Of a stretch of DNA of 64,000 nucleotides, positions 1 to 64,000 are shown one piece after another; position 1 is the first letter of the stretch; each line of letters begins with the position of its first letter. This DNA comes from Promethearchaeota archaeon. Lineage in GTDB: Archaea; Asgardarchaeota; Lokiarchaeia; Sigyniarchaeales; SOKP01. The position numbers were made by a program, and so were the translations under genes. The notes beneath the pieces were generated by a model that was given only the letters and a program-made list of their open reading frames with translations, was not told the origin of the DNA and did not search any database. Where the stretch lies: positions 64,001-128,000 of the forward strand of contig JAHLWP010000006.1 in assembly GCA_019057865.1 (NCBI GenBank), in the 5' to 3' direction.

Positions 1-98
1 CCCATGAATCAATTCCTTGATAAAAGAAGTAAAAATAAACAAATAATTGCAATCACTTATTTTTTTGGATATTTCAAAAAAAGAGAACTTTTAAAAAT

Positions 99-581
99 TT
101 ATTCAGAAATTATCTCGAATACCATTTTCTCGATTATGGGCTTCTTTGTATAACGCTTATCGTAATACCATCCTACAAGATGTGCCTTTTGTTCTTTCTC
201 TGGAATGGGAGGGATGACAATTATCATTACACCGTTGGACAAGTATTTTAGGATTCTCTTGTCAATAGCATGTAGCTTGTCTGAACCGCTCGGATGACTA
301 TGGAATTGCCAGACAATGTCAACACCGAGTTCTTGTTTAAATTTCCGCATATTATAAATTTTGGATTTTTTATAACGCATCCAGCTCCTTGGTTTCACAT
401 GAACTTTTGATTTTCTTAGATCGGGATTCATAATAAATTTTGTGCAAATTCCGAAGTTTTCTTTACGCTCTGCGAACAACCACCCATGAACTATCATGGG
501 ATACTCATCTGCAGCTTTCTGGGCTATTTCCTTGAACAAACTCTCAGGTATTAAATAGCGAAAATCTTTTGCTCCACTCAT
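99..581 (-). CDS. MPN/JAB (JAMM-like) domain protein, atypical active site
   Basis: WQFHSHP..(x)..D motif present; the usual N-terminal Glu (P-x-E-x-C-G) reads P-M-I-V-H-G; GGTGA Shine-Dalgarno upstream. Confidence 0.75.
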   Translation of the reverse strand: MSGAKDFRYLIPESLFKEIAQKAADEYPMIVHGWLFAERKENFGICTKFIMNPDLRKSKVHVKPRSWMRYKKSKIYNMRKFKQELGVDIVWQFHSHPSGSDKLHAIDKRILKYLSNGVMIIVIPPIPEKEQKAHLVGWYYDKRYTKKPIIEKMVFEIISE

Positions 582-733
582 TTTATCACCATCTCAATTA
601 TGGGTCAATGAAGAATAGAATTTATATTTTTCTTTAAATACAAGAAGAAAATAAAAATAAAATAGAAAAAACAAAAAAAAATTTATTTTATTGAATACTC
701 TAGTTTAATACAAAAAATTTAATTCGTAATATG

Positions 734-835
734 GCACCTGTAGCCTAGTTGGTAAGACGCCGGCCTTGAGTATTTGAAGCATTCAAGTAAGCCGGTGCGC
801 GTAAGCGCTCGGGGGTTCGAGTCCCTCCAGGTGCG
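734..835 (+). tRNA. tRNA-Ser(TGA) with 19-nt intron at 37/38 (771-789)
   Basis: Acceptor GCACCTG/CAGGTGC; anticodon stem CCGGC/GCCGG; loop CT-TGA-G|A; long variable arm; TTCGAGT T-loop; BHB central helix CTTG/CAAG. Confidence 0.93.
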
Positions 836-855
836 CTCTTAATAATAAAAATCAT

Positions 856-957
856 GGGCTATTGGCGCAGGCAGGTAGCGCAACCGGCTCTTAAGCGGGA
901 ATTATAAGTTCTGCAGAAGAAACCGGCAGGTCGGGGGTTCAAATCCCTCATAGCCCG
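856..957 (+). tRNA. tRNA-Lys(CTT) with 28-nt intron at 37/38 (894-921)
   Basis: Acceptor GGGCTAT/ATAGCCC; body nearly identical to the intronless tRNA-Lys(TTT) at 61883; loop CT-CTT-A|A. Confidence 0.93.
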
Positions 958-996
958 TTTCTCCTTAAAAAATTCATAATAAATAGTTAGGATATA

Positions 997-1929
997 CTAC
1001 AAGAATTTAAAAACAACTTCAAAATCAGAAAAATCAAACGGTTTTAAAATATATCCATCCGCATTTCCTAAATTTTTCTCAACTTCAGATCCAGGAATAG
1101 CAGTTAAGAAATAAACAGGAATTTCTTTAAATTTTTTATCCTTTTTAATCATATCACAAATTTCATAGCCAGAAATATCAGGCAAGATTATGTCAAGCAA
1201 GATTACTTTAGGCGTACTTATCCTCAATTCCTCTATTCCCTTCGTTCCACTTACCACTCCTTTGCAAGTGAAGCCTTTGCTTTCAAAATAGCTGGTTAAC
1301 AGCCTGATTGTGGCTAAATCATCTTCAATTAATAGGAAATCATATTGAGTTTGAGCTTCCTCTACCTTAATCTTATCGAGAATGTTAATGATCTTATTTT
1401 CAAGAAGCAAACTTTGGTCAAATATGTTTTTAATAGTTGATAAGACTTCCTCATCTAAATCGTCTTTATAATTTTCAAGAAGTAGTTGACTAAATCCCTT
1501 AATACTTGTCAATGGTTCCTTTAATGCATGAGAAATATTAGCAATTGTTTTTTCATCCATTTTATGTATACCTGAGCTAATTATATTGGTTTTTTGCTCA
1601 ATAAAATGATCAACACTATCTCTAATTAGCTTCGAAATAGTAGTATAATTATGATCTCGTATAAATTCTTGCCATTTCTCTTTTGTATCCTCAGCTACAT
1701 ATAAAGAAATTCTCTCTTTATCTCTATCGTAAATTTTTTCACCTTTCAACCATTTTTTAAACCCTTCAGTTATTTTTTCTTGCCAAATTGCGTATTTACC
1801 TGTCTCATCTTCATATTTTTTCATCAATTTATTAGCTTTTTCACTTTTCAAATCAAGTTTGGCAACTTCTTCATCGGACATTATCTGTTTGCTATTATTT
1901 CCTTCCTCGTCCTTTGAAATATAACTCAT
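997..1929 (-). CDS. RHH-HisKA-REC regulator (no HATPase domain)
   Basis: RHH-like RISLYV..KEKW..TISKLIR; H-box ISHALKEPLTSIKG; receiver LIEDD/LLDIILPD/KPF. Confidence 0.85.
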   Translation of the reverse strand: MSYISKDEEGNNSKQIMSDEEVAKLDLKSEKANKLMKKYEDETGKYAIWQEKITEGFKKWLKGEKIYDRDKERISLYVAEDTKEKWQEFIRDHNYTTISKLIRDSVDHFIEQKTNIISSGIHKMDEKTIANISHALKEPLTSIKGFSQLLLENYKDDLDEEVLSTIKNIFDQSLLLENKIINILDKIKVEEAQTQYDFLLIEDDLATIRLLTSYFESKGFTCKGVVSGTKGIEELRISTPKVILLDIILPDISGYEICDMIKKDKKFKEIPVYFLTAIPGSEVEKNLGNADGYILKPFDFSDFEVVFKFL

Positions 1930-2187
1930 CTCTTAGTTGTATAATTTAATCTATTTAGAATTACAGGATTTTATTATCTATAATTACCAATGTATGGTTT
2001 ATGTGGTAAATTTTTTTTATAAAAATTATATTTAATAATATTTTCTTTATCATTTTTAGTAATTTTTTATCTCTTATTAAATCTTTTTGAATATAATGTT
2101 AATTTAATGTGATCAAAAAATTTTTAGATTATAGATTAGATTATAATGAATTAAACATTTAAAAAAGAAGGAATTCATTTAGAAATT

Positions 2188-3150
2188 TCAATTTTTCACT
2201 TTCTTATCGTTTAAAAGAGTAAATATTGGTTCAAAATCCGAGAAATTAAATGGTTTTAAAATGCATCCATTAGCCTTTCCTAAATTTTTTTCCACTTCAG
2301 ATGCAGCTATCGCGGTTAGGAAATAGACAGGAATATCTTTATATTCATTATCAGATTTAATTGTTTCACAAATTTTATATCCATCTAAATCTGGTAAAAT
2401 TATATCTAATAATATTAGTTTCGGAATTGTATTCCCCAATTCTTCCAATCCTTTAGAACCACTAACAACTCCCTTGCATCTGAAACCTCTGCTTTCAAAG
2501 ATCTGCTTTATTAACTGAATAGTAGAACGGTCATCTTCAATTAATAACACATCATATTCTGTTTCTACTTTAATATTATCTAGAAAGCTAATAATCTTAT
2601 TTTCAAGAAGTATACTCTGGTTAAAAATATTTTTTACAGTATCTAATATCTGATCATTCAATTTATCCTTATAATTCTCAAGAAGTAATTGTGAATATCC
2701 TTTTATTGATGTTAGCGGCTCTTTTAATGCGTGTGAAATGTTAGCAACTCTAATAGGACTAATTTTAAATAAATCGGTTTCATACTGATCCTTCTTGGAT
2801 TCTATAAAGAATTCTACAGCTTTCCTTATCAATTTAGATATTGTAGGTGTCTCATTATTCTTTATATATTTTAACCATTTTTCTTTTGTATCCTCCGTTA
2901 CATATAACGAAATTCGCTCCTTATCTCGTAGATAGATTTTATCTCCTTTTAACCACTTCTTGAATCCTTCTGTTACAAGTCCCCGCCAAACAGCATATTT
3001 CCCTGTGTCTTTTTCATATTGGTTCATTAATTCTTTGATTTTATCACTATTTAAATCTATAACTTCCTCATTTATCTTGTCATTTTCCTTAGAAATACTA
3101 TGATTTTGACTTTCCGCTGCTTTCCGTGTATCTTTCTCCTTGTTATTAAT
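2188..3150 (-). CDS. RHH-HisKA-REC regulator, tandem paralog; start probably upstream of ATG 3027 (possible ATT at 3150)
   Basis: Highly similar to 997-1929; frame open to 3162; upstream DLNSDKIKELM aligns with paralog DLKSEKANKLM; GGTGA lies 7 nt before ATT. Confidence 0.8.
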   Translation of the reverse strand: MNNKEKDTRKAAESQNHSISKENDKINEEVIDLNSDKIKELMNQYEKDTGKYAVWRGLVTEGFKKWLKGDKIYLRDKERISLYVTEDTKEKWLKYIKNNETPTISKLIRKAVEFFIESKKDQYETDLFKISPIRVANISHALKEPLTSIKGYSQLLLENYKDKLNDQILDTVKNIFNQSILLENKIISFLDNIKVETEYDVLLIEDDRSTIQLIKQIFESRGFRCKGVVSGSKGLEELGNTIPKLILLDIILPDLDGYKICETIKSDNEYKDIPVYFLTAIAASEVEKNLGKANGCILKPFNFSDFEPIFTLLNDKKVKN

Positions 3151-3376
3151 TAATAACTCACCCTAAAAAAAGATGTAAATATTTTTATTACCACAAGTGA
3201 TTTTTTTTTAAACAACTTTATAATAAAAATCGCCTTTTTTAAGTTTTTACACAAACAAAATAGTTAGAGATAATATCATAAAATAAGGTTTTTCTAAAGT
3301 TCAACTTATATTAAAAAAGAGTTTTGAAATAAAGTTTAAAGAAATATGAAGTTAGAAACTAATTGCGGTATTCCAT

Positions 3377-3535
3377 TTAATCTTCTTCTAATCTACTTCC
3401 ACAATGAGAACAAAATTTTGAATCTAGTGTTAGTTATTCTTTCCCACATATAGGACAAAAGCGAGAAATTGCTAATTCTTCTTGAGGTTGAGTTTTTACC
3501 TTCTTTTGAGCCATTTCTTTCCTTATCTGCTTCAT
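3377..3535 (-). pseudogene. Zinc-ribbon protein with in-frame TAA (3434-3436)
   Basis: MKQIRKE...FCPICGKE*LTLDSKFCSHCGSRLEED; both CxxCG knuckles lie in one frame across the stop. Confidence 0.65.
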
Positions 3536-4122
3536 TTCCTATGTCTAAATTTTTTATTTTTTCTTCATCCATATTATTCTAGATTGTTGTATTTCTTTTT
3601 AGAAAAAATACTCTTTTTCATTTAGCAAGATTTCTTATCGCCGCTTATTATAAAATATTGTGTCTGGATATATAAACACTACTATATTTGTTATCAAAAA
3701 ATTATAATTTGCACATATTATATTTGTTTTTATAAAAAATTGTCTAGTGATCTATGATTTTATGTCGGGAATTGAAATATAGTTCTCGAAATTTTCATGA
3801 AAACTATGATGTAGGTAATATTCTATTTTTAAAATATTTGTATCTAAAATAAATTATAAAATTTACCCTAAAAAAATGATTTTAAGGCATTATGGATAAA
3901 AAATTTTTGTGTGTTATCAATACCAAAAAAAATTTTATAACAAAACATTTAAATACTAGAAAAGTAAATTATATTATATATTTGGACACAAAAAGTTTTT
4001 TATTGTGTGCCAAAAATTTCAGTCAGTCTCTTGTGTGTGTAGGAAATATTAATCTCGTAATAAAAAATAACAACAAATTATTAATGTATTTTATCTAATA
4101 ATTAGGGTTAAGGTAAGAGTTT

Positions 4123-5013
4123 ATGGTTGTAGAAATAAAACCTCAGGCGAGTTTTTGCCCAGAGTGTGGGGGTGGTACGATCTCAGTCCATCAGAGAGGG
4201 GAGATAGTATGTCAGCAATGCGGCTTGGTTATAGCAGAAAAAGAAGTAGATATTTCCCATAGCGGAATAAGGGCGTATTCTAAACAAGAAAAAGATAAGA
4301 AAGAAAGAACTGGATGTCCAATTTCGATTTTGATGCCAGACATAGGGTTAAGTACGATTATCGATCGATCAAAAATTAAGAATCCAGATTTAAGGCGAGC
4401 AGCAAAGTGGAATACGCACTTATCATGGGAAAAGCGGAATATGCTTATTGCGATAACTGAGTTAAAAAGAATTGGTGGGAATTTAAATTTTCCAGAGCGT
4501 GTAAAAAAAGCAGCCGTTCGGTTGTATAAGGAAGTATTTAAGAAAAATTTATTGCGTGGGCGGTCTATTAATGGGATGATCGCGGCATGTGCATATTTTG
4601 TGTGTAAACAAGAAAGGGTTCCGATAACTCTTCAAGAAATCTTAGATGAGGCATCTATAAATGATAATATTGTGAAGAAATGCTATAAAATTTTAGTAAG
4701 AGAATTAAACTTAAAATCTCCTCATGTTGATCCAGTTTCGCTTATTCCAAGGTATTGTGCCGACTTAGGGTTAGACATCAATATAGAAAAGGAAGCAATT
4801 AAAATTTTGAGGAATTTTATTGAGAGGACCTCGATTTGCGGTAAAGATCCGAAAGGTTTATGCGCTGGAGCGATATATTTGGTTGCCAAACTTAAAAATC
4901 ATAAGGTTAGTCAGAAGGATATTTCAAAAATTATCTGTGTTACAGAAGTAACATTACGTTCAAGGTATAAAGAGCTTTTAAAAAATATTAGTTTTACTTT
5001 TCAGGCATCCTAA
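4123..5013 (+). CDS. tfb: Transcription initiation factor IIB
   Basis: Zn ribbon CPECG..CQQCG; cyclin repeats RGRS and GKDPKG; VTEVTLRSRYKEL. Confidence 0.97.
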   Translation: MVVEIKPQASFCPECGGGTISVHQRGEIVCQQCGLVIAEKEVDISHSGIRAYSKQEKDKKERTGCPISILMPDIGLSTIIDRSKIKNPDLRRAAKWNTHLSWEKRNMLIAITELKRIGGNLNFPERVKKAAVRLYKEVFKKNLLRGRSINGMIAACAYFVCKQERVPITLQEILDEASINDNIVKKCYKILVRELNLKSPHVDPVSLIPRYCADLGLDINIEKEAIKILRNFIERTSICGKDPKGLCAGAIYLVAKLKNHKVSQKDISKIICVTEVTLRSRYKELLKNISFTFQAS

Positions 5014-5029
5014 TTTATTTTTTCTTAGG

Positions 5030-6124
5030 TTAGATTTCTTCAGAATGCTCTAAAAACCAATTATTTGAATGTTGATAAAATATTTTATAAGCTTCACAAA
5101 AATAGGTTTTTCCAGGGTGAGGATTATCTGGAAAGATTCTATCCTTAATGCAACCTCCATAGCATAATTCCAGCCAGTTACAACTAAGGCAATCTTTGCC
5201 TAGTTTTACTTTAAGCTTTTTGAATGAGTTATCTCTCTTATTTTTTAGATTGCTTAAGTTCTCTTCGAGTATGTTTCCGAGTTTATATGTTTGTTGTACG
5301 AAGAAATCACAGGGATAAACATCTCCATTCCATTCAATTAATAGGTATTCCGCACATTCTTTTTCAATGGTACAGCACCCTTTAGGATGGCCGTGATAAT
5401 ATGCGAGTATACCATTGAACGTTCTTATTGATGCTTGATTAGGATTTTTTTTCCATTTGTCAAAGAGTTGGCATAGAAATTTTCCATATTGAGTTGGATT
5501 TATTGAAAATGATGCCTTTTTTCCATCATCGTCTGCTTCAAGAGCTGGAATAAATTGTAAGTAAGTAAAATCATTATCGAGAAAAAAGTTATAAACTTCT
5601 TTTACCCGATTTATATTAGCTTTACTAATCACACAAAGAATATTGAATTCAACTTTATTTCGTTTAAGGCATTCAGCAGCATTTATTACTTTTTGCCAAA
5701 CAGATTTACCACCAATACTCTTTCTATAGCGATCATGAATATCTTTAGGACCATCAAGACTCAGCCCTATTAAAAAGCGGAAATTATGGAAAAATGTTCC
5801 CCATTCATCGTTGATAAGGATTCCATTAGTTTGAAATGCATTTCCAATAATTTGACCTGTTTTTCCATATTTTTGTTGGAGTGATACTACTTTCTTAAAA
5901 AATTCAAGTCCTGCTAATGTTGGTTCACCACCTTGCCATCCAAATATTGATTCATTAAAGCGAAATTGTAAAAATTGAGCTATCATATGTTCTAATACTT
6001 CATTGCTCATTCGAGGATGATTAATTTTAGGGTATTCATCTGCTACCCTTAAATAGAAGCAATAATTACATCTTAAATTACAATCAAAGGATACAGGTTT
6101 TATAAGTAATTGAAATGGCTTCAC
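5030..6124 (-). CDS. Anaerobic sulfatase maturase (radical SAM/SPASM)
   Basis: KP..CNLRCNYCFY; WQGGEPTL; NGDVYPCDF; SPASM cysteines. Confidence 0.92.
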   Translation of the reverse strand: MKPFQLLIKPVSFDCNLRCNYCFYLRVADEYPKINHPRMSNEVLEHMIAQFLQFRFNESIFGWQGGEPTLAGLEFFKKVVSLQQKYGKTGQIIGNAFQTNGILINDEWGTFFHNFRFLIGLSLDGPKDIHDRYRKSIGGKSVWQKVINAAECLKRNKVEFNILCVISKANINRVKEVYNFFLDNDFTYLQFIPALEADDDGKKASFSINPTQYGKFLCQLFDKWKKNPNQASIRTFNGILAYYHGHPKGCCTIEKECAEYLLIEWNGDVYPCDFFVQQTYKLGNILEENLSNLKNKRDNSFKKLKVKLGKDCLSCNWLELCYGGCIKDRIFPDNPHPGKTYFCEAYKIFYQHSNNWFLEHSEEI

Positions 6125-6205
6125 TTTGATATAATAAAATTAGGGGATAAAAATAATTTAACTTTTTATAAAAAAGTATTAAATAATCAGAATGTAAAGG
6201 TTAAT

Positions 6206-6934
6206 TTAGTTTTGATGACCTGTTCGACGTGCTGCAATCTGCCCAACCTTTCTTCCGGGAGGGGCATTCCGTGAAGTAGTAGTAGGTTTGTGGGGAGATT
6301 GCTTAGCACCTCCGCCATATGGGTGAGATACTGCATTCATGGCGACTCCTCTAACTACTGGCCATTTTATAGCTTTTGATCTTTTATAGTGAAATTTATT
6401 TCCTGCTTTGAGGAAGGGTTTGTCTGTACGACCTCCACCAGCAACTACACCAACGGTAGCTAAGCATGTCTCATTAATCCATTTGGTTTTCTTTGAACGA
6501 AAAAGCACTTCAACTTTATTGCCAGATTTATTTCTTACTGTCGCCCCAACACCAGAAGCTCTCGCGAATTTTCCACCATCTTGGGGTGTTGATTCAATAT
6601 TAAATACTAATGTTCCTAAGGGCATCTTTTTTAGGGGCAAAATATTTCCAACTTCAACTACTTGACCATATCCAGTTTTAGATTGAATAAATTCTTCTCC
6701 TTTATATACTCCTTCCGGAGGAAGCCACAGTCTTTTTTCACCATCATCAAACTGGATTCGTGCTACTGGAGCTCCTCTTCCTGGGGAATGAATAAGTTCT
6801 AATACTTTAAATTTGAATGATTTCTCCTTTTGTTTGAAGGGACGATATTTAACTTGTCCTACATGTCTATGACTTGGGGATCGTGCCCATAGATTTCCTT
6901 GACCTTTTCTTTGTGCTAATATTCGTTTTCCCAT
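6206..6934 (-). CDS. rpl2: 50S ribosomal protein uL2
   Basis: MGKRILAQRKG; VRGVAMNAVSHPYGGG; PPGRKVG. Confidence 0.98.
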   Translation of the reverse strand: MGKRILAQRKGQGNLWARSPSHRHVGQVKYRPFKQKEKSFKFKVLELIHSPGRGAPVARIQFDDGEKRLWLPPEGVYKGEEFIQSKTGYGQVVEVGNILPLKKMPLGTLVFNIESTPQDGGKFARASGVGATVRNKSGNKVEVLFRSKKTKWINETCLATVGVVAGGGRTDKPFLKAGNKFHYKRSKAIKWPVVRGVAMNAVSHPYGGGAKQSPHKPTTTSRNAPPGRKVGQIAARRTGHQN

Positions 6935-7037
6935 TTAGTTCACGCAATTTTCTAGATACTTTTTTTAATTAATTAAACTATAAATTTTTTGTTATTTTCC
7001 TTGGTATTTATTCAATCTTCCTAATAATTTTAGTATT

Positions 7038-8396
7038 TTATAATTTCTTATTTTTTAATAATTCATCTATGTTATAATTGAAAGCAATAGGTAATTCTCG
7101 TTCTATGAATTCACCAGCGATATTTGTATACAACAATTCTTTGATTTCTTCAGGGTTGCTTGTTTGTCCTAATACCCATCCGAGTTTAACATATCCAACT
7201 TCTGGTAATAAGTTTCTACCAGGGATAACACCTATATTTTGCAATTCTCTTCCAGTTGAATAGACATTCATTCCTACAAATCCATGTAGTGTCTGCGTTG
7301 TCATAAGAATGGTTATGCCCTCTTGGATCGCCCTTTTTATTGAATCATAAATAATTGTACCTGCGTGGCCAAGTCCTGTTCCTGCGAGTACAATCCCTTT
7401 ATATCCTTTATCTATATAGAATTCTATTTGTTCGTTTTCTATTCCAGGATAAGAATAGATTAAGGCAACTTTTTTCTCAAAATTAATAAGAGCTTTTGTT
7501 TCAGATTGACTTCTTTTTTTATAATTATCTTTAAACATTTTAATTTTCCTATTTTTAACCATTCCTAAAGGGATATCATCTATTGTTCGAAAAGTATTTC
7601 TATAAGAAGAATGCATTTTTCTAACAAGGGTTCCTCTATGGATCAATCCATAATCATGTGAAGTAGATCCTAACATTGTAACAACAACTTCCGCAATATC
7701 AGAAATTGCCACAGTTGCAGCATTTATAAGATTTAGAGCCGCATCTGAAGAAGGTCTATCTGAGCTTCTTTGGCTACCAACCAAAACTACGGGGATAGAT
7801 AAATCTTTTAGCATGAAAGATAGTGCTGCTGAAGTAAAACTCATTGTATCGGTTCCATGTCCGATTATAATTCCATCTATACCAGAATTAGCGGCATCTT
7901 TAACCTTTCCTGCTAATTTTTGCCAATATTCTGCTTTCATATTCTCTGATAAGATCTCGAACACTAATTCACATTCAAGATTACAAATTTCTGCCAATTC
8001 TGGAACAGCACTAAATAATTCACTAGGTGTAAAAGAAGGGATAACAGCTCCAGTCGTGTAATCTAAGCGTGAAGCAACAGTTCCTCCAGTTCCTAATAAT
8101 TTTAAATTTGGTAAATCTTTGTTTTTTGGAAAACTTTTTTCTGGGATTTTATACTTTGCTTCTCTTTTTCCAATTTTTTTGATATCTTGTATATCAGAGA
8201 TATTAATCCCAACGTTATAATTATTCTCTAGCTTGATTTCAATATAATCAAGAGAAGCATATTCACTGCGAGGTAGTAAAATTCCTTCTAAAGTTGTTTT
8301 ATCAGTTTTTACTTGAATAATATCCCATATTTCAATTTTGAAATTTGTTAATAATTCTCTTGCTTTCTCTTTATAACCTTTTAACTTATCATCCAT
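7038..8396 (-). CDS. gatD: Glu-tRNA(Gln) amidotransferase subunit D
   Basis: TGGTVASRLDY; HGTDTM; SQRSSDRPSSD; adjacent to gatE. Confidence 0.97.
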   Translation of the reverse strand: MDDKLKGYKEKARELLTNFKIEIWDIIQVKTDKTTLEGILLPRSEYASLDYIEIKLENNYNVGINISDIQDIKKIGKREAKYKIPEKSFPKNKDLPNLKLLGTGGTVASRLDYTTGAVIPSFTPSELFSAVPELAEICNLECELVFEILSENMKAEYWQKLAGKVKDAANSGIDGIIIGHGTDTMSFTSAALSFMLKDLSIPVVLVGSQRSSDRPSSDAALNLINAATVAISDIAEVVVTMLGSTSHDYGLIHRGTLVRKMHSSYRNTFRTIDDIPLGMVKNRKIKMFKDNYKKRSQSETKALINFEKKVALIYSYPGIENEQIEFYIDKGYKGIVLAGTGLGHAGTIIYDSIKRAIQEGITILMTTQTLHGFVGMNVYSTGRELQNIGVIPGRNLLPEVGYVKLGWVLGQTSNPEEIKELLYTNIAGEFIERELPIAFNYNIDELLKNKKL

Positions 8397-8399
8397 TTA

Positions 8400-10316
8400 T
8401 TACATCTCCTCTAATTTTTTTGTTATAGAGTTTTTTAATTCCTTAGAAACTATCGCTCCATCTATTTTACCTCTAACTTTTTTCATGACTTCTCCCATTA
8501 GAGGTCCTATTGCTCTCATTTCTCTTTTTTTTAATAAATCTATATTTTTATTTACAATCTCTTCAATGACTTTCTTCAAGTCATCGATAGAAATACTTTC
8601 AATGCTTAATTTTTCTTTAACCTGTTCAATAGTAAGATCTGGAAAATCTGCCTTTATAATCATTATGTCTTCAATTGCTTCTTTTCCAATTCGTTTATTT
8701 TTTAGATCTTTAAAAATTTCTTTATAATCTACATCAGTGATATTTTCTACTTCTTTACCGTCTCGTCTAAGTGCCGTTGTTGTTTCTAATAATGTTGTTA
8801 AAATTATTAAAGGATTATCTGGAAATATTTCAATCAATTTATTGAAAAGAGATAATTTCCCATTAAAGATTAGATCTTTTATCATGCGATCTTCTACTTC
8901 ATATTTTTTTGAATATTCTTTAATAGTTACCCATGGATACTTAGGAAGATTTTTTCTAATTTTATCGATTTCTTTTTCTGTATTTATTATAGCTGGTGAA
9001 TCTGTGTCAGGATATAACCGTGCTCCACCATGTAATTCCCTTAAAAATTCTGTATTTCCATTTTCAAGAGCTCTTCGTGTCTCAGGGGGTACTCCTTTGA
9101 ATGCATATTTTACTCGATTTATTATAACATCCATAGCTTTCTCAATTTCTTGTTTAGAGCCTAATAAAAGTACAAAGCAATCATTTTCTTCAATTTTCAA
9201 CCTTTTTTTAATATTTTTGATACTCTCTTCAGAGAATTTGTAATTTTTCAAATCTTCATCTGAATGAATTAGTCCTTTTAAGCCTGCTATAGATTTTACC
9301 TTACTACTTACTTCTGTTCCAAATCTATAATCTTCCATTAATTCTTTTCCAAAAATTCCTTTAAATCCTTTAAAGTTAATACCAAATAATTTCTTCCCAG
9401 ATTTTATGCCCTTAACTATAAAATTCGATTTCGAATCCCCCATTATTTTAGTTAAATCAACAAGCTTTTCAGATACATCTTTTTCAGTTAAATTTCTATT
9501 TGCTAATTCTTCTTTTATTTCCAATAATTTAATTTGACGAGAGATTTCATGATTAATCAAGAGAGGGATCCAACCTAATTTTTGTACTCCTTTTATTTCA
9601 ATCCGGGTTCCTGCTTTAATACTTACATTGATATCTTGTCTAATAGAGCCAAGTACTTTTTTTACATTGGTTGACCATAATAATAATCCAATTCGTTCAG
9701 CACATTCTCTACATTCATAAGGATTGTTTATATCTGGTTTAGTTGTAACTTCTACCAGCGGAATTCCTAAACGATCTAATCTAAAATAGTTATTTTTATT
9801 TTCAGTTTTCATTTTTCTTGCTGCTTCTTCTTCCAAACTTAAGATATCTATTCTAATTTTTTTACCATTTTCAAGATGTATAAATCCATCAGTCCCAAGT
9901 ATCATAGTACGTTGAAAGCCGCAAGGAACACTACCATCTAAATAATTTTTTCGGCATACGTGCATCTCTTCAATAATATTCGCATTAAGAAGTAAGGCAA
10001 GTTGTAATGCAATGCTTTTTGCTTCTTCATTACAAAAAAATGGTGGAGTTTCATCAAGCTCATAAGTACATATTACATCATCATAACCTTCATATATGAT
10101 ACCCATACCTTTTTCATATTCAGTTAACATCGCCTTATCGTAAACTCCCATCTCCCCCAATACGGGTCTCTGTGTTCGTGCTATTGTAAAATCAGGTTCT
10201 CTCGTGCCTTGAAGTTCAGCAGGGCATCGACAAAATAGTTTTGTTTTTGTATCTAGTTGTTGATGAATTTCTAAACCACAGATGAGCCCTAATTTTTCAT
10301 AATTAAACTCTTGCAT
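8400..10316 (-). CDS. gatE: Glu-tRNA(Gln) amidotransferase subunit E
   Basis: GLEIHQQL; LDRLGIPLVE; RQDINVSI; ARLYPDTD. Confidence 0.97.
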   Translation of the reverse strand: MQEFNYEKLGLICGLEIHQQLDTKTKLFCRCPAELQGTREPDFTIARTQRPVLGEMGVYDKAMLTEYEKGMGIIYEGYDDVICTYELDETPPFFCNEEAKSIALQLALLLNANIIEEMHVCRKNYLDGSVPCGFQRTMILGTDGFIHLENGKKIRIDILSLEEEAARKMKTENKNNYFRLDRLGIPLVEVTTKPDINNPYECRECAERIGLLLWSTNVKKVLGSIRQDINVSIKAGTRIEIKGVQKLGWIPLLINHEISRQIKLLEIKEELANRNLTEKDVSEKLVDLTKIMGDSKSNFIVKGIKSGKKLFGINFKGFKGIFGKELMEDYRFGTEVSSKVKSIAGLKGLIHSDEDLKNYKFSEESIKNIKKRLKIEENDCFVLLLGSKQEIEKAMDVIINRVKYAFKGVPPETRRALENGNTEFLRELHGGARLYPDTDSPAIINTEKEIDKIRKNLPKYPWVTIKEYSKKYEVEDRMIKDLIFNGKLSLFNKLIEIFPDNPLIILTTLLETTTALRRDGKEVENITDVDYKEIFKDLKNKRIGKEAIEDIMIIKADFPDLTIEQVKEKLSIESISIDDLKKVIEEIVNKNIDLLKKREMRAIGPLMGEVMKKVRGKIDGAIVSKELKNSITKKLEEM

Positions 10317-10469
10317 ATTAATTCAAATTTTCTTTATTAAAATTATTGCTATAAGGAAATTATTTTATTACAGAATTTTAATGTAATGTATTTTAAATAC
10401 AATATCTATTCAATTAATAAGATTTAAAATTATTATCAAAATTAAATTAAATCTTAAGGATTTTATTTA

Positions 10470-11555
10470 TTATGATTTAAATTCCTCCAAATATAATCTG
10501 CCATTATCTTGAGAAATTTTTGAGTAATTAGAGAGGAAATCTAACATTAATTTTCTTTCAGATACATTCTGAGTTTTTGATAATCGAATTTGAAATTCAA
10601 GGTCTTTTTCATTTTCAATGGAAATCCAATGCAATTTTTCAAAAAATCTTAAAATACATAGAAGAAACTCTTCTTGAGTACCAAAATTCTTAATTTCATT
10701 TTGTATTAAATTTATCCATTTTTCTCCAGCATTTTTATTACTAAAGTTTATGATTATATCTTTATCTTCAGCCATTTTCATCCATAAATAATAAGTCCTG
10801 TCATTAATAATTCTATAATAATTTGTAAGGAAAGAGAGATTATGCTCAATAAGTTTAAACCTTTCTTTTTTAGCAATATCTTTTTTGAAGAGTAAATCTG
10901 TTTCTTTTAAATCAAATCTACAGTATAATTCCGTATCTGAAAATGTAACATCTGTGATTTTTACACCTAATACACCAAACACAGCGGCATTAAATTTACA
11001 ATTTTCGAAAAATAGATTCTTGTAAGTCCCAATAAACTCGAAAATGCCGGTAGCATAGTGAGAATTTTTAGTTGTGAAAATATCTAGTTTCATTTCTTTT
11101 GTTAAGTTGTTAGCTAAAAAAAATCTTTTTATCATATTAAACCTATTTTTTAGTTCCTCATAATCTTGAGGCCTTACATCTTTTATAAACATCCTTCTTA
11201 TCGCAAATAAAAAACGAGGTGCTTGTTTAAATCTGAATGTTGTGTATCTATTTGATCTTACAGCCATCTCATGAAAGGGAATAATACCTCTAAATGTGAA
11301 TTGATCGAAGAAGTTCAATGTGTGACTATCGACAAATCTTTCAAAATCATCGAGAGTCTTTCCTTTCTCAAAACAATCCATTGATTTTTCCATAACATAA
11401 TTATAAAATGATGAAATACTACTAAATCTCTTATCTTCAGGATCTTTTCGATGATTTACATTGACATATCTTTCAACCCAGTCTTTGAGGGCAGGAGATA
11501 TTGATATTGTTTGTTGCGCTGTCTTTTTATTTGATAAATATTTTCTCGAAGTCAT
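10470..11555 (-). CDS. Hypothetical protein with N-terminal ribbon-helix-helix-like domain
   Basis: 361-aa ORF; QQTISISPALKDWV...FSSISSF fits a strand-helix-helix pattern. Confidence 0.6.
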   Translation of the reverse strand: MTSRKYLSNKKTAQQTISISPALKDWVERYVNVNHRKDPEDKRFSSISSFYNYVMEKSMDCFEKGKTLDDFERFVDSHTLNFFDQFTFRGIIPFHEMAVRSNRYTTFRFKQAPRFLFAIRRMFIKDVRPQDYEELKNRFNMIKRFFLANNLTKEMKLDIFTTKNSHYATGIFEFIGTYKNLFFENCKFNAAVFGVLGVKITDVTFSDTELYCRFDLKETDLLFKKDIAKKERFKLIEHNLSFLTNYYRIINDRTYYLWMKMAEDKDIIINFSNKNAGEKWINLIQNEIKNFGTQEEFLLCILRFFEKLHWISIENEKDLEFQIRLSKTQNVSERKLMLDFLSNYSKISQDNGRLYLEEFKS

Positions 11556-11929
11556 GGTTTATCATAATATGATTTTTTCAAAAATAGAATTATAAATTTA
11601 ATATATATTTAATTATAATAAGGAAGAGTCTTTTAAATTTACGTAAAAAATACTAACAGATTTTTCTTTTTAAAAGTACAATTTTATTATGGATATATTT
11701 TCATGAAATTAATTTTTATAATTGTTAAATACAATTAAGTTTTTATTGTTTTGAAACCAATTTTTCCTAATTGTATAGTTTAAATATGATTTGATGCTAC
11801 TTATTATTGTTTAAAATTTTACACTTAAATAAATGTTCCTGTCAAGAAGACCATATTTTGAATAAAATCGGGGAGTAGGGTAATTCCAGGGATAAAGACA
11901 AAATCCAAAAGGAAAAAAAAATAACTAAC

Positions 11930-13561
11930 TTAATTTAATCGTTTTGAAACATAAGGTCCGTTTATTTTATAACCCAAATCGTAAAACCAGCTCCTTGCTC
12001 CGATACCACTTATCACAGCTAATTTTTTTGTATCAAATTCTTGAAAAGCTATTTTTTCAGCATTTTTCATTAATAACTTTCCAAATCCTCGATGTTGAAT
12101 TTGAGTATATCGATTTGGTTTCAAATCTTTTGGAACGAGTTCTCCAACTACTTTGATTTCTCTAACAATCATTGTTTTTCCATCATTCAATTCAGGTCTA
12201 TGAGCAAATTCGGAAGGTTTTCTTAAGCGAAGGTATCCTATTAAATAATTATCTTTTTTATTTTCATAAGATAAAAATATCTCATTACTTTGAGATGCTT
12301 CATAATCAAAGCGATATAATTTGACATTTTCAAAATCATTTTGACCTAAAGTTTTCCTCCTTTTACTTATACCATATTCTCTACATCTTATGCAATTACA
12401 ATTAGCATCTAATTCTTTTAGCCTTTCTTGGACAAGTTGTCTTAAATTACTTTTTTTGCAACCAGCTTCTATTAATGGAGCTGGTATATCACGCATGATT
12501 CGTTGGATTCGTACATAGGGAGGTAAGTTCCTTTTCACATTTGCTAATAAATTAATTAATTCATGATTAGAATAGGGTGTATAAATTCCTTGTTTCCACC
12601 AATTGTATAATTCTGTGCCTTTTACTACCACTGTGGGATATATTTTTAACATATCAGGACGGTAATTAGGATGAGAGAACAAGTAATCAAACATTTCTAA
12701 ATCTTTGGAATAATTAGAAGAAGGTAAATTCGGCATCATATGGGCATTAACTTTTAGGCCCGCATCTTTAGAGATCCTTATCGCTTCTATACTATCATCA
12801 GTAGTGTGTCCTCTCTTAACTAAATCGTAAATTTCATTAAATACAGTCTGAATTCCAATCTCAACTCTTGTGGTTCCATAGAATAGCATTCGATCCACAT
12901 CTTTTTCCTTACAATAATCTGGTCTTGTTTCAATTGTTATTCCTATTATTCTTCTTTTAGAGTTTTCTGCAAGCTTTTGAGCTTCTTTTAAACTGTTTAC
13001 TTTCTTTTCAATGATTCCCTCTAAAGCACCCTTAACAAACTTTTCTTGATAACTGATATCAGAAGACAAGAAAGTTCCTCCCATAATTATCAATTCTATC
13101 TTGTCTATTTTATGACCTATGGCTTCTAAATCTCTTATCCTACTCTGGACTTGAAGGTAAGGATCATAATTATTATGAATAGAACGCATGGCAGCCGGTT
13201 CTCGACCAGTGTATGATTGAGCAACTTTTTCTCCCGGTTGAGAGTCTTGCCCTGGACAATATATACAAGTACCAGGACAAGGAAGTGGTTTAGTCATTAT
13301 GGCTATTACAGACACTCCTGATAAAGTTCTAGTTCGCCTTCTTTTAAGAATTTGAGTTATAATTTCTTGTTCTTCAGGAGTTGCATGATGTAATACAGTT
13401 GCATTTTTGATTACTTTTTTATAATGATATTTCTTACCTATTCTTCCTTTAATATTTGTGATTTTTTCACGAGACACTTGAGGATTTTCCATTAAATATT
13501 CAATGATTTCTCTTGAAATTTTCCTGGCTATTTCAACGCTCTTAATTTCTGATGGAACCAT
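11930..13561 (-). CDS. elp3: Elp3 tRNA uridine(34) acetyltransferase (radical SAM + KAT)
   Basis: RTLSGV; CPGTCIYCPG; SYTGREP; ETRPD; QHRGFG; ATG 13561 preferred over TTG 13615. Confidence 0.95.
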   Translation of the reverse strand: MVPSEIKSVEIARKISREIIEYLMENPQVSREKITNIKGRIGKKYHYKKVIKNATVLHHATPEEQEIITQILKRRRTRTLSGVSVIAIMTKPLPCPGTCIYCPGQDSQPGEKVAQSYTGREPAAMRSIHNNYDPYLQVQSRIRDLEAIGHKIDKIELIIMGGTFLSSDISYQEKFVKGALEGIIEKKVNSLKEAQKLAENSKRRIIGITIETRPDYCKEKDVDRMLFYGTTRVEIGIQTVFNEIYDLVKRGHTTDDSIEAIRISKDAGLKVNAHMMPNLPSSNYSKDLEMFDYLFSHPNYRPDMLKIYPTVVVKGTELYNWWKQGIYTPYSNHELINLLANVKRNLPPYVRIQRIMRDIPAPLIEAGCKKSNLRQLVQERLKELDANCNCIRCREYGISKRRKTLGQNDFENVKLYRFDYEASQSNEIFLSYENKKDNYLIGYLRLRKPSEFAHRPELNDGKTMIVREIKVVGELVPKDLKPNRYTQIQHRGFGKLLMKNAEKIAFQEFDTKKLAVISGIGARSWFYDLGYKINGPYVSKRLN

Positions 13562-13710
13562 CTTATTTAAATGTATAGTAGAGTTTACCTTTTTTATAAA
13601 TTTAATATATCTCAAGTTATATATTAAGCCGTGAAGTTAATACTTTACGATATACCTATTATCTTAATAAAAACTTGGAACTATTTTTAGATTTGATGTT
13701 AATATAGATC

Positions 13711-14562
13711 TTATTCTAAATCAATTTTCTTACCCGTAAAATCTCTTTGATATTTTCCAAAATCTTTTATTTTCTTTAGAGTTTCCAGACCAAAAATTGG
13801 TCCGTCTTTACATACCAATAAACCTAATGGATCTAATGTGCATAATCCACATAAACCACAACCACACCTCATAATTCGTTCAAGACTGGCATAGAACCCA
13901 ATAGAATGCTTCTCACATATTTGAAATAATCTGTATAACATAATTTCTGGACCACATGAATACACAATTAGATTTGATAACTCTTCTTTAGTATAGTTTT
14001 TTATCAAATCCTCAAAAACATCAGAAGCAATTCCTTTTACTCCATAACTACCATCATCCGTACAAAAATAAAATTCTGAAAAATCTTGATTATATAATTG
14101 GAAATCATCCATAAACATCAGTTCTTTATTAATTTTAACTCCTTCAATGACAATAAAGTGATAGTTCATTCTTATTAATTCAGATGAGAGCCATTTTAAG
14201 GGTGCCATACCTATTCCACCTCCAATTAAAATTAGTCTTTTTGATTTATCAGTTGGGATTGGAAAATGATTACCTAATGGTCCTCTTACACCAATATAAT
14301 TGCCTAAAGTTAAATTATATAATGCGTTTGTACATTCTCCAACATTTTTTACTGTAATAGACCAATTGCCGTTATCATCATAGCCAGAAATTGACATTGG
14401 GACCTCATCCACTCCTGGAACCCAGACCATTACGAATTGTCCTGGTTTTGGAGCGATATAATCTTTATTCTCCTTTTTCAGGTTAAAAAATAAGGTTTTA
14501 ACACCATTACATTCATTAATAACTCTCTCAACTTTTACAGTTCTTATCATATTCTCAGTCAA
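13711..14562 (-). CDS. pyrK: Dihydroorotate dehydrogenase electron-transfer subunit
   Basis: PGQFVMVW; RGPLG; GGGIG; CGPE; CGCGLCGLC..CKDGP. Confidence 0.95.
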   Translation of the reverse strand: MTENMIRTVKVERVINECNGVKTLFFNLKKENKDYIAPKPGQFVMVWVPGVDEVPMSISGYDDNGNWSITVKNVGECTNALYNLTLGNYIGVRGPLGNHFPIPTDKSKRLILIGGGIGMAPLKWLSSELIRMNYHFIVIEGVKINKELMFMDDFQLYNQDFSEFYFCTDDGSYGVKGIASDVFEDLIKNYTKEELSNLIVYSCGPEIMLYRLFQICEKHSIGFYASLERIMRCGCGLCGLCTLDPLGLLVCKDGPIFGLETLKKIKDFGKYQRDFTGKKIDLE

Positions 14563-15481
14563 AATCTGGCACCTCTTGTGTTTTGAACTGATGAGCTAAA
14601 CCTTTTATGTCATTTATCGATTTATATTGGTTATCCTTGAGATAGTGAATAATTCCTTTATTAATTTCAGTAATAATTTCAACTCCTTTATATAATGCTG
14701 TACCAATTTGCATTGCTGAAGCTCCTGCTAACAAAAACTCTACCACATCCTCCCATGAATCAATCCCCCCACAGCCAATTATAGGAATTTTTAATATTTT
14801 ATATAAATCATACACTTTTTTTATGGCTATTGGATGTATTGCTTTCCCTGATAGTCCACCACTTCCATGAGATAAAATAGGTCTTTTAGTATTCACATCT
14901 ATTTTCAATGCTGTTAAAGTATTTATCGCAACAACTCCATCAGCTCCTCCTTTTTCAGCAGCTAGAGCAATTTTTCCTATATTTGTAACATTAGGGTTTA
15001 ACTTTACGAAAAGTGGTTTTGATAAATGTTCTTTTATATATTTTACTATCTGATAAGTTAAATCTTTATCAATTCCAATAGAGGCAACTTCTGCATGAGG
15101 GCAAGAGATATTAATTTCAATGGCATCAGCTCCAGCTTTTTCAGCTTTAGTTGCTACTTCAAGATAAACCTCTTTTGTATCTCCAAATACACTCACAATT
15201 AAAGGAATATTATTTTCTTTTATTTCTTTAATTTCCGATATAAAATCATCAATCCCAGGATTTCCGAGTCCAACACTATTCATAAAAGTTCCGGGGTAGA
15301 TTTCAATTATAGAGGGGTTTTTATATCCTTTTCTTGGTTTTGGTCCTATAGATTTAGTAGTTACAGCACCAGCTCCAGCATTAATGACTCGCTTCATCGA
15401 AGAAAAAGATACTCCTAAAATCCCTGAAGCTAAAATTATAGGAGATTTTAGTTTTAAACCAGATAGATTTATTTCTAGCAT
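14555..15481 (-). CDS. pyrD: Dihydroorotate dehydrogenase (family 1B)
   Basis: LASG; TTKS; NISCPH; GGLSG; GCGGI. Confidence 0.96.
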   Translation of the reverse strand: MLEINLSGLKLKSPIILASGILGVSFSSMKRVINAGAGAVTTKSIGPKPRKGYKNPSIIEIYPGTFMNSVGLGNPGIDDFISEIKEIKENNIPLIVSVFGDTKEVYLEVATKAEKAGADAIEINISCPHAEVASIGIDKDLTYQIVKYIKEHLSKPLFVKLNPNVTNIGKIALAAEKGGADGVVAINTLTALKIDVNTKRPILSHGSGGLSGKAIHPIAIKKVYDLYKILKIPIIGCGGIDSWEDVVEFLLAGASAMQIGTALYKGVEIITEINKGIIHYLKDNQYKSINDIKGLAHQFKTQEVPDFD

Positions 15482-15558
15482 TTTTTAAAAGAAAATAATG
15501 ATTATAATTTTATAATAATTATTAATGAAGATAAAATAACATAGATTAAAAAAGAAAA

Positions 15559-16770
15559 ATGAAATCTTACATTGCAGATACATTAATCGGAATTTTTGCT
15601 TTTGATGAGACCGGAAATATTTTGAATTTTATTGATTTTGATGGTGATAACGTAAAAATTATTGAATTTTATAATGCCATCGAAACAAATGTGATTTTGA
15701 AAATATATGAAGATTTTCTACTCGAATTAACTAATTCCGGTTTTAATGAATTTATATTCGATAATAAGAGGTTAGAACTATTAACTTCAACCAATTTAGG
15801 ATACAATACGATATTTAAAAATTTGTCAATTGAACTGAAGAATTTTCGCTTAACATTGGAACACCAATTAAAAAAAATAGGGATAGTTAAATCTCAAACT
15901 GAAATACTTAGACAATTTAAAGAGATAAGTGAGCAATTAACAAAAATAAAAGTAAGTCAAGCAGGAGGAAAAGCTGATATAATTATAATACAAATAATTA
16001 CCACCGTAGATATCATTAAGAAATCACTAAATTTATTTTCTGCTCGGCTGAGGGAGTGGTATGGTCTACATTTTCCAGAATTAACAGATAAAATAATTGA
16101 TGATGATATTATATTAGCAAGTTTAGTATCAACTTTAGGTTCTAGAAATAAATTTACTTTAGAAAATTTAAAGAAGAATTTTGATCTTAAAGAACGAACA
16201 ATTGAAAGGTTAACACAACAAGCTTCAGAATCTATGGGCGCTGATATTGATCTTACAATTATACAAAATTATGCTCACCAAATTATTGCTTTAGATCGAT
16301 ATAGACAAGAATTAGAGATATATTTAGAAGACTTAGTTGAAAAAACAGCACCAAATATTAATGCAATCATAGGCTCTTTAATAGGAGCAAAATTAATTGC
16401 AAAAGCTGGTGGTTTAAGAAAGTTGGCTTTTATGCCAGCATCTAGAATTCAACTACTAGGAGCTGAAAAAGCATTATATCGCTTCCTTAAAACAGGGGAA
16501 AAAAGACCTAAACATGGTTTGATTTTTCAGTGGAATCAAATTAGATCTGCGAAAGTGAGTCATAGAGGGAATATTGCTCGGATAGTTGCAGGTAAAATAG
16601 GAATTGCCGCCAAGGTTGATTTCTTTGGAGGTGAATTCATAGGAGATATCTTAACAAAACAAGTTAAAGAAAAAATAGAAGAAATAAAACTTAAATACCC
16701 TATAACTCCAAAAAAAACTAAATCACAAAAAATAAAACAAAAATCAAAAAGTAAAAAGAAAAAAAATTGA
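15559..16770 (+). CDS. nop5: Box C/D sRNP protein Nop5
   Basis: REWYGLHFPEL; IQLLGAEKAL; PKHGLIF; Lys-rich tail. Confidence 0.96.
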   Translation: MKSYIADTLIGIFAFDETGNILNFIDFDGDNVKIIEFYNAIETNVILKIYEDFLLELTNSGFNEFIFDNKRLELLTSTNLGYNTIFKNLSIELKNFRLTLEHQLKKIGIVKSQTEILRQFKEISEQLTKIKVSQAGGKADIIIIQIITTVDIIKKSLNLFSARLREWYGLHFPELTDKIIDDDIILASLVSTLGSRNKFTLENLKKNFDLKERTIERLTQQASESMGADIDLTIIQNYAHQIIALDRYRQELEIYLEDLVEKTAPNINAIIGSLIGAKLIAKAGGLRKLAFMPASRIQLLGAEKALYRFLKTGEKRPKHGLIFQWNQIRSAKVSHRGNIARIVAGKIGIAAKVDFFGGEFIGDILTKQVKEKIEEIKLKYPITPKKTKSQKIKQKSKSKKKKN

Positions 16771-16787
16771 GGGATTTTATTTTAAAA

Positions 16788-17489
16788 ATGATAAATATTG
16801 AAATTCGAAATCATCCAAAATTTTATAATGTCTATATATCAGGACCTCAAGAAAACTTAAAACTCTATACTAAAAATTTAACTTTAGGGAATAGAGTGTA
16901 TGGGGAGCGATTAATTAATTATAAGGGGATTGAATACCGAGAATGGGATCCCTTTAGGAGTAAGCTAGCAGCTATATTATTAGAAAATCCTATTACTAGC
17001 TTTTTAAATAGAAACTTAAAATGTTTGTATTTAGGAGCATCATCAGGAACAACAATTTCTCATCTTTCAGATATTGTTCATGACGGAATAATTTATGGCA
17101 TAGAATTTGCGGAACGAAGTATGAGGCAACTAATTCAAAATACGTCTAAAAGAGCAAATATTGTACCGATATTAGGAGATGCTCGGTATCCAGAAACTTA
17201 CTCAAATTCAATATTTACCGATATAGATTTAATTTATCAAGATGTTTCTCAACCAAATCAAGCTGAGATTGCTATTATTAATTCAAATTATTATTTAAAT
17301 GATGAAGGTACAATCATAGTAGCTATAAAATCTCAATCAATAGATAGTATTACTAAATCAGAAAAAATTTATAAACATGAGAGAGATATTTTTGAAAAAT
17401 CTGGTTATAAGATAATAGAAAGTATAAATATTCATAGATACGCTGCTAATCACATAGTTTTAATAGTGAAGAAAAAGGGAATTAGTTAA
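16788..17489 (+). CDS. flpA: Fibrillarin-like rRNA/tRNA 2'-O-methyltransferase
   Basis: VYGE; YREWDPFRSKLAA; LYLGASSGTT; DVSQPNQ. Confidence 0.96.
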   Translation: MINIEIRNHPKFYNVYISGPQENLKLYTKNLTLGNRVYGERLINYKGIEYREWDPFRSKLAAILLENPITSFLNRNLKCLYLGASSGTTISHLSDIVHDGIIYGIEFAERSMRQLIQNTSKRANIVPILGDARYPETYSNSIFTDIDLIYQDVSQPNQAEIAIINSNYYLNDEGTIIVAIKSQSIDSITKSEKIYKHERDIFEKSGYKIIESINIHRYAANHIVLIVKKKGIS

Positions 17490-18210
17490 AATATTCAGTA
17501 ATTTTTCTATTCTCTACTTCTTCATTTAAGATTTTTTTTGTTGTAACCCATGATTTCCTAGCAAACTGAGGGGGTTTTTTATTTTTTTTTATCCAATCTC
17601 TGAGGAAAGTTGTCGTTTTTATATCAGAAGGATAACCAGAGCCAAAATCACCAAACTTTTCTTTCAATTCTTCTATTAAATTATCTCTTATATCTTTTGC
17701 AATTATTGAACTTGCCGAAACTATAGGATAGGTATCATCAGCTTTATGTTTAGAAATAATTTGTCTTGGCATATATTCCAATAACATTCTAATTGATTCT
17801 CCGAATCTTTCTTCATTGACATCCGCAGCATCGATATATATACTATCTGGTTTTAACTCATTTATAATCTCAGCAATTTTTAATTCTTCTAGTCTGTTAA
17901 TAGATATTTTCCTCTCTTCTCTCTGATCGATCTCCTTAGCATTAATTACTATAACTTTATAAGAATGACAATTATCTTTTATTGCTTTAGTTAATTCACT
18001 TCTTCTTTTAGTGGATAATTTTTTAGAATCCTTAACACCAATTTTAGATAAAAAATCTAATTTTGACCTATTAAAACAAACACCACATAAAACCATTGGA
18101 CCTAAGACGGGCCCTTTTCGCATATAATTCGAATTGGACTATATTCTACCAGCCTCGTCTATTCCACAAACTATATCTAATTCTTCATTATGATTCTTGG
18201 ATGAGTTCAA
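17482..18210 (-). CDS. rnhB: Ribonuclease HII, split gene: exon 1 18210-18146, exon 2 18115-17482 (232 aa if spliced)
   Basis: Exon 1 (TTG start, inferred) MNSSKNHNEELDIVCGIDEAG; exon 2 (R)GPVLGPMV..DSKKL..DA..HKAD..GSGYPSD..PIP-like KITEYF; a 30-nt insert with in-frame TAG separates DEAGR from GP. Confidence 0.92.
18116..18145 (-). other. Putative 30-nt BHB intron in rnhB mRNA
   Basis: AATATAGTCCAATTCGAATTATATGCGAAA; bulges AG^A and AA^A; 4-nt central helix UGGU/GCGA (one mismatch); inner helix AUAUAG/UUAUAU. Confidence 0.82.
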
Positions 18211-19192
18211 TGAATTCCTCTTCATCATCAATTTCTTCTAAATTTTTAATTCTAACAATAGGAATTTTATTTTTTAAAAAAGTATCTGGGATTTTAATGT
18301 TGTTATTTACTATGAAGAGCGCAATTTTATGAAATAAGTCGGTAAACATTTTTAAGCATTTAGGATTTAACTGTTTAATCTTGTTTTGATCTTCACTAAT
18401 TCCTGAAAAAAGAGGATAAAAACCTTCTATTTTAGACTTGTCAGTTTTGGAATATAATGATAATTTGAAGGGTATTGAGCCTCTTTTATACCAATAGGAG
18501 GAAATCCCAATATCTTTGAATATTGATTGAACATGAGATTCAAAATCACTTAATTCGCTCTCCTCCATAAAATCACTTTGATCTATTTCGTATTTGAATT
18601 TCCAGTCAAAAATATTGATTTTTTTAAAAATTTCACTATCTTCTAAAATGTTTTTAATGTTTTCAGCTACTTTTTCAGAAGGATGCATACTTTCATTTTC
18701 ATAAGCACATACGGTTCTTTTTGTAACTCCAAGTTTTTCTGATAATTCTTTTCTCGTTATTGATTGCTTTTCTCGTAAGGTTTTCATCACATTGCCATTT
18801 ACAAATACTATCCCTCCCCCTCTCTTAGCAAGTATATAAGGATATATATTTTCATCTAAGATCTTTTCTAAAGTATTAAAAGTTATAAATGGCAATCCAT
18901 TCCTAATATAAATAGTATCATCTTCTAATTTTTGATATCGATTCCTAATTCCAATTAATAACGGTTTTGATTTTAGTATTATGGATAAAGATTTAATATC
19001 ATTAATTATATCTGGGGTTATATTATCAATATTCGGAAAAATTTTTAAGCTAAAAATTAAATCATTCTTTTTAACTAATATATCAAAACAAAATTTGTTT
19101 TTTTTTGAGGAAAAATTGTCTAAAGCAAATGTTTCGAACTTTGCCTTCCTTAATAAAATATTAATTTTCTGAAGAATCTGATCAATCATCAA
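18188..19192 (-). CDS. Archaeal Cro/C1-type HTH transcriptional regulator
   Basis: FCFDIL..K; YIRNGLP; KRGG; HTH SITRKELSEKLGVTKRTVCAYE. Confidence 0.88.
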   Translation of the reverse strand: MMIDQILQKINILLRKAKFETFALDNFSSKKNKFCFDILVKKNDLIFSLKIFPNIDNITPDIINDIKSLSIILKSKPLLIGIRNRYQKLEDDTIYIRNGLPFITFNTLEKILDENIYPYILAKRGGGIVFVNGNVMKTLREKQSITRKELSEKLGVTKRTVCAYENESMHPSEKVAENIKNILEDSEIFKKINIFDWKFKYEIDQSDFMEESELSDFESHVQSIFKDIGISSYWYKRGSIPFKLSLYSKTDKSKIEGFYPLFSGISEDQNKIKQLNPKCLKMFTDLFHKIALFIVNNNIKIPDTFLKNKIPIVRIKNLEEIDDEEEFIELIQES

Positions 19193-19290
19193 TTCTATTT
19201 ACTCTAAAGACTATATACTATTAAAAAATAATTCATTTATATATTAAATATTAAATTATCAATAAATACTTTCTATTAAATATTATAATA

Positions 19291-19860
19291 TTATTTTTTA
19301 GGTATTTTAAGTAAATCTGAATCGGTAATAATTCCTATAAATTTATGATTAATATCTTTTACTAATACTGCAGGGTACTTAACAAGTAAATTCGAGATAT
19401 CTTTAATATTCCATTTTTTATCAATTTCCGGAAATAGTAACTCTTTTATAAGAGATACTTCCACATTGAGAAGCTCTGGATTATCAGTTAAATATTTTTG
19501 AATTTTTTTAGAGGTTAAACTTCCTAAATTTTGTTGATTTTCTAAGATTGGAAGTTGAGAGATTTCATGTTTATTCATTAGATCTACTGCTTCCCTTATA
19601 GTCGAGCTAGGTTTGATAGATATAATATTCCGGGTCATAATATCTTCAGCATGTTTCTTTGACTTTTCTCTTATCTTACGTTCATATTCTAGATATTCAT
19701 ATATTCTTTTGATTTTGGAATATGGAGGATCTATCGATCCATTTTCAATCCTAGATATTGTAGATTGTGGAATCTCTAATTTTCTTCCTAGATCTTTTTG
19801 AGTTATACCTAATTTTTTCCTTAAATCTTTAATTTTATCCAAAGAAGGGAGAGTTTCCAT
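19291..19860 (-). CDS. XRE-HTH + CBS-pair transcriptional regulator
   Basis: LGITQKDLG..QSTISRIENG; AEDIM; ISQLP; GIITDSD. Confidence 0.93.
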   Translation of the reverse strand: METLPSLDKIKDLRKKLGITQKDLGRKLEIPQSTISRIENGSIDPPYSKIKRIYEYLEYERKIREKSKKHAEDIMTRNIISIKPSSTIREAVDLMNKHEISQLPILENQQNLGSLTSKKIQKYLTDNPELLNVEVSLIKELLFPEIDKKWNIKDISNLLVKYPAVLVKDINHKFIGIITDSDLLKIPKK

Positions 19861-20049
19861 AGGTAAAAAAAATATTATTATGCTTCTTATGCATAATATA
19901 ATTACATAATATTTATAAAAATTATTAATTATAAATGTATATAAAATGAATTTAATCCATTTTTCGTTTAATAATGATTTTAACTGATAATTAATTTAAA
20001 AACATACTTAAACCAAATATTTATTTAAATAAGAAGACGGTTAAATGAA

Positions 20050-21297
20050 ATGTTAAAAATTGAACATTTAGACTCAAAGTTCGCTGTTGAACGCTCTGAA
20101 TTTCCAGAGCTCGTTGAAAGAAAAGGAGTCGGACATCCTGATAGTGTTTGTGATGCTGTAGCCGATGCATGCTCTAGATCGCTATGTGGTTATTATTTGG
20201 AGAATTTCAACCGTGTATATCATCATAATGTAGATAAAGCAGCACTGGTAGGCGGGGTCGCCAAACCAGAGTTTGGTGGCGGATTAATTATCCAACCACA
20301 ATATTTTTTGATTGTCGGAAGAGCTATTAATCAAATAATAACAGAATGTGCTCCGGGAGAATATAAATTAGAATATATCCCCATTGCAACGATTTGTCTT
20401 GAAACCTCGCGTCAAGTTATGGGAAGAATTTTCCGTAATCTTGATTTAAATAAAAATATACAATTTGATACAGCTATTCGACCAGGGTCTACTGATTTAA
20501 CTGGTTTATTTGATGAATCTCATCATACTGAGGAAGTTCCCTTAGCAAATGATACGAGTTTTGGCGTAGGGTATGCCCCTTATTCAGATGTAGAGCGAGT
20601 AACTCTTGAAGCTGAAAGATTAATTAATTCAGATAAATTTAAGGATAAATGTAAAGCTTCTGGTGAAGACGTAAAGGTTATGACTCAAAGGGTTGGAAAT
20701 AACATAGGTATAACCGTAGCAGCAGCTATGATTAGTAAATATACTAATGACATTGGTGAATATGTTAATTATACTAATCAGGTTAAGGATGCTGTTTTAG
20801 ATTTAGCAGCAGATATAATTCCAGAACGCGAAGTTACTTGTCAGGTAAACGTTGCTGATATTTTAGAGAAAAACCTAATTTACTTAACTATAACTGGCAC
20901 TAGTGCTGAATCAGGTGATGATGGGGAGGTAGGACGAGGAAATAGAAGTAATGGTTTAATAACCCCCTGTAGACCGATGAGTTTAGAAGCAGTATGCGGC
21001 AAGAATCCGATTAATCATGTTGGAAAGATTTATAATATCCTTAGTACTAATATGGCAAGAGAAATTCATAAAAGAGGGCAAGGAGATATCATTGAGGTTT
21101 ATGTAAAATTACTCTCTCAAATTGGAAGACCAATTACAGATCCATGGATTAATTCCATCAATTTAATCCCTGCAGAGAATATTAATTTTAGCAGCATTGA
21201 AAAAATTGCTAAAGAAGTTTCGGAAGAGATGCTGAGCAAAGAAAAATTAATGGTATTAAGAAAGCGTCTGATAGAAGGTAAGGAACAAGTATATTAA
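20050..21297 (+). CDS. mat: Archaeal S-adenosylmethionine synthetase
   Basis: [10 protein letters not shown]; HHNVDK; ANDTSFG; [12 protein letters not shown]. Confidence 0.97.
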
Positions 21298-21454
21298 AAT
21301 AGATTTTTCATTAGAGCTTTTTTATTTTTTTTCTATTTTTATTAGTTAATATATTATGAGTTCAGAATAAAGATAGATTCAAAATTAATAAAAAAAATAT
21401 ATTAATAGAATTAATTCGAATTCAAAAATAAGATAGAGTTAAGGTGATAAAAAT

Positions 21455-21745
21455 TTGGGTTTAGATAAATGGCTCAAACCAGAGGAAGAGGTAAAGAAGA
21501 AAAGGAGAGAAAAAAAAGATGAAGATAATTCGTTACAGAGGGTTTCTAAACCCAAAAAAGAAAAGAATGATACAAATGCACGGAAATCAGTTGAAAATAC
21601 AATAAAAAGGTTATCCAAATTTGAACTCGTTTGTTCAAATAGAAAATGTAAATACAAAAAAACAATTATGAAAAAACTACTCACGGAAAAGGATAAAACT
21701 TGTCCGAGATGTAGTGGCGTGATGAAAGTTCAAAAACTTAATTGA
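21455..21745 (+). CDS. Small Zn-ribbon protein with N-terminal LDKWL motif
   Basis: GGTGA Shine-Dalgarno plus TTG start; CSNRKC..CPRC. Confidence 0.8.
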   Translation: MGLDKWLKPEEEVKKKRREKKDEDNSLQRVSKPKKEKNDTNARKSVENTIKRLSKFELVCSNRKCKYKKTIMKKLLTEKDKTCPRCSGVMKVQKLN

Positions 21746-21759
21746 AAAAAAGTCTTCTT

Positions 21760-21987
21760 CTAACTTTCAGGGAGGTTTTTTAAATCAAAAACTGATTCGC
21801 AATTGGGACATGTGTTTGGTTTCTTGCTATATTTTAAAACAAAGTAAATTATAAAGCCCAAACCTAAGGTTAGGATGACGAGGAAGCATAAAACTTCATG
21901 ATAAATGTGTTGAAAATTCGGTCGCCGTAAAACAACCTCTCTCTCGCATGTTGGGCAATAAACAGTTTTTTTCCCCGTATTGATCAA
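21760..21987 (-). CDS. LITAF-like Zn-ribbon membrane protein
   Basis: CPTC, then ~20 hydrophobic residues, then CPNC. Confidence 0.7.
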   Translation of the reverse strand: MINTGKKTVYCPTCEREVVLRRPNFQHIYHEVLCFLVILTLGLGFIIYFVLKYSKKPNTCPNCESVFDLKNLPES

Positions 21988-22035
21988 CTACTGTAATTGA
22001 GTTTTTAATATTAAATTATATTTATCAAAATTTAA

Positions 22036-22827
22036 TTATTTTTTGTCGAGATTAAAATCGTATTCAATCTTTTTCATTTTTTTTGCTGGTCTTCCAATGT
22101 GTATAAATTTTGGCTCAAGATATTGATTAACTTGTGTATAACTTCCCATCCCTAAAATTGCTCCTTCTCCTACTATAGTTCCTGGAGAGATAACACTAAA
22201 TGCACCAATTGTGCAACCATCTTTTAGGATAACCTTTTTTAGGAGTAGAAAATCATCAAAAATCATCGAGCTCATAATAATAGAGCCTTCCCCTAAAATA
22301 GTATTCTCACCAATTTCTACGAAATCTGAATCAATATAACTATCTAATAAACCTGTATTATATGATACTTTTATATTGCAGATTTTAAGAGCAAATATTT
22401 TTATCCAAGGTAATGGAAAGTAGTTATAAGCCTTTAAAACAAATTTTTTTATTGTTTTTCTTAAAATAAAGAATAAATAGTCTTTATCCCTAAAGTTTCT
22501 TTTAAAAATTCCCTCTCTTGGACGGTGGATTAAATTTATAAGAATTAAAAGTAATTTGGAATAAAAAAGAAGAAATACTAAGAAAAGTCCAAAATAAAGA
22601 ATAATTAATATGGGTAAGAAGCACATTACTCCTATTGGAGTGAGCCAAATTGAAAATAAATTAAAAAAAAATTGAAATAATAAAATTGTAGGAAAAACTG
22701 AAAGCCATATCAAAATAATATAGATCCAAGAAAACCAATTCTCGTTTAAAGAATTGTTTGTTATAATAATACTCCTAATTTCTGTATTATAATCTGCATT
22801 ATCCCTTAAAAATTCATTAGGTTTCAT
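22036..22827 (-). CDS. Membrane protein with left-handed beta-helix (hexapeptide acyltransferase-like) domain
   Basis: Two TM helices; PREG motif; IGENTILGEGS/IGAFSVISPG repeats; GRPAK. Confidence 0.8.
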   Translation of the reverse strand: MKPNEFLRDNADYNTEIRSIIITNNSLNENWFSWIYIILIWLSVFPTILLFQFFFNLFSIWLTPIGVMCFLPILIILYFGLFLVFLLFYSKLLLILINLIHRPREGIFKRNFRDKDYLFFILRKTIKKFVLKAYNYFPLPWIKIFALKICNIKVSYNTGLLDSYIDSDFVEIGENTILGEGSIIMSSMIFDDFLLLKKVILKDGCTIGAFSVISPGTIVGEGAILGMGSYTQVNQYLEPKFIHIGRPAKKMKKIEYDFNLDKK

Positions 22828-22828
22828 T

Positions 22829-24403
22829 TTAATTTAATTTTAATTTATCTATATTGAAATTCATTATTTTAATTAGTTCATTTTTAGAAAGTTTATTTAG
22901 CGGCGCTCCATAATATAGAGAATTTGAACTTAATTTAGCATTTTTAGCCGTAACTGATAATGGGAGCAAGAATACATTGTTTTCAATTTGAGACCCTGGA
23001 GCGATACAGCAGCAATCTGAAATGACCACATTATCTTTTATATTTATACCTTTTATGGTTAAATATTTATCCCAAAGATGGTTTTCAATTAAACATCTTC
23101 CAAGATATGTATTATTACCTACATCTAATAATTCTTTTGCTATATATGAGTCCTCTATTACTGTATTTCTTCCAAAGTTACAATTACCAATGAAATTAAA
23201 GCCTGATCTTAATAACCAAGGAAAAGGACTTCTTTGTAATTTCCATTTAACATATCGTAGTAAAAATGAACGAATAAAATAATTACTATACTCTTTATTT
23301 TTTCTATTCCAGTGATAAACACCTTCTTTGATTGGAGTTTTACGCTGAATTAAATTATATATGATTTTTGATAATAATATTAAAATTGATAAGTTAATTA
23401 TATAGAAAACAATAAATATTAAAGGGGTGATTAGAAGAATAAGTAATGAGGGAAAGGAGCTAAAGATATGAATAAAATTAGGTGTTTGCAGAATATATGG
23501 AATAAAAAATTGAAGGTTATAATATATAATTCCGAAAATGGGAATACAATAAGAAATAAAATAAATAAAGGCAATGATCAGTAAGTTGTAATAAAAATTC
23601 TTTACAAATTTTCCTCCTTGAGTGTCTATATTTTTAAGATTATGAGTAAATGTATTATTTTGATTGTTGTTTTTATTAAAAACTGTGTTTCTTAAATTTT
23701 GATATAAGTTTTTTGATTTATTATCTAATTTTTCAATAGTATTGTCTATATAGAAAGAATTTGGTCCTATTTTTTGATTATACTTTGTTATAGACATCGC
23801 TTCTATAGTTGTATTCTTATCTACTTGAGTTCCTGGAGTAATAAATGAATTTGAACCAACTATTACATTATCTTTAATTTTTACTTTCTTAATAATTAAA
23901 TAATTTCCTAAAATTACACTGGCTTTAATGGAACTTCCTTTACCAATAAAAATATTTTTCCCTAGTTCGATGAATTCCGAGTCATTATCGAACCACTTGT
24001 AATTAAGCTTTTCCACAAATGGTAAAGGGATGAATTGTGATACCCATACAGGCCATTTTTTTACCACGGCCCTTAAACTCCAAAAATAATAATCTTTATT
24101 CCTTTTATTTCTTTCAAAGATACCTTCCTTAGGTTTATGAATGAGATTTATTATAACTAGAAAGATTTTTGCTAATATAATGGAGCTCAAAACTAAAATT
24201 ATATAACCTAAATAAATCTGAATTGGAAACAGTAAAAGTAATAGAAAATAGTTCTTCTCAACTAATTTCCAAAAAAAATAAAACTCTAATATTGTAGGTA
24301 TTACTGAGCCCCAAATAATTAAAATATAGATAATTAAAAATTTCTTAGAAGCTAAAGTATTCGTGGTGAATGGTCCATGGTGAATTGAGACAGGAATGGA
24401 CAA
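22829..24403 (-). CDS. Membrane protein with two [2TM + hexapeptide] modules
   Basis: PKEG/IKEG motifs; hexapeptide repeats; paralogous to the neighbouring gene. Confidence 0.8.
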   Translation of the reverse strand: MSIPVSIHHGPFTTNTLASKKFLIIYILIIWGSVIPTILEFYFFWKLVEKNYFLLLLLFPIQIYLGYIILVLSSIILAKIFLVIINLIHKPKEGIFERNKRNKDYYFWSLRAVVKKWPVWVSQFIPLPFVEKLNYKWFDNDSEFIELGKNIFIGKGSSIKASVILGNYLIIKKVKIKDNVIVGSNSFITPGTQVDKNTTIEAMSITKYNQKIGPNSFYIDNTIEKLDNKSKNLYQNLRNTVFNKNNNQNNTFTHNLKNIDTQGGKFVKNFYYNLLIIAFIYFISYCIPIFGIIYYNLQFFIPYILQTPNFIHIFSSFPSLLILLITPLIFIVFYIINLSILILLSKIIYNLIQRKTPIKEGVYHWNRKNKEYSNYFIRSFLLRYVKWKLQRSPFPWLLRSGFNFIGNCNFGRNTVIEDSYIAKELLDVGNNTYLGRCLIENHLWDKYLTIKGINIKDNVVISDCCCIAPGSQIENNVFLLPLSVTAKNAKLSSNSLYYGAPLNKLSKNELIKIMNFNIDKLKLN

Positions 24404-24505
24404 TGTTTTGTTATATTGCGATATTAAATTGTAAAATTAGTATATTCTTTAACAATTAAAGTTTATTCATAGATCAATTAAATTTAATCATAAAATACAA
24501 AGAAA

Positions 24506-24661
24506 TTATTTAAATTCTCGAAATTCAGGTTTTTCTTTCGGTTCTTTCTTTTTCTTTTCCCCAGATATTAAAATATTCCATGTACTATTTACACCTAATT
24601 CTTTTAATTTTTTACGTTCTTCTTCTAAATCCTCATCTTGTTCTATTTCTTCTTCACTCAT
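24506..24661 (-). CDS. Small charged hypothetical protein (51 aa), absent from ORF track
   Basis: MSEEEIEQDEDLEEERKKLKELGVNSTWNILISGEKKKKEPKEKPEFREFK; coding-like purine bias. Confidence 0.65.
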   Translation of the reverse strand: MSEEEIEQDEDLEEERKKLKELGVNSTWNILISGEKKKKEPKEKPEFREFK

Positions 24662-24858
24662 TATTAGCACTCAAATAAATTATAAATTATTCATCTTATT
24701 AATTTATTTTATAAAGTTTAATATTTATTCGTTTTGAAAAATAAAGCTAAAAATAAAATTATTGAGGGAAGATTCTAAATAAAATTTTATATCATTACTT
24801 TTTTTATTTTATAAATTATTAAATATTTGAAAAGTATCTATTTTAAGAGGTCTAACTA

Positions 24859-25851
24859 ATGCCTAAATGTTACCATTGCGGAGAGGAAATCCTTGAAAGG
24901 GAAATTTTCCAATGCAGCAAATGTGGTCAAAATTATTGCTCTTTGCATAGAGATCCTATAAATCATGAATGTAATATTGTAAAAGAGAATTTAAATTTAC
25001 AAAGATTTCAACCACCAACTCCATCTTATGTCGATAGCTCTCAACTATCATCAACTACACAACAAAATATGTATCAGCAACATTTAACTCAAGAAGAAAT
25101 GCGTGGAACAACAGATGGGACATATACATGGTATCGTCAAGAGATTCTTGTTCCTGAAAATGCTTTTGATCCAGATTCAGGTATTCAATTCAAGGGAATT
25201 CTATTTCCTCATAAATCAGAATTTTTGCATCTATTAATTGGGGCGTCGCTTATTTTTATCATAGGCTTAATCACGTTCTATGACAGAGCCTTGATAGATT
25301 TAAATCTAACATGGACAATATTTATGTTAGCTAGCTTTTATATGACTGCTTTTCTTTTTCATGAATTTGGTCATCGTCAAGTAGCCATACATTTTGGTCT
25401 TCAAACAAAATTCAGATTGTTAACTTTTGGAATGCTAATTACATTATTTGGTCTAGTCTCTGGCATAATATCATTGGTAGGTGGAGTGACAGGCCTACCA
25501 GCTTTAGCGCTTCCAGGAGCTGTTGTAGTTCTGGGATTAGATAAAATAGATAGAACAACAGGGCTATGCAAAGCAGCAGGTCCTATTGTTAATCTTGTAT
25601 ATGGTTCTATACTGCTAGTGATATCTTTTATAATTCCAAGAGATTTATATCCATTAAATAATCTAATTGGTGTTGCTGCATACTTAAATTTTTGGCTAGG
25701 TTTGTTTAACATGATTCCGATTGGAATTTTAGATGGACAAAATATCTGGAAATGGAATAAGAAAATATTTTTAATCTTATTCGCATCATTATTAATATTA
25801 TTAATAGTGACACATGTGAATATTTACGTTACTAATCCTTATATCCCATAA
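24859..25851 (+). CDS. AN1 Zn-finger + site-2 (M50) intramembrane metalloprotease
   Basis: CYHC..CSKCG..YCSLH....HEC; HEFGH; AGP; NMIPIGILDG. Confidence 0.9.
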   Translation: MPKCYHCGEEILEREIFQCSKCGQNYCSLHRDPINHECNIVKENLNLQRFQPPTPSYVDSSQLSSTTQQNMYQQHLTQEEMRGTTDGTYTWYRQEILVPENAFDPDSGIQFKGILFPHKSEFLHLLIGASLIFIIGLITFYDRALIDLNLTWTIFMLASFYMTAFLFHEFGHRQVAIHFGLQTKFRLLTFGMLITLFGLVSGIISLVGGVTGLPALALPGAVVVLGLDKIDRTTGLCKAAGPIVNLVYGSILLVISFIIPRDLYPLNNLIGVAAYLNFWLGLFNMIPIGILDGQNIWKWNKKIFLILFASLLILLIVTHVNIYVTNPYIP

Positions 25852-26026
25852 GAATTTAATTTTTTTAAGTTTTTAAACAAAATAAATCAATAAAAATGGT
25901 TCAAATATATTTTGAAAGCAAAAAATTATGAATGATAAAAATTTTAAATTAGTATACTTTGTAAAATTTATTCAACTCAATCAAAATTTTCGATTAAAAC
26001 CTTTTGAATAATTATAGGGAAGAAAA

Positions 26027-26974
26027 GTGACGTATTGTGAATTTTGTGGGGAGCAGATTAGCTATCTACCATTTACTTGCAAATTTTGTAGGGGAACTTT
26101 TTGTAAAAAACATCGTTTACCAGAGAATCATCAATGCACTTTTGAATTAAAACATGTTCCAGTTGTGCCAACCACTCCAAGAGAATCACAGAAACGTTAT
26201 CCAGATCTTGCTGTAAAAAAGCCTGCTACTCAAGAATATTTAACTAAAGGTCCTAGAGTATTAAAAAAATACTTAAAACGGCAAGATAAACAAAGAAGGC
26301 AAGCAATGAGAAGTCATAGAGAATCGTATAGAGGAGCTCCTCAATATAATTACACTAAAATATTGTTTGCGATGATTATTCTTTTTTCGATTATTGGTTT
26401 AGTTTTTTTATCTAGTGAACGAGCACAATATATGTATTTTAGTTTACCAGGGCTTATCTATAATTATACATATCACACCTTTTTCACAGCGCTTCTCGTA
26501 AGTTCTACAGATTTTTTTGGGTTGTTCTTTTTATTCATAATGCTAATTTTTTTATACTTTATGGCTAGAAGAATTGAATTAAATCATGGGTGGAAGTTTT
26601 TAATAAAACTTTATGTTGTATGTTGTTTATTTTCAGCATTATTCTTTGTTTTATTAAGATTGGCATTAATAAATTATGCTCCTTTAGACATTTATTATAG
26701 ATGGGAATATTTTGGATTTGCTTGGGGAGGAATATATGGTTTAATTTCCTATTCAATTTTTCCAATAATGAATAAAAAAATTACAGCATTAATGACATTT
26801 ATTCCATTTAGAATGAGAGGAAGATCCTTTTTATTAATGATAATATTAATAAGACTAATACCCGGATTATTATTTGCTTTATACTCCCCCATATACTTGT
26901 TGTTTTATTTACCTGAATTAGGGGGAATTTTAGGCGCTTATATTATATATAAATATCAATTTAGACGGATATAA
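26027..26974 (+). CDS. AN1 Zn-finger + rhomboid-like pseudoprotease
   Basis: CEFC..CKFC..FCKKHRLPENHQC; 6 TM; RRIE..HG; catalytic GxSG reads GFAWGG and HLGG reads ELGG. Confidence 0.78.
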   Translation: MTYCEFCGEQISYLPFTCKFCRGTFCKKHRLPENHQCTFELKHVPVVPTTPRESQKRYPDLAVKKPATQEYLTKGPRVLKKYLKRQDKQRRQAMRSHRESYRGAPQYNYTKILFAMIILFSIIGLVFLSSERAQYMYFSLPGLIYNYTYHTFFTALLVSSTDFFGLFFLFIMLIFLYFMARRIELNHGWKFLIKLYVVCCLFSALFFVLLRLALINYAPLDIYYRWEYFGFAWGGIYGLISYSIFPIMNKKITALMTFIPFRMRGRSFLLMIILIRLIPGLLFALYSPIYLLFYLPELGGILGAYIIYKYQFRRI

Positions 26975-27072
26975 AATTATAACTCAGTCGATAATTATAA
27001 TCCATAAAAATTATCAAGGAATCTACTTTTTTTTCAATAATCTTTTTTAAAAAAATATTTCAAATTCTTAAA

Positions 27073-27729
27073 ATGTCTAAAGAGCACAGTTCTAAAATTA
27101 TTGAGTTAAATGAGGATTTAATTGAAAATAACGATAGGTTAGCTGCACAAAATAGTAAATTATTAAGAAAGAAAAATATAAGAGCGTTTGACTTTGTGGG
27201 TGCTATCGGAGCAGGCAAAACAGCAATTATAGAATCAATTGTAGAAAGAATCTCAAATGAGTATAAAGTTTTAGTTATAAATGGTGATGTTACTACAAGA
27301 ATAGATGCCGACAGGATTGAACAGCATGGTGTAAAAACGATCCAAATTAATACTGGTAGAGAATGTGCCTTAAATTCATATCATATCTCTCAAGTAATAA
27401 ATCACTATGATTTAAGTGAAATTGACATTTTATTTATTGAAAACGTTGGAAATTTGATCTGTCCATCTGATTTTATTTTAGGAACAGAAAAAAGAATTAT
27501 TATCGTATCGATTACTGAGGGTGAATGGGTAATTGAAAAACATCCAATGCTTTTTAAGATGTCAGATATAGCAGTTATAAATAAAATTGATTTAATAGAT
27601 GTAATGGATGTAAATATTGAAAAAATGGTTAAGGATGGACTAAAAATTAATCCAAATCTCAAAATTTTTACTACAAGTGCTACAACTAGTGAGAACATTT
27701 CTGAACTTATAAATGCAATTTTAGATTAA
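27073..27729 (+). CDS. hypB: Hydrogenase nickel-incorporation GTPase HypB
   Basis: GAIGAGKT; QINTG; ENVGNLICP; NKID. Confidence 0.93.
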   Translation: MSKEHSSKIIELNEDLIENNDRLAAQNSKLLRKKNIRAFDFVGAIGAGKTAIIESIVERISNEYKVLVINGDVTTRIDADRIEQHGVKTIQINTGRECALNSYHISQVINHYDLSEIDILFIENVGNLICPSDFILGTEKRIIIVSITEGEWVIEKHPMLFKMSDIAVINKIDLIDVMDVNIEKMVKDGLKINPNLKIFTTSATTSENISELINAILD

Positions 27730-27793
27730 TAGAATTAAGAATAAAAACAAAAGAAAATAATAATATTATTAAAGAAAAAAGTTCTGGTGTAAA

Positions 27794-28222
27794 ATGGCAA
27801 TTAGACAATATAATACAGAATTAGGATCATTAATAGATAAGATTGTAAAAGTATATCTTGATAAAGACAAATTCTTTGTCGGTCAATTAAAAGGAATTTC
27901 TGATGATTCAAACCTTATCCTTATCAATGCTAAAAATGAAAAAAATAAACCCTTTCCAAAGATATTTATAAGAAATTCATTTTATAATTTTGTAAGTTTA
28001 GAAGAAGAACCTTTCCCTATGAAAGCATTGGCAGACAGAATTGCTACAATTTTTTCAAAAGGGCATGTGAATTATATTGAAGATCAGAACATAATTTCAA
28101 TTCTAAATGGAAAGATTATCGTTGATGAAAATGAAGTAAGAGGTACTGGTCCATCAGCAGAGCGAGTTAAAAAAATTTTCCAGCAATTTAAAATGGATCT
28201 TGAAAGTCCTAATGAGGAATAA
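27794..28222 (+). CDS. Sm/Lsm protein with C-terminal extension (SmAP3-like)
   Basis: Sm1 motif (L..LIDK.V.V..F.G.L.G....NLIL.NA); Sm2 motif IFIR; extra C-terminal domain. Confidence 0.82.
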   Translation: MAIRQYNTELGSLIDKIVKVYLDKDKFFVGQLKGISDDSNLILINAKNEKNKPFPKIFIRNSFYNFVSLEEEPFPMKALADRIATIFSKGHVNYIEDQNIISILNGKIIVDENEVRGTGPSAERVKKIFQQFKMDLESPNEE

Positions 28223-28257
28223 CTTTCTTTTATTTTTTTAATCTATAATAATTTATA

Positions 28258-28749
28258 TTACTCAAAAATTCTTAAGAGATTCTTTAATTGTAGATTTTGG
28301 ACAATATTCTTCAGTAAAGCTTTTCCTAACGGTGTTACCTTAATGATGCCTAAATTCTCAAATTCTCTTATATAATCATTATCAATTAAAAATTTTATAT
28401 CTGAATTCCAGACTTTGCCAAAAATTTCTTTTAAATCATATATTTTAATATTTTCATCAACTTCTTTGCTAAGAGCAAGAATTAACGCTAAGGTACCATA
28501 TTGAGATGGTGTTATATTATCATCTTTCCCATAAGATGTTAATATATAATAATTTTGATCCAAAAATTTGGATGTGATTAACTCAAATCCTACATTTTTT
28601 AAATTCAAATAAACTTTACTAATAATATTTTTGAATTCAAAACTCTTACATAAATTCCTTAAATCTTCCTCTCTAATCATTTTTTGTGGATTGGTTAAAA
28701 TAATTCTTGAAATATTTTGTACTACTTCTTCAATATTGGTTGCTTCCAT
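28258..28749 (-). CDS. Tandem winged-helix (KITE/ScpB/NSE-like) protein
   Basis: 163 aa; NLKNVGFELI...YYIL; QYGTLALIL; LIDNDYI..IKVTPLG wing motif. Confidence 0.55.
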   Translation of the reverse strand: MEATNIEEVVQNISRIILTNPQKMIREEDLRNLCKSFEFKNIISKVYLNLKNVGFELITSKFLDQNYYILTSYGKDDNITPSQYGTLALILALSKEVDENIKIYDLKEIFGKVWNSDIKFLIDNDYIREFENLGIIKVTPLGKALLKNIVQNLQLKNLLRIFE

Positions 28750-28760
28750 AATTTAATTTA

Positions 28761-30395
28761 TCAACTCTCTTCAATATTTATAACTCTTAAATTTTCAATT
28801 TTTTTTTTCATTTCCAAATTCGAAATAATAAAAACCAAATTAGTTGTTGTTAGATTTTCTTCACTTTCAAATACAGGTAATATTTTTCTAATTGTTCTAT
28901 AAATTGAAAGCTTGTTATATTGACTTAGTAAAAATACATTTGAGAAGACAATTGTTTCAATTTTTAGAATGATTTTAATTGAGATATATAAAATTATAAC
29001 AAAAAAAATTTTTTCAGGAGTGGTTAATTCCTCAAACTTTATATGTTCTTCATTATTACGCATAAAATTTAATTGAACAAAAAAAAAATTATTTTCATTA
29101 TTGATCGTTATTTGTAATTGAGATTCTATATTGATTTTAGCTAAAAATTTATTGAGTAGTTCTTCAAGTTCATTAAGTAGGGTTTCAAATTTTCTAAATC
29201 TTTCAAAGATCTCTAACATTTCATTTTGATCATATTTAATAATGAGTTCTTCTCTTTTTAATTTTAAAAGCTCTTCAAATTCTAGTAATTTTTTAGTAAT
29301 TAGAGAAAAATTCTCTGGATTCTCTGGATCTATTTGATTATTTAAATTTAAGATTTCACTTAATTCAGCGTTTAGATTTTCAATTTCTTCTTCGATTTCA
29401 TTAGTTAATCTTATAGATTGAACATTTTTGATGTTAAGATCTTCATCAGAAATATCTTCATATTCTTTTATTTTTTCTTTATATTCATCTTTTAGGTTAT
29501 TTATTTTATAGTGATCATTTTCAATTATATCTAAAAGATTTTGATAGTCTTTTTCAAATATTTCATATCGGGGATATAATTCTTCAAATTTTAAACTAGT
29601 TTCATGTAATTTTGTTTTAATTTCATTAATCTCGTATTGAATCTTTTTAGCTTTTTTCTGAAGGGCTTGGATTTTTTCTGCATTTGTTAAATTTTCATCG
29701 AATTCTATTGTTAATTTTAAATCATCTTTCTTTTCCTTTTTTACTCCTTCCATTTGTCTTGTTATACTATTAATCTGATTAAAACATTCTTTCTTTTGTT
29801 TATTTAAATTCTGGATTTTTAAATTATAATCATCTAATGTTTTCTTAACTTGATCAATCCGATTTTTATGTTGTAGAAAGTCTTCTTCCAAATATTTCAA
29901 TTTATTTTTGTTATTTATTAGTGATTCATTTAGTTTTTCTATTAAATTTGAAATAGCAGTTAATTTACTTGATCGTTTACTAGCTTCTGATAATTTTAAT
30001 TCTTTTAATAGTATCTTCTTTTTTTTAAGAAGTAGATTAAATTCAAAAGTATGAATTATAGACTGAATCAGTTTATTATATTGAGAAAAAATTTCAATAT
30101 TATTATTAATTGTTCTATGAAATTCTCCCAAGTAGTCTAATAGCTTTGGAGCTTTACTTAATTCAGAAAAATTTTTCGCTTGATTTTGAAAAATTTCAAT
30201 AAATTCATCAATTGGAATTAAATCATAATTTTTGGAAATTTTCAAATAACGTTCATCTTGAAACTGAGCTAATAAATTTTTTTTGAATTTTCCAAGGATT
30301 AAAGTAAATCTATCAGTAATCACAATTTCTTTTTCGCCAATGGAAATTTTCAAATTATTTAATTGAATTATAGATTCAGCTCTATTTTTTTTCAA
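28761..30395 (-). CDS. SMC/Rad50-like coiled-coil protein with degenerate ABC-ATPase motifs
   Basis: N-terminal beta region FTLILGKFKK; ~300-aa coiled coil; C-terminal FEELTTPEKIFF at the LSGGE position; IVFSN at the Walker B position; FIIS. Confidence 0.6.
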   Translation of the reverse strand: MKKNRAESIIQLNNLKISIGEKEIVITDRFTLILGKFKKNLLAQFQDERYLKISKNYDLIPIDEFIEIFQNQAKNFSELSKAPKLLDYLGEFHRTINNNIEIFSQYNKLIQSIIHTFEFNLLLKKKKILLKELKLSEASKRSSKLTAISNLIEKLNESLINNKNKLKYLEEDFLQHKNRIDQVKKTLDDYNLKIQNLNKQKKECFNQINSITRQMEGVKKEKKDDLKLTIEFDENLTNAEKIQALQKKAKKIQYEINEIKTKLHETSLKFEELYPRYEIFEKDYQNLLDIIENDHYKINNLKDEYKEKIKEYEDISDEDLNIKNVQSIRLTNEIEEEIENLNAELSEILNLNNQIDPENPENFSLITKKLLEFEELLKLKREELIIKYDQNEMLEIFERFRKFETLLNELEELLNKFLAKINIESQLQITINNENNFFFVQLNFMRNNEEHIKFEELTTPEKIFFVIILYISIKIILKIETIVFSNVFLLSQYNKLSIYRTIRKILPVFESEENLTTTNLVFIISNLEMKKKIENLRVINIEES

Positions 30396-31422
30396 AATGG
30401 TCTTTAAATTTTTTGTATTCTTTTTCTTTTCTTTTTTTTCTTTCTCTTATTAAATCGAGTGGATCTTGTTCATCATCTTTTGGAATCATATAGTCATCTT
30501 TGAATCTCTTTTCAAACTTAGATTTAAATTTATTAATTTTTTCAGATATTTCATCACTAATTTCTAAAGGCTTTTTTTCTTCAACTTCTAGAACAATATC
30601 AGATAATTTCTCCCTTTTTTTTTTACGTCTTCTTCTTTCGAATTCCGTGTCAGAATATTTAAAGTATTCTTCATACGTCTCTTTTTGCTCTTCTTGCTTC
30701 TTTTTTAATTTTTTTAATTCTTCTTTATCTCTAGCCTTTTTAATAATTTCTTCCTTTGCTATTAATTCTTGTTTGGTTAATTGAGTTTCGGTTTCTTTTA
30801 AGAATTCCTTGAAATTTAAATTAGGATTTTCCATAAAAAATCTTTCGAACTCTTTTACTAATAATGTGGCAGTATTATTAGGAATTTTACTTAATTCTAT
30901 TTTAAGTTTCTTTTGAATTAAATCACTATAAAATGAATTAACATTATTTATTACATCTAAAAACAAAGAATTTTGTTTCAAAGAATCTACTAATTCTAAC
31001 CATTGGTTTAATTCAACTGAAGGGATGAAAGAAGGTTCATCAATGACTCTACTAATCGTTTTATTTTCTATAAGAAATAAGCCAATTTTCTTAGTATTAT
31101 CTTCATTTATTTTTAATTTCCTTAAGTTTTCTTTGAAGAGATCTTTATACTTTTTAATTAAGTTATCTTGGAAGTCTAAAAATTTTATAATGTTATTATT
31201 TGAAATCTTAATTAATTTAGCATTTAAGTTATTTAATAAATTAGTAGTATCTTCTATTTGCTCAAGAAATTCTTTATTAGAAAATTGTTTAATTAGAAAT
31301 TGTTTATTTTGTATAACTCTTTTTGAAATTTCATTTAACTGATTAATCTCACTTTGAAGTTCTTCTATTGGAGAAGTTAATTCCTTAATTTTTCCAAGGT
31401 TGAATATTTGGTTTTTTATCAT
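30382..31422 (-). CDS. Coiled-coil hypothetical protein with basic C-terminus
   Basis: 346-aa ORF overlapping the next gene; RRRRKKKR tract. Confidence 0.75.
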   Translation of the reverse strand: MIKNQIFNLGKIKELTSPIEELQSEINQLNEISKRVIQNKQFLIKQFSNKEFLEQIEDTTNLLNNLNAKLIKISNNNIIKFLDFQDNLIKKYKDLFKENLRKLKINEDNTKKIGLFLIENKTISRVIDEPSFIPSVELNQWLELVDSLKQNSLFLDVINNVNSFYSDLIQKKLKIELSKIPNNTATLLVKEFERFFMENPNLNFKEFLKETETQLTKQELIAKEEIIKKARDKEELKKLKKKQEEQKETYEEYFKYSDTEFERRRRKKKREKLSDIVLEVEEKKPLEISDEISEKINKFKSKFEKRFKDDYMIPKDDEQDPLDLIRERKKRKEKEYKKFKDHFEKK

Positions 31423-31448
31423 TTTTAAAGAAAAATATTATTAGAATT

Positions 31449-32558
31449 TTAAATTTCTGGTGGACTTGGTAAATCTCTTCTTTTTTCCTTATATTTTTCT
31501 GATCTATTATAATACCTTTTTGTATTACTTAATAGATCCTGCCTTTCAACATGATTTGCAGTGCCTCCGACTAATTTTAAAGAATCATAAAAAAGATCAT
31601 AAGTTAAAAGCTCTGTATTTATTGCCTTTAATATTGCAACTCTAGTACCTCTTTCAATATCAGATCCAGAATATCCATATGTTAATTCTAAAAGTCCATC
31701 TTTCTTTCCTTTTTTATTTATTGCATCCCATAATATATTATTATCAAATTCAGAAATTTTATGACCTAATTTGACTTCCAAATCTTTAGTTATTGCTTGA
31801 ATTTTGTTGAACTCATTGTTTAAATTTGTGAAAATATTATTATCAATGCCTATTTTTGCTTGTTTTAATTTATTAAGAAATGATTCAATAATTTGTTTCC
31901 TTAAATAATAATCGGGGAAATCAAATTTAAAATGAAATGTAAAACGCCGCCAAATTGCTGAATCTAATTGATGCTGATGATTAGTTGCTCCAAATATAGC
32001 TAATGGAACTCCCTCATAATTTATTTTATCAATAACTTGTAAGAAAGAAATAACAGCACGTTTTATTTCTCCTACTTCATGAATATTAGATCTTTCAGAA
32101 CCAATTGCATCAATTTCATCAAAAAATAATATGAAAGCACCTCTTTCTTTTGAAATATCAGCTGCTAGCTCAACAACCCTTCGGATATTTTTTATAGTAT
32201 CTCCTAATAAGGGTGATACTAATCTGTCAGATTCAACTACACAAATAGGTATATTGTATTTCTTAGCAAATCCTCTTGTTAATGATGTTTTCCCCGTACC
32301 TGGTGGACCATATAAAAGAACTGTTAAATTAGGATTTAATTTTGTATTTTTTAGCTGTTCTGTAAATTCATTATATTTTTTAAGGGCTTTAAAAAAATCC
32401 TCTAAAATTTCTTTTTTAACTTCATTTCCCTTAATATCATCAATAAATTCCTTTATATCTGAAGGAAAATAGACAGCACCATATTTACCAATCCGCTCTT
32501 TAATAATATCTTCAGTATAAGTTTCTTTTTTTTCTGATTCATCTTTTTTCTTACTAAT
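31449..32558 (-). CDS. AAA+ ATPase (369 aa), probable ATT start; ORF track shows only the last 110 aa
   Basis: Manual translation is open from 32558 to 31449: LLYGPPGTGKT, FILFFDEIDAIG, ATNH..LDSAIWRRF, YSGSDIE; in-frame TGA two codons upstream of ATT. Confidence 0.88.
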   Translation of the reverse strand: MSKKKDESEKKETYTEDIIKERIGKYGAVYFPSDIKEFIDDIKGNEVKKEILEDFFKALKKYNEFTEQLKNTKLNPNLTVLLYGPPGTGKTSLTRGFAKKYNIPICVVESDRLVSPLLGDTIKNIRRVVELAADISKERGAFILFFDEIDAIGSERSNIHEVGEIKRAVISFLQVIDKINYEGVPLAIFGATNHQHQLDSAIWRRFTFHFKFDFPDYYLRKQIIESFLNKLKQAKIGIDNNIFTNLNNEFNKIQAITKDLEVKLGHKISEFDNNILWDAINKKGKKDGLLELTYGYSGSDIERGTRVAILKAINTELLTYDLFYDSLKLVGGTANHVERQDLLSNTKRYYNRSEKYKEKRRDLPSPPEI

Positions 32559-32584
32559 TTTTCATCATCTCCAATATTTGTATA

Positions 32585-33892
32585 TTATTTATTTTTTCTT
32601 TTATTATCAAATTTTTCACAATAATTTGCAATTTCATTAATAAAATCTTTAAGATTATCAATTTGAGATCCAATAAAATTAAAGATTTCTTTTCTATACT
32701 GAGGAGAATCTCTGATTTTCATCTTATCCAAACTTAAATAATTAGGGAAGCATATAAGTTTCATTAAATAAGGAAGAACTTTCTCATTAGTTTGTAAATC
32801 TTTAAAAATGGCATAAAATATGTTTTCATCAGACAATTTCCACTTTAAAAGACCCATATACATCAAAAATGCAAAATTCATTGAAATCCAATTTATTAAT
32901 TCTTTTGATAAAAATCCTCGTCTTTGTGAAGCAAAAGCTAAATAATACAAAATCAAAGTTTCATTGCTAAATTGGGGATTTAATCTTATTGATCCATCAG
33001 ATTGCTTATTTTCACGTAAGAATTTATTATCTAATAAGATTTGCACAAAATTTTCTTGAGGCGCTAAGAATATTCCATCGATCTCACGTAAACCTATACG
33101 TTCAGCAATTTTTTCTAGAGCTTCTTCTTCTGGATTTGCAATTGAATCGATATATGGCAAAAATACAGTAGTCTTTAAAATCATTGGAAGTTCATAATTT
33201 TTTCTTTCAGGAAATTCTCCAAAATTTGGATCCAAATTATATAATGATGTAATATTATTCATTATTTGATAAATTTTTGGAGACATTCCTGGAATCTCAA
33301 AAAAATCAGTATTTTCTAATTTTTCTCGATAATATGTATGAGGTTGAAGTAAATGTCGTTGGCATTCATAAAATGTTGGAGCATATTCCAATAACGCCTC
33401 ATAAATGATTTTTATATTAGTACCTCTTGGAAATAGTCTTTCTTCTATAAATTTCACTAAAAGATAAAGATACGTATTCTCTATATTAATTTCGTCTGGA
33501 TTTGTAATATATCGTAATATATTTAAGGCATCAACCGATTCCTGAAGAAATTCAACAATATAATCTTTAATATCTATAATGGGAATATTTTCTCTATATT
33601 TAATAATAAAATCCTTTATTATTTCATATATATTTGATCTATACATTGCAGAGAATTCAGAGAGTGCTCTAACTTTGCGAATATTTCTTTTTTCTTCTTC
33701 TTGTCGAATCTTATCTAAAATTTCTGTATCTAGTAAAAGATCTGCGTCTAAATCAATAATTATCCTTCTTGTCTCCCTAAGAATTGGACGCATATGACTT
33801 ATAAATGTTAAATATCGTGGTAAAATATCAGTCCATTTCTCCCTTTTTCGTCCAGGCTTGGTTATTCTTGTAGAACTCCTTTTATAACTCAT
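32585..33892 (-). CDS. Hypothetical protein
   Basis: 435-aa ORF within the co-oriented cluster. Confidence 0.8.
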   Translation of the reverse strand: MSYKRSSTRITKPGRKREKWTDILPRYLTFISHMRPILRETRRIIIDLDADLLLDTEILDKIRQEEEKRNIRKVRALSEFSAMYRSNIYEIIKDFIIKYRENIPIIDIKDYIVEFLQESVDALNILRYITNPDEINIENTYLYLLVKFIEERLFPRGTNIKIIYEALLEYAPTFYECQRHLLQPHTYYREKLENTDFFEIPGMSPKIYQIMNNITSLYNLDPNFGEFPERKNYELPMILKTTVFLPYIDSIANPEEEALEKIAERIGLREIDGIFLAPQENFVQILLDNKFLRENKQSDGSIRLNPQFSNETLILYYLAFASQRRGFLSKELINWISMNFAFLMYMGLLKWKLSDENIFYAIFKDLQTNEKVLPYLMKLICFPNYLSLDKMKIRDSPQYRKEIFNFIGSQIDNLKDFINEIANYCEKFDNKRKNK

Positions 33893-33913
33893 TTTTTAAC
33901 ACATTGATTTTTC

Positions 33914-35053
33914 TTATTCTTCTTCATATCCAACTAATATTTCAGTAAAAATGTTAGAGATCTCAATAAAAATGGGAATCTCCACCCTACATAAGTTACC
34001 AAGTATCCATTTATTAACATCCTTTAATAAGAAACGAATTTGGTTATGGATTTTTTTGTTAATTTCAGAATCAATTATATGAGAAAGCCATAATCCCCCA
34101 CCTATTCTATATGCAATTATTTTGATTAGAGGTTCGAATAAATATTCTAATACTTGTTTCATCATCCAAGATTTCGGTATAACACTCATGCTTTTATTAT
34201 CAAAATTTGGATCATTTAAAATGGGATTTGTTTCATCTATTGATAGTTTTGGCAGGAAGCTTAATAATAAAATTAAGGCTAGTATAGCAGAAATTCCATT
34301 TATTGTATAAGATCCTCCAATTTTTTCAATATCATCTCGGTTTATAGCTACATTTGCTAAAAACATGCAAATAAAAACATTTCTATCAAATAGTTCAGAC
34401 ACATAAGCATATCCTAAGTCTTGGTCAACGATTAAATATTTTTCTTCTAGAATTTTAATTATATCATCCGGAAATGTATAAAAAGTATAAACTTTTTCTT
34501 CACTTCTTCTTATATCCTTTTCAATGACAAGTTCTTTTGAAATGAGCCCAAACATATCAATGAGCTCTTCAAGTTGATTTTTTATATAGTGTTTAGGTTT
34601 ATTTGGATCACCAAACATCGCAAAAAATTGATGATCTACAATATGAAAATCGTTTCTTTTGCTAAACGCCTCAACAATCCTATCAATTATGGGTCCTTGG
34701 GTCCCAGAAGCAATTGCTTTTGCTTTTGAAGTTACAAACCCGTTCAATAATTCATTTATAATAAAATCTTGCTCATGAGTTCTAGATTTCAAAACTTTTT
34801 CAAATGCTTCTGAAAAATTTTTGGTATTAGGAAAGAATGCATTTTGTATTTTATCATTAATAGACTTTGAAAAGATTTCACCATTATTCTTAGGAAAATG
34901 GAGTTGCATATTATTTAGTCTTTGAATTAGCGCCTCTTTTGCTCCCGGAATATTTTCAATATCTCTTTTTTCCAATTCTTCAATAGCTTTTTCAACTCCT
35001 TTTTCAAATTCCTGCAATAATTCTTTCCATATAGCATTCTGAATTTCAGTCAT
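33914..35053 (-). CDS. Hypothetical protein
   Basis: 379-aa ORF within the cluster; GAGG Shine-Dalgarno. Confidence 0.8.
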   Translation of the reverse strand: MTEIQNAIWKELLQEFEKGVEKAIEELEKRDIENIPGAKEALIQRLNNMQLHFPKNNGEIFSKSINDKIQNAFFPNTKNFSEAFEKVLKSRTHEQDFIINELLNGFVTSKAKAIASGTQGPIIDRIVEAFSKRNDFHIVDHQFFAMFGDPNKPKHYIKNQLEELIDMFGLISKELVIEKDIRRSEEKVYTFYTFPDDIIKILEEKYLIVDQDLGYAYVSELFDRNVFICMFLANVAINRDDIEKIGGSYTINGISAILALILLLSFLPKLSIDETNPILNDPNFDNKSMSVIPKSWMMKQVLEYLFEPLIKIIAYRIGGGLWLSHIIDSEINKKIHNQIRFLLKDVNKWILGNLCRVEIPIFIEISNIFTEILVGYEEE

Positions 35054-35069
35054 TTATTCTTTAATACCT

Positions 35070-36047
35070 CTACCTTCTTTCATTTGTTATATTCCAATTT
35101 AGTTCTACTGATATTTTCTTTAAAGCCTCTATTAATGGAGAAACTGACTTTTTATCATAAAAATTTGGTGATGAAACTCCCTTTTGTGCTTTCCAACCCA
35201 TTTGAGTTCCCTCGCCCATTTCTCTTTGTCCATATTTCAAAATATTGCTAAGATCTCGTATCCACCAATAAAACCTTAACCATTTTTTATTTGGATTATC
35301 TTTAGAATAGATAACTGCTAATGCTTTCCATTCACCCATCAGCCATTTTACAGTTATACCGCTCACGGGCATATAAAAATTTATTGGAAAATCTGCTTGA
35401 AAGCGTAGATCGAGATCTGAAGGTGTTATGTTGAATATTGGTTGATTATATCCTTCTAGAATAACAATTTCTCCACAATGTTGACATTCATAATGAGATT
35501 TCCTTTTTTCCATTTTTTTTTGACATCTTGGACATGTTTTATTTTCAATTATCCTATATTTAATAATTTCCAATTGTTTCTCCTTTTCTAATTCTTCTTC
35601 TGTTTTAGGTCGTCGTTTTCCATATTTTCCTGTCCAATTCCATAACTCATCAAATGATTCATCAAATTTTTCTAAAGAATTAATAAGATTGTTAAGAACA
35701 TCCTTATCATAAATTTTAAACATTCCAGCATGTTGATAGGTTTTCCACCAAGATAATCTAATATATTTCTCATTTTTCAAATAAGCACTATGACAAATCA
35801 ATACTGCAAATGCCTGATTTTCTGTTTTATTTAAAAGAATACCTTTCTCACATATCTCATATCTTCGATCTAAACTCAAATTTTTATGAAAATAATCTCC
35901 GTTCTGAATTTCACCCTTTTCAATTTTCATTTCCTCCACTAATTCAGCTATAACGTCTTTTTCTTTAATAATCTTTCTACATTGAGGGCATTGATAAATG
36001 CCTGCAACTAATAATTCCATTTCAATATTACATGAAGGACATTTCAA
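35070..36047 (-). CDS. Internally duplicated [Zn-ribbon + beta domain] protein
   Basis: CPSC..CPQC..KYIRLSWW..IYDK is repeated as CPRC..CQHC..KWLRFYWW..FYDK. Confidence 0.75.
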   Translation of the reverse strand: MKCPSCNIEMELLVAGIYQCPQCRKIIKEKDVIAELVEEMKIEKGEIQNGDYFHKNLSLDRRYEICEKGILLNKTENQAFAVLICHSAYLKNEKYIRLSWWKTYQHAGMFKIYDKDVLNNLINSLEKFDESFDELWNWTGKYGKRRPKTEEELEKEKQLEIIKYRIIENKTCPRCQKKMEKRKSHYECQHCGEIVILEGYNQPIFNITPSDLDLRFQADFPINFYMPVSGITVKWLMGEWKALAVIYSKDNPNKKWLRFYWWIRDLSNILKYGQREMGEGTQMGWKAQKGVSSPNFYDKKSVSPLIEALKKISVELNWNITNERR

Positions 36048-36049
36048 AT

Positions 36050-37150
36050 TTAATCATTCCCACTCAGAATTATAAATCTTTCATAATCTAAATTTAATAA
36101 TTTTAATTCTTTCTTTGTTAGTTTTGAAATTTCATTATTTATTTTTATCAAATTCGTTCTAAGCTTTATCAGGGATTCTTGAATTTTCTTTAGAATATCA
36201 TCCTCATTAAAAGAAACTTTTTTAATGAATTCAAGGTAACCGAGTTTTTTATCTTTTCCAGAATAATACTTTTTAATATCTGCTAGTTTATTATCTACTT
36301 CTTCTAATTGGTATCGGAAATTTATTAAAGATACTAACTTTGAATTCCATTCTTTAAATATAGAATTTTCTTTATCAATCTTATCAAAATCGAATTTTTC
36401 ATTAAGATCCACATTTTCTTCTCTAAGAAATTCTAGAACGTCCTTATTTTCTTCTAGTGCTTTATTAATTTTTTTTACAACAGGTTTAGTATTTAAAATT
36501 GGTTCAAATATTTTAATCAATTCATTTAGTTTTTCTTGAATTTCTTTAAATCGCTGATAGAAACCTTCAATTGTTATTTCGATTTTAATGGCTTGATATA
36601 TATTTCCATATTGATCTAAAATATGATAAAGATCGTCCGATAGTGTGTAATCATGTTCTCCAATTTCAAAAATAAATGCGTGTATTGCACTAGTTTTCTC
36701 ACATCTTACCCCTTTTAATCTAGTAATAGCTAAATTAAAATTTCTTCTTTGGAGAAATTTTAATTTCTTATTAATCATTAAATAGAGAGTATCATCTGGT
36801 ACAGATATTGTATCTTTTTCTATTGTTATTGTCTCATCTCCTAATTTTATGATAAAGTCATCATCTTTAAGTTCAAACTCTCTTGTATTTCGTATATTTT
36901 TAAATAAACCCAAATCAACAGCAACTTCAATAAATTCCTCATTCCAAAAATTTATGATATTTCTTTTATATATTTCATCTAATATTATAATTCTCTCATA
37001 AGATTCAATTATGTTTGGTTCATTTAAATCTTTAAATAAATCATATCTAATAGCATAAAGGAATAGAATAATATATCTCATATCCTTATCTTCTAAAATT
37101 TTATCAATTAAATCCTTATCATAATCTAATGTTAATGTCTTATGCTCCAT
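36050..37150 (-). CDS. Hypothetical protein, C-terminal coiled coil
   Basis: 366-aa ORF, first gene of the cluster. Confidence 0.8.
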   Translation of the reverse strand: MEHKTLTLDYDKDLIDKILEDKDMRYIILFLYAIRYDLFKDLNEPNIIESYERIIILDEIYKRNIINFWNEEFIEVAVDLGLFKNIRNTREFELKDDDFIIKLGDETITIEKDTISVPDDTLYLMINKKLKFLQRRNFNLAITRLKGVRCEKTSAIHAFIFEIGEHDYTLSDDLYHILDQYGNIYQAIKIEITIEGFYQRFKEIQEKLNELIKIFEPILNTKPVVKKINKALEENKDVLEFLREENVDLNEKFDFDKIDKENSIFKEWNSKLVSLINFRYQLEEVDNKLADIKKYYSGKDKKLGYLEFIKKVSFNEDDILKKIQESLIKLRTNLIKINNEISKLTKKELKLLNLDYERFIILSGND

Positions 37151-37360
37151 ACCTAAAGTCCACTAATTATTATTAATACTATAAATTCATTATCGTGAAA
37201 AAGAGTAAGATTGATAATTAAACATTCCTAAAAAATTTTACTAAATTCCTCTTAATTACTAATCCATAAAAGCAAAATTTTTTAGTTTTTATTTCTATTT
37301 GTTTAATAAGAATTTTAAAATTCATGAATTTAGTTTAAACAATTTTTAGAGTTTTTCAAC

Positions 37361-37970
37361 ATGGGAAGAAGAAAAAGGAAACAGCCAACATATAAAAGAG
37401 TTAAAAAAGTACCCAAAATTTTCACCTGCCCGGAATGACGAGATCGACTACTGATTTCTCCCTGAATGTGGTGAAAAAAGTGTAAAAGTTACTGATATAA
37501 AAAAGAAGGGTGCTTTTGCTACAGTAAAATGTGGGAATTGTGGATTAACCCAGGAAGTATTAGTGAATGCAATTTCAGAACCAGTAGATGCTTTTGGAGA
37601 TTTTATAGATATTCATTATGCAGATCAAGAACTCTTGAGATTAGAAAAAAGAGTTGCAAAATTGAAAGAAGAAGGTGAATGGGGTGAACTTGCATTTGCT
37701 TACTCTATATTGTCGGATCTTTGCAGAACGAAAGCAGCACTGTTATTAGAGGAAGATAATATCGATATGGACAAAGTTAATGACTGGAAAATGAAAGCTG
37801 AACAATATAAAAAGCTTAAAAAGGATGCTTTATTGAAACTTGATACAGAAGAATTAGAACGAGGTGTTAGAACAGATGAAGAGTCCTTATTTGCTGAAAG
37901 TGAAACAAAAATAAAGAAGGAGCGAAAAATAGAAGATATCTTTGATGATCCAGGATTTTTAGAATTTTAA
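37361..37970 (+). CDS. elf1: Transcription elongation factor Elf1 with C-terminal extension, split gene: exon 1 37361-37435, exon 2 37467-37970 (192 aa if spliced)
   Basis: Exon 1 MGRRKRK...PKIFTCPE; exon 2 CGEKSVKV...ATVKCGNCGL...SEPVDAFGDFID; separated by a 31-nt insert beginning TGA; TTTAAA ~25 nt upstream of the ATG. Confidence 0.92.
37436..37466 (+). other. Putative 31-nt BHB intron in elf1 mRNA
   Basis: TGACGAGATCGACTACTGATTTCTCCCTGAA; outer helix CUGC/GUGG; central CCGG/CCUG (one mismatch); bulges AA^U and AA^U; inner helix GA(C)GAGAUCG/UGAUUUCUC. Confidence 0.87.
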
Positions 37971-38426
37971 AAATTCATTGTTATGAGACTTAATTATCAT
38001 AATTTAAAATTTTCATCTTAATTTTAGCTGGAATGTGTTTCCAAATTGGTAGTTTTAAGAGATAATTAAAAAACTGCTTTCGGTTTAATTTCTTTTTTAA
38101 TACTAAATAACTCCAATTATGAAATGATAATCGATTAAACAGTTTCATGAGGTTTATATATATATAATTGTCTTTGTAGATCGTGTGCTACATTGACTTT
38201 TTTTTCAATCCTTGGTTTTTCTTCAGAAGGGAGCAATAGTTTCAACCATTTAAATTCACATTAGTACTTATGTAAAATTTTTAAAATTTTTATTTTTACT
38301 TAAAATTCATGGTATAATCTTAAATTTTAATTTCTTAAGAACATAGTAAATTTATAAAAAAAAGTAAGGAACATTGTTTATTTTCAACTAAAAAATAAAC
38401 AGATATTAGTGGTTCTAACTAAAATT

Positions 38427-38849
38427 TCACTCACTTCGACTTTTCCGTCGTGCAAATAGCTCTTTTAATTCTCCCATAATTGCTCCTCTTAATGTAGAGG
38501 GACTGGCAGGACGTCCTCCTCCAGGTGGACCTCCAGGTGGACCCCCAGGTGGTCCTGCAGGGGGAGGTGGGGGGCCTCCGGGACTGGGAGAAGCGACTGT
38601 TGGCGTAACAGTAGGAGATATTGCTGCTCCTGCACCTTTGTTACCACCAAGACTGCTATTAATAGCATTTACTTGAGTTTGTAAACTTGAAACCTTTGAA
38701 TTGATATTTTGGATACTTCGATCAACTAAATCTGGAATTTTAAGAATTATTTGCATAATTTTTTCAATAATATCACCAAAAGCATTAAGTTTTTCTTCTA
38801 ATGGTGCTTTTCGGGTTTCTGAGAGAAAATTTGCGAATTCTTCTGCCAT
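38427..38849 (-). CDS. Coiled-coil + polyproline + C-terminal amphipathic helix protein
   Basis: GGPPPPPAGPPGGPPGGPPGGG followed by LRGAIMGELKELFARRK. Confidence 0.85.
   Translation of the reverse strand: MAEEFANFLSETRKAPLEEKLNAFGDIIEKIMQIILKIPDLVDRSIQNINSKVSSLQTQVNAINSSLGGNKGAGAAISPTVTPTVASPSPGGPPPPPAGPPGGPPGGPPGGGRPASPSTLRGAIMGELKELFARRKSRSE
38521..38556. repeat. 3 x 12-nt coding tandem repeat (GPPG units)
   Basis: ccaggtggacct ccaggtggaccc ccaggtggtcct. Confidence 0.8.
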
Positions 38850-38948
38850 ATAATACTTCCTATTTAATTTATTAAAGATCTAAATTCCTTTATCTAATAA
38901 TTATATAGATTTTTGTTTAATAAATTTAAGTTTAAACGAAAAATATAT

Positions 38949-39569
38949 CTAACTTAATTCAGTAACAGTATCTTTTAACTTAATCCATAATGTATTAATC
39001 TCTTTTTTTACTTCTTTAAATTGATGGATTTTTTTAATTAGTATGTCACGAGACCTATCAAAATCACGTTGAACGTCATTCAATTCTTGATCGAGGATAT
39101 TCAATTTATCACCATCAACTAATTTATTTTTAACTTTTTCGACGTTTAATGCCTTTTTTATCACAATTGATCTTTTATTGGCCACATCAGATAAAGCATT
39201 AGCAAATTCCTTTTTCTTTTCTACTAAATAGTCTTTTTGTACAGCTAAATCTTTTATTGCGTTTAAATATCTTTTATTACCCTCGATGTATTTGTCATTT
39301 TGAGTAATAATTTCCTTATATAGATTTACTTCCTCATCTTTAATATTAGATCTATGCTCTCTAGCTAAAGTTTGCATTTGCTTTAAAACGTCTCTAAAAG
39401 TTCGATTAAGCATTTCTCGAGTTATATTGGCTTTTGTAATGTTTTCAGCATATTTTGATTGAATACTAATTAAGGCACTCTGGGCATTAATTAATTTCTT
39501 TAGTTGCCCCACTAATTCTTTTTCCATTTTAGCTAACTCAAGTTCATCTTCATGAGTTATAATCGGCAT
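38949..39569 (-). CDS. All-helical coiled-coil protein (possible BAR-like fold)
   Basis: 206 aa of continuous heptads; Pro only at residue 2. Confidence 0.75.
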   Translation of the reverse strand: MPIITHEDELELAKMEKELVGQLKKLINAQSALISIQSKYAENITKANITREMLNRTFRDVLKQMQTLAREHRSNIKDEEVNLYKEIITQNDKYIEGNKRYLNAIKDLAVQKDYLVEKKKEFANALSDVANKRSIVIKKALNVEKVKNKLVDGDKLNILDQELNDVQRDFDRSRDILIKKIHQFKEVKKEINTLWIKLKDTVTELS

Positions 39570-39662
39570 TTTATTAAATCTCTTTTATTTATGTGTTTTT
39601 TATTTTTTAATTAAACTATATGTTAATCAAAATAACATCTTTATTTATTTTTATGTTCTAAT

Positions 39663-40697
39663 TTAAAATGGAAAAATAGCAGTTAAAATATTATTTTTAA
39701 AATTGGCTTTAATAATCCTTGCTTTAATTTTTTTACCTAATAGTTCTGGTGAATATATCATTGGTTTTTTTAATAACACTTTTATTCCCATATTTGTATC
39801 AATTTTCCCTATACATTCATGTTTCCATCGTCCATTAGATACAATCTTTAAGTCAACTATGTCATTTTTTTTTAGATTTAAAGGCATTGTTTTCTCTCTT
39901 TTATGAATACCAAAATCAATTGGACCAAGTTTTAATTTAATATCATATTTTTTTTCCAATTTGGTTAGTTGAGTATAAAAATAATCCCAAGATTTAGGAC
40001 GTATTTTCTTTAATTTCCGACCAGTTCGGTATATCAAATATTTTTGAATCCCTAATTGAATTTTTTTTTCTGAATATCCTTCTCTTCTTTTATTAACCAC
40101 GAGTTTTATAATTTCTTCAATATCCTCATCATTTTCCCTTGGAAACCAAACTGGTGCAAGTAATACATTAATATTGGAATCAAGTAAAAGATCAATATTG
40201 GCTAGTAATCTATCCATATCATATTCTTTACATGCACATAAATAACTTGCCTTGCTTGGACTTAAAGTATTTAAGCTGATATTAATTTGAGTAAGATTTG
40301 CATTTTCTAGTTTCTTTATAGTCTTTTTGTTTAGCATTAAACCATTACTCTGCATAGAAATTCGTTCTATTCCATCAATTTCCCATAATTTCTCTAATAG
40401 AATAAATAATTCAGAATATAGTAAAATTTCTCCATAGGGAGCAATATGAATTTCAATATCATAATTACCTTTTATTTGGATAGTATTTTCTAAAGTTGCA
40501 ATTAAATAATCTGATGCTACAATAAAATTGGTTTTATAATCTCCTGCACTTACAAAACAATATCGGCATTTTAGATTGCATAATGTCAATGGTTTTAATT
40601 CAACAATATTTGTACCTCTATCGATTACTCCTATAAAATCGACTCCGTATAAGGGAATATCCGATTTTTCATTAACATAAATAACTTCAGAGGACAT
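39663..40697 (-). CDS. Archaeal radical SAM protein with C-terminal TRAM-like domain
   Basis: IPLYG..FIGVIDRGTN; CNLKCRYC. Confidence 0.88.
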   Translation of the reverse strand: MSSEVIYVNEKSDIPLYGVDFIGVIDRGTNIVELKPLTLCNLKCRYCFVSAGDYKTNFIVASDYLIATLENTIQIKGNYDIEIHIAPYGEILLYSELFILLEKLWEIDGIERISMQSNGLMLNKKTIKKLENANLTQINISLNTLSPSKASYLCACKEYDMDRLLANIDLLLDSNINVLLAPVWFPRENDEDIEEIIKLVVNKRREGYSEKKIQLGIQKYLIYRTGRKLKKIRPKSWDYFYTQLTKLEKKYDIKLKLGPIDFGIHKREKTMPLNLKKNDIVDLKIVSNGRWKHECIGKIDTNMGIKVLLKKPMIYSPELLGKKIKARIIKANFKNNILTAIFPF

Positions 40698-40704
40698 ATT
40701 TTTT

Positions 40705-41778
40705 TTAAAATTTGTATCTTAAAATACCTATAATTGAACCTAAATCGACTATTTGTCGCCCAGTGGGATGCTCACTACTTAAAATATTTATCATGCCACC
40801 AGAATTTTCTACATCTGTTATTATCTTCTCTATACCGAGTTTATGTTTCTTGCTAGCTCCCCTTATCATAGTATCAGCTAAAAATAATTCTTTGATAGCT
40901 CCTTTTTCTGCGGCTGGTGAAACTTCATTTATGCCTATGACAATAAGATCTGCATCTGTACTAAATATTCTAAAAATTTCTTCAATTTTTTCTGATTCTA
41001 ACAAGATTTTGGCATTCAATTTTAACTTTCCCAATTCTTTTGATTTTAATGCTTCTAATATTGCACTTTCAGTACCAGAGCTCGCATAGACACTTCTAAT
41101 TTCAGAAATTTTTTGAGAATTTATTTTATCTCTTATATATTTTATAAAAAGATCTCGTGTGTTGCCAGGACCGCAAACAATAATTAAATTTATTTGAATA
41201 TTTTTCAAATTTTCTTTCAAAACTTTTTTTATATCTTCAAAAAATTCTAAAATTGCTTTATTTCTGTAAGATTGTTCATATCTTTTACCTGGAATATTCT
41301 TTTTTATTGTAGCAATTCTTTTATGACTAAAATTCGTAATGATTGCCAAGGTCGCAAGCCCTCGCTCGATTGCAATGAAAAACATGACAAAGTTAGATTC
41401 AAATTTAGATGTTTCTTGTAAACGTGATATTTCAGTTTTTAACCATTTTTCTTTATTTATTGTCAATTTCTGCCCAATTTCAATATTAAATGTATGATAT
41501 GTCCCATAGCTCACAAAATCCTCAGGCCCCTCTAAAATTGTTCCTTTTATTCTTAGCCTATTTGTAAATTCATGGAAGGATACGTCCTCAACATTTAATT
41601 TTAAATACATAGGTTTTCTCTCGCCTTTAGATCCTTCTTTCAGAACTATTCTTCGCTGAGTTCGAGCAGCTACTTTATCATTTTTAGAGACAAGATTAAA
41701 TAAAATCCAAAGATCATATAAACTTTCAATTTTCACTGTAATTTCTTGTTGCTTCTGATTGTACTCAAGGATTTTCAA
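40705..41778 (-). CDS. pelA: mRNA surveillance protein Pelota
   Basis: DLW.L; RLRIKG; YHT; PGK; SSEHPTG..GILRY. Confidence 0.95.
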   Translation of the reverse strand: MKILEYNQKQQEITVKIESLYDLWILFNLVSKNDKVAARTQRRIVLKEGSKGERKPMYLKLNVEDVSFHEFTNRLRIKGTILEGPEDFVSYGTYHTFNIEIGQKLTINKEKWLKTEISRLQETSKFESNFVMFFIAIERGLATLAIITNFSHKRIATIKKNIPGKRYEQSYRNKAILEFFEDIKKVLKENLKNIQINLIIVCGPGNTRDLFIKYIRDKINSQKISEIRSVYASSGTESAILEALKSKELGKLKLNAKILLESEKIEEIFRIFSTDADLIVIGINEVSPAAEKGAIKELFLADTMIRGASKKHKLGIEKIITDVENSGGMINILSSEHPTGRQIVDLGSIIGILRYKF

Positions 41779-41920
41779 TTATAATTACATACTCCTTAGA
41801 AAAAATCTTTAAATTATAGAATAATGGATAATAAAAAAATTAAATCATATAAACTGAAGCTGATATAAGTTCAATCTTAAAAATAAATAAAAAAAATATA
41901 GAAAATATCAAAAAAAATCT

Positions 41921-42073
41921 TTATTTCTCTCCTAAAGCTTCTTTAACCTTTTCCAATTCTTCCATACGTTTCTTTTTCTCTTCTTCTCTCTTCTTTAATT
42001 CTTCAGGATCTGGCTTTTCAAGAGATACACCTTTCTTTATTGCCTCTTTAAGTTCATTATTAAGTTCGGGCAT
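41921..42073 (-). CDS. 50-aa WH2-like micro-protein, absent from ORF track
   Basis: MPELNNELKEAIKKGVSLEKPDPEELKKREEEKKKRMEELEKVKEALGEK; AGGTG Shine-Dalgarno; T-rich tract after the stop. Confidence 0.8.
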   Translation of the reverse strand: MPELNNELKEAIKKGVSLEKPDPEELKKREEEKKKRMEELEKVKEALGEK

Positions 42074-42168
42074 TTTTATATTACACCTTTAAATCTTTAA
42101 TTAGAGAATATAATTTTTTTATACGAATATTATAATAGAATTTATTTATAAGTTTTAGTTTATAGTAA

Positions 42169-42618
42169 TTAAGTGCTTAATTCCATTAAGTAAGCATCTT
42201 CACCCGATTGATAATAATTTTCTATTATTTTAGAGTTTTTTTGAAAATTGAATTTTTCATACAATTTTATTGCGATAGAATTATTTACTTGGACATTTAG
42301 AACAATTTTTTTAATTTCCTTTAATCTTTTAATCCTTTCTATTGTTTCTTGTAGAAGTAATGATCCATACCCTTTGCTTTGAAATTGGGGATGAATAAGA
42401 AAATTAATTAAATTGGCTTGATCTTCTCTATCTTTTATGACAACTATAAATCCTATTAACTTTTTCATAATTTTACCATCCTCTAGCTTTAAAAAGAGTA
42501 TATTTTGCTGAATTAGTTTTTCAACTAATTTTATTGAAAAAGCATTTTCTTTAAATATGTGATGTTCGAGATTAGAAATACTTCTTAAATCTCTTATACT
42601 TACATCTTTAATTTTCAT
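42169..42618 (-). CDS. RimI/Ard1-like GNAT N-acetyltransferase
   Basis: HPQFQSKGYGS; N..AIKLYEKFNF; YYQSGEDAYLM. Confidence 0.9.
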   Translation of the reverse strand: MKIKDVSIRDLRSISNLEHHIFKENAFSIKLVEKLIQQNILFLKLEDGKIMKKLIGFIVVIKDREDQANLINFLIHPQFQSKGYGSLLLQETIERIKRLKEIKKIVLNVQVNNSIAIKLYEKFNFQKNSKIIENYYQSGEDAYLMELST

Positions 42619-43759
42619 TAAAACCATATTCCTTTTTAAATTCATTAATAGGATTTTTTTCTGTTATCTGCTGATATCTTGAAATTCTAAATGGTGTCAT
42701 TTCTACTATATAGCCTTGTAAGTGGTACTTTTCTAATAGAGATATGAAATCATTATTTATTGAAATATAAAATGGAATTTTCATATTTTCTCCGTTAAAT
42801 GATATGAGATTTTGGTTGATTTTTAATTCAGACAATAAAATCTTATGAAACTCTTCCAAATTCTTTCCTTTCCCCTCTAATTGAGCAAAAACTAAAAGAC
42901 CTTCTTCGGTTATAACTTCAAATGGTAATTTAATATTTTTTGCCCTTCTAAGGTATCTATTTTTCAATTGATAATAATCTTTAGCCATTATAGAGCAGAA
43001 ATGTATTTTTAAAGAAACAGATGGATATAATTTTTTAATCAGTTTAAAGGCAGTTTCTTGACTGTTAACTACAGATGCCATTGAGCCTTCCTTCAATTTA
43101 AAACCTCTATTTTTTAATGTTTCACTATTAGAAAAACAAAATTCAAATTCATTTAAATTTATAAAGTCTGCTCCAATATTATCTAAAAAAATTATAAATT
43201 CTTCAAGACTTTTTATATAATCTTTATCTGGAATAACTGGTACTTCAGCTCCTACATATATTCCCTTATTTAAAGCATTTCTAATATTATCCCATTTTTC
43301 TTTAGGTGGATGGAATCTGATTTCATCCAATCCTGCCTTAGCAAGTTCATTAGCAATAGATTCATCAAAATTTATGCCATTTGTATAAAGATGGACATGG
43401 AACCTTTTTCCTTTTTTTAATTTAACATATCTAATGTATTGAAGAGTTTTTTCTAAATTCAATTCTAAAAGTGGCTCTCCACCAGTTATACTCATTCCTT
43501 TTGCACTTATTTTATTAATTTCTTCAACTAACTCCTCTTTCGAGTCTATCTGTATCTCATCTGCGTATGTAATATCTTTTCCTCTCCTTTTATCTGAGAT
43601 AGGACAATACCAAGAACAATGATTAGGCTTTTGGCAAATTCCATTTAAAAATAAAACTGCTTTAGCTCCTTTTAGACAATATTTACATCCTAAGGGAATC
43701 CCTCTTCCTTTGATATAAAATGATTCACTCTCCGCTTCTACTATTTTAGTTTTTTTCAT
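42608..43759 (-). CDS. Archaeal radical SAM protein
   Basis: GCKYC..GAK; CQKPNHCSWYCP; ITGGEP; DEIRFHP. Confidence 0.9.
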   Translation of the reverse strand: MKKTKIVEAESESFYIKGRGIPLGCKYCLKGAKAVLFLNGICQKPNHCSWYCPISDKRRGKDITYADEIQIDSKEELVEEINKISAKGMSITGGEPLLELNLEKTLQYIRYVKLKKGKRFHVHLYTNGINFDESIANELAKAGLDEIRFHPPKEKWDNIRNALNKGIYVGAEVPVIPDKDYIKSLEEFIIFLDNIGADFINLNEFEFCFSNSETLKNRGFKLKEGSMASVVNSQETAFKLIKKLYPSVSLKIHFCSIMAKDYYQLKNRYLRRAKNIKLPFEVITEEGLLVFAQLEGKGKNLEEFHKILLSELKINQNLISFNGENMKIPFYISINNDFISLLEKYHLQGYIVEMTPFRISRYQQITEKNPINEFKKEYGFNEN

Positions 43760-44463
43760 CTTTTGAATAATTTTTTTCTTACAATAGATTTTCTATTAGC
43801 TAATTTTTTTAATACTTCTTCTGTAGATTCATTAATCTGGATTTCTTTTTTCAAGAATACTCCTGTTCTTCCATATTTTTCTCTTCTTAAAAGTACATTT
43901 TTACGTTCATTAATAGTATTAATACTTATATCTACTTCCTTTGCTGCAATCCCTTCATTTCCTATAATTGATATTTCTTCATGCCCTTGTAAATTGGGTT
44001 TGATTAATACTAATCTTTTATCTATTCCAGCAGCTCTAATATCTGATTTTAATTGATTTAAATTAATTTTACCTCCAAAATCATAAAATTCTATAAATTT
44101 TTTATCAATTTTAGATAAGGGAACAGTTATGGATTCTAATTCGCTTAAATGAATATACAATTTTATTGCATCTAGTGGAGTTGCCATAATAATTTCTCTA
44201 AAATAATTTTCAAATCCATTTTTATTTAAGATAAATTCAATCTGAAATACTGGTATTTGTGCCAGAAATATTATATCAATATCACTAGCTTTATGGACAT
44301 CACCACGGGCAATACTTCCATGCACATAAGGTTCAAAATCTCCTTTATTAAATATTTCTAATAATTTTATTGCATTCTCTCTTTTTTCTTTTAAGAGAGA
44401 CCAATGAGTTTTTGGATATGTTATGGTGCTATAATGATCTCTTAAAATTTTTTCTTTTTTCAT
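43756..44463 (-). CDS. Pol-beta superfamily nucleotidyltransferase
   Basis: HGSIARGDVH..SDIDI; GIDKRL; GRTGVF. Confidence 0.9.
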   Translation of the reverse strand: MKKEKILRDHYSTITYPKTHWSLLKEKRENAIKLLEIFNKGDFEPYVHGSIARGDVHKASDIDIIFLAQIPVFQIEFILNKNGFENYFREIIMATPLDAIKLYIHLSELESITVPLSKIDKKFIEFYDFGGKINLNQLKSDIRAAGIDKRLVLIKPNLQGHEEISIIGNEGIAAKEVDISINTINERKNVLLRREKYGRTGVFLKKEIQINESTEEVLKKLANRKSIVRKKLFKR

Positions 44464-44472
44464 AAACTAATT

Positions 44473-45309
44473 TCAATTTTTCGCTTTTAATAATTTATTC
44501 TCTATTAAGCTTATAATCATACCTAAAAGGATGGTTTCATAATAATTAAATGAATATTTTGCTTTTTTTATTGTTATTATGTTAAGCTTCTTTTCTTTTT
44601 GATGATTGTATAGGCTTAATAATCGCTTTAAGTTTTTATTATTCAAAATAAAAATTGATCTTTTACTAAATATTGTATATAATTGCGAATTTAGAGGAGA
44701 GGATTTGAATATATCATTATAATTCTTAATATTTTCATTATTTAACTTCGGATTAATTAATATCATACCACAATTTTTAGGATCAGTTAATATTGATGTG
44801 TAAGAGAGAGAGGATTTAGAATAATTTAACAATAGATAATTTAAATTAAATTCTGAGTCTATTTCTTTAAAAAAATCTATTACAGTTGAAATAAGGTGCC
44901 TTATATTATCTAAGAGTGCTTTATCAAACAGATTATTGTTTTTATCAAGCCTAATTTTAAGCCTCAAGTTAATAACATTAAAACCATAACTACTTAACCC
45001 CTCTGTCAAAATATAAAGTATCCTTTTCTTGTAGTTTGTTCTTAGAATTATTATTAATGGTTTTTTGTTAATCTCTTCTCTTAAAGAAAGATTTCTTGTT
45101 AAAGTCCATTTACTAGTAGATATTGATTGATTATTGATTTCTAATGGTGGTTTACGATAAGAAATAAATTCTAATGCTTCATTGGAAAAAGAAAATCTCC
45201 AGCGATGAGTTAGCTTATATAACTTAACACCTAGTAATAATAAAATTAATAGGACAATTATGATGGTATCAATAAATATCCAATCCAATTGAAAAATGTC
45301 ATTTGACAT
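44473..45309 (-). CDS. Membrane-anchored hypothetical protein (degenerate alpha/beta-hydrolase-like)
   Basis: N-terminal TM; KPLIII..LSSYGFNV..LLNYS..GMILINP pattern. Confidence 0.55.
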   Translation of the reverse strand: MSNDIFQLDWIFIDTIIIVLLILLLLGVKLYKLTHRWRFSFSNEALEFISYRKPPLEINNQSISTSKWTLTRNLSLREEINKKPLIIILRTNYKKRILYILTEGLSSYGFNVINLRLKIRLDKNNNLFDKALLDNIRHLISTVIDFFKEIDSEFNLNYLLLNYSKSSLSYTSILTDPKNCGMILINPKLNNENIKNYNDIFKSSPLNSQLYTIFSKRSIFILNNKNLKRLLSLYNHQKEKKLNIITIKKAKYSFNYYETILLGMIISLIENKLLKAKN

Positions 45310-45333
45310 AATTTTAAAAGTTTATAAATTAAA

Positions 45334-45648
45334 TCATTCTACAACTTCTCTAATCCAATTTAAATAAGTTTCAGAACCCTTTTCTATTTTAAGGCCAATG
45401 CATTCTGGTTCTGAATAGGAATGAATTTCGTTAACTTTTCGAATTAATAGATCACTTTTCTCTTCTACTGTTTTGATTAGTAGTAGATATTCATTGTCTT
45501 CTTCAATTTTTCCCTTCCATTTATATAGAGAAAAAATATCTTTTATTATATTGACACAAGCAGCTAGTTTATTCTCAACTAAAATTCTTGCAATTCTTTG
45601 TCCTTCTTCAAAATTGGGCACGGTAACCAAGAATAGGTAAAAATTCAT
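45334..45648 (-). CDS. cutA: Divalent-cation tolerance protein CutA
   Basis: LVENKLAACVN; Y.WKG; HSYSEPE; YLNWI. Confidence 0.95.
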   Translation of the reverse strand: MNFYLFLVTVPNFEEGQRIARILVENKLAACVNIIKDIFSLYKWKGKIEEDNEYLLLIKTVEEKSDLLIRKVNEIHSYSEPECIGLKIEKGSETYLNWIREVVE

Positions 45649-45884
45649 TTTAAATATTGCTTTTCTATAATTACTTATGAGTAATGAATTAATTAGGAAT
45701 TAATTGTTTTTCTATTATTTATCTTTACATTTAATTATTAAAGAATTATGAAATAAGATAAATGATAACTTCTTTTACTTATAAAGAAATTTAAATTAGT
45801 AAAGTATTATTAAATATACAATTAGAATATTTTTTAAAAATAATAATCAAGTGAAAAACTGAAAATAAGAGGTGAAATAACCGT

Positions 45885-46610
45885 TTGATTCACAATCTAT
45901 ACCTTATAGATCAAATATCGGGTATTTGCCTAATCCATCGGAAGTATGGGACGATAGAATTTAATCAAGATTTAGTTAGTGGTTTTCTTACCGCCTTAAA
46001 GGATTTTAGCGTCGAATTCTCGAAGGGATCGGGGGAATTGAAGATAATTGATATGAGAGTGTTCTATTTGCTGCTTGTTTTTCAGGAGGGAGTACTATGT
46101 ACGGTAGCAGCGGATAAGAATGACGATGCTAAAATTGCGCATAAAGCATTAACAGAGATTATTAATAGATTTGCTAATAGATTTAGAGGTGAGCTTGACA
46201 ATTGGTCGGGGGATGTCAGAATATTTCGAGATTTTGAAGGAATAATCGATGAGATTTTACAGACTGGAAAAGTTGCTGAATTAAAGCTAAAGATTCCGAT
46301 ATTAAAGATATTTGAGAGGGATTTTCGCAAAACACAGAAGCAAATAGCTAAGAAAGGATTAGTGATTTCTGAAGAAGATTTGCGAGAGGTTACTGATAAG
46401 AAGCCAGAGTGGACATCGAACAGATTACCTAAACAAATAATTACTCAGGGATTCTTAGATAAGCAAGAATTCAAAATAGCTCACTTAGCGGATGGTTTCC
46501 ATACATTGTCTGAGATTGCAGAAGAATCAGGGCGACCGGAGTCGGAGATACAGAGGATTATGGACAGTTTGGATGATTTAGAATTGCTCTCTTTTATAGA
46601 AATAAAATAA
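45885..46610 (+). CDS. Longin-domain protein with C-terminal winged helix
   Basis: MIHNLYLI..SGICL..DLVSGFLTAL..F; C-terminal ADGFHTLSEIA; GAGGTGA Shine-Dalgarno. Confidence 0.85.
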   Translation: MIHNLYLIDQISGICLIHRKYGTIEFNQDLVSGFLTALKDFSVEFSKGSGELKIIDMRVFYLLLVFQEGVLCTVAADKNDDAKIAHKALTEIINRFANRFRGELDNWSGDVRIFRDFEGIIDEILQTGKVAELKLKIPILKIFERDFRKTQKQIAKKGLVISEEDLREVTDKKPEWTSNRLPKQIITQGFLDKQEFKIAHLADGFHTLSEIAEESGRPESEIQRIMDSLDDLELLSFIEIK

Positions 46611-46735
46611 GATATTAATCTATTTAATAAGGAAATCACATTCTATTTTTATCAATTTACTGAATTCTTCATTTCACTAAATTTTCACTAAATTTTATAA
46701 AACTAAATCAAAAAGTTTTTGAAAATTTATTTCTT

Positions 46736-48220
46736 ATGAAATTTAAGATGAATGTTAATAAGATTGAAGAAAATATTTATGAAATAGCTCCTAAAACTTT
46801 AATGGTACGAATTCGAGGGAAAATTGAAAAATTTCAGATGAATGTACCAGTTCATATATACGCTAATGATTATATTTTAGAAAAAATAAGATCAGATCGA
46901 ACTTTAGATCAAATTACTAATGTTGCATGTTTATCTGGGATACAGAAGCACGCTATTGCACTTTCAGATGCTCATCAAGGATATGGATTTTGTATTGGAG
47001 GAGTTGCAGGTACAGACGCAGAAGATGGTATGATTTCTCCTGGGGGTGTAGGTTATGATATAAATTGTGGTGTAAGATTATTAAGATCTAATTTAATGCT
47101 TAATGATGTTCGAAATATACTTCCAAGTTTATTAAATACAATATTTAAAAATATTCCTTCAGGATTAGGATCTAAAGGTAAATTAAATATTAGTTATTCA
47201 GATTTAGATAATGTTTTAAACGATGGAATGAATTGGGCTCTAGATAAAGGCTATGCAAATGAAGAGGACCTTAAACATTGTGAAGAAGAGGGTTGTTTAA
47301 TGGGTGCTGATGCCAAATTAATATCCCAAAAGGCTAAACAACGAGCAATTAAACAGCTTGGATCATTAGGAAGTGGAAATCATTTTCTTGAGATTCAAAA
47401 AGTTGATGAAATCTATAACGAAAAGATCGCTAAAGAGCTAGGAATCATTAAGAAAAATCAGATCACTATTATGATACATACGGGAAGTAGAGCTTTAGGA
47501 CATCAAGTTTGTACAGATTCCCTACGGAACATTGAACAGGCAATGCATAAATATAATGTTAAGGTTCCAGATAGAGAATTAGCTTGTGTTCCAGCGAATA
47601 CTCCTGAAGCAAAAAATTACTTGTCTAGTATGGCATGTGCGGCTAATTTTGGCTTTACTAACCGTCAATTAATTACTCATTGGATAAGAGAATCGTTTCA
47701 AAATTCATTTAAAAAAGATTTTGATGCATTAGATTTACATTTAATTTATGGTGTATGTCATAATATTTTAAAGATAGAAGAACATGAAATTAATGGTAAA
47801 AAAATGAAATTGAACGTGCATCGAAAAGGGGCAACAAGAGCATTTCCCCCAGGACATCCAGATTTATCTAATGATTATAAATCGATAGGACAACCTGTTT
47901 TAATTCCGGGAACGATGGGTTCTGCTTCATATTTATGTGTTGGTAAACCAAAAGCTATGGATCTCTCATTTGGTTCTACTGCTCATGGTTCTGGAAGAAT
48001 GATGTCAAGAACAAAAGCTAAAAAAAAATATTGGGGTACACAAGTAAAAGAGGACTTAGCAAAAAAAGGAATTTTAGTAAAAAGCGCTTCAATGAAGATA
48101 TTAGCGGAAGAAGCGCCTGGAGCATATAAAGATATTGACCAAGTTGTACAAGTCAGTCATAATCTTGAAATTATTGAAAAGATTGTCAAACTAGTTCCTA
48201 TAGGTGTAGTGAAGGGTTAA
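46736..48220 (+). CDS. rtcB: tRNA-splicing ligase RtcB
   Basis: DAHQGYGF; GYDINCG; GSGNHFLE; HRKGAT; HGSGR; EEAPGAYK. Confidence 0.97.
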   Translation: MKFKMNVNKIEENIYEIAPKTLMVRIRGKIEKFQMNVPVHIYANDYILEKIRSDRTLDQITNVACLSGIQKHAIALSDAHQGYGFCIGGVAGTDAEDGMISPGGVGYDINCGVRLLRSNLMLNDVRNILPSLLNTIFKNIPSGLGSKGKLNISYSDLDNVLNDGMNWALDKGYANEEDLKHCEEEGCLMGADAKLISQKAKQRAIKQLGSLGSGNHFLEIQKVDEIYNEKIAKELGIIKKNQITIMIHTGSRALGHQVCTDSLRNIEQAMHKYNVKVPDRELACVPANTPEAKNYLSSMACAANFGFTNRQLITHWIRESFQNSFKKDFDALDLHLIYGVCHNILKIEEHEINGKKMKLNVHRKGATRAFPPGHPDLSNDYKSIGQPVLIPGTMGSASYLCVGKPKAMDLSFGSTAHGSGRMMSRTKAKKKYWGTQVKEDLAKKGILVKSASMKILAEEAPGAYKDIDQVVQVSHNLEIIEKIVKLVPIGVVKG

Positions 48221-48235
48221 AATCTTTAATTTGAA

Positions 48236-48673
48236 TTAAATATCAAAAACAATATTTATTTTGACTTTATTCTTTTTTTCTTCAATATCCATAAAAGAAT
48301 ATGTTATTGCTTTTACTTCTGTTCCAATTTTATGTTTTTTCTTATCAAATTTCTCTCCTTTTAAAAGTGCCTGTAATTTATATCTGTTTTTGCTTTTTTT
48401 AATTGTTTGTACTATTATATCACCAAATACTAAATCATAAACATCAAATAAATAAAGAAATTCAGAAAGGAAATCAAAGAGCAAGGCTTCTTTATCTTCT
48501 GCTTCAATTTGAATTTTTTTTTCTATTTTTGGTGAAATTTGGTCTAAATCTGGAGTAATAGTAGTCATTAAACTTAGAGCTGTTTGAGAAAAAGCCTCCT
48601 CTAAATTAGAACCCCAACTCTTGACACTCACATCTGCGGTATGATCTAGAAACTTAAAACCTACTTGTTTCAT
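48236..48673 (-). CDS. Archease
   Basis: DHTADV; EVKAITY; C-terminal FDI. Confidence 0.95.
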   Translation of the reverse strand: MKQVGFKFLDHTADVSVKSWGSNLEEAFSQTALSLMTTITPDLDQISPKIEKKIQIEAEDKEALLFDFLSEFLYLFDVYDLVFGDIIVQTIKKSKNRYKLQALLKGEKFDKKKHKIGTEVKAITYSFMDIEEKKNKVKINIVFDI

Positions 48674-48788
48674 CTTTTATAAATAATATTTATGAATATC
48701 AATCAATAAACATTTTTATTTAATTATCTTCTTAGTTTTTAGAAAGATTTTTCTAGAAGTTTTTAAAACTATTCAGAGAAATCTTAAT

Positions 48789-49289
48789 ATGCTTTACACA
48801 ATTCTCGATGATTTAATTTATTATCAAATTATCCATTTCCGTAAAAGATTTTCTAATAAAGAACTTCTACTTTTTAAGTATTTTCATGAAAGAACTAAAG
48901 TTTATCCCCAGAATGTTATCATAATAGGGAAATTTGTATTCTTTTTTGTTAGAAATGAATATTATTTTAAAGCAAATAAGAATTTAAAATATATAAGAAG
49001 GCAGTTCCAAGATAAAAAACTAATAATAATTAGAGCAGAAAACACTTTAATTAAATTATTAATAGGATTTTTCCCAGATCTTTACATACATAATATTGCG
49101 ATAGAAATGAATGCATTCACGGGTAAAAAGTATATAGTAGTTGGAGTTCTTTCTTATCGCGAAAGAGCAATTGCTATCGGGTGTAAGGGAGATTATATTA
49201 AAGCTGTAAATAGATTATTAGAAAATTTCGTAATTTTTGAAAATAATGGTACTCCTATTAAAATAGTATGTAAGGTTGTTAGTTTATAA
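48789..49289 (+). CDS. NusA-like KH-domain protein (divergent)
   Basis: ERAIAIGCKGDYIKAVNRL KH motif. Confidence 0.6.
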   Translation: MLYTILDDLIYYQIIHFRKRFSNKELLLFKYFHERTKVYPQNVIIIGKFVFFFVRNEYYFKANKNLKYIRRQFQDKKLIIIRAENTLIKLLIGFFPDLYIHNIAIEMNAFTGKKYIVVGVLSYRERAIAIGCKGDYIKAVNRLLENFVIFENNGTPIKIVCKVVSL

Positions 49290-49297
49290 TCTCAATT

Positions 49298-50068
49298 TTA
49301 CCACGGAACATCCTTCAAACCAATTACATAGGCGATAGTATTTGCTATAATGCTAACTGCCGGAGTTATTATGAGCAAAAAGATGATAATATGAATATCT
49401 GGTATTAAAAATAAGCGCGGTGAAATGAATCCTGGAACAGAAACAAAAAGTAATGCCATTATGGCAAAATCTAACTGGTCTACAATCCAAAAAGGAGCTC
49501 CACTCTTAATATCAAATCTTCTTTTTAAAAAAGAACCAAATAAATCACCCAAAACGGCACCATAGGAAGCTAATAAGATTCGGATTATTAACACTAAGAA
49601 ATTTACAGGAATTTGTCCTCCTTTAAAATAGTATTCAAATATTTTTACATCATCATAAAGAAGGTATTGTCCTTGAGCAGCAGCATCAACAATAACTTCT
49701 TTTATAGGAGCCCATATGATTGTAAAAAGTAGAAAAAGGAAAAAGGAAATTGGAATGCCAATATATAAAGGTCCTTTTAAACCATTCCAAGTTTTATGAT
49801 CTCCAAATATTCTCCTTCCATCGCGAAAAGTTCGTCCACCGTCAATGGGTTTACCCCCACCAGTAATTACCATTGATGCGTTAGATATATAAGCAGGCAC
49901 AATTAGTAATAAGCTAAATATTAAAAGTGCAATCCAATCTGCCCATTTAAACAAAACTGAAATTACAACATAATCTGCTAAAATTAAGAAGGCAAATAAT
50001 AGTGCTAAAATTATTGCTATTTTTTTATTATTTTTCTCCGCTTCACTTAAAGTATGATTAATAGACAA
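49298..50068 (-). CDS. carS: CDP-archaeol synthase
   Basis: PAYISN; PIDGG..DGRRIFGDHKTW; GDLFGSFLKRR; DQLD. Confidence 0.93.
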   Translation of the reverse strand: MSINHTLSEAEKNNKKIAIILALLFAFLILADYVVISVLFKWADWIALLIFSLLLIVPAYISNASMVITGGGKPIDGGRTFRDGRRIFGDHKTWNGLKGPLYIGIPISFFLFLLFTIIWAPIKEVIVDAAAQGQYLLYDDVKIFEYYFKGGQIPVNFLVLIIRILLASYGAVLGDLFGSFLKRRFDIKSGAPFWIVDQLDFAIMALLFVSVPGFISPRLFLIPDIHIIIFLLIITPAVSIIANTIAYVIGLKDVPW

Positions 50069-50400
50069 TTTAATATATAACCTTAATAAAAACGATTATT
50101 TTATTGGAATAATTGTGTATTTAATCAAATATTTAATTGAATTAAATATTTTTTAATGATTGGATGGTTAATAAGATCTTAATAAATATTGCTCAATAAA
50201 TAATTATCCTTTAAAAGCCTGACAATAATATTATAAATTATTGAAAAGATTTAACAAAAGCAGCTATTAAATCGTTAACATTTTTCTATTAATTTTAAGA
50301 TTAATAATTAACTTTATAAATGCAATAGAAATAGTTCTTGTGTTAATTAATTTCGAATGGAAAAATTTTGATAAAAATTGTGAATCAATGGTGCCAATAA

Positions 50401-51708
50401 TTGTTGAAAAATCATAGTAATGATCATCAATTTAATATAGATAAATTTTACAAGAATTATCTTAAAGGACCCAGAATTTTTAATAATCGCGACGCATTGG
50501 AATCATCATATATTCCAGAAGAACTACCACACCGAGATATTCAAATAAAAGATATTGCTGAAAAAACGGCATGTGCTTTATTAGGCGATACTCCTCCAAG
50601 TTTTTTATGTTATGGTATGACAGGAACTGGTAAAACTGCAACTATAAGATATGTGAGCCAAAAATTGGCACAGCAATGCTCAGAGCTAAAGCCTTGGTGG
50701 GTTTATATTAATTGTAATATTGTATCTACTCCTTATCGTATTTTAGCTCATATTTATAACACAATTTCACGAGAGGAGAAAATTCCACCTACTGGACTTC
50801 CAAAAGATATTATTTTCAAAAAACTACTAGGTTTACTAGACTCAAAAGTTGGGAATTCAATCTGCTTCTTAGTATTAGACGAAATAGATATTTTAGTAAA
50901 TAAAAAAGGCGGAAATGAAATTTTATATGATCTTACTAGATTAAATGAAAACTTAGATAAATGTAAAACAAGTCTTATTGGAATTTCTAATAAATTGAAG
51001 TTTAAAGAAAACCTAGATCCAAGAATATTATCAAGTTTAGGCGAAGAACATATAGTTTTTCCTTCTTATAATGCAAGTGAATTAAGAGACATTCTAAATA
51101 ATAGAGCAAAAATAGCTTTTCTTGAAGGTGTGTTAAAGGAAGATGTTATACCTTTATGTGCAGCTTTTGCAGCTAAAGAACATGGAGATGCTAGAAAAGC
51201 TCTTCAATTGTTAAGAAAAGCAGGAGAATTGGCTGAGAGAAGCCAAAATAAAATAATATCTTCAAAGTATGTTGAAAAAGCTCAAGCTGATTTAGAAAAT
51301 GATTATATTATTGAATATATAAGAGGAATTCCATTACAGGCGCAAATAATCTTAACAACAGTATATTTAATTTCTAAATTTAGTCCTGAGCATATTATTA
51401 TATCTGGTGATATTTATGAAATTCATTCAGAAATAAAGAGATTAATTCCAAATATTAGACAATTAACAAAAAGAAGAATAAGTGATTATATAAATGCATT
51501 AACTTTAGCTGGAATAATCTCTGCTGAAGTTAAGTCAATGGGTCATTATGGAAGAACTAAAATAATTAAACTAGATATTGAAATAAAATTATTAGAAAGT
51601 GTACTTTCTGAAATTGAAAAAATTAAGGGTATTTTAAATTATAAACCGATTTTATTGCAATCAGATAAAGTTAAACTAAAGGATAATATTTTTAAAAAGT
51701 TGATTTAA
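50401..51708 (+). CDS. cdc6: Orc1/Cdc6 replication initiator
   Basis: YIPEELPHR; GMTGTGKT; LDEID; HGDAR; C-terminal wHTH with GRT. Confidence 0.96.
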   Translation: MLKNHSNDHQFNIDKFYKNYLKGPRIFNNRDALESSYIPEELPHRDIQIKDIAEKTACALLGDTPPSFLCYGMTGTGKTATIRYVSQKLAQQCSELKPWWVYINCNIVSTPYRILAHIYNTISREEKIPPTGLPKDIIFKKLLGLLDSKVGNSICFLVLDEIDILVNKKGGNEILYDLTRLNENLDKCKTSLIGISNKLKFKENLDPRILSSLGEEHIVFPSYNASELRDILNNRAKIAFLEGVLKEDVIPLCAAFAAKEHGDARKALQLLRKAGELAERSQNKIISSKYVEKAQADLENDYIIEYIRGIPLQAQIILTTVYLISKFSPEHIIISGDIYEIHSEIKRLIPNIRQLTKRRISDYINALTLAGIISAEVKSMGHYGRTKIIKLDIEIKLLESVLSEIEKIKGILNYKPILLQSDKVKLKDNIFKKLI

Positions 51709-52388
51709 GTGGAAAATTCCCATTTATCAATATTAGCAGCAATTTTTTTAAGGAAAATCTCAGTAGTATTCGAATTTTTTTCTTTTAAAAAGAGAAATAA
51801 TTTAGCTATATGTTTACAGAATTTTTTGTTCTCTGCTCTTCTAGTTTCAAAATCGTGACAATTGTGACGTATAGTTTTATTATTAATATCTATCTCGATT
51901 ATGTAAGATTCTTCTTTTGAGCCTAAAACATTAGCTTTAATTATTCCTTTGGATAGATTAAACTCAACTAAATCAAACGCATTATTGGATATTGATGCTG
52001 CTCTATTTAACGTTCCTTTATCAAAGAAAGTTTTTATTATGACACTAAAATTAGTTGCAGCTCCAATATCAGTTTGCTTTTCTATTGTGGTTATTTTCTT
52101 AAACGAATGTATTTTCTCTAAAATTTCTTGTTTTCTTTTGTTTTGCCAATTTTTCAGTTTTTGCTTTAAAATATTTGATAATTTAAGATTATTATTTGCA
52201 TCCTTTATCAATGATTTATTTTTAGTACATCCATTGATGAAATTTATAACCTTCTCTGGCGAAAAAAGGAATAATTCAAATGATAATTTATATAGAAGAT
52301 CACTCTGCGAAATAAAAGGAAGATCTATTATTTTCCAAATATAAAGTAATAATTCGGTACTATTGTTGCGAGGAATTGTAAATTTCAT
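51705..52388 (-). CDS. SWIM Zn-finger protein
   Basis: V.GS..Y; HNCHDF...FCKH. Confidence 0.75.
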   Translation of the reverse strand: MKFTIPRNNSTELLLYIWKIIDLPFISQSDLLYKLSFELFLFSPEKVINFINGCTKNKSLIKDANNNLKLSNILKQKLKNWQNKRKQEILEKIHSFKKITTIEKQTDIGAATNFSVIIKTFFDKGTLNRAASISNNAFDLVEFNLSKGIIKANVLGSKEESYIIEIDINNKTIRHNCHDFETRRAENKKFCKHIAKLFLFLKEKNSNTTEIFLKKIAANIDKWEFST

Positions 52389-52421
52389 TAGAATTCAATT
52401 TCTTTTATGATATCATAATAG

Positions 52422-54209
52422 TTAATTATTATTTTTTAAGTTTAGTTCAATACTTTTAAAAGTATCAAGTTCAATAATAGGAACTATTCCAGGAGTTGGA
52501 TTAATTCCAAAACTTTTCATAAAATCAGTTTGAGATTGAAAACAACCAGAGTTAACTAAAGTAACATTCCTGTATTTACCAATTCCATTGATATGTACAT
52601 GACCAGTATGAAATATTTCAGGAATTATATCAATTATTAACCAATCTTTATTAATCGGTGCAATTTGTGTCTTTTTTCCATAAGTTGGAGCTAAATGCCT
52701 ACATCTAAGTAATTCTTTCATTGTTTCAATAGGTTTATTGTTTTCAAGTTCTGGTATCAATACATTCAAATCAAGTATACTATCTCCGTGATATATTAAT
52801 GTATTTACGTTATGAGTTTGAATAATAGAAGGATTTCCTATTGTTTTAAATCCAATATTAATTAAATCTTCCACATATTTTTTAGGGACTGAAGGTCTAG
52901 GAATTGCATTCCTTACAGGTTCATGGTTTCCTGGACTATAAAATATTTCAATATATTCTGGAATTTCTGAAAATAATTCTGAAGCTTTTTTAAATTGATT
53001 ATAAATGTCTGGTATTATAAGATCATCTCGTTGTGATGGATAAACTCCAATCCCGTCAACTAAATCTCCATTAATAATTATATATTTTATTTTTCCTGCA
53101 ATTTCTCTTAAATTTTTATTCCCAATTTTACCATTCAGAAAATCTATGAATCTTTTTAATAATGATTCTTCAAATTCCCTGCTTCCAATATGAGTATCTG
53201 AAATTAAAGCAATTGATAATGGAACAGGTGCTTTATTTGGCTCGAAATCAGTTGGTATATCTATTTTTGCAACATATACACCATAAATTATGCCACTTTT
53301 ACCTTTTTCTCTAGGATTATAAGTCCCTTCAACATATATTAACTGATCATTTAGAATTCTTTCAGCAATTTTCACATTATCTCGATTTTCAGAATCATTT
53401 TTGATTAGAACGTTAATTTGCCCAGTAAGATCTTCTAAAACTAAAAAAAAATTTCCATTTTTAGTTTTGCGGATTTTATTTACTATTCCCATAACTGATA
53501 CTTCGACTTTATTAGATAATCTTAATATATTGTTAATATTATGTGCTGATGAAACATCTGGTCTTTTTTTCATTAAAGTTCGTAGTTGATTAAATTTATC
53601 CACCGTAAGATCATAAAAATCTTTATACTCTCCGTTTGTATATAATTTTCCGGTTGGATCTTTTAAAATTTCATAGTTAGAATCATATTCTTTCGCAATT
53701 GGGTAAATTCCTAATGATGATTTTGTGCTTTCGAATGTTGTTTTTTTTTTCTTTTCAATAAATTTGGGGATTATTTTAGAGTAATCATGAGATATAGGTT
53801 CAATTTTAGGGACTTCTTGATTATTCTTAATTCCCTGAAGACTCTCAGTAATTTCTTTAATCTCTATTAATTTTTCACAAGTTTGGTATTTATTAAATTC
53901 GCTTGAAGATTTTATGCCACTAGATTCTTGCAAAGTTAAATTATCTTTATTTGGTAAAATTTTTGCCTTTAATAGTGTTCTTTTTAAAACATTTTGAATT
54001 TCTGTATTTGAAATTTTTTTTAAAATATTTTTGGTTAAATGACTATTAAAATTGGGAATAAAACTTGTATCTTTAATGATCTGATCAACACTTTTTATTG
54101 GATCATCTAAATTTAGGAAAAAATCCAATATAGGGGGACTGACATTTATCCCCGAATTAATTAATTTTCTTAAAATGATTTTTTTTGTATCTAAATTATC
54201 TACTTTCAA
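52422..54209 (-). CDS. polB: DNA polymerase D small subunit DP1
   Basis: OB fold (LEDLTG); SDTHIGS; GDLVDG; PGNHE; HLAPTYG; GHVH. Confidence 0.96.
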   Translation of the reverse strand: MKVDNLDTKKIILRKLINSGINVSPPILDFFLNLDDPIKSVDQIIKDTSFIPNFNSHLTKNILKKISNTEIQNVLKRTLLKAKILPNKDNLTLQESSGIKSSSEFNKYQTCEKLIEIKEITESLQGIKNNQEVPKIEPISHDYSKIIPKFIEKKKKTTFESTKSSLGIYPIAKEYDSNYEILKDPTGKLYTNGEYKDFYDLTVDKFNQLRTLMKKRPDVSSAHNINNILRLSNKVEVSVMGIVNKIRKTKNGNFFLVLEDLTGQINVLIKNDSENRDNVKIAERILNDQLIYVEGTYNPREKGKSGIIYGVYVAKIDIPTDFEPNKAPVPLSIALISDTHIGSREFEESLLKRFIDFLNGKIGNKNLREIAGKIKYIIINGDLVDGIGVYPSQRDDLIIPDIYNQFKKASELFSEIPEYIEIFYSPGNHEPVRNAIPRPSVPKKYVEDLINIGFKTIGNPSIIQTHNVNTLIYHGDSILDLNVLIPELENNKPIETMKELLRCRHLAPTYGKKTQIAPINKDWLIIDIIPEIFHTGHVHINGIGKYRNVTLVNSGCFQSQTDFMKSFGINPTPGIVPIIELDTFKSIELNLKNNN

Positions 54210-54452
54210 TATTATACAGTTTAAGATTAAATTATTATAATTATTGAAGGATAAAATTAAATTATTTATTATTAAAGTAAAAACATTTTTACTTTTAATA
54301 TAAAAAGACTGTGATAAATTAACATTCTCTATTAATTTATTAATGAAATAGTAGATTAATAAATCAATTTAATTTAGTTCTTAAAAATATGTATTATAAT
54401 ACATTTTCTCTTTAGTTTTCTTTTGAAAAATTGTATTGGATTCTGATGCTAT

Positions 54453-57400
54453 ATGATAGAAATGAGTAAGAAAATGGAAGAATATTTTAATGTTATACAA
54501 AAGAAAGTCAATCAATGTTATAGTGTTGCCGAAAAAGCACGTCAAAAAGGACTTGATCCTGAACTATTTGTTGAGTCCCCCCAAGCTAAAGATTTGGCAG
54601 GAAGAGTAGAAAAATTAGTCGGTCCTGATGGTGTAGCTCAAGTTATAAGAGAATTAAAGAAGCAGGTATTAACAGAAGATGAAATAGTTTTTAGAGTAGT
54701 TTCAGATATTTTAGATAAAAAAATTGGAAAGATAGAATCCTTGGATGAAAGGGTAGAAAGAGCAATAAGAGTTGGATTAGCTATAAAAACAATGGGTGTT
54801 GTTAGTGCCCCACTTGAAGGGATATCAAAAATTTTAATTCGACAAGATCAACATGGTAATAAATATTTATCTTTGTATTTTGCAGGTCCAATTAGAGCTG
54901 CTGGAGGAACGACTGCAGCTTTATGTGTATTAATTGCTGATTATGTTAGAAAAAGATCTAACATTCCTAAATATGTTGCTACTGAAGCAGAAATTGGTAG
55001 ATATGTAGAAGAAGTTAAGCTTTATGATAGAAGAGTCCATTTACAGTATCCTTCATCTAACCGTGAAATACGTTATGCTGTGAAACACTTATCTGTTGAA
55101 ATTAATGGTGATTCTACTGAGGATGAAGAAGTTTCAGCTTTCAGAGATCTCCCTAGAATTGAAACAAATCATATTAGAGGGGGTGCTTGTTTAGTTTTGA
55201 ATGATGGAATACTACTTAAAGCACCCAAATTACATAGAATTGCAAAGAATATGCGCTTAGATGGATGGGATTGGTTAGCTGATTTGAATAAAGTTGCCCA
55301 AAAGGAAGAAATTATAGAAAAAAGGAAAGATAATGAAAAAGAAAAAATCACTCCAAATTCTAAATATGTTTCTGATATCATAGGAGGGAGACCTGTATTT
55401 AGTCATCCCTCTATGGTTGGAGGTCATAGAATTAGGTATGGACGCTCACGTAATACTGGATTAGCAGCAGCAGGAATTCATCCAGCAACAATGGCAATAT
55501 TGGATGATTTCATAGCAATCGGGACTCAACTTAGAATAGAAAGACCAGGAAAAAGTGCAAGTATATGTCCTGTAAGCAGTATTGAAACACCCATCATAAA
55601 ATTGAAAAACGGAGATGTTATCAAAGTTTCAAATGTAGGAATTGCTAAGGAATTATTTCCTGAAATTGAAAAAATTTTATTTTTGGGAGATATTCTTTTT
55701 GGATTTGGTGAATTTGCTGAAAACAACCATAAATTAGTTCCTTCTGGTTATGTTGAGGAATATTGGGCTTTAGAATTAGAAAGAGCTGCAAAAATACAAA
55801 ATAATCTGAATCCCAAAATAATGAAATATATAGAAAATCCTTTTCAGAATATACCTGCTGCTGAAGAAGCAATTAAAATTTCTCGAAAATATAAAGTACC
55901 TTTACATCCTACTTATACAGATTACTGGGGAAACATTTCAGTAGAAGACTTAGTAACTTTACGGGATGTTTTTATAAAAGCTATTAACACCTCAGAAAAT
56001 AAGATTATTTTAAATTTTAATAAAGATATTAAAGAAATCTTAGAGAAAGCATTCGTAATTCATAAGGTAAGAGATAATAAAATAAGATTTAGTAATGCTA
56101 TGGAATATATTTATAGAGTAATATTCAATTTAAATAAAAAAGATTCAATTAAAATTGAAAAAGAAGATGATGTATTTACTCTTTTTCATAAAATTTCTTC
56201 TATTGAGATTAGGAATAAAGCACCATTTTTTATAGGTACACGAATGGGGCGGCCTGAAAAATCTGAAAGAAAAAGTATGAAGGGAATTCATGTTTTATTT
56301 CCATTAAGTGATAAAGTAGGAAATACGAGATCTGTGCAAAAAGCAATTGAATTTGAAAAAGTGAAGATTGATGTTTGTAGAAAGCAATGTCCTAAATGTG
56401 GAATAGTAACCATTTTTAATTCATGCCCCAAATGTGGAACTCCCACACAATTTAAAAAAATCTGCGAAAAATGTAAAAAGTTATATCCAATATATGATGA
56501 AATCTGTTCTTTATGTGGGCTTCCATTAAAAAATTCTAAAGAAGCATTATTTAATATAAAAAACTATCTGAACTCAACATTAAAAACCCTAAATTTACCA
56601 ATGCCTAAAAAACTGAAAGGAATATTTGGCCTCACAAATAAATTAAAAGTTCCTGAACCTATTGAAAAAGGAATTTTAAGAGCTAAAAATAACGTTTTAG
56701 TCTATAAAACGGCTGAAATAAGATATGATGCTACTGATATTCCTTTAACTCATTTCAAGCCAAAAGAAATTGAAACCTCTATTAAAATATTGAAGAGTTT
56801 AGGATATGAGGAAGATATCTATGGGATTGCCCTTCAAGATGATAATCAAATTTTAGAACTTAAAGTTCAAGATGTAGTACTATCCATTGATTGCGCTACA
56901 TATTTTATTAAACTTACAAATTTTTTGGATGATGAACTTGAATATTTTTATAAAATGGAGCGCTTTTATAATGTATCTGCTAAAGAAGATTTGATTGGAC
57001 ATCTTGTTGTTGGTCTAGCTCCTCATACTAGCGCTGGAGTCATCGGTAGAATCATTGGTTTTACCTCTGCACGTTCTATTTACGCCCATCCTTACTGGCA
57101 TGCAGCAAAAAGAAGAAATTGCGACGGTGATGAAGATGGTATTATGCTTCTCTTAGATCCTTTATTGAACTTTTCAAGACATTATCTTCCTAATAAAATA
57201 GGAGGAAGAATGGATGCAACTTTAGTAATTGGTACGATATTAGATCCAAATGAAATAGATATAGAGGCGCATAATGTTGATACTTTATCTAAATACCCCT
57301 TAGAGTTTTATAAGGCTACTGAACGATATTCGGCACCTTCAGAAATAGAAAATATCATGAAGCTCGTTAAAAGTCGGTTAGGAACCCCAGAACAATATGA

Positions 57401-57878
57401 AAATTTGGGCTATAGTATTCCTACAGATAATATAAATAACGGCCCAATAACAACTGCTTACAAAAAATATAAGACTATGGATGAAAAAATTGATGCCCAA
57501 TTACATCTAGCAAAAATTATTAAACCTGTAGATGCAAAAAATGTTGCTGAGAAAATTTTAACAACTCATTTTAACCCTGATATTTTAGGAAATTTAAGAA
57601 AATTTGCTATACAAGGTTTTAGATGTGTAAAATGCAATGAAAAATTCAGAAGACCCCCACTTTCTAATAATGGTAAATGTCCTAGATGTGGAAATAATGT
57701 AATATTGACAGTAAATCGGGGAGGGATTGAAAAATATATTCCAAGAGCCCTTAGGATTTGTAAAAATTTTCGTTTGGATGATTATACTATACAGCGTATG
57801 AGATTAATAGAAGAATATGTAGAAAGTTTAACTAATAATCCCAAAATCAAACAACACAAATTATCAGACTTTTTTTAA
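54453..57878 (+). CDS. polC: DNA polymerase D large subunit DP2 (no intein)
   Basis: AGPIRAAGGT; RYGRSRNTG; RRNCDGDED; C-terminal Zn finger; PIP box QHKLSDFF. Confidence 0.98.
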   Translation: MIEMSKKMEEYFNVIQKKVNQCYSVAEKARQKGLDPELFVESPQAKDLAGRVEKLVGPDGVAQVIRELKKQVLTEDEIVFRVVSDILDKKIGKIESLDERVERAIRVGLAIKTMGVVSAPLEGISKILIRQDQHGNKYLSLYFAGPIRAAGGTTAALCVLIADYVRKRSNIPKYVATEAEIGRYVEEVKLYDRRVHLQYPSSNREIRYAVKHLSVEINGDSTEDEEVSAFRDLPRIETNHIRGGACLVLNDGILLKAPKLHRIAKNMRLDGWDWLADLNKVAQKEEIIEKRKDNEKEKITPNSKYVSDIIGGRPVFSHPSMVGGHRIRYGRSRNTGLAAAGIHPATMAILDDFIAIGTQLRIERPGKSASICPVSSIETPIIKLKNGDVIKVSNVGIAKELFPEIEKILFLGDILFGFGEFAENNHKLVPSGYVEEYWALELERAAKIQNNLNPKIMKYIENPFQNIPAAEEAIKISRKYKVPLHPTYTDYWGNISVEDLVTLRDVFIKAINTSENKIILNFNKDIKEILEKAFVIHKVRDNKIRFSNAMEYIYRVIFNLNKKDSIKIEKEDDVFTLFHKISSIEIRNKAPFFIGTRMGRPEKSERKSMKGIHVLFPLSDKVGNTRSVQKAIEFEKVKIDVCRKQCPKCGIVTIFNSCPKCGTPTQFKKICEKCKKLYPIYDEICSLCGLPLKNSKEALFNIKNYLNSTLKTLNLPMPKKLKGIFGLTNKLKVPEPIEKGILRAKNNVLVYKTAEIRYDATDIPLTHFKPKEIETSIKILKSLGYEEDIYGIALQDDNQILELKVQDVVLSIDCATYFIKLTNFLDDELEYFYKMERFYNVSAKEDLIGHLVVGLAPHTSAGVIGRIIGFTSARSIYAHPYWHAAKRRNCDGDEDGIMLLLDPLLNFSRHYLPNKIGGRMDATLVIGTILDPNEIDIEAHNVDTLSKYPLEFYKATERYSAPSEIENIMKLVKSRLGTPEQYENLGYSIPTDNINNGPITTAYKKYKTMDEKIDAQLHLAKIIKPVDAKNVAEKILTTHFNPDILGNLRKFAIQGFRCVKCNEKFRRPPLSNNGKCPRCGNNVILTVNRGGIEKYIPRALRICKNFRLDDYTIQRMRLIEEYVESLTNNPKIKQHKLSDFF

Positions 57879-57879
57879 C

Positions 57880-59076
57880 TTATTCTACTCTTAAATCTAA
57901 GCTTCTTAAGGTTTGATAACAAATATACAAACATCCATTTAGATTCTCAGCAGAACATTTATCAGGAGTGTCTTTTGTTGAATGAATATATTTAGTATCA
58001 TTATCGGAATGAAAATAAACAATTTGAATCTTTTTTCTTGCTCTCTTGACATAGCTTCGAAATGATCTGTGATCACTCTTTGGTGGTATTAATTTATTGT
58101 ATCTAGTCAGAGGGATATTTAGATTTTTTGCAGTAGCTTCAAAAACATCATTTAAATTTTTATTCAAGCTTCTTCTAAATAAACCAACTCGATCTACAAG
58201 CCCAATGTATGATCCTACCATGTCAATATTGATAAGAATAGATCTATTAAGATCATATTTTTCATTTAAATCAATAATGTGTTTCCTACAGAATTCTTTT
58301 GAACCTTTCAAACCCCATTCCTCAGCTCCGGGCCATACAAATAAAATATCCATCTTTTCAAGTGGGTTTCTTTGGAAATGTTTTGCTAATTCAATCAAAA
58401 TAGAAACCCCACTTGCGTTATCAATCGAACCTGCGGATGGTTTTTCATTAAATACCAGATATAATATTGGTACTGAGATAAAGATTCCGATCAGTGATAT
58501 TATAGCAATCATAATTATAATACTATTAGGAAGAAGAACAATTAAAAGAAAATCAAGAGTAAGCCACAATGAAAAAACTATTATAACTATAACATAGAAT
58601 CCAATTATTAATCTGTATATAAAGAATATTACCCATTGAACTTTATAAGGAATATTTGCAGAAATAGAATCATAATGGGCAGAAAAAATTACTAATGGTC
58701 TATTTTTTCCTTTTTTATTAGCCAGAATTTCAGCAAAAATATTTTTTGCTGATTCTTTTTTTATCAAGGTCATATTACGTGTTCTTTCAAATAAATATTT
58801 TATTACGTAATATATTACTAAAACTAAAATTAAACGTGCAAGGAGGAGATACATTAATATAATTAAATAAGTTGTTCTCATTAAAACCCTCGTAGGACCA
58901 GCCCAAGAAAAATATTCAATCTTTGAATTGATTTTCTCTTTTGCTAATTCATTCTCAATATAATATGTTGCTTCTGTTTCTCCTGTAGATGAAGCTGTAC
59001 GTCTAAATGCTAAAGATTTAACATGGTCAATTGTAACCGATTCATCGTCTAATATTAAATTTGAAATACTTATCAC
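57880..59076 (-). CDS. Membrane M28 family metallopeptidase
   Basis: AHYDS; DNASG; AEEWGL; NIDM; SDH; IHS..D. Confidence 0.9.
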   Translation of the reverse strand: MISISNLILDDESVTIDHVKSLAFRRTASSTGETEATYYIENELAKEKINSKIEYFSWAGPTRVLMRTTYLIILMYLLLARLILVLVIYYVIKYLFERTRNMTLIKKESAKNIFAEILANKKGKNRPLVIFSAHYDSISANIPYKVQWVIFFIYRLIIGFYVIVIIVFSLWLTLDFLLIVLLPNSIIIMIAIISLIGIFISVPILYLVFNEKPSAGSIDNASGVSILIELAKHFQRNPLEKMDILFVWPGAEEWGLKGSKEFCRKHIIDLNEKYDLNRSILINIDMVGSYIGLVDRVGLFRRSLNKNLNDVFEATAKNLNIPLTRYNKLIPPKSDHRSFRSYVKRARKKIQIVYFHSDNDTKYIHSTKDTPDKCSAENLNGCLYICYQTLRSLDLRVE

Positions 59077-59157
59077 ACTAAAATTTATTATTATAATCCT
59101 TTCAATCTGATATTTCTATTAAATATTACGTGATATTTTAACAGAAAAGTTATGTGA

Positions 59158-59272
59158 TGCAGGAGGTGGGATTTGAACCCACGAAGACCTATGTCACTAG
59201 AGCCTCAGTATCACCGTAGACACACATTAGTGTCTTACGCTAGCGCCGTAGACCAGGCTTGGCAACTCCTGC
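59158..59272 (-). tRNA. tRNA-Leu(GAG) with non-canonical 30-nt intron at 30/31 (59210-59239)
   Basis: Acceptor GCAGGAG/CTCCTGC; spliced arm CTAG|A-CT-GAG-GC-TCTAG; full BHB with helices CGG/CUG, CGCU/GGUG and GUA/UAC and bulges AG^C and AU^A. Confidence 0.9.
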
Positions 59273-59601
59273 GATATTATTTTGTATTTTTAATTATTTT
59301 AATTCTCTTGAGAGAACAATTAAAGATAAAGTAATTAATTTTTAAAATCTTTTTTCTTAATTTTCATAATTTTTAATATTTAATACTCCGAATCAAATTT
59401 AAAAAGCGTTTTAGGGTGCTTATAGAGAACAGAAATCTAAATTTTAAAGGATAATAATAGGTTCATCTGATATGTTTAAGAAAAAGATTTTTATTTTCAA
59501 TAAAGATTTCGCTTAGAATAATAAAAGATATACTAATTATTTAAATTAGTATGCTAGATATAATATTAAATAAAAAGTATAAATTTACAAGGTAAAAATT
59601 C

Positions 59602-60612
59602 GTGTCTGTTGATAGAAAGAAATTAACAGCGCTACTTAAATGGTATAGTCAATCAGTTGAAAATGTAATAGCAGTCCTAGTACTAAATAGACATGGTTTA
59701 GTGATTGATGCTTTAACAAGATCACCAGAAAAATCTGTTGAAGAAGAGATAGTTGGGGGTATTAGTGCTCTAGTAGAGCCCGTGTTAAATAGAATTACAG
59801 AAGAATTTAGTTCAGGATCTTTTGGAACAGGCACTTTTGATACCGAAGAACATAGATTCATTTTTTGTGAAGCAGGACCAGAAGCAATTTTAGTGACTGT
59901 ATTAGATGCCATAGCGATGGTGGATCCAGTATTTCCTTATGCTTATCTGACAGCAGAGAAAATAACTCGAATTTTTGATGGTCGAACAGTAAGCCCGGTA
60001 ATTCCTAAACTATTTACTGCAAAAGAAGATCAAAATATTGAGAGGAAAGTGGATGCACTCCAAAAAATTAATGTTAATTCAGGAGAATACGCTTATAAAT
60101 TAATTTTAGGTGGTGATGGTGCTGTTGGAAAAACAAGTATGGTCCATCGTTTTGTAGAAGATGAATTCGAAAAAGATTATAAGTCTACGATTGGAACTTC
60201 AATAATGAAAAAAGAATGTAGTTTCGAAGGGTTAAGTAGTGCAGTTCGTTTTGTCATTTGGGATTTAGCAGGTCAATCCCAGTTTAAAAGAGTTAGACTA
60301 TCTTATTTAGCAAAAGCAGAAGCAGGAATTTTAGTTTTTGATGTAACTAGAAGAGAAACTTTTGAAAATATTGATAATTGGTATAATGAATTTATTCAAG
60401 CCTCAGAAAATATTTCTCTTATTTTAGTTGGAAATAAGATAGATTTAGAAGATAAACGATTAGTTTCAACTGAAGAGGGAGAAGAAGTAGCACAAAAATT
60501 AGAATTATCTTATATAGAAACATCAGCTCTTACAGGAGAAAATATTGATGATGCTTTTAGAATACTTGCTTTACAAATGATAAAGCGGTATTTTACCACT
60601 GAAGAAGTATAA
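59602..60612 (+). CDS. Roadblock-domain + Rab-like small GTPase fusion
   Basis: N-terminal roadblock; GDGAVGKTS; YKSTIG; WDLAGQ; GNKID; ETSA; no C-terminal Cys. Confidence 0.93.
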   Translation: MSVDRKKLTALLKWYSQSVENVIAVLVLNRHGLVIDALTRSPEKSVEEEIVGGISALVEPVLNRITEEFSSGSFGTGTFDTEEHRFIFCEAGPEAILVTVLDAIAMVDPVFPYAYLTAEKITRIFDGRTVSPVIPKLFTAKEDQNIERKVDALQKINVNSGEYAYKLILGGDGAVGKTSMVHRFVEDEFEKDYKSTIGTSIMKKECSFEGLSSAVRFVIWDLAGQSQFKRVRLSYLAKAEAGILVFDVTRRETFENIDNWYNEFIQASENISLILVGNKIDLEDKRLVSTEEGEEVAQKLELSYIETSALTGENIDDAFRILALQMIKRYFTTEEV

Positions 60613-60616
60613 AGAA

Positions 60617-60715
60617 AGCCTCTGGGGGGAATTGAACCCCCGACCTACAGATATTTCTGTAAATCTTTATTGTTACACATACGAATCTGTTGCTATACCG
60701 CTAAGCCACAGAGGC
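60617..60715 (-). tRNA. tRNA-Thr(CGT) with 27-nt intron at 37/38 (60653-60679)
   Basis: Acceptor GCCTCTG/CAGAGGC; arm ACAGA-TT-CGT-A|A-TCTGT. Confidence 0.93.
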
Positions 60716-60768
60716 TTTTCATACGATTCATTAAATAATAATTCGAAACAAATTTTAAATTTTACCTT

Positions 60769-61782
60769 ATGAGAAATAATGATAAGTTAGGGAATTTAGG
60801 AGAACTTAAACTGATTAAGATTATTGAAGAGACAGTTTATGAAAAGACAGGAAGTCATTTAATCAGAGACGATTCATTCTTTTTCTCGCTTGATCATAAT
60901 GACAAAAATATTCTAATTTTTAATTCTGATATGCTAGTATCGACAACTGATGTACCTTCTCAAATGAAATCTTATCAAATCGGTCGAAAAGCTGTTCTTA
61001 TGAATATTAGCGATTTAATAGTAAAAAGTGTTGAACCACTCGGAATTTTTATTTCTTTAGGGTTGCCTAAAGATATGTTGTTAAAAAATTTTAGAGATTT
61101 AATCTCTGGTATCATTGATTATTGTAAAAAATTAAATTTAGAATATATTGGAGGAGATCTTAATGAAACTAAAGAGATTATTATTAATCCGACTGTATTT
61201 GGAACTCAAGATCCTTCAAAATTAATATATAGAACTGGAATGAAGTCTGGGGATTATTTAGTTGCAAATCGTAAATTTGGCCTAACGGGAGTTGGATTTG
61301 ATATACTACTCTCCAAAAATGGTAATATTGAAAATTATGCCTCATACCGGAGATCAGTAAATAGCATTATAGAACCTGAAGATATAGGTTATGAATCTTT
61401 TATTTTATCCGAAAATAACTTAGCTACTGCAAGTATAGATTCATCTGACGGTTTAGCAAAATCTTTAACTGATTTAATGTATTCTAATCCAAATATAGGT
61501 TTTGAAATTGAATTTAGTGACCAATTAATTGATGAAGAGGCTAAAAATTACTCTAAAAAGTTTAAAATCTCTCTTGAAGACTTAGTTTTTAATGCAGGTG
61601 AGGAATTTATACATCTTTTTACAATCGACCCAAAAGACTATGATACTGCCAAGAAATTAATTAGAGAAAGTAATGGTCAAATTTATTTAATAGGAAAAGT
61701 GATTTCAGACGGTAAGATTTTCTTTTTATCTAAAGGAAAAAAAAATGAATTAAAATACTTTGGATTTGAACATTTTAAATAG
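60769..61782 (+). CDS. thiL: Thiamine-monophosphate kinase
   Basis: LGE..LI; DD; DML; NISD; GGDLN; DSSDGL; GEEF. Confidence 0.92.
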   Translation: MRNNDKLGNLGELKLIKIIEETVYEKTGSHLIRDDSFFFSLDHNDKNILIFNSDMLVSTTDVPSQMKSYQIGRKAVLMNISDLIVKSVEPLGIFISLGLPKDMLLKNFRDLISGIIDYCKKLNLEYIGGDLNETKEIIINPTVFGTQDPSKLIYRTGMKSGDYLVANRKFGLTGVGFDILLSKNGNIENYASYRRSVNSIIEPEDIGYESFILSENNLATASIDSSDGLAKSLTDLMYSNPNIGFEIEFSDQLIDEEAKNYSKKFKISLEDLVFNAGEEFIHLFTIDPKDYDTAKKLIRESNGQIYLIGKVISDGKIFFLSKGKKNELKYFGFEHFK

Positions 61783-61882
61783 AAGAATTCTTATATTATA
61801 GTAAATTTAAACTATTCATATTAAGCAACATCACATTAAGCAACTATTAACTATTGTAAAGATGATATGAAATAATGTTTAA

Positions 61883-61956
61883 GGGCTATTGGCGCAGGCA
61901 GGTAGCGCAGCAGGCTTTTAACCTGACGGTCGGGGGTTCAATTCCCCTATAGCCCG
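61883..61956 (+). tRNA. tRNA-Lys(TTT), intronless
   Basis: Complete cloverleaf; loop CT-TTT-AA. Confidence 0.95.
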
Positions 61957-62063
61957 TTTATTTTTATATGGGTACTTTGATAAACTAAAACCTTGAAGTT
62001 GTCAGACATAATTAAATATAAAAAGATTTATAAATTACAATAGAATTTAACTAAATTGATAAT

Positions 62064-63068
62064 ATGGAAACCATACAATTCAGATTGCCCTCTGATGAAC
62101 CTGAACAACTTTTGGTGAAATCCCAAGATAGTACTAACCCTAGTTATGGCTGTGAACCAGATAAAAGAGACATAGAAACACTTTTACAATATGGAGTTAT
62201 AAATTTGGACAAACCAAGTGGTCCCACTAGTCATGAAGTTGTATCATGGGTTCGTAAAATTTTAGGAATATCAAATGCAGGTCATGGGGGAACATTAGAT
62301 CCTAAAGTAGTTGGGGTTTTACCATGTGCTTTGGGAAGAGCTACACGTGTATTATCTGCTCTTTTAAATGCTGGTAAAGAATATATAGGAATTATGTTTT
62401 TACACACTCATGAAAAAATAAAAAAAATTGAAAAAGTTTTCAAATTATTTACCGGAAAGATTTATCAAAGACCACCAATTAAATCTTCTGTTGTAAGAAA
62501 ATTAAGAGTAAGAGAAATATATTATATTAAAGCACTTGAAGTAAGTAAAAATCATGTTTTATTCCGAGTTGGGTGCGAAGCTGGAACTTATATTAGAAAA
62601 TTGTGTTTTGATATAGGTGAAGTTCTGTGTTCTGGTGCTCATATGCTTGAACTAAGAAGAACTAGAGTAGGTAATTTTATTGAAGATAATAATTTAATTA
62701 CTCTCCAAAATCTGAAAGATGCATTTACAATATATCAAGAAGAAGGAGAAGAATATTATTTAAGAAAGATAATATTTCCAATGGAAAAGATGGTTTCTCA
62801 TATACCAAAAATTTATGTTAGAGACTCTGCTGTTGATGCGTTATGCCACGGTGCGGATTTAGCGGCCGCTGGAGTTTGTTTCATTGATGCAAGAATTAAA
62901 AAAGACATGCAAGTAGCATATATGACTCTTAAAAGAGAATTAATAGGATTTGGAATTACAGAGAAAAATTCAATGGAGATTTATAAAGCAAAATCAGGTA
63001 TTATTGTAAAAACAAATAAGATTTTCATGGAGCGTAGTATTTACCCTCGTTGGAATAAAATAAAATAG
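62064..63068 (+). CDS. cbf5: H/ACA pseudouridine synthase Cbf5
   Basis: DKPSGPTSHEV; GHGGTLDP; CEAGTYIR; PUA domain. Confidence 0.97.
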   Translation: METIQFRLPSDEPEQLLVKSQDSTNPSYGCEPDKRDIETLLQYGVINLDKPSGPTSHEVVSWVRKILGISNAGHGGTLDPKVVGVLPCALGRATRVLSALLNAGKEYIGIMFLHTHEKIKKIEKVFKLFTGKIYQRPPIKSSVVRKLRVREIYYIKALEVSKNHVLFRVGCEAGTYIRKLCFDIGEVLCSGAHMLELRRTRVGNFIEDNNLITLQNLKDAFTIYQEEGEEYYLRKIIFPMEKMVSHIPKIYVRDSAVDALCHGADLAAAGVCFIDARIKKDMQVAYMTLKRELIGFGITEKNSMEIYKAKSGIIVKTNKIFMERSIYPRWNKIK

Positions 63069-63097
63069 AAAAAGAAATAATAAGAATTTCTTTTATC

Positions 63098-63724
63098 ATG
63101 GAAAGAAAAAATCAACATTATTCCACTCATTTTCCAGATGTTAAATTAAAGGTGTATACTATTTCAGAAAGTTTAAGGAGGCATCTTTATATATTTAAAA
63201 CTTTAACCGGAGTTTTTTCTTTTAGAAAGATAGATTTAGGAACAAAAATTTTAATTGAACATATGTTTATTCCTAATGAACCAAGTGGTCTACTCGACTT
63301 GGGATGTGGGTATGGACCTATAGGAATTGTATTAGCATATGAATCACCTAATAGTGTAGTGTATTTAATTGATATTAATAAAAATGCTATTTGGTGTGCC
63401 AAAGAAAATTTAAAAATTAACTTACCAGACAATAAGAAACGTGTAAAAGTATTATCAGGGAATTATTTTGAACCATTAGAAAATAAGGATTTAAAATTTA
63501 ATGGAATTTATATGAATCCCCCCTTGCGAGAAGGGAGAAAAGCATTTATTAAGCTATTATGTGAAATTCCAGATTATTTAAAACCAAATGGATTTTTCCA
63601 GTTTGTAATGAAAAAAAAGATGGGCGCTCTATATATGTTCAAGTTTCTTAAGGACTCTTATCCGGATAAGAAAATCGATATTTTATGCAAAAGAAGTGGA
63701 TATTGGGTTTTTAATTGTTTTTAA
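63098..63724 (+). CDS. RsmC-like class I SAM methyltransferase
   Basis: GVFS..ID.GT; LDLGCGYG; NPP. Confidence 0.92.
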   Translation: MERKNQHYSTHFPDVKLKVYTISESLRRHLYIFKTLTGVFSFRKIDLGTKILIEHMFIPNEPSGLLDLGCGYGPIGIVLAYESPNSVVYLIDINKNAIWCAKENLKINLPDNKKRVKVLSGNYFEPLENKDLKFNGIYMNPPLREGRKAFIKLLCEIPDYLKPNGFFQFVMKKKMGALYMFKFLKDSYPDKKIDILCKRSGYWVFNCF

Positions 63725-63820
63725 GAATAATTATTACTATTTATCATTAAAAGTTCTTGAAGAAATAACGAAAAAATAGAAAAATTTTTTAGAAAAGTAT
63801 GATTTTTTTATATATTATTA

Positions 63821-64000
63821 GTGAGTAAAGAGGATTTTTCCTTGACTAAAAAGCGGATAGATGTTTTACTTCATAAATTTGTGCCTCACCATGTCCTCCT
63901 AACTAAAGAAGAATCTCAGAAGCTTTTACAAAAATACCAAATAGATGTTAATGATCTGCCTCAGATGTTTGAAAAAGATCCAGTTGCTATTGCAATAGGG
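63821..64000 (+). CDS. rpoH: RNA polymerase subunit Rpo5/RpoH (truncated by window edge)
   Basis: IDVLLHKFVPHHVLLTKEESQKLLQKYQIDVNDLPQMFEKDPVAIAIG. Confidence 0.93.
   Translation, partial: MSKEDFSLTKKRIDVLLHKFVPHHVLLTKEESQKLLQKYQIDVNDLPQMFEKDPVAIAIG

What the first reader, a model, noticed from the sequence alone, without database searches (positions are those of the whole stretch)
17482..18210. RNase HII is interrupted in the catalytic DEAGRG motif by a 30-nt BHB intron (18116-18145)
Seen: the ORF-track protein starts MRKGPVLGP and lacks the catalytic Asp/Glu. These are encoded in frame upstream (VCGIDEAG-R), separated by 30 nt containing TAG. Fold: UGGU[AG^A]AUAUAG..UUAUAU GCGA[AA^A]G. Splicing yields GGT AG|A GGG CCC, i.e. 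GRGP. The outer helix is weak, so this is a relaxed BHB. An ATG inside the intron could also give a catalytically dead isoform that retains the PIP box (inference).
Basis: partly seen in the sequence, partly recalled or inferred. Interest (0 to 1): 0.92.

Follow-up and report, generated by a model that had tools for sequence, protein, structure and literature searches.

The report
tRNA-type mini-intron splitting Asgard RNase HII
The only RNase HII gene of this Asgard (Promethearchaeota) archaeon is broken inside its catalytic motif by a 30-base insert shaped like a tRNA intron, so its mRNA almost certainly has to be cut and rejoined before an active enzyme can be made; the papers I could search confirm that for only one archaeal gene, cbf5.

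Summary
On the minus strand, rnhB reads GIDEAG-R, then 30 nt containing TAG (18145..18116), then GPVLGP. Removing those 30 nt gives GRGP.

It is not a misassembly: contigs from two other studies carry the insert. It is the genome's only RNase HII gene.

An insert sits at the same site in about 81 of 126 genomes of the same family with an rnhB match. Lengths are 28, 29, 30 and 31 nt, and the stop codons vary (TAA, TAG, TGA). None of the 18 genomes from sister families has it. Four nested relatives lack it exactly at the predicted junction.

Across 37 sequences the bulge-helix-bulge (BHB) model pairs 90% of cells, against 47% or less when the partners are slid. 51 cells carry compensatory changes, including changes in the 4-bp central helix that joins exon 1 to the intron's 3' end.

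Exon 2 is under purifying selection. The genome has two EndA paralogues and RtcB.

No RNA data were available, so splicing is inferred and not shown.

The central helix, not the outer helix, is the weak part in this genome.

This scan has reported the rnhB intron before on other genomes. I found no paper on it.

The parts
18146..18228 (-). rnhB exon 1. It encodes the N-terminus up to GIDEAG plus the first two bases (AG) of the Arg codon, and it carries the catalytic Asp-Glu. The start codon is uncertain: ATG at 18228 or 18225, or TTG at 18210. It overlaps the end of the upstream gene in another frame.
   Evidence: Exon 2 aligns to solved RNase HII chains from residue 12 onward, so residues 1-11, including D7 and E8, lie on exon 1.
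18116..18145 (-). 30-nt BHB intron containing an in-frame TAG (18141-18139).
17482..18115 (-). rnhB exon 2. It holds the last base (A) of the Arg codon, then GPVLGP... to the stop (TAA, 17484-17482).
   Evidence: Pfam RNase_HII E = 2e-44. PDB RNase HII E = 5e-45. dN/dS 0.10-0.42 against relatives.
18148..18151 (-). Central helix H, 5' strand (UGGU, exon 1).
   Evidence: It pairs with 18121-18118. Columns 17-20 with 48-51 of A2 are 90.5% paired, and 2 of the 4 pairs show double changes.
18118..18121 (-). Central helix H, 3' strand (GCGA, the intron's 3' end). This genome has a G.G mismatch here.
   Evidence: Relatives read ACCA, GUUA, GUCA, CCUA, CCCG and CCUU, matching exon changes UGGU, UGGG, CGGG and AGGG.
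18145..18147 (-). 5' bulge A-G-A. The cut falls after the G (18146).
18114..18117 (-). 3' bulge A-A-A plus one extra unpaired G. The cut falls after the second A (18116).
18122..18144 (-). Inner hairpin h' of the intron, with a 9-bp register and a 5-nt loop.
   Evidence: 8 of 9 pairs show compensatory changes and 88% of cells are paired.
18152..18160 (-). Outer helix h, 5' strand (exon 1, the GACGAGGC codons).
   Evidence: 93% of cells are paired. The bases are invariant at synonymous sites in intron-bearing genes only.
18105..18113 (-). Outer helix h, 3' strand (exon 2).
46910..48217 (+). RtcB RNA ligase gene, the enzyme expected to rejoin the exons.
   Evidence: PF01139 E = 1.7e-168 at G000:C75:110910-112217.

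Best explanation
The 30 nt at 18145..18116 (minus strand) form an archaeal bulge-helix-bulge (BHB) intron inside the rnhB coding sequence. In the pre-mRNA, exon 1 (GACGAGGC) pairs with exon 2 (GCCCGUC) as the outer helix. The last exon-1 bases, UGGU, pair with the last intron bases before the 3' bulge as the 4-bp central helix. The intron's own hairpin forms the inner helix. The two-subunit splicing endonuclease EndA cuts after the second base of each bulge (AG^A and AA^A). RtcB then joins the exons to give ...GGU AGA GGG CCC..., which restores the DEAGRGP motif of RNase HII. Shown here: the anatomy, its conservation and covariation, the exact junction, purifying selection on the exons, and the presence of the enzymes. 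Inferred: that cleavage and ligation actually take place on this mRNA.
For: 1. An insert at the same site occurs in 77 genomes with internal stops, plus 4 with frame-shifting lengths, out of 126 same-family genomes with an rnhB match. None of the 18 genomes from sister families has it.
2. Lengths are 28, 29, 30 and 31 nt, and the internal stops are TAA, TAG or TGA, one or two per insert. No in-frame reading or stop-codon reassignment can rescue the gene.
3. In the BHB model on 37 sequences, 90.3% of cells pair, against 47% or less for slid partners. 51 cells carry double changes and 0 of 500 shuffles reach the covariation score (26 sequences).
4. The central helix covaries between exon and intron: UGGU/ACCA, UGGG/CCUA, CGGG/CCCG, AGGG/CCUU.
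5. L043, L112 and L117 read AGT (Ser) if unspliced. Only the AG|A junction restores the invariant Arg.
6. Intron-less relatives nested within the intron clade (L033 at 84% amino-acid identity, L036, L040, L119) read GRGP exactly at the predicted junction. They have lost the synonymous-site constraint: GAT GAA GCA, against the invariant GAC/T GAG GCN of intron-bearing genes.
7. Exon 2 has dN/dS of 0.10-0.42, with no frameshifts, across lineages whose dS is saturated.
8. This is the only RNase HII in the genome.
9. Independent DNA contigs carry the insert.
10. The genome has two EndA paralogues. One matches the catalytic C-terminal half and the other the N-terminal half of the fused two-unit enzyme. 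RtcB is present.
11. The cut position, between the 2nd and 3rd bulge residue, is the same rule reported for cbf5 introns (PMC2738675).
Against: There is no RNA evidence for this gene. No RNA run holds the locus. In this genome and its two closest relatives the central helix has a G.G mismatch (UGGU/GCGA), so only two Watson-Crick pairs and one G-U pair remain. The 3' bulge has a fourth unpaired base. The single-sequence fold is only z = -1.97. dN/dS against the nearest relative is 0.42, but on very few changes.
Confidence: 0.9

Rival explanations
1. Decaying pseudogene. The insert is a disabling insertion, and the cell either makes no RNase HII or makes only a truncated, catalytically dead protein from the ATG inside the insert.
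For: The annotated ORF starts at that ATG. The central helix is imperfect in this genome. dN/dS against the nearest relative is 0.42.
Against: The insert has been kept at one site across a whole family while exon 1 (ICGIDEAG) and exon 2 stay intact. dN/dS is about 0.1-0.2 at large distances. The internal start is missing in 17 of 41 distinct introns. It is the only rnhB in the genome. A dead insertion would not show compensatory changes.
Confidence: 0.04
2. Translational recoding. The ribosome either reads through the stop, leaving the insert translated, or bypasses the 30 nt by hopping, as in phage T4 gene 60.
For: The insert is in frame in this genome. A stop codon and a hairpin follow the Gly-Arg codons.
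Against: The stops are TAA, TAG or TGA, sometimes two per insert. Inserts of 28, 29 and 31 nt shift the frame. No matching take-off and landing codons would restore DEAGRGP: a Gly-to-Gly hop drops Arg-Gly, and an Arg landing on AGG lands out of frame (read). Hopping does not predict covariation between exon 1 and the intron's 3' end.
Confidence: 0.03
3. The insert is removed from the RNA, but by machinery other than EndA and RtcB, or the conserved hairpin serves another purpose such as a protein-binding or regulatory element.
For: No enzyme assay was possible. The BHB is relaxed in this genome.
Against: The geometry is that of an EndA substrate: 3-nt bulges on opposite strands, a 4-bp helix between them, and cuts after the second bulge base. 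The enzymes are encoded in the genome.
Confidence: 0.03

Closest known systems
BHB intron in the cbf5 (pseudouridine synthase) pre-mRNA of Crenarchaeota (Aeropyrum, Sulfolobales, Desulfurococcales; PMC2738675 and the work it cites)
   Same: A short intron in a protein-coding gene, placed at or next to catalytic-residue codons. The BHB is relaxed, with cuts between the 2nd and 3rd bulge residues. The host has a hetero-oligomeric EndA. The distribution is patchy, with gains and precise losses.
   Different: A different gene (rnhB) in a different phylum (Asgard / Promethearchaeota). Splicing of cbf5 was shown by cDNA and in vitro cleavage; here it is inferred from comparative data only.
Archaeal tRNA introns, including the heavily interrupted tRNA genes of Asgard archaea (bioRxiv 10.64898/2026.10.13.758758)
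   Same: The same motif and the same presumed enzymes. That preprint reports two EndA paralogues in 44 of 60 Asgard genomes, consistent with what I see here.
   Different: The host RNA here is an mRNA. The exon half of the motif is made of codons (Asp-Glu-Ala-Gly-Arg and Gly-Pro-Val), so it is constrained by both the protein and the RNA structure.
BHB-flanked processing of rRNA precursors and of a Haloferax 5' UTR (PMC7714728)
   Same: EndA acting on a non-tRNA substrate.
   Different: Those events do not join two halves of a coding sequence.

Membership tests
Archaeal BHB (EndA-spliced) intron | [quoted passage not shown] | tested here: met
   The 5' bulge is AGA. The central helix has 4 bp and is 90.5% paired across 37 sequences. 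The 3' bulge is AAA plus one extra unpaired G. In this genome the helix has one G.G mismatch, so this is a relaxed form.
Archaeal BHB (EndA-spliced) intron | Flanking helices: outer (exon-exon) and inner (intron hairpin) | tested here: met
   The outer helix has 8 pairs and is 93% paired. The inner helix has 9 pairs, is 88% paired, and 8 of its pairs show compensatory changes.
Archaeal BHB (EndA-spliced) intron | Cutting after the 2nd base of each bulge yields the functional product | tested here: met
   The product is GRGP, identical to intron-less relatives. The junction is fixed by the AGT-bearing introns.
Archaeal BHB (EndA-spliced) intron | Host encodes the splicing endonuclease and RtcB ligase | tested here: met
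   There are two PF01974 matches, 200 aa and 207 aa, both TIGR00324 endA. RtcB is present at E = 1.7e-168.
Archaeal BHB (EndA-spliced) intron | The intron is absent from the mature RNA | not testable with these tools
   No RNA run holds this locus. The scan of metagenome contigs for the spliced junction found only unrelated intron-less genes.
RNase HII (Pfam PF01351) | Full-length match to the family profile, including the N-terminal DEAG catalytic block | tested here: met
   Profile positions 1-199 match across the insert, E = 1.6e-45, with 1 TAG inside. Exon 2 alone gives E = 2e-44. PDB RNase HII chains align from residue 12.

The most novel reading that the evidence does not exclude
The AG|A site in the DEAGRGP codons of rnhB is a recurrent or transferable intron site shared by distant archaeal phyla. 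I saw it in the Asgard family, and in two Thermoproteota genomes with 16- and 23-nt introns at the identical junction. On this reading, rnhB is one of many Asgard mRNAs whose expression depends on the tRNA-splicing machinery, meaning routine mRNA splicing in the closest prokaryotic relatives of eukaryotes.
Probability: 0.4. Interest if true: 0.85.

Novelty: new member of a known kind. Interest (0 to 1): 0.72.

Why it matters
In the papers I could search, endonuclease-dependent splicing of an archaeal coding sequence has been confirmed only for cbf5, in Crenarchaeota (PMC2738675). Here a core replication and repair enzyme of an Asgard archaeon can be made only after such splicing, and the intron has persisted with covariation across a whole family.

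There are three consequences:
- Gene callers truncate this gene and lose its catalytic residues.
- mRNA splicing by the tRNA machinery extends to the closest archaeal relatives of eukaryotes.
- The case shows how codons can double as the exon half of a splicing motif.

Earlier notes of this scan report the same rnhB intron, and many other such introns, on other Asgard DNA. This is therefore one more well-supported case of a wider, apparently unpublished phenomenon, not an isolated oddity.

Tried and rejected
- RNA evidence. No RNA holder is listed for the locus. Of the two possible RNA runs that I laid, one covers only 18317-18482, in the upstream gene, and the other covers nothing.
- Spliced-junction scan. 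I scanned metagenome contigs for the spliced junction together with the lineage-specific exon signature. The 5 hits are all unrelated intron-less rnhB genes from other lineages.
- Misassembly. Rejected, because independent contigs carry the insert.
- A second rnhB. None was found.
- Stop-codon reassignment, read-through and ribosome hopping. Rejected on the varied stop codons, the 28/29/31-nt variants and the lack of matching take-off and landing codons.
- A conserved dead isoform from the internal ATG. Rejected as a conserved feature.
- A homing-endonuclease neighbour, a lead from earlier scan notes on other phyla. The upstream gene here is a PRK04140-type HTH regulator, and it is also present next to the intron-less relative L033.
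- Other lineages. Thermoplasmatota, DPANN and bacterial hits that my motif search had skipped turned out to be uninterrupted; one (L099) is cut off by the contig end and could not be judged.
- Literature. Searches for an rnhB or Asgard mRNA BHB intron found nothing relevant.

Full report
**What is in the sequence.**
On the minus strand a single frame reads ...LDIVCGIDEAGRI*SNSNYMRKGPVLGP.... The mechanical ORF (17482..18123) starts at an ATG inside the interruption and lacks the catalytic Asp-Glu. Those residues are encoded upstream in the same frame (ORF 18139..18231). Canonical RNase HII reads GIDEAGRGP. Removing the 30 nt at 18145..18116 gives GGT AG|A GGG CCC, which is GRGP.

Exon 2 alone matches Pfam RNase_HII (E = 2e-44). 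It aligns to solved archaeal RNase HII chains from their residue 12 onward, so residues 1-11, with the catalytic D and E, lie on exon 1. The window has about 28% G+C. Its close relatives are filed as Promethearchaeota (Asgard) MAGs.

**Not an artefact, and not backed up by a paralogue.**
The genome is 4.26 Mb in 87 contigs and 99.7% complete. It has one RNase HII match, this one, spanning profile positions 1-199 with one TAG inside. The stretch occurs in metagenomes from 14 studies. A 3525-nt contig and a 2512-nt contig from two of those studies span the insert with 1 and 4 differences and no gap. One of those differences (18137, C to U on the coding strand) restores a pair of the intron hairpin.

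**Comparative evidence.**
- In the same order, 77 genomes of the window's family have an rnhB match of 627-645 nt with one or two internal stops (TAA, TAG or TGA).
- Four more have matches that begin only after the interruption.
- That makes 81 of the 126 family genomes with a match. The 18 matched genomes of the three sister families have 603-630 nt and no stops.
- Read at nucleotide level, every insert sits at the same site. 40 of 44 distinct sequences have 30 nt, and the others have 28, 29, 29 and 31 nt.
- The lengths that are not multiples of three shift the frame, and the stops differ in kind and number. Read-through, codon reassignment and a translated insertion are therefore excluded.

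**Structure.**
The minimum-free-energy fold of the 81 nt around the site gives a 9-bp exon-exon helix, an internal loop and a 7-bp intron hairpin (-20.2 kcal/mol, z = -1.97). The internal loop resolves into BHB geometry as follows:
- Outer helix: exon 1 GACGAGGC pairs with exon 2 GCCCGUC.
- Central helix: UGGU (exon 1) pairs with GCGA (the last intron bases before the 3' bulge).
- 5' bulge: A-G^A.
- 3' bulge: A-A^A, plus one extra unpaired G.
- Inner helix: the intron's own hairpin.

On 37 distinct sequences this model pairs 90.3% of cells, against 29-47% when the 3' partners are slid by 1-3 columns. 51 cells carry changes on both sides, and 0 of 500 shuffles reach the covariation score (26 sequences).

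The central helix is the diagnostic part, because it joins codons to intron bases, and it covaries. The pairs seen are UGGU/ACCA (perfect), UGGU/GUUA, UGGU/GUCA, UGGG/CCUA, UGGC/GCUA, CGGG/CCCG and AGGG/CCUU. In this genome and its two nearest relatives the helix has a G.G mismatch, so the motif here is relaxed.

**Exact junction.**
In L043, L112 and L117 the base after AG is T, so the unspliced frame reads Ser. Only AG from exon 1 plus A from exon 2 restores the invariant Arg. A shift of one base in either direction gives Ile, Lys or Ser in one relative or another. The cuts therefore fall after the second base of each bulge. This is the rule reported for cbf5 introns (PMC2738675).

**Selection and history.**
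Exon 2 has dN/dS of about 0.10-0.20 against relatives with saturated dS, and 0.25-0.42 against the nearest ones, on few changes.

The exon-1 bases that form the outer and central helices are invariant in intron-bearing genes, even at synonymous sites (GAG in 37 of 37). Intron-less relatives of the same family use GAT GAA GCA.

A maximum-likelihood tree of exon 2 places four intron-less genes inside the intron-bearing clade: L033 (84% identical to the window protein), L036, L040 and L119. This needs five changes, at least four of them forced by well-supported branches. The simplest account is one gain at the base of the family and four precise losses. The tree samples only part of the family.

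**Machinery.**
The genome has two EndA paralogues. One has 200 aa, carries the Tyr/His/Lys pattern in its C-terminal domain, and matches the C-terminal half of the fused two-unit endonuclease model. The other has 207 aa, lacks the His, and matches the N-terminal half. This fits a two-subunit enzyme of the broad-specificity kind, as a recent preprint reports for most Asgard genomes (10.64898/2026.10.13.758758). RtcB lies in this window at 46910-48217.

**Rivals.**
- A pseudogene does not fit the conservation, the covariation or the single-copy status.
- Ribosome hopping has no matching take-off and landing codons that would restore DEAGRGP, and it does not predict exon-intron covariation.
The ATG is formed by the end of the inner helix and the first base of the central helix.

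**What is missing.**
There is no RNA evidence. No RNA run holds the locus. A scan of metagenome contigs for the spliced junction returned only unrelated intron-less genes. Splicing is therefore inferred.

**Comparison with what is known.**
The closest published case is the cbf5 intron of Crenarchaeota. That paper states that splicing had been confirmed for no other archaeal protein gene, though introns in others had been predicted. My searches found no report of an rnhB intron or of Asgard mRNA BHB introns.

Earlier notes of this scan describe the same rnhB intron on other Asgard and DPANN genomes, and other mRNA introns in this genome. One note reports a metatranscriptome contig lacking the 30 bases in another Asgard genome, which I could not check. 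Their lead of an adjacent homing-endonuclease gene does not apply here. The upstream gene is a PRK04140-type HTH regulator, and it also sits beside the intron-less L033.

**Verdict.**
This is a real, well-supported BHB intron in a protein-coding gene. It is a new member of the cbf5 kind, with splicing still to be shown on RNA.

Noticed in passing
L047:1465-1547 (Thermoproteota MAG, contig JAOZFT010000004.1) and L149 (G155:C50:4700-5450): Two related Thermoproteota genomes carry mini-inserts of 16 nt and 23 nt in rnhB at the identical junction (GGN AG|A ... AA|A GGA CCN). Each has a 4-bp or 3-bp central helix (AGGU/GCCU, GGGG/ACCC) and its own small hairpin. 28 other relatives of those genomes have uninterrupted genes. 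The same intron site therefore occurs in a second phylum.
   Followed up: partly
window 37361-37600 (+), insert about 37436-37466: An Elf1-like zinc-ribbon gene reads MGRRKRK...KIFTCPE*, then resumes as CGEKSVKV... after about 31 nt. Removing them gives FTCPECGEK. This is a second candidate mRNA mini-intron in the window and it shifts the frame. I read it from the sequence only.
   Followed up: partly
window 46910-48217 (+): A full-length RtcB RNA ligase gene lies 29 kb from the interrupted rnhB.
   Followed up: partly
window 18188-18231: rnhB exon 1 overlaps the 3' end of the upstream PRK04140-type HTH regulator gene (18188..19192) in another frame. In two relatives (L015, L020) a stop lies between the conserved ATG-ATG and GIDEAG, so their start must be a GTG or TTG three codons before the Gly. 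The start codon of rnhB seems to move within the genus.
   Followed up: partly
window 18137: In contigs from two other studies the coding-strand C at 18137 is U. This restores a U-A pair of the intron hairpin that is a C.A mismatch in this genome.
   Followed up: no

Follow-up and report, generated by a model that had tools for sequence, protein, structure and literature searches.

Short inserts in rnhB and elf1 of a Promethearchaeota archaeon as probable bulge-helix-bulge introns of protein-coding transcripts

Splicing of an archaeal protein-gene mRNA by the enzymes of tRNA splicing has been documented for one gene, cbf5 (pseudouridine synthase), whose pre-mRNA in Crenarchaeota contains a bulge-helix-bulge (BHB) intron that is removed by the tRNA-splicing endonuclease, as RT-PCR and in vitro cleavage have demonstrated (Watanabe 2002; Yoshinari 2006; Yokobori 2009, PMC2738675), and that has been linked to lineages with a hetero-oligomeric EndA (PMC2738675). 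The mRNA of Haloferax volcanii HVO_1309 carries a BHB intron in its 5′ UTR that is an EndA substrate in vivo and in vitro (PMC7714728). Repeated intron gains are described for Asgard tRNA genes in a preprint that covers tRNA genes only and in which the word mRNA is absent.

Here we analyze a 64,000-nucleotide stretch of the genome of a Promethearchaeota archaeon (the window) in which the original prediction had placed inserts of 30–31 nt inside essential motifs of rnhB and elf1, each introducing a stop. The organism is an Asgard archaeon, its nearest records being Promethearchaeota metagenome-assembled genomes. Both inserts are present, with lengths of 30 nt and 31 nt (Table 1), in two unrelated essential genes, those for RNase HII and the transcription factor Elf1, and we consider it very likely that they are archaeal BHB introns in protein-coding transcripts. 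Like the cbf5 intron, they are short, interrupt coding sequence, place a BHB at the exon-intron boundaries and are gained or lost among related species. They differ in their hosts (rnhB, elf1 and others), in their phylum (Asgard/Promethearchaeota) and in affecting several unrelated genes in a single genome rather than one; the splicing of cbf5 has been shown experimentally, whereas we infer that of rnhB and elf1. As with HVO_1309, an mRNA would be the EndA substrate, but the HVO_1309 intron lies in an untranslated leader and leaves the frame intact, whereas the proteins of rnhB and elf1 can be made only after excision. The motif, the size range (19–30 nt in the window) and the presumed enzymes are those of Asgard tRNA introns, with mRNAs as hosts instead. 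The original prediction knew of no description of such introns in rnhB or elf1, and our literature search likewise found no paper on them in Asgard mRNAs.

HAC1/XBP1 mRNA in eukaryotes is spliced by Ire1 cleavage and, in animals, RtcB ligation, which is likewise a protein-only excision of a short mRNA intron at stem-loops, with a change of reading frame and, in metazoa, the same ligase. Ire1 cuts within 7-nt loops, whereas an EndA/TSEN-type enzyme would cut rnhB and elf1 RNAs at 3-nt bulges, and HAC1/XBP1 splicing is stress-regulated, whereas nothing suggests regulation for rnhB and elf1.

Table 1 Features of the window relevant to the rnhB and elf1 inserts
Feature	Position	Strand	Description
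tRNA-Thr(UGU) gene, intron(s)	734..836	+	Rfam tRNA match across 102 nt with 44.9 bits; ARAGORN: 19-nt intron; substrate of the same splicing enzymes
tRNA-Lys(CUU) gene, 28-nt intron	855..958	+	Rfam, ARAGORN
rnhB exon 2	17482..18115	−	third base of the Arg codon followed by GPVLGPMV... up to the stop; Pfam RNase_HII
rnhB intron (probable), 30 nt	18116..18145	−	in-frame TAG; BHB; assigned by fold, conservation and covariation
rnhB exon 1	18146..18228	−	translation MMKRNSLNSSKNHNEELDIVCGIDEAG plus first 2 bases of an Arg codon
elf1 exon 1	37361..37435	+	25 codons, ending ...FTCPE; Pfam Zn_ribbon_Elf1 profile 1–26
elf1 intron (probable), 31 nt	37436..37466	+	first base is the U of a UGA stop; hBHBh′ of canonical form, AAU/AAU bulges
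elf1 exon 2	37467..37970	+	second Cys of CPEC first; Elf1 zinc ribbon and C-terminal extension
RtcB RNA ligase (presumed exon ligase)	46736..48220	+	PF01139, 561 bits, full profile
archease (RtcB cofactor)	48236..48673	−	PF01951, E = 6e-44, 151 bits; convergent with rtcB
tRNA-Thr(CGU) gene, 27-nt intron	60616..60716	−	Rfam, ARAGORN

Reading frame and fold of the two inserts

The rnhB insert, AATATAGTCCAATTCGAATTATATGCGAAA (read 18145..18116 on the minus strand), lies between an exon 1 that ends in ...GGT AG (18146) and an exon 2 that starts with A GGG CCC (18115). Exon 2 matches Pfam RNase_HII over profile positions 9–199 (E = 6e-44), and the 8 profile positions before these (GIDEAGR) are found in exon 1, which we take to carry two of the four carboxylates of the DEDD active site, its D and E. 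Left unspliced, the RNA reads AGA AUA UAG and reaches a stop inside the insert, which splits the catalytic motif; cutting after the second base of each bulge restores DEAGR/GP exactly (slashes mark junctions) and gives a predicted RNase HII of 238 aa (...GIDEAGR/GPVLGP...). In the BHB register the central helix is UGGU/GCGA, the bulges are AGA and AAA, and the inner hairpin has 9 bp. The central helix is paired at 3 of 4 positions in this genome and, by the same register check, at all 4 in most relatives; across 29 sequences, 91% of the central-helix cells are paired. The outer helix is irregular: it includes a mismatch as well as a bulge, and in this genome strict register is kept by one of the first 4 pairs only. 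The rnhB motif here is thus a relaxed form; for it to be cut, the outer helix would have to be bulged or the enzyme would have to tolerate relaxed motifs. Upstream, rnhB exon 1 overlaps the 3′ end of an HTH gene by about 40 nt.

In elf1, exon 2 continues the Elf1 profile at positions 28–76 (E = 1.3e-9), and the unspliced RNA reads GAA UGA, with the stop at the very start of the insert. The insert splits the zinc-binding CxxC knuckle; cutting after the second bulge base restores CPE/C exactly, for a predicted Elf1 of 192 aa (...FTCPE/CGEK...). The unconstrained fold consists of an outer helix, a bulge AAU, a central helix CCGG/CCUG with one C·U mismatch, a second bulge AAU and an inner hairpin, and has a z-score of −3.45, with 0 of 200 shuffles folding as well.

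The 3-4-3 BHB rule is therefore satisfied by both inserts at junctions fixed by homology, as anticipated, in elf1 by unconstrained folding and in rnhB by register. Of the (site, length) pairs in this genome, 0.52% pass the loose BHB descriptor that was applied; because the two junctions are fixed independently by protein homology, the probability of two chance BHB matches is ~3e-4, a figure that already allows for 2 and 6 equivalent registers. The shared position of the single mismatch (pair, pair, mismatch, pair in both central helices), to which the original prediction had drawn attention, is indeed there but is probably coincidence, because it is not conserved in relatives. Two other classes of intervening sequence were rejected. 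Self-splicing group I and II introns have ribozyme cores that run to hundreds of nucleotides, compared with inserts of 30–31 nt, and an Rfam scan of the window, run at gathering thresholds, yielded four tRNAs only; an intein, which is translated in frame as part of its host protein, is ruled out by the in-frame stops in the inserts and by the 31–32 nt length of the elf1 insert.

Comparison across related genomes

Comparison with about 40 related genomes places the rnhB insert at one and the same site in each of the 23 same-genus genomes that gave a match, and likewise at 12 further loci, with a length of 30 nt throughout except for one 29-nt case. Over 29 sequences, 91% of cells in the helices are paired, compared with 24–44% when the partners are slid, and nine pairs have changed on both sides, a result reached by 0 of 500 shuffles. 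In three divergent introns (L084, L088 and L089) the hairpin sequences are unrelated, yet 8–9 of 9 pairs form. The central helix follows the codon choice of the exon (UGGU:ACCA, CGGG:CCCG, UGGG:CCUA, UGGC:GCUA). The elf1 insert was found at the same site in five genomes (this one, G010, G003, G001 and one of the G004 copies), where it is 31–32 nt long, never a multiple of three, and in 5/5 carriers adopts hBHBh′ as its unconstrained minimum-free-energy fold despite differing hairpin sequences.

The exon bases that take part in these pairings bear a corresponding signature. Third positions of the last four rnhB exon 1 codons are 86% identical, compared with 58% in neighbouring codons, and the intron itself is 81% identical while synonymous sites differ at 53–75%. 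The codons TTC ACC are present in 5/5 intron-bearing elf1 alleles and in 0/16 intron-less ones. Constraint on the exon bases that enter the BHB, which lie in synonymous codons, is confined to alleles that bear the intron.

The orthologues that lack the inserts, whose distribution the original prediction had proposed as a check, lack them precisely. In eleven relatives, comprising members of other families (L025–L030, L052 and L053) and of nearer lineages (L078, with 84% amino acid identity, L079 and L085), DEAGRGP in rnhB is uninterrupted, and exon 1 aligns gap-free with the N-terminal part of P0004, an intron-less homologue (24/28 identical). Within exon 1 the differences sit at third codon positions (sets A1 and A3) and GIDEAGR is invariant. 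The elf1 insert is absent from 16 same-genus genomes; the closest relative, G012 (95% amino acid identity), lacks it, and exon 1 is identical to that of G012 at 25/25 residues. The predicted spliced RNase HII and Elf1 both align gap-free with their intron-less orthologues.

Against 21 more distant intron-bearing orthologues, rnhB has a dN/dS of about 0.1–0.15, and against its nearest orthologue 0.41 at a dS of 0.07; exon 2 retains 209–210 intact codons in all orthologues compared. For elf1, dN/dS is about 0.04–0.08 against 18 more distant orthologues. No further stops or frameshifts were found in 23 rnhB and 20 elf1 orthologues. By these measures both genes are functional and their exons are under purifying selection.

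Alternative explanations

The exons might be left unjoined, with exon 2 alone translated from an internal start (a 213-aa RNase HII and an Elf1 fragment of 135 aa or longer) and exon 1 either not translated or yielding a peptide of its own. Public annotation reads rnhB in this way, the entries being 212–213 aa long and starting at an ATG inside the intron, a mis-annotation that the original prediction had foreseen. In most rnhB introns this ATG is in frame and precedes exon 2 by 9 nt, which in principle allows for a truncated protein. We nonetheless regard translation of exon 2 alone as very improbable: the ATG is missing in 5 of the 23 same-genus rnhB sequences and in 4 of the 7 added in set A3, and where present it is explained by the AUAU/G bases of the inner and central helices. 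Moreover, rnhB exon 1 shows conservation at the protein level, in its invariant motif and third-position variation alike, and holds two active-site carboxylates; Elf1 made from exon 2 alone would lack one of the four zinc ligands, and the intron-less orthologues are single continuous ORFs.

Programmed translational bypassing of the phage T4 gene 60 type, in which the ribosome takes off from the codon preceding the stop, slides over a hairpin and lands on a matching codon while the RNA stays uncut, has its best case in elf1, which shares with gene 60 a short untranslated gap, a stop after the take-off codon and a hairpin. In four genomes a GAA is followed by the UGA stop, the hairpin and a second GAA immediately before the resuming UGY, giving a 5-nt repeat GAAUG. 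The matching codons that characterize gene 60 are, however, missing from the G004 copy of elf1, where the landing site is GAU and the BHB is still intact, and from rnhB, where take-off and landing codons differ (AGA and AAA) and no stop adjoins the take-off codon; the inserts in cooS, acs and other genes also lack such repeats. What is conserved is the BHB pairing, and bypassing leaves both the covariation of the central helix with the exon codons and the outer exon-exon helix unexplained. To our knowledge no bypassing system is known in archaea, which we also count against this reading, and we judge it highly improbable.

That a small mobile or repeat element broke the genes, which would now be dead or decaying, or that the inserts are assembly artefacts, is extremely improbable even though each insert brings a stop or frameshift and the 5-nt direct repeat around the elf1 insert could pass for a target-site duplication: the carriers show no second lesion (23 rnhB, 5 elf1) although their dS is near saturation (0.9 to >2 in most pairs), dN/dS against the more distant orthologues is low (0.04–0.15), both genes are single copy with no second copy found in a genome 99.7% complete, the direct repeat is broken in G004, and the rnhB insert recurs in dozens of independent assemblies and is covered without a gap by a contig from an independent 2015 sediment metagenome.

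Splicing machinery and further split genes

Splicing at a BHB requires a ligase able to join 2′,3′-cyclic phosphate to 5′-OH ends. The host encodes a splicing endonuclease as well as a ligase with its cofactor, namely EndA alpha and beta, RtcB and archease. The rtcB gene in the window is the sole copy found in the genome, and two EndA paralogues (PF01974; 104.6 and 70.5 bits) lie on separate contigs, alpha on C71 and beta on C69. Our reading of their translations found the catalytic His and Lys in one paralogue and no His in the other. Asgard EndA has been described as a broad-specificity (alpha-beta)2 type with an L1 loop (PMC5829648). The insert sizes are close to those of the tRNA introns in the window, as had been noted (19, 27 and 28 nt, with a further one of 30 nt called by ARAGORN only).

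From the BHB register and geometry, the covariation, the restored frames and collinear intron-less orthologues, the selection on the exons and the enzymes encoded, we infer that the rnhB and elf1 RNAs are cleaved and ligated in the cell, which strongly supports the EndA/RtcB splicing originally proposed; none of the listed sequencing runs recorded as RNA contains this DNA, and comparison of the window with three metatranscriptomes gave no match. In the proposed pathway, the 4-bp central helix of the pre-mRNA would arise between the last bases of exon 1 and the 3′ end of the intron, the flanking exon bases would pair with each other as the outer helix, and the middle of the intron would form a hairpin, so that two 3-nt bulges are presented on opposite strands. 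The two-subunit EndA would then cut after the second base of each bulge, and RtcB with archease would ligate the exons, the intron probably being circularised, to yield mRNAs for intact RNase HII and Elf1.

The expectation that more genes of this genome would be affected was borne out in individual cases. BHB-register inserts split cooS (Prismane profile 346–457 and 458–512), acs (AMP-binding profile 89–211 and 215–299), an epimerase gene (profile 61–124 and 135–240) and a gene for a small Ras-like GTPase, and in leuS an insert is backed by a paralogue whose alignment runs through the junction. The genome-wide BHB scan that had been suggested showed no clear excess of matches over frame-shifted decoys. 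It is somewhat more probable than the contrary that rnhB and elf1 belong to a genome-wide, evolutionarily active set of EndA-dependent mRNA micro-introns in this Asgard genus, with tens per genome, several in some genes, and closest relatives differing in presence or absence. If so, protein-only mRNA splicing would be a routine and obligatory step of gene expression in a prokaryote closely related to eukaryotes.

Outside this phylum, a metagenome-assembled genome of Thermoproteota appears to carry a 16-nt BHB-like insert at the rnhB site, which, if true, would point either to a very old intron or to repeated insertion into sites predisposed to form a BHB.

The two inserts and their fold

Two genes, rnhB (RNase HII, minus strand) and elf1 (Elf1, plus strand), are each broken by an insert of about 30 nt. 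The Pfam RNase HII match of the rnhB ORF begins at profile position 9, and a short ORF ending ...CGIDEAGRI* lies just upstream; taking out 30 nt joins the two as ...GIDEAGR|GPVLGPMV.... For elf1, a 25-codon ORF (MGRRK...FTCPE*) matches Elf1 profile positions 1-26, with positions 28-76 matched from 37467 onward; removal of 31 nt gives ...FTCPE|CGEKSV.... Left unspliced, rnhB meets a TAG two codons into the insert, and elf1 meets a TGA immediately and is also shifted in frame. The D and E of the GIDEAGR motif are two of the four RNase HII active-site carboxylates, and the elf1 insert lies between the first zinc knuckle's two cysteines. Sequence, Pfam halves and joined frames agree that both interruptions are real, as originally proposed. 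Intact second copies had been named beforehand as evidence that would count against splicing; no second copy of either gene was found when the joined proteins were searched by tblastn against the whole 4.26-Mb assembly (99.7% complete, 29% GC).

The junctions of both inserts were set by protein homology alone. On each strand of a canonical archaeal bulge-helix-bulge (BHB) motif, a bulge follows the central-helix segment on its 3' side and is cut after its second base, a rule derived here from canonical tRNA 37/38 intron geometry. In elf1, the outer exon-exon helix is UUUUCACC.UGC / GUGGUGAAAA, the 4-bp central helix is CCGG/CCUG with one C.U mismatch, the bulges are AA|U and AA|U, and an inner hairpin follows; the unconstrained fold is exactly the same motif (z = -3.45). 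The rnhB insert has a central helix UGGU/GCGA with one G.G mismatch, bulges AG|A and AA|A, an AU-rich inner hairpin of 9 bp, and an outer helix that requires a mismatch and a bulge. Since a loose BHB descriptor passes just 0.52% of all site-length pairs in the source genome, it is unlikely that two independent junctions fell in register by chance (order of 3e-4, with equivalent registers allowed for).

The original prediction read both inserts as BHB introns in mRNA, and register, covariation, precise absence in relatives, selection on the host genes and the encoded enzymes all favor this reading, which is very probably right. The 30-nt and 31-nt introns would be cut from the mRNA by the tRNA-splicing endonuclease EndA and the exons ligated by RtcB with archease, steps that we infer from sequence.

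Conservation, covariation and alternative readings

Comparison of orthologs strongly supported the proposed introns in both genes. The rnhB insert occupies the identical site in all 23 same-genus genomes with a match and in 12 more loci, taken from the species-representative collection, and is 30 nt long throughout except in one genome (G024, 29 nt). It is precisely absent from 11 relatives, DEAGRGP being uninterrupted in eight genomes of other families and in three nearer lineages (L078, at 84% identity, L079 and L085). Among 29 sequences, 91% of cells were paired, versus 24-44% with the 3' partners slid by 1-3 columns, and both sides had changed in 9 of 20 pairs. None of 500 shuffles reached any of five covariation measures, but this control overstates significance because the sequences are related; weightier evidence comes from the slid control and the per-sequence view. 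In three loci (L084, L088 and L089) the hairpin sequences are unrelated, yet 8-9 of 9 pairs form. The intron half of the central helix tracks the exon codons: UGGU occurs with ACCA, GUUA or GUCA, CGGG with CCCG, UGGG with CCUA, and UGGC with GCUA. Same-genus copies of the intron are 81% identical, and identity at third positions is 86% in the four final codons of exon 1 versus 58% in neighboring codons; GAC GAG GCT GGT is retained in intron-bearing alleles, and AT-ending codons, typical of the source genome, are found in intron-less ones.

The elf1 intron (31 or 32 nt) is carried by the source genome, G010, G003, G001 and one of two G004 copies, and is missing from 16 same-genus genomes. Hairpin sequences differ among these five carriers, all of which share the complete fold of outer helix, bulges, central helix and inner hairpin. 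The codons TTC ACC, which pair with GGUGAA of exon 2, are present in 5/5 carriers and 0/16 non-carriers. Among the latter is G012, whose protein is 95% identical and whose uninterrupted ORF aligns without gaps along 192 residues of the predicted spliced product. At a dS of 0.07, the source genome and G012 (locus L032) differ by five synonymous changes within the 16 exon bases beside the intron site and the first base after it (window 37420-37435 and 37466), where exon sequence pairs in the BHB, and by a single change in the remainder of exon 1, which suggests a short replaced (conversion) tract or a sudden shift in constraint. Beyond the gene itself the two loci show no alignment, so the G012 copy lies in a different context. 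The two G004 copies share one bin and may represent two strains rather than paralogues, because the bin is ~9% contaminated.

Against more distant same-genus orthologues, for which synonymous divergence is near saturation, dN/dS of exon 2 was ~0.1-0.15 for rnhB (21 comparisons) and 0.04-0.08 for elf1 (18 comparisons); against the nearest relative, G012, values were higher (0.41 and 0.34, respectively). Intact full-length frames were present in all copies compared. Because third positions vary while GIDEAGR is invariant, rnhB exon 1 bears the signature of translated sequence.

Public annotation assumes instead that exon 2 is translated alone: the entries for this RNase HII and most same-genus orthologues are 212-213 aa long, their start being placed at an ATG within the intron. 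Several genomes do not have that ATG, however, and the annotated product is without the catalytic D and E. In intron-less lineages the annotated RNase HII has 224-238 aa, and the expectation that such genes would be mis-annotated as truncated was correct for rnhB. A full-length, near-identical RNase HII entry could only derive from RNA and was therefore sought in protein databases; none was found, the near-identical entries (91-98%) all being the truncated 213-aa form and the full-length ones (<=86% identity) matching intron-less DNA lineages such as L078. None of the listed datasets that contain positions 28500-38499 of the window is recorded as RNA, and three metatranscriptome runs of related studies gave no contig for positions 17800-37750. 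Translational bypassing of the insert would formally fit four elf1 alleles but cannot account for the fifth, rnhB or the other genes, and the covariation seen here is not among its predictions. Gene decay or assembly artefact is excluded by selection on the host genes and by conservation of the insert across dozens of assemblies and in an independent metagenome contig.

Splicing enzymes and other interrupted genes

The source genome has two EndA-domain genes, for a putative alpha subunit on contig C71 and a putative beta subunit on C69. In our reading of the translations, one shows the context of the catalytic residues His and Lys and its partner is without the His, which fits a two-subunit enzyme; two-subunit EndA of Asgard archaea has been reported to carry a loop linked to a wide range of substrates (PMC5829648). 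Some 9 kb downstream of elf1, the genes for RtcB and archease converge on each other, and rnhB lies tail-to-tail with a Nop5-fibrillarin pair, making the window rich in RNA-processing genes. Introns were detected in 18 of 30 tRNA genes (ARAGORN, intron mode), three of these genes being in the window. Only these 30 were found in a genome 99.7% complete, and many tRNA genes were probably missed because they contain several introns; Asgard tRNA genes are described as heavily interrupted by BHB introns (recent preprint). A homing endonuclease was sought beside the inserts; Pfam searches of the neighboring genes identified Nop5, fibrillarin, SAM synthetase, HTH/CBS proteins and unknowns, and no nuclease.

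Further candidates were chosen from ranked scan output and both flanks were tested against Pfam. Inserts of 29-34 nt in BHB register were identified in cooS, acs and genes for an NAD-epimerase, a Ras-like GTPase and LeuRS (leuS); those in an alcohol dehydrogenase, an alpha/beta hydrolase and a 4Fe-4S (ferredoxin-domain) gene are consistent with splitting but not decisive.

Coordinates of the inserts and associated features (C-numbers, contigs of the source genome unless another is named)
Feature	Location	Remark
rnhB insert	window 18145..18116, -	30 nt
elf1 insert	window 37436-37466, +	31 nt
Public RNase HII entry	window 17482-18123, -	
rnhB/HTH gene overlap	window 18188-18231	
Nop5-fibrillarin pair	window 15559-17489, +	
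RtcB	window 46736-48220	
Archease	window 48236-48673	
Intron-bearing tRNAs	window 734-958, 60616-60716	
cooS	C41:42254/42287	Prismane profile 346-457, then 458-512
acs	C82:580/547	AMP-binding profile 89-211, then 215-299
NAD-epimerase	C75:2668/2703	profile 61-124, then 135-240
Ras-like GTPase	C48:46555/46589	flank matches weaker but consistent
leuS	C49:5688	paralogue aligned across junction, 60% identity
Alcohol dehydrogenase	C60:11314-11344	less decisive
Alpha/beta hydrolase	C75:14726-14759	less decisive
4Fe-4S gene	C23:141067-141098	less decisive
elf1 copies in G004	C94:40890-41390, C171:3803-4303 (G004)	one with intron, one without
rnhB insert in L094	L094:585-600 (JAOZFT010000004.1)	16 nt

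These individual genes support the suggestion of more cases genome-wide, whereas the motif scan gave no clear excess over decoys. With loose thresholds, the BHB descriptor and ORF-merging test yielded 28,709 hits across the genome versus 29,044 for frame-shifted decoys; at a folding energy of -12 kcal/mol or lower a small excess appeared (9 versus 3.3), and requiring a paralogue across the junction left 5 loci versus about 2. Dicodon coding potential brought no improvement, and neither did filters for a missing start codon or for a loop motif; the loop motif AUUC or AUUUC, seen in several intron hairpins, was not enriched over decoys at a testable level. For a clean intron count the motif is too degenerate at 29% GC and the gene-boundary background too high; the ranked lists were useful for singling out individual true cases. 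A 400-kb pilot against the closed genome G032, which is too distant, gave 52 good orthologues and no split alignment.

Relation to known archaeal mRNA introns

In the literature searched, archaeal mRNA BHB introns were described only in cbf5 (Crenarchaeota, coding sequence) and HVO_1309 (Haloferax, 5' UTR), cbf5 being called the only other archaeal mRNA example as of 2020 (PMC7714728). Full-text searches, with most subscription journals outside their coverage, found no paper on such introns in Asgard mRNA, in agreement with the earlier impression that none had been described in rnhB or elf1. The proposed introns are of the cbf5 type but lie in new genes and in a phylum new for this type, and they affect several genes within a single genome.

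If spliced, they would make an Asgard lineage dependent on tRNA-splicing enzymes for RNase HII, Elf1, CO dehydrogenase, acetyl-CoA synthetase and LeuRS. RNase HII is a DNA-repair and replication nuclease, and Elf1 a transcription elongation factor. Annotation of such genomes would have to change, the public rnhB entries of the genus being truncated at the intron ATG. Closest relatives in which the intron is either present or precisely missing, with altered synonymous sites clustered next to the insertion site, would offer a natural system for BHB intron gain and loss. Archaeal transcription and translation are generally held to be coupled, and splicing would show an intron-containing coding sequence to be compatible with archaeal gene expression. 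It would also be relevant, in the lineage closest to eukaryotes, to the ancestry of protein-only mRNA splicing (TSEN with RtcB, XBP1/HAC1), with no direct bearing on the origin of spliceosomal introns.

Two further observations concern rnhB. Its start (ATG ATG AAG...) overlaps the last ~40 nt of an upstream 334-aa HTH gene in another frame; intron-less homologues conserve the peptide of this stretch, MMKRNSL, so the overlap is real. A MAG of a different phylum, labelled Thermoproteota archaeon INS_M20_B145 (L094; 46% amino acid identity), carries in its rnhB a 16-nt insert, AGGATAAACCGCCTAA, placed precisely at this DEAGR|GP junction, and removal of the 16 nt restores frame and motif. Its BHB register, which the unconstrained fold does not reproduce, has a 4/4 central helix (AGGU:GCCU) and the bulges AGA/AAA of the source-genome rnhB.

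What the first reader, a model, noticed from the sequence alone, without database searches (positions are those of the whole stretch)
37361..37970. elf1 is interrupted inside its Zn-finger by a 31-nt BHB intron (37436-37466)
Seen: ATG 37361 reads MGRRKRK..KIFTCPE and then TGA. Thirty-one nt later, in a different frame, the sequence continues CGEKSVKV..CGNCG..EPVD. The pre-mRNA folds with outer helix CUGC/GUGG, central helix CCGG/CCUG, two AAU bulges and a 9-bp inner hairpin. Removing 37436-37466 gives TGC CCG GAA|TGT GGT, i.e. CPECG. Unspliced RNA would give only a 25-aa peptide. Both exons look fully conserved, which argues against a pseudogene.
Basis: partly seen in the sequence, partly recalled or inferred. 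Interest (0 to 1): 0.93.

Follow-up and report, generated by a model that had tools for sequence, protein, structure and literature searches.

The report
tRNA-type mini-intron splitting Asgard elf1
The only gene for transcription elongation factor Elf1 in this Asgard (Promethearchaeota) archaeon is broken by a 31-base insert shaped like the introns archaea cut out of tRNAs. Comparison with 36 related interrupted genes shows it is almost certainly spliced out of the mRNA, which has been published for only one other archaeal coding sequence (cbf5).

Summary
elf1 (ATG 37361) reads 25 codons, meets UGA, and resumes 31 nt later in another frame. Removing 37436-37466 gives CPECG, as in intronless relatives.

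The insert is real DNA: contigs from three independent studies carry it.

It folds as a relaxed bulge-helix-bulge (BHB):
- a 10-bp exon-exon helix;
- a central helix with 3 of 4 pairs (one C.U mismatch);
- two AAU bulges;
- a 9-bp intron hairpin.

In the same family, 37 elf1 loci from four genera carry a 28-32 nt insert at this exact codon boundary, and most congeners have none. Every insert has a stop or a frameshift. BHB geometry holds in 36 of 37 only at the protein-defined junction, and in none at any shifted register. The hairpin covaries, and so does an exon-intron pair (third base of the Pro codon). Exons are under purifying selection (dN/dS 0.02-0.18).

The genome encodes EndA alpha, a beta-like paralogue, and RtcB.

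No RNA data could be found, so splicing is inferred, not shown. Ribosomal bypass fits the own sequence but only 13 of 37 loci.

This scan has already noted elf1 and other mRNA BHB introns on other Asgard DNA. In print I found only cbf5 and a Haloferax 5' UTR intron.

The parts
37361..37435 (+). elf1 exon 1: 25 codons, MGRRKRK...KIFTCPE, the first half of the CPxC zinc knuckle
   Evidence: Pfam PF05129 profile positions 1-26. Identical in protein to the N-terminus of the intronless orthologue L002.
37436..37466 (+). 31-nt BHB-type intron. It begins with UGA, shifts the frame by +1, and is single copy in the genome.
   Evidence: Absent at exactly this point from 29 congeneric elf1 genes and present in 17 others.
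37467..37970 (+). elf1 exon 2: CGEKSVKV...CGNCG..., 167 codons plus TAA. It holds the rest of the Zn ribbon and a long helical C-terminal part.
   Evidence: Pfam PF05129 profile positions 28-76, E 1.3e-9.
37419..37429 (+). 5' strand of the outer exon-exon helix h (UUUUCACC-U-GC, with U37427 bulged)
   Evidence: pairs with 37468-77; 99.4% of cells are paired across 18 orthologues. TTCACC is fixed in 18 of 18 intron-bearers against 2 of 29 intronless genes.
37430..37433 (+). Central helix H, 5' strand (CCGG = Pro codon plus the G of GAA)
   Evidence: Pairs with 37461-64: C-G, C.U, G-C, G-C. The third base of the Pro codon covaries with the intron base.
37434..37436 (+). 5' bulge AAU; predicted cut after A37435
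   Evidence: The rule of cutting between the 2nd and 3rd bulge nucleotide is stated in PMC2738675.
37437..37460 (+). Intron hairpin h' (2 bp, a 1-nt bulge, 7 bp, and a 5-nt loop)
   Evidence: In the genus alignment, 7 of 10 pairs show compensatory double changes.
37461..37464 (+). Central helix H, 3' strand (CCUG, intron)
37465..37467 (+). 3' bulge AAU; predicted cut after A37466
37468..37477 (+). 3' strand of the outer exon-exon helix h (GUGGUGAAAA)
46910..48217 (+). rtcB, the RNA 3'-phosphate ligase that would join the exon halves; about 9 kb downstream in the same window
   Evidence: PF01139, 561 bits, G000:C75:110910-112217 = window 46910-48217, open frame 518 aa.

Best explanation
The 31 nt at 37436-37466 are an archaeal splicing-endonuclease (BHB) intron inside the elf1 coding sequence. 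Inferred mechanism: in the pre-mRNA the two exon ends pair with each other as a 10-bp helix. The last four exon-1 bases before the bulge pair with the last four intron bases before the 3' bulge, forming 3 of 4 pairs. The intron's middle forms a 9-bp hairpin. This displays two AAU bulges on opposite strands. The heterotetramer-type EndA (alpha plus a beta-like subunit, both encoded) cuts after the second nucleotide of each bulge, that is after A37435 and A37466. RtcB (encoded 9 kb downstream) ligates the exons to ...UGC CCG GAA|UGU GGU..., restoring the CPEC zinc knuckle and a 192-aa Elf1. Unspliced RNA yields only a 25-aa peptide. What is shown: the anatomy, that the insert is real DNA, structure conservation and covariation, the register test, purifying selection, and presence of the enzymes. 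What is inferred: actual cleavage and ligation in vivo. The intron is old within the family (four genera, with related UGG...CCA hairpin cores) and has been lost precisely many times. In this species the GAATG direct repeat offers a simple slippage route for such loss.
For: 1. The two exons abut in the Elf1 profile. Joining them gives the same CPECG as the intronless relative L002, whose exon-2 protein is 95% identical.
2. The fold is significant: -15.8 kcal/mol, z = -3.45.
3. DNA contigs from three studies carry the insert unchanged.
4. 18 of 47 congeneric species, and 37 parsed loci in four genera of the family, have a 28-32 nt insert at the identical codon boundary. There are 30 distinct intron sequences, and each has a stop or a frameshift.
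5. At the protein-defined junction the central helix forms 4/4 pairs in 6 loci, 3/4 in 30 and 2/4 in 1. With flanking helices required, BHB geometry holds in 36 of 37 at shift 0 and in 0 of 37 at every other shift or excised length.
6. Covariation: 90.4% of cells are paired, against 44-53% when partners are slid. Eight pairs show double changes, 7 of them in the hairpin. The central pair runs AU:11, UA:4, GC:1 with none unpaired. The synonymous third base of the Pro codon tracks the intron base: CCA-U, CCG-C, CCU-A.
7. dN/dS is 0.02-0.18 among intron-bearers. Exon 1 shows, for example, 12 nt changes with 0 aa changes between L038 and L042.
8. G000 has a single elf1 and is 99.67% complete.
9. 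EndA alpha has its best PDB match in the A. pernix catalytic subunit 3p1z_B. A second paralogue lacks the catalytic His, and RtcB is present.
10. Asgard EndA is reported as (alpha-beta)2 with the L1 loop that gives broad, relaxed-BHB specificity (PMC5829648). cbf5 introns use equally relaxed motifs and the same cutting rule (PMC2738675).
Against: There is no RNA evidence of any kind: no RNA run holds the locus and no spliced junction was seen. The own motif is not canonical; one of its four central pairs is a C.U mismatch. By the criterion of a 2026 preprint, 3-of-4 motifs without flanking helices arise by chance at many boundaries, although here both flanking helices are present. The outer helix is largely dictated by the amino-acid sequence (8.8 of 10 pairs on average even in intronless genes), so it is weak evidence on its own. 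The species compared are relatives, so counts of loci overstate the number of independent events.
Confidence: 0.85

Rival explanations
1. Translational bypass (a ribosome hop, as in phage T4 gene 60). Peptidyl-tRNA-Glu leaves GAA 37433-35 next to the UGA stop, slides over 31 nt that contain a hairpin, re-pairs at GAA 37464-66, and resumes at UGU. The protein would be the same without any RNA processing.
For: In the own sequence the take-off and landing codons match (GAA/GAA), a stop follows the take-off codon directly, and a hairpin starts just after it. In L050 both codons are GAU.
Against: Take-off and landing codons match in only 13 of 37 orthologous inserts. Examples that do not match are GAA/AAA, GAA/GAU, AAU/GAU and CAA/GAU. 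The exon-intron central-helix covariation and the strict BHB register have no role in bypassing. The GAAUG repeat follows from the two-fold symmetry of a G-AAU-G BHB.
Confidence: 0.05
2. A broken gene or a neutral insertion. Either elf1 is a pseudogene in these species, or the insert is a small footprint with a 5-bp target duplication and the two pieces are not joined.
For: An in-frame stop and a frameshift are present, and the insert is flanked by the 5-nt direct repeat GAATG. Close relatives lack it.
Against: It is the only elf1 copy in a 99.67% complete genome. Both exons are under strong purifying selection in intron-bearing lineages. The insert is kept at the same site in 37 loci of four genera, with compensatory changes that preserve structure. 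Exon 2 has no start codon before the zinc ribbon ends; the first is GTG 37563. There are no related copies elsewhere in the genome. The direct repeat is absent in several orthologues such as L057 and the g16 and g22 loci.
Confidence: 0.04
3. Programmed +1/-1 frameshifting or stop-codon readthrough joins the two frames during translation.
For: Exon 2 lies in the +1 frame relative to exon 1, and a UGA sits at the boundary.
Against: The exon 1 frame closes at 37436-38, while the exon 2 frame is closed by UGA at 37452-54 and opens only from 37455. No single shift can connect them. In the 30-nt in-frame orthologues, readthrough would put 10 residues inside the CxxC knuckle.
Confidence: 0.01
4. A real RNA structure that is removed or used by something other than EndA, for example another nuclease-ligase pair or a regulatory hairpin with an unknown rescue route.
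For: Cleavage by EndA has not been shown. The central helix is imperfect in 31 of 37 loci.
Against: The geometry (3-nt bulges, 4-position helix, cuts after bulge nucleotide 2) is exactly that of EndA substrates and fits at one register only. No other archaeal system is known that excises about 30 nt precisely; this last point rests on my own knowledge.
Confidence: 0.05

Closest known systems
BHB intron in the cbf5 (pseudouridine synthase) pre-mRNA of Crenarchaeota (Watanabe 2002; Yoshinari 2006; Yokobori 2009, PMC2738675)
   Same: A short tRNA-type intron inside a coding sequence, within a functional motif. The BHB is mostly relaxed. The cut falls between the 2nd and 3rd bulge nucleotide. It is linked to a hetero-oligomeric (alpha-beta)2 EndA. 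Its distribution among close relatives is patchy and read as gain and secondary loss.
   Different: The gene is different (elf1, not cbf5) and so is the phylum (Asgard/Promethearchaeota, not Crenarchaeota). For cbf5, spliced cDNA and in vitro cleavage exist; here splicing is inferred only. The exon-exon helix here is long (10 bp) and is encoded by the zinc-knuckle codons themselves.
Canonical archaeal pre-tRNA intron (hBHBh' at position 37/38; Marck and Grosjean 2003)
   Same: Same architecture: an outer helix, a 4-position central helix, two 3-nt bulges on opposite strands, and an inner hairpin. After splicing the exons form a stem with a 7-nt loop, with the junction between loop positions 6 and 7, as in an anticodon arm. 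The same enzymes (EndA, RtcB) are expected to act.
   Different: The host is an mRNA, not a tRNA. One central pair is mismatched in this species. There is no tRNA body to aid recognition, so the enzyme must accept the motif in a non-tRNA context.
BHB intron in the 5' UTR of Haloferax volcanii HVO_1309 (Schwarz et al. 2020, PMC7714728)
   Same: An mRNA substrate of the splicing endonuclease outside tRNA and rRNA.
   Different: That intron lies in an untranslated leader and does not interrupt a reading frame. It was shown by circRNA-seq and in vitro cleavage.
Translational bypass of phage T4 gene 60
   Same: In the own sequence there are matched codons on both sides of a non-coding gap, a stop after the take-off codon, and a hairpin at the take-off site.
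   Different: The gap is 31 nt, not 50. Codon matching fails in 24 of 37 orthologues. The conserved features are those of a BHB.

Membership tests
Archaeal splicing-endonuclease (BHB) intron | [quoted passage not shown] | tested here: not met
   In the own sequence the bulges AAU/AAU are correctly placed, but the central helix CCGG/CCUG has 3 pairs plus a C.U mismatch. All four pairs form in 6 orthologous elf1 introns, L075-L080.
Archaeal splicing-endonuclease (BHB) intron | Relaxed BHB: at least 3 of 4 central pairs with 3-nt bulges, as accepted by broad-specificity (alpha-beta)2 EndA | tested here: met
   The own sequence has 3 of 4 pairs, and 36 of 37 orthologous inserts have at least 3 of 4.
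Archaeal splicing-endonuclease (BHB) intron | Flanking helices h (exon-exon) and h' (intron) | tested here: met
   A 10-bp outer helix with one bulged U and a 9-bp inner hairpin. Both are conserved, and the inner one carries 7 covarying pairs.
Archaeal splicing-endonuclease (BHB) intron | Cutting after the 2nd nucleotide of each bulge gives the functional junction | tested here: met
   Cuts after 37435 and 37466 give CPECG in frame. The protein-defined junction equals the BHB register in 36 of 37 loci, and no other register fits.
Archaeal splicing-endonuclease (BHB) intron | Splicing machinery encoded (EndA and RtcB ligase) | tested here: met
   There are two PF01974 paralogues: an alpha with the catalytic Tyr/His/Lys context and a beta-like one without the His. 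RtcB scores 561 bits.
Archaeal splicing-endonuclease (BHB) intron | Excision and exon ligation seen in RNA (junction reads, a circular intron, or in vitro cleavage) | not testable with these tools
   No RNA run holds the locus. The one RNA run that was laid gave nothing. The junction pattern found only intronless DNA of other species.
Elf1 transcription elongation factor (Pfam PF05129) | Zn ribbon with four Cys (CxxC ... CxxC) matching the family profile above its cut-off | tested here: met
   Exon 2 alone scores 38.5 bits against a cut-off of 29.8. Exon 1 supplies profile positions 1-26. CPEC and CGNC are both present after joining.
Programmed translational bypass (gene 60 type) | Matched take-off and landing codons conserved among homologues | tested here: not met
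   They match in the own sequence (GAA/GAA) but in only 13 of 37 orthologous inserts.

The most novel reading that the evidence does not exclude
EndA/RtcB splicing of mRNAs is a routine step of gene expression in this Promethearchaeota family. On this reading the elf1 intron is an ancient, family-wide micro-intron (four genera, a related hairpin core) that is lost precisely again and again. It makes production of a transcription elongation factor depend on the tRNA-splicing machinery, and would be a non-spliceosomal form of mRNA splicing in the closest prokaryotic relatives of eukaryotes, possibly used as an expression gate.
Probability: 0.5. Interest if true: 0.85.

Novelty: new member of a known kind. 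Interest (0 to 1): 0.7.

Why it matters
In the papers I could search, an archaeal BHB intron inside a coding sequence is documented only for cbf5 of Crenarchaeota, and a further mRNA case lies in a Haloferax 5' UTR. An intron of this type in elf1 would extend mRNA splicing by the tRNA machinery to Asgard archaea and to a gene of the transcription apparatus. It is polymorphic among about 50 congeneric species and present in four genera.

Three practical consequences follow:
- It is a natural series for studying intron gain and loss.
- It shows that gene callers split or truncate such genes. Here they would call a 25-aa and a 135-aa ORF.
- It sets a concrete experiment: RT-PCR across 37435/37467, or cleavage by recombinant EndA.

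The scan has flagged similar cases on other Asgard DNA, so the case is one well-documented instance of a wider pattern rather than a one-off.

Tried and rejected
RNA evidence. No RNA holder was listed for window 35000-40000. The one RNA run of a related study (X24) laid nothing on the stretch. A scan of metagenome contigs for the spliced junction (TTTTCACCTGYCCNGAATGYGGTGAAAAAAG) gave two hits. Both are intronless genomic elf1 genes of other species, 83% and 92% identical to the nearest genus members. This gives no evidence on splicing either way.

Genome-wide scan. I scanned G000 for BHB-shaped 14-45 nt segments whose removal restores a long ORF. There were 207,309 structural candidates. About 3,000 passed the ORF test at the true length, and equally many passed at control lengths (-4 to +4). 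The background from ordinary gene junctions swamps any signal, so I abandoned the scan and make no count of introns per genome.

ARAGORN with intron mode on the window's tRNAs gave unreliable intron placements. I did not use it as a positive control.

Search for other copies of the intron in G000, allowing up to 6 substitutions: none found. A repeated mobile element is therefore not supported.

Simple frameshift or readthrough is rejected from the frame map.

The outer helix as independent evidence is down-weighted, because intronless genes already form 8.8 of 10 pairs owing to the protein sequence.

Full report
**Observation.** The + strand carries ATG at 37361 followed by 25 codons (MGRRKRKQPTYKRVKKVPKIFTCPE) and TGA at 37436-38. 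From 37467, in the +1 frame, it reads CGEKSVKV...CGNCG...EPVD... through to TAA at 37968-70. Pfam's Elf1 zinc-ribbon model (PF05129) matches exon 1 at profile positions 1-26 and exon 2 at positions 28-76 (E 1.3e-9, above the curated cut-off), so the two pieces meet at one point of the family profile. Removing 37436-37466 gives TGC CCG GAA|TGT GGT, that is CPECG.

**Is the insert real DNA?** No RNA run holds the stretch, but 20 DNA runs from 13 studies do. I laid contigs of three independent studies (X3, X4 and X5). They span 37100-37985, 37100-38100 and 37361-38100, with no indel, joint or base difference between 37361 and 37728. The insert is therefore not an assembly artefact.

**Structure.** RNAfold of 37420-37480 gives -15.8 kcal/mol, z = -3.45, with 0 of 200 shuffles as stable. 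The layout has four elements:
- an outer exon-exon helix, 37419-29 with 37468-77 (10 bp, U37427 bulged);
- a central helix, 37430-33 (CCGG) with 37461-64 (CCUG), forming C-G, C.U, G-C, G-C;
- a 5' bulge AAU at 37434-36 and a 3' bulge AAU at 37465-67;
- an intron hairpin at 37437-60 (2 + 7 bp).

This is the hBHBh' arrangement with one mismatched central pair, so it is a relaxed BHB. The cutting rule for BHB substrates, between the 2nd and 3rd bulge nucleotide (stated in PMC2738675), predicts cuts after 37435 and 37466. That is exactly the frame-restoring junction. The junctions share the repeat GAATG, so the product does not fix the cut to one bond. It also raised a rival explanation, ribosomal bypass.

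**Relatives.** The window is G000:C75:64001-128000, and the genome is 99.67% complete with one elf1. Related records are titled Promethearchaeota or Promethearchaeia MAGs, which are Asgard archaea. In the same genus, 49 of 54 genomes have the gene. Of 47 loci I could read, 29 are uninterrupted and 18 carry a 31-nt insert (one is 32 nt) at the identical point. Across the class (161 genomes, Pfam search), interrupted elf1 appears only in the same family, in four genera. I parsed 37 interrupted loci holding 30 distinct insert sequences of 28-32 nt. All sit between the codon after CP and the TGY of CG. Every insert either shifts the frame or, where it is 30 nt, carries an in-frame stop.

**Register test.** I placed the junction from the protein alone (CPx|CG) and then asked whether BHB geometry fits. 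The central helix has 4/4 pairs in 6 loci, 3/4 in 30 and 2/4 in 1. The criteria were at least 3/4 central pairs, an outer helix of at least 3 bp, and an inner helix adjoining the bulge. These hold in 36 of 37 loci at shift 0. They hold in 0 of 37 at every shift from -5 to +5, and in 0 of 37 when only the excised length is changed. The structure and the coding junction thus agree at single-nucleotide resolution.

**Covariation.** On the 18 genus sequences (alignment A1), 90.4% of cells pair, against 44-53% when 3' partners are slid by 1-3 columns. Eight pairs show changes on both sides, 7 of them among the 10 hairpin pairs. No shuffle reached the observed covariation score. RNAalifold independently recovers the outer helix and the hairpin. 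The most telling pair joins the synonymous third base of the Pro codon to an intron base: CCA with U, CCG with C, CCU with A. It is never unpaired in the genus, and the same holds in genera g21 and g22. Each sequence class has its one central mismatch at a different position (1, 2, 3 or 4). The outer helix is weaker evidence, because intronless genes already form 8.8 of 10 pairs on account of the KIFTCP..CGEK codons. Even so, intron-bearers fix the strongest version, TTCACC, in 18 of 18 loci against 2 of 29.

**Is the gene alive?** dN/dS between intron-bearing genes is 0.02-0.18. Exon 1 alone shows, for example, 12 nucleotide differences and no amino-acid change between L038 and L042. Together with the single copy per genome, this excludes a pseudogene.

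**Machinery.** G000 encodes two EndA paralogues. One (200 aa) has its best PDB match in the catalytic subunit of the Aeropyrum pernix heterotetramer (3p1z_B, E 3e-35) and keeps the Tyr/His/Lys context. The other (207 aa) lacks the His. This is what an (alpha-beta)2 enzyme requires. RtcB lies in this window at 46910-48217. Kaneta et al. 2018 report that Asgard EndA is (alpha-beta)2 and carries the L1 loop associated with cleavage of relaxed BHBs (PMC5829648).

**Rivals.**
- Bypass fits the own sequence (GAA/GAA, a stop, a hairpin). However, take-off and landing codons agree in only 13 of 37 loci, and bypass gives no reason for the exon-intron covariation.
- A single frameshift is impossible. 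Exon 1's frame closes at 37436-38, and exon 2's frame opens only after UGA at 37452-54.
- A mobile repeat is not supported, because the genome holds no other copy.

**Evolution.** On a gene tree the intron needs at least 11 changes, with about 5 forced by well-supported branches. The nearest relatives of this species (exon-2 protein 93-96% identical) lack it. Introns of the four genera share a UGG-loop-CCA hairpin core, which favours one old intron with many precise losses. Recurrent gain at a site pre-shaped by the exon hairpin is not excluded. This part is inference.

**What is known.** In the searchable literature, coding-sequence BHB introns are confirmed only for cbf5 of Crenarchaeota, and a Haloferax 5' UTR intron is the other mRNA case. 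I found no paper on elf1 or on Asgard mRNA introns. Within this scan, however, elf1 BHB introns have been noted in at least 33 genomes and mRNA BHB introns in more than 180, including several genes of this genome. These are AI notes that I did not verify, beyond confirming the family-wide elf1 case myself.

**Verdict.** Splicing itself is not yet shown. The finding is a new member (new gene, new phylum) of the known kind of EndA-spliced mRNA intron.

Noticed in passing
window 17482-18231 (- strand): rnhB (RNase HII) is split inside its GIDEAGR|GPVLGPMV motif by a 30-nt insert with an in-frame UAG. The two ORFs are 18231-18139 and 18123-17482. The fold z-score is only -1.19. It is probably a second mRNA mini-intron, but it is less clear-cut than elf1.
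   Followed up: partly
window 46910-48217 (+): The RtcB RNA ligase gene (PF01139, 561 bits) lies about 9 kb downstream of the intron-bearing elf1.
   Followed up: partly
window 734-835, 856-957 (+) and 60617-60715 (-): Three tRNA genes of 99-102 nt match Rfam tRNA, but plain ARAGORN misses them. They evidently carry introns, some at non-canonical positions. ARAGORN's intron mode places them unreliably.
   Followed up: partly
G004:C94:40890-41390 and G004:C171:3803-4303 (L057, L019): One congeneric genome bin holds two elf1 genes, one with the intron and one without. They are about 78-81% identical to the query. The bin has 9% contamination, so they may come from two organisms.
   Followed up: no
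window 38427-38849 (- strand): A 140-aa ORF next to elf1 has a Pro/Gly-rich low-complexity stretch (GGPPPPPAGPPGGPPGGPPGGG). I did not examine it.
   Followed up: no
L049 (G041:C48) and L056 (G069:C1): Two intronless congeneric elf1 genes keep the TTCACC exon version that is otherwise fixed only in intron-bearers. This is compatible with recent precise intron loss.
   Followed up: no
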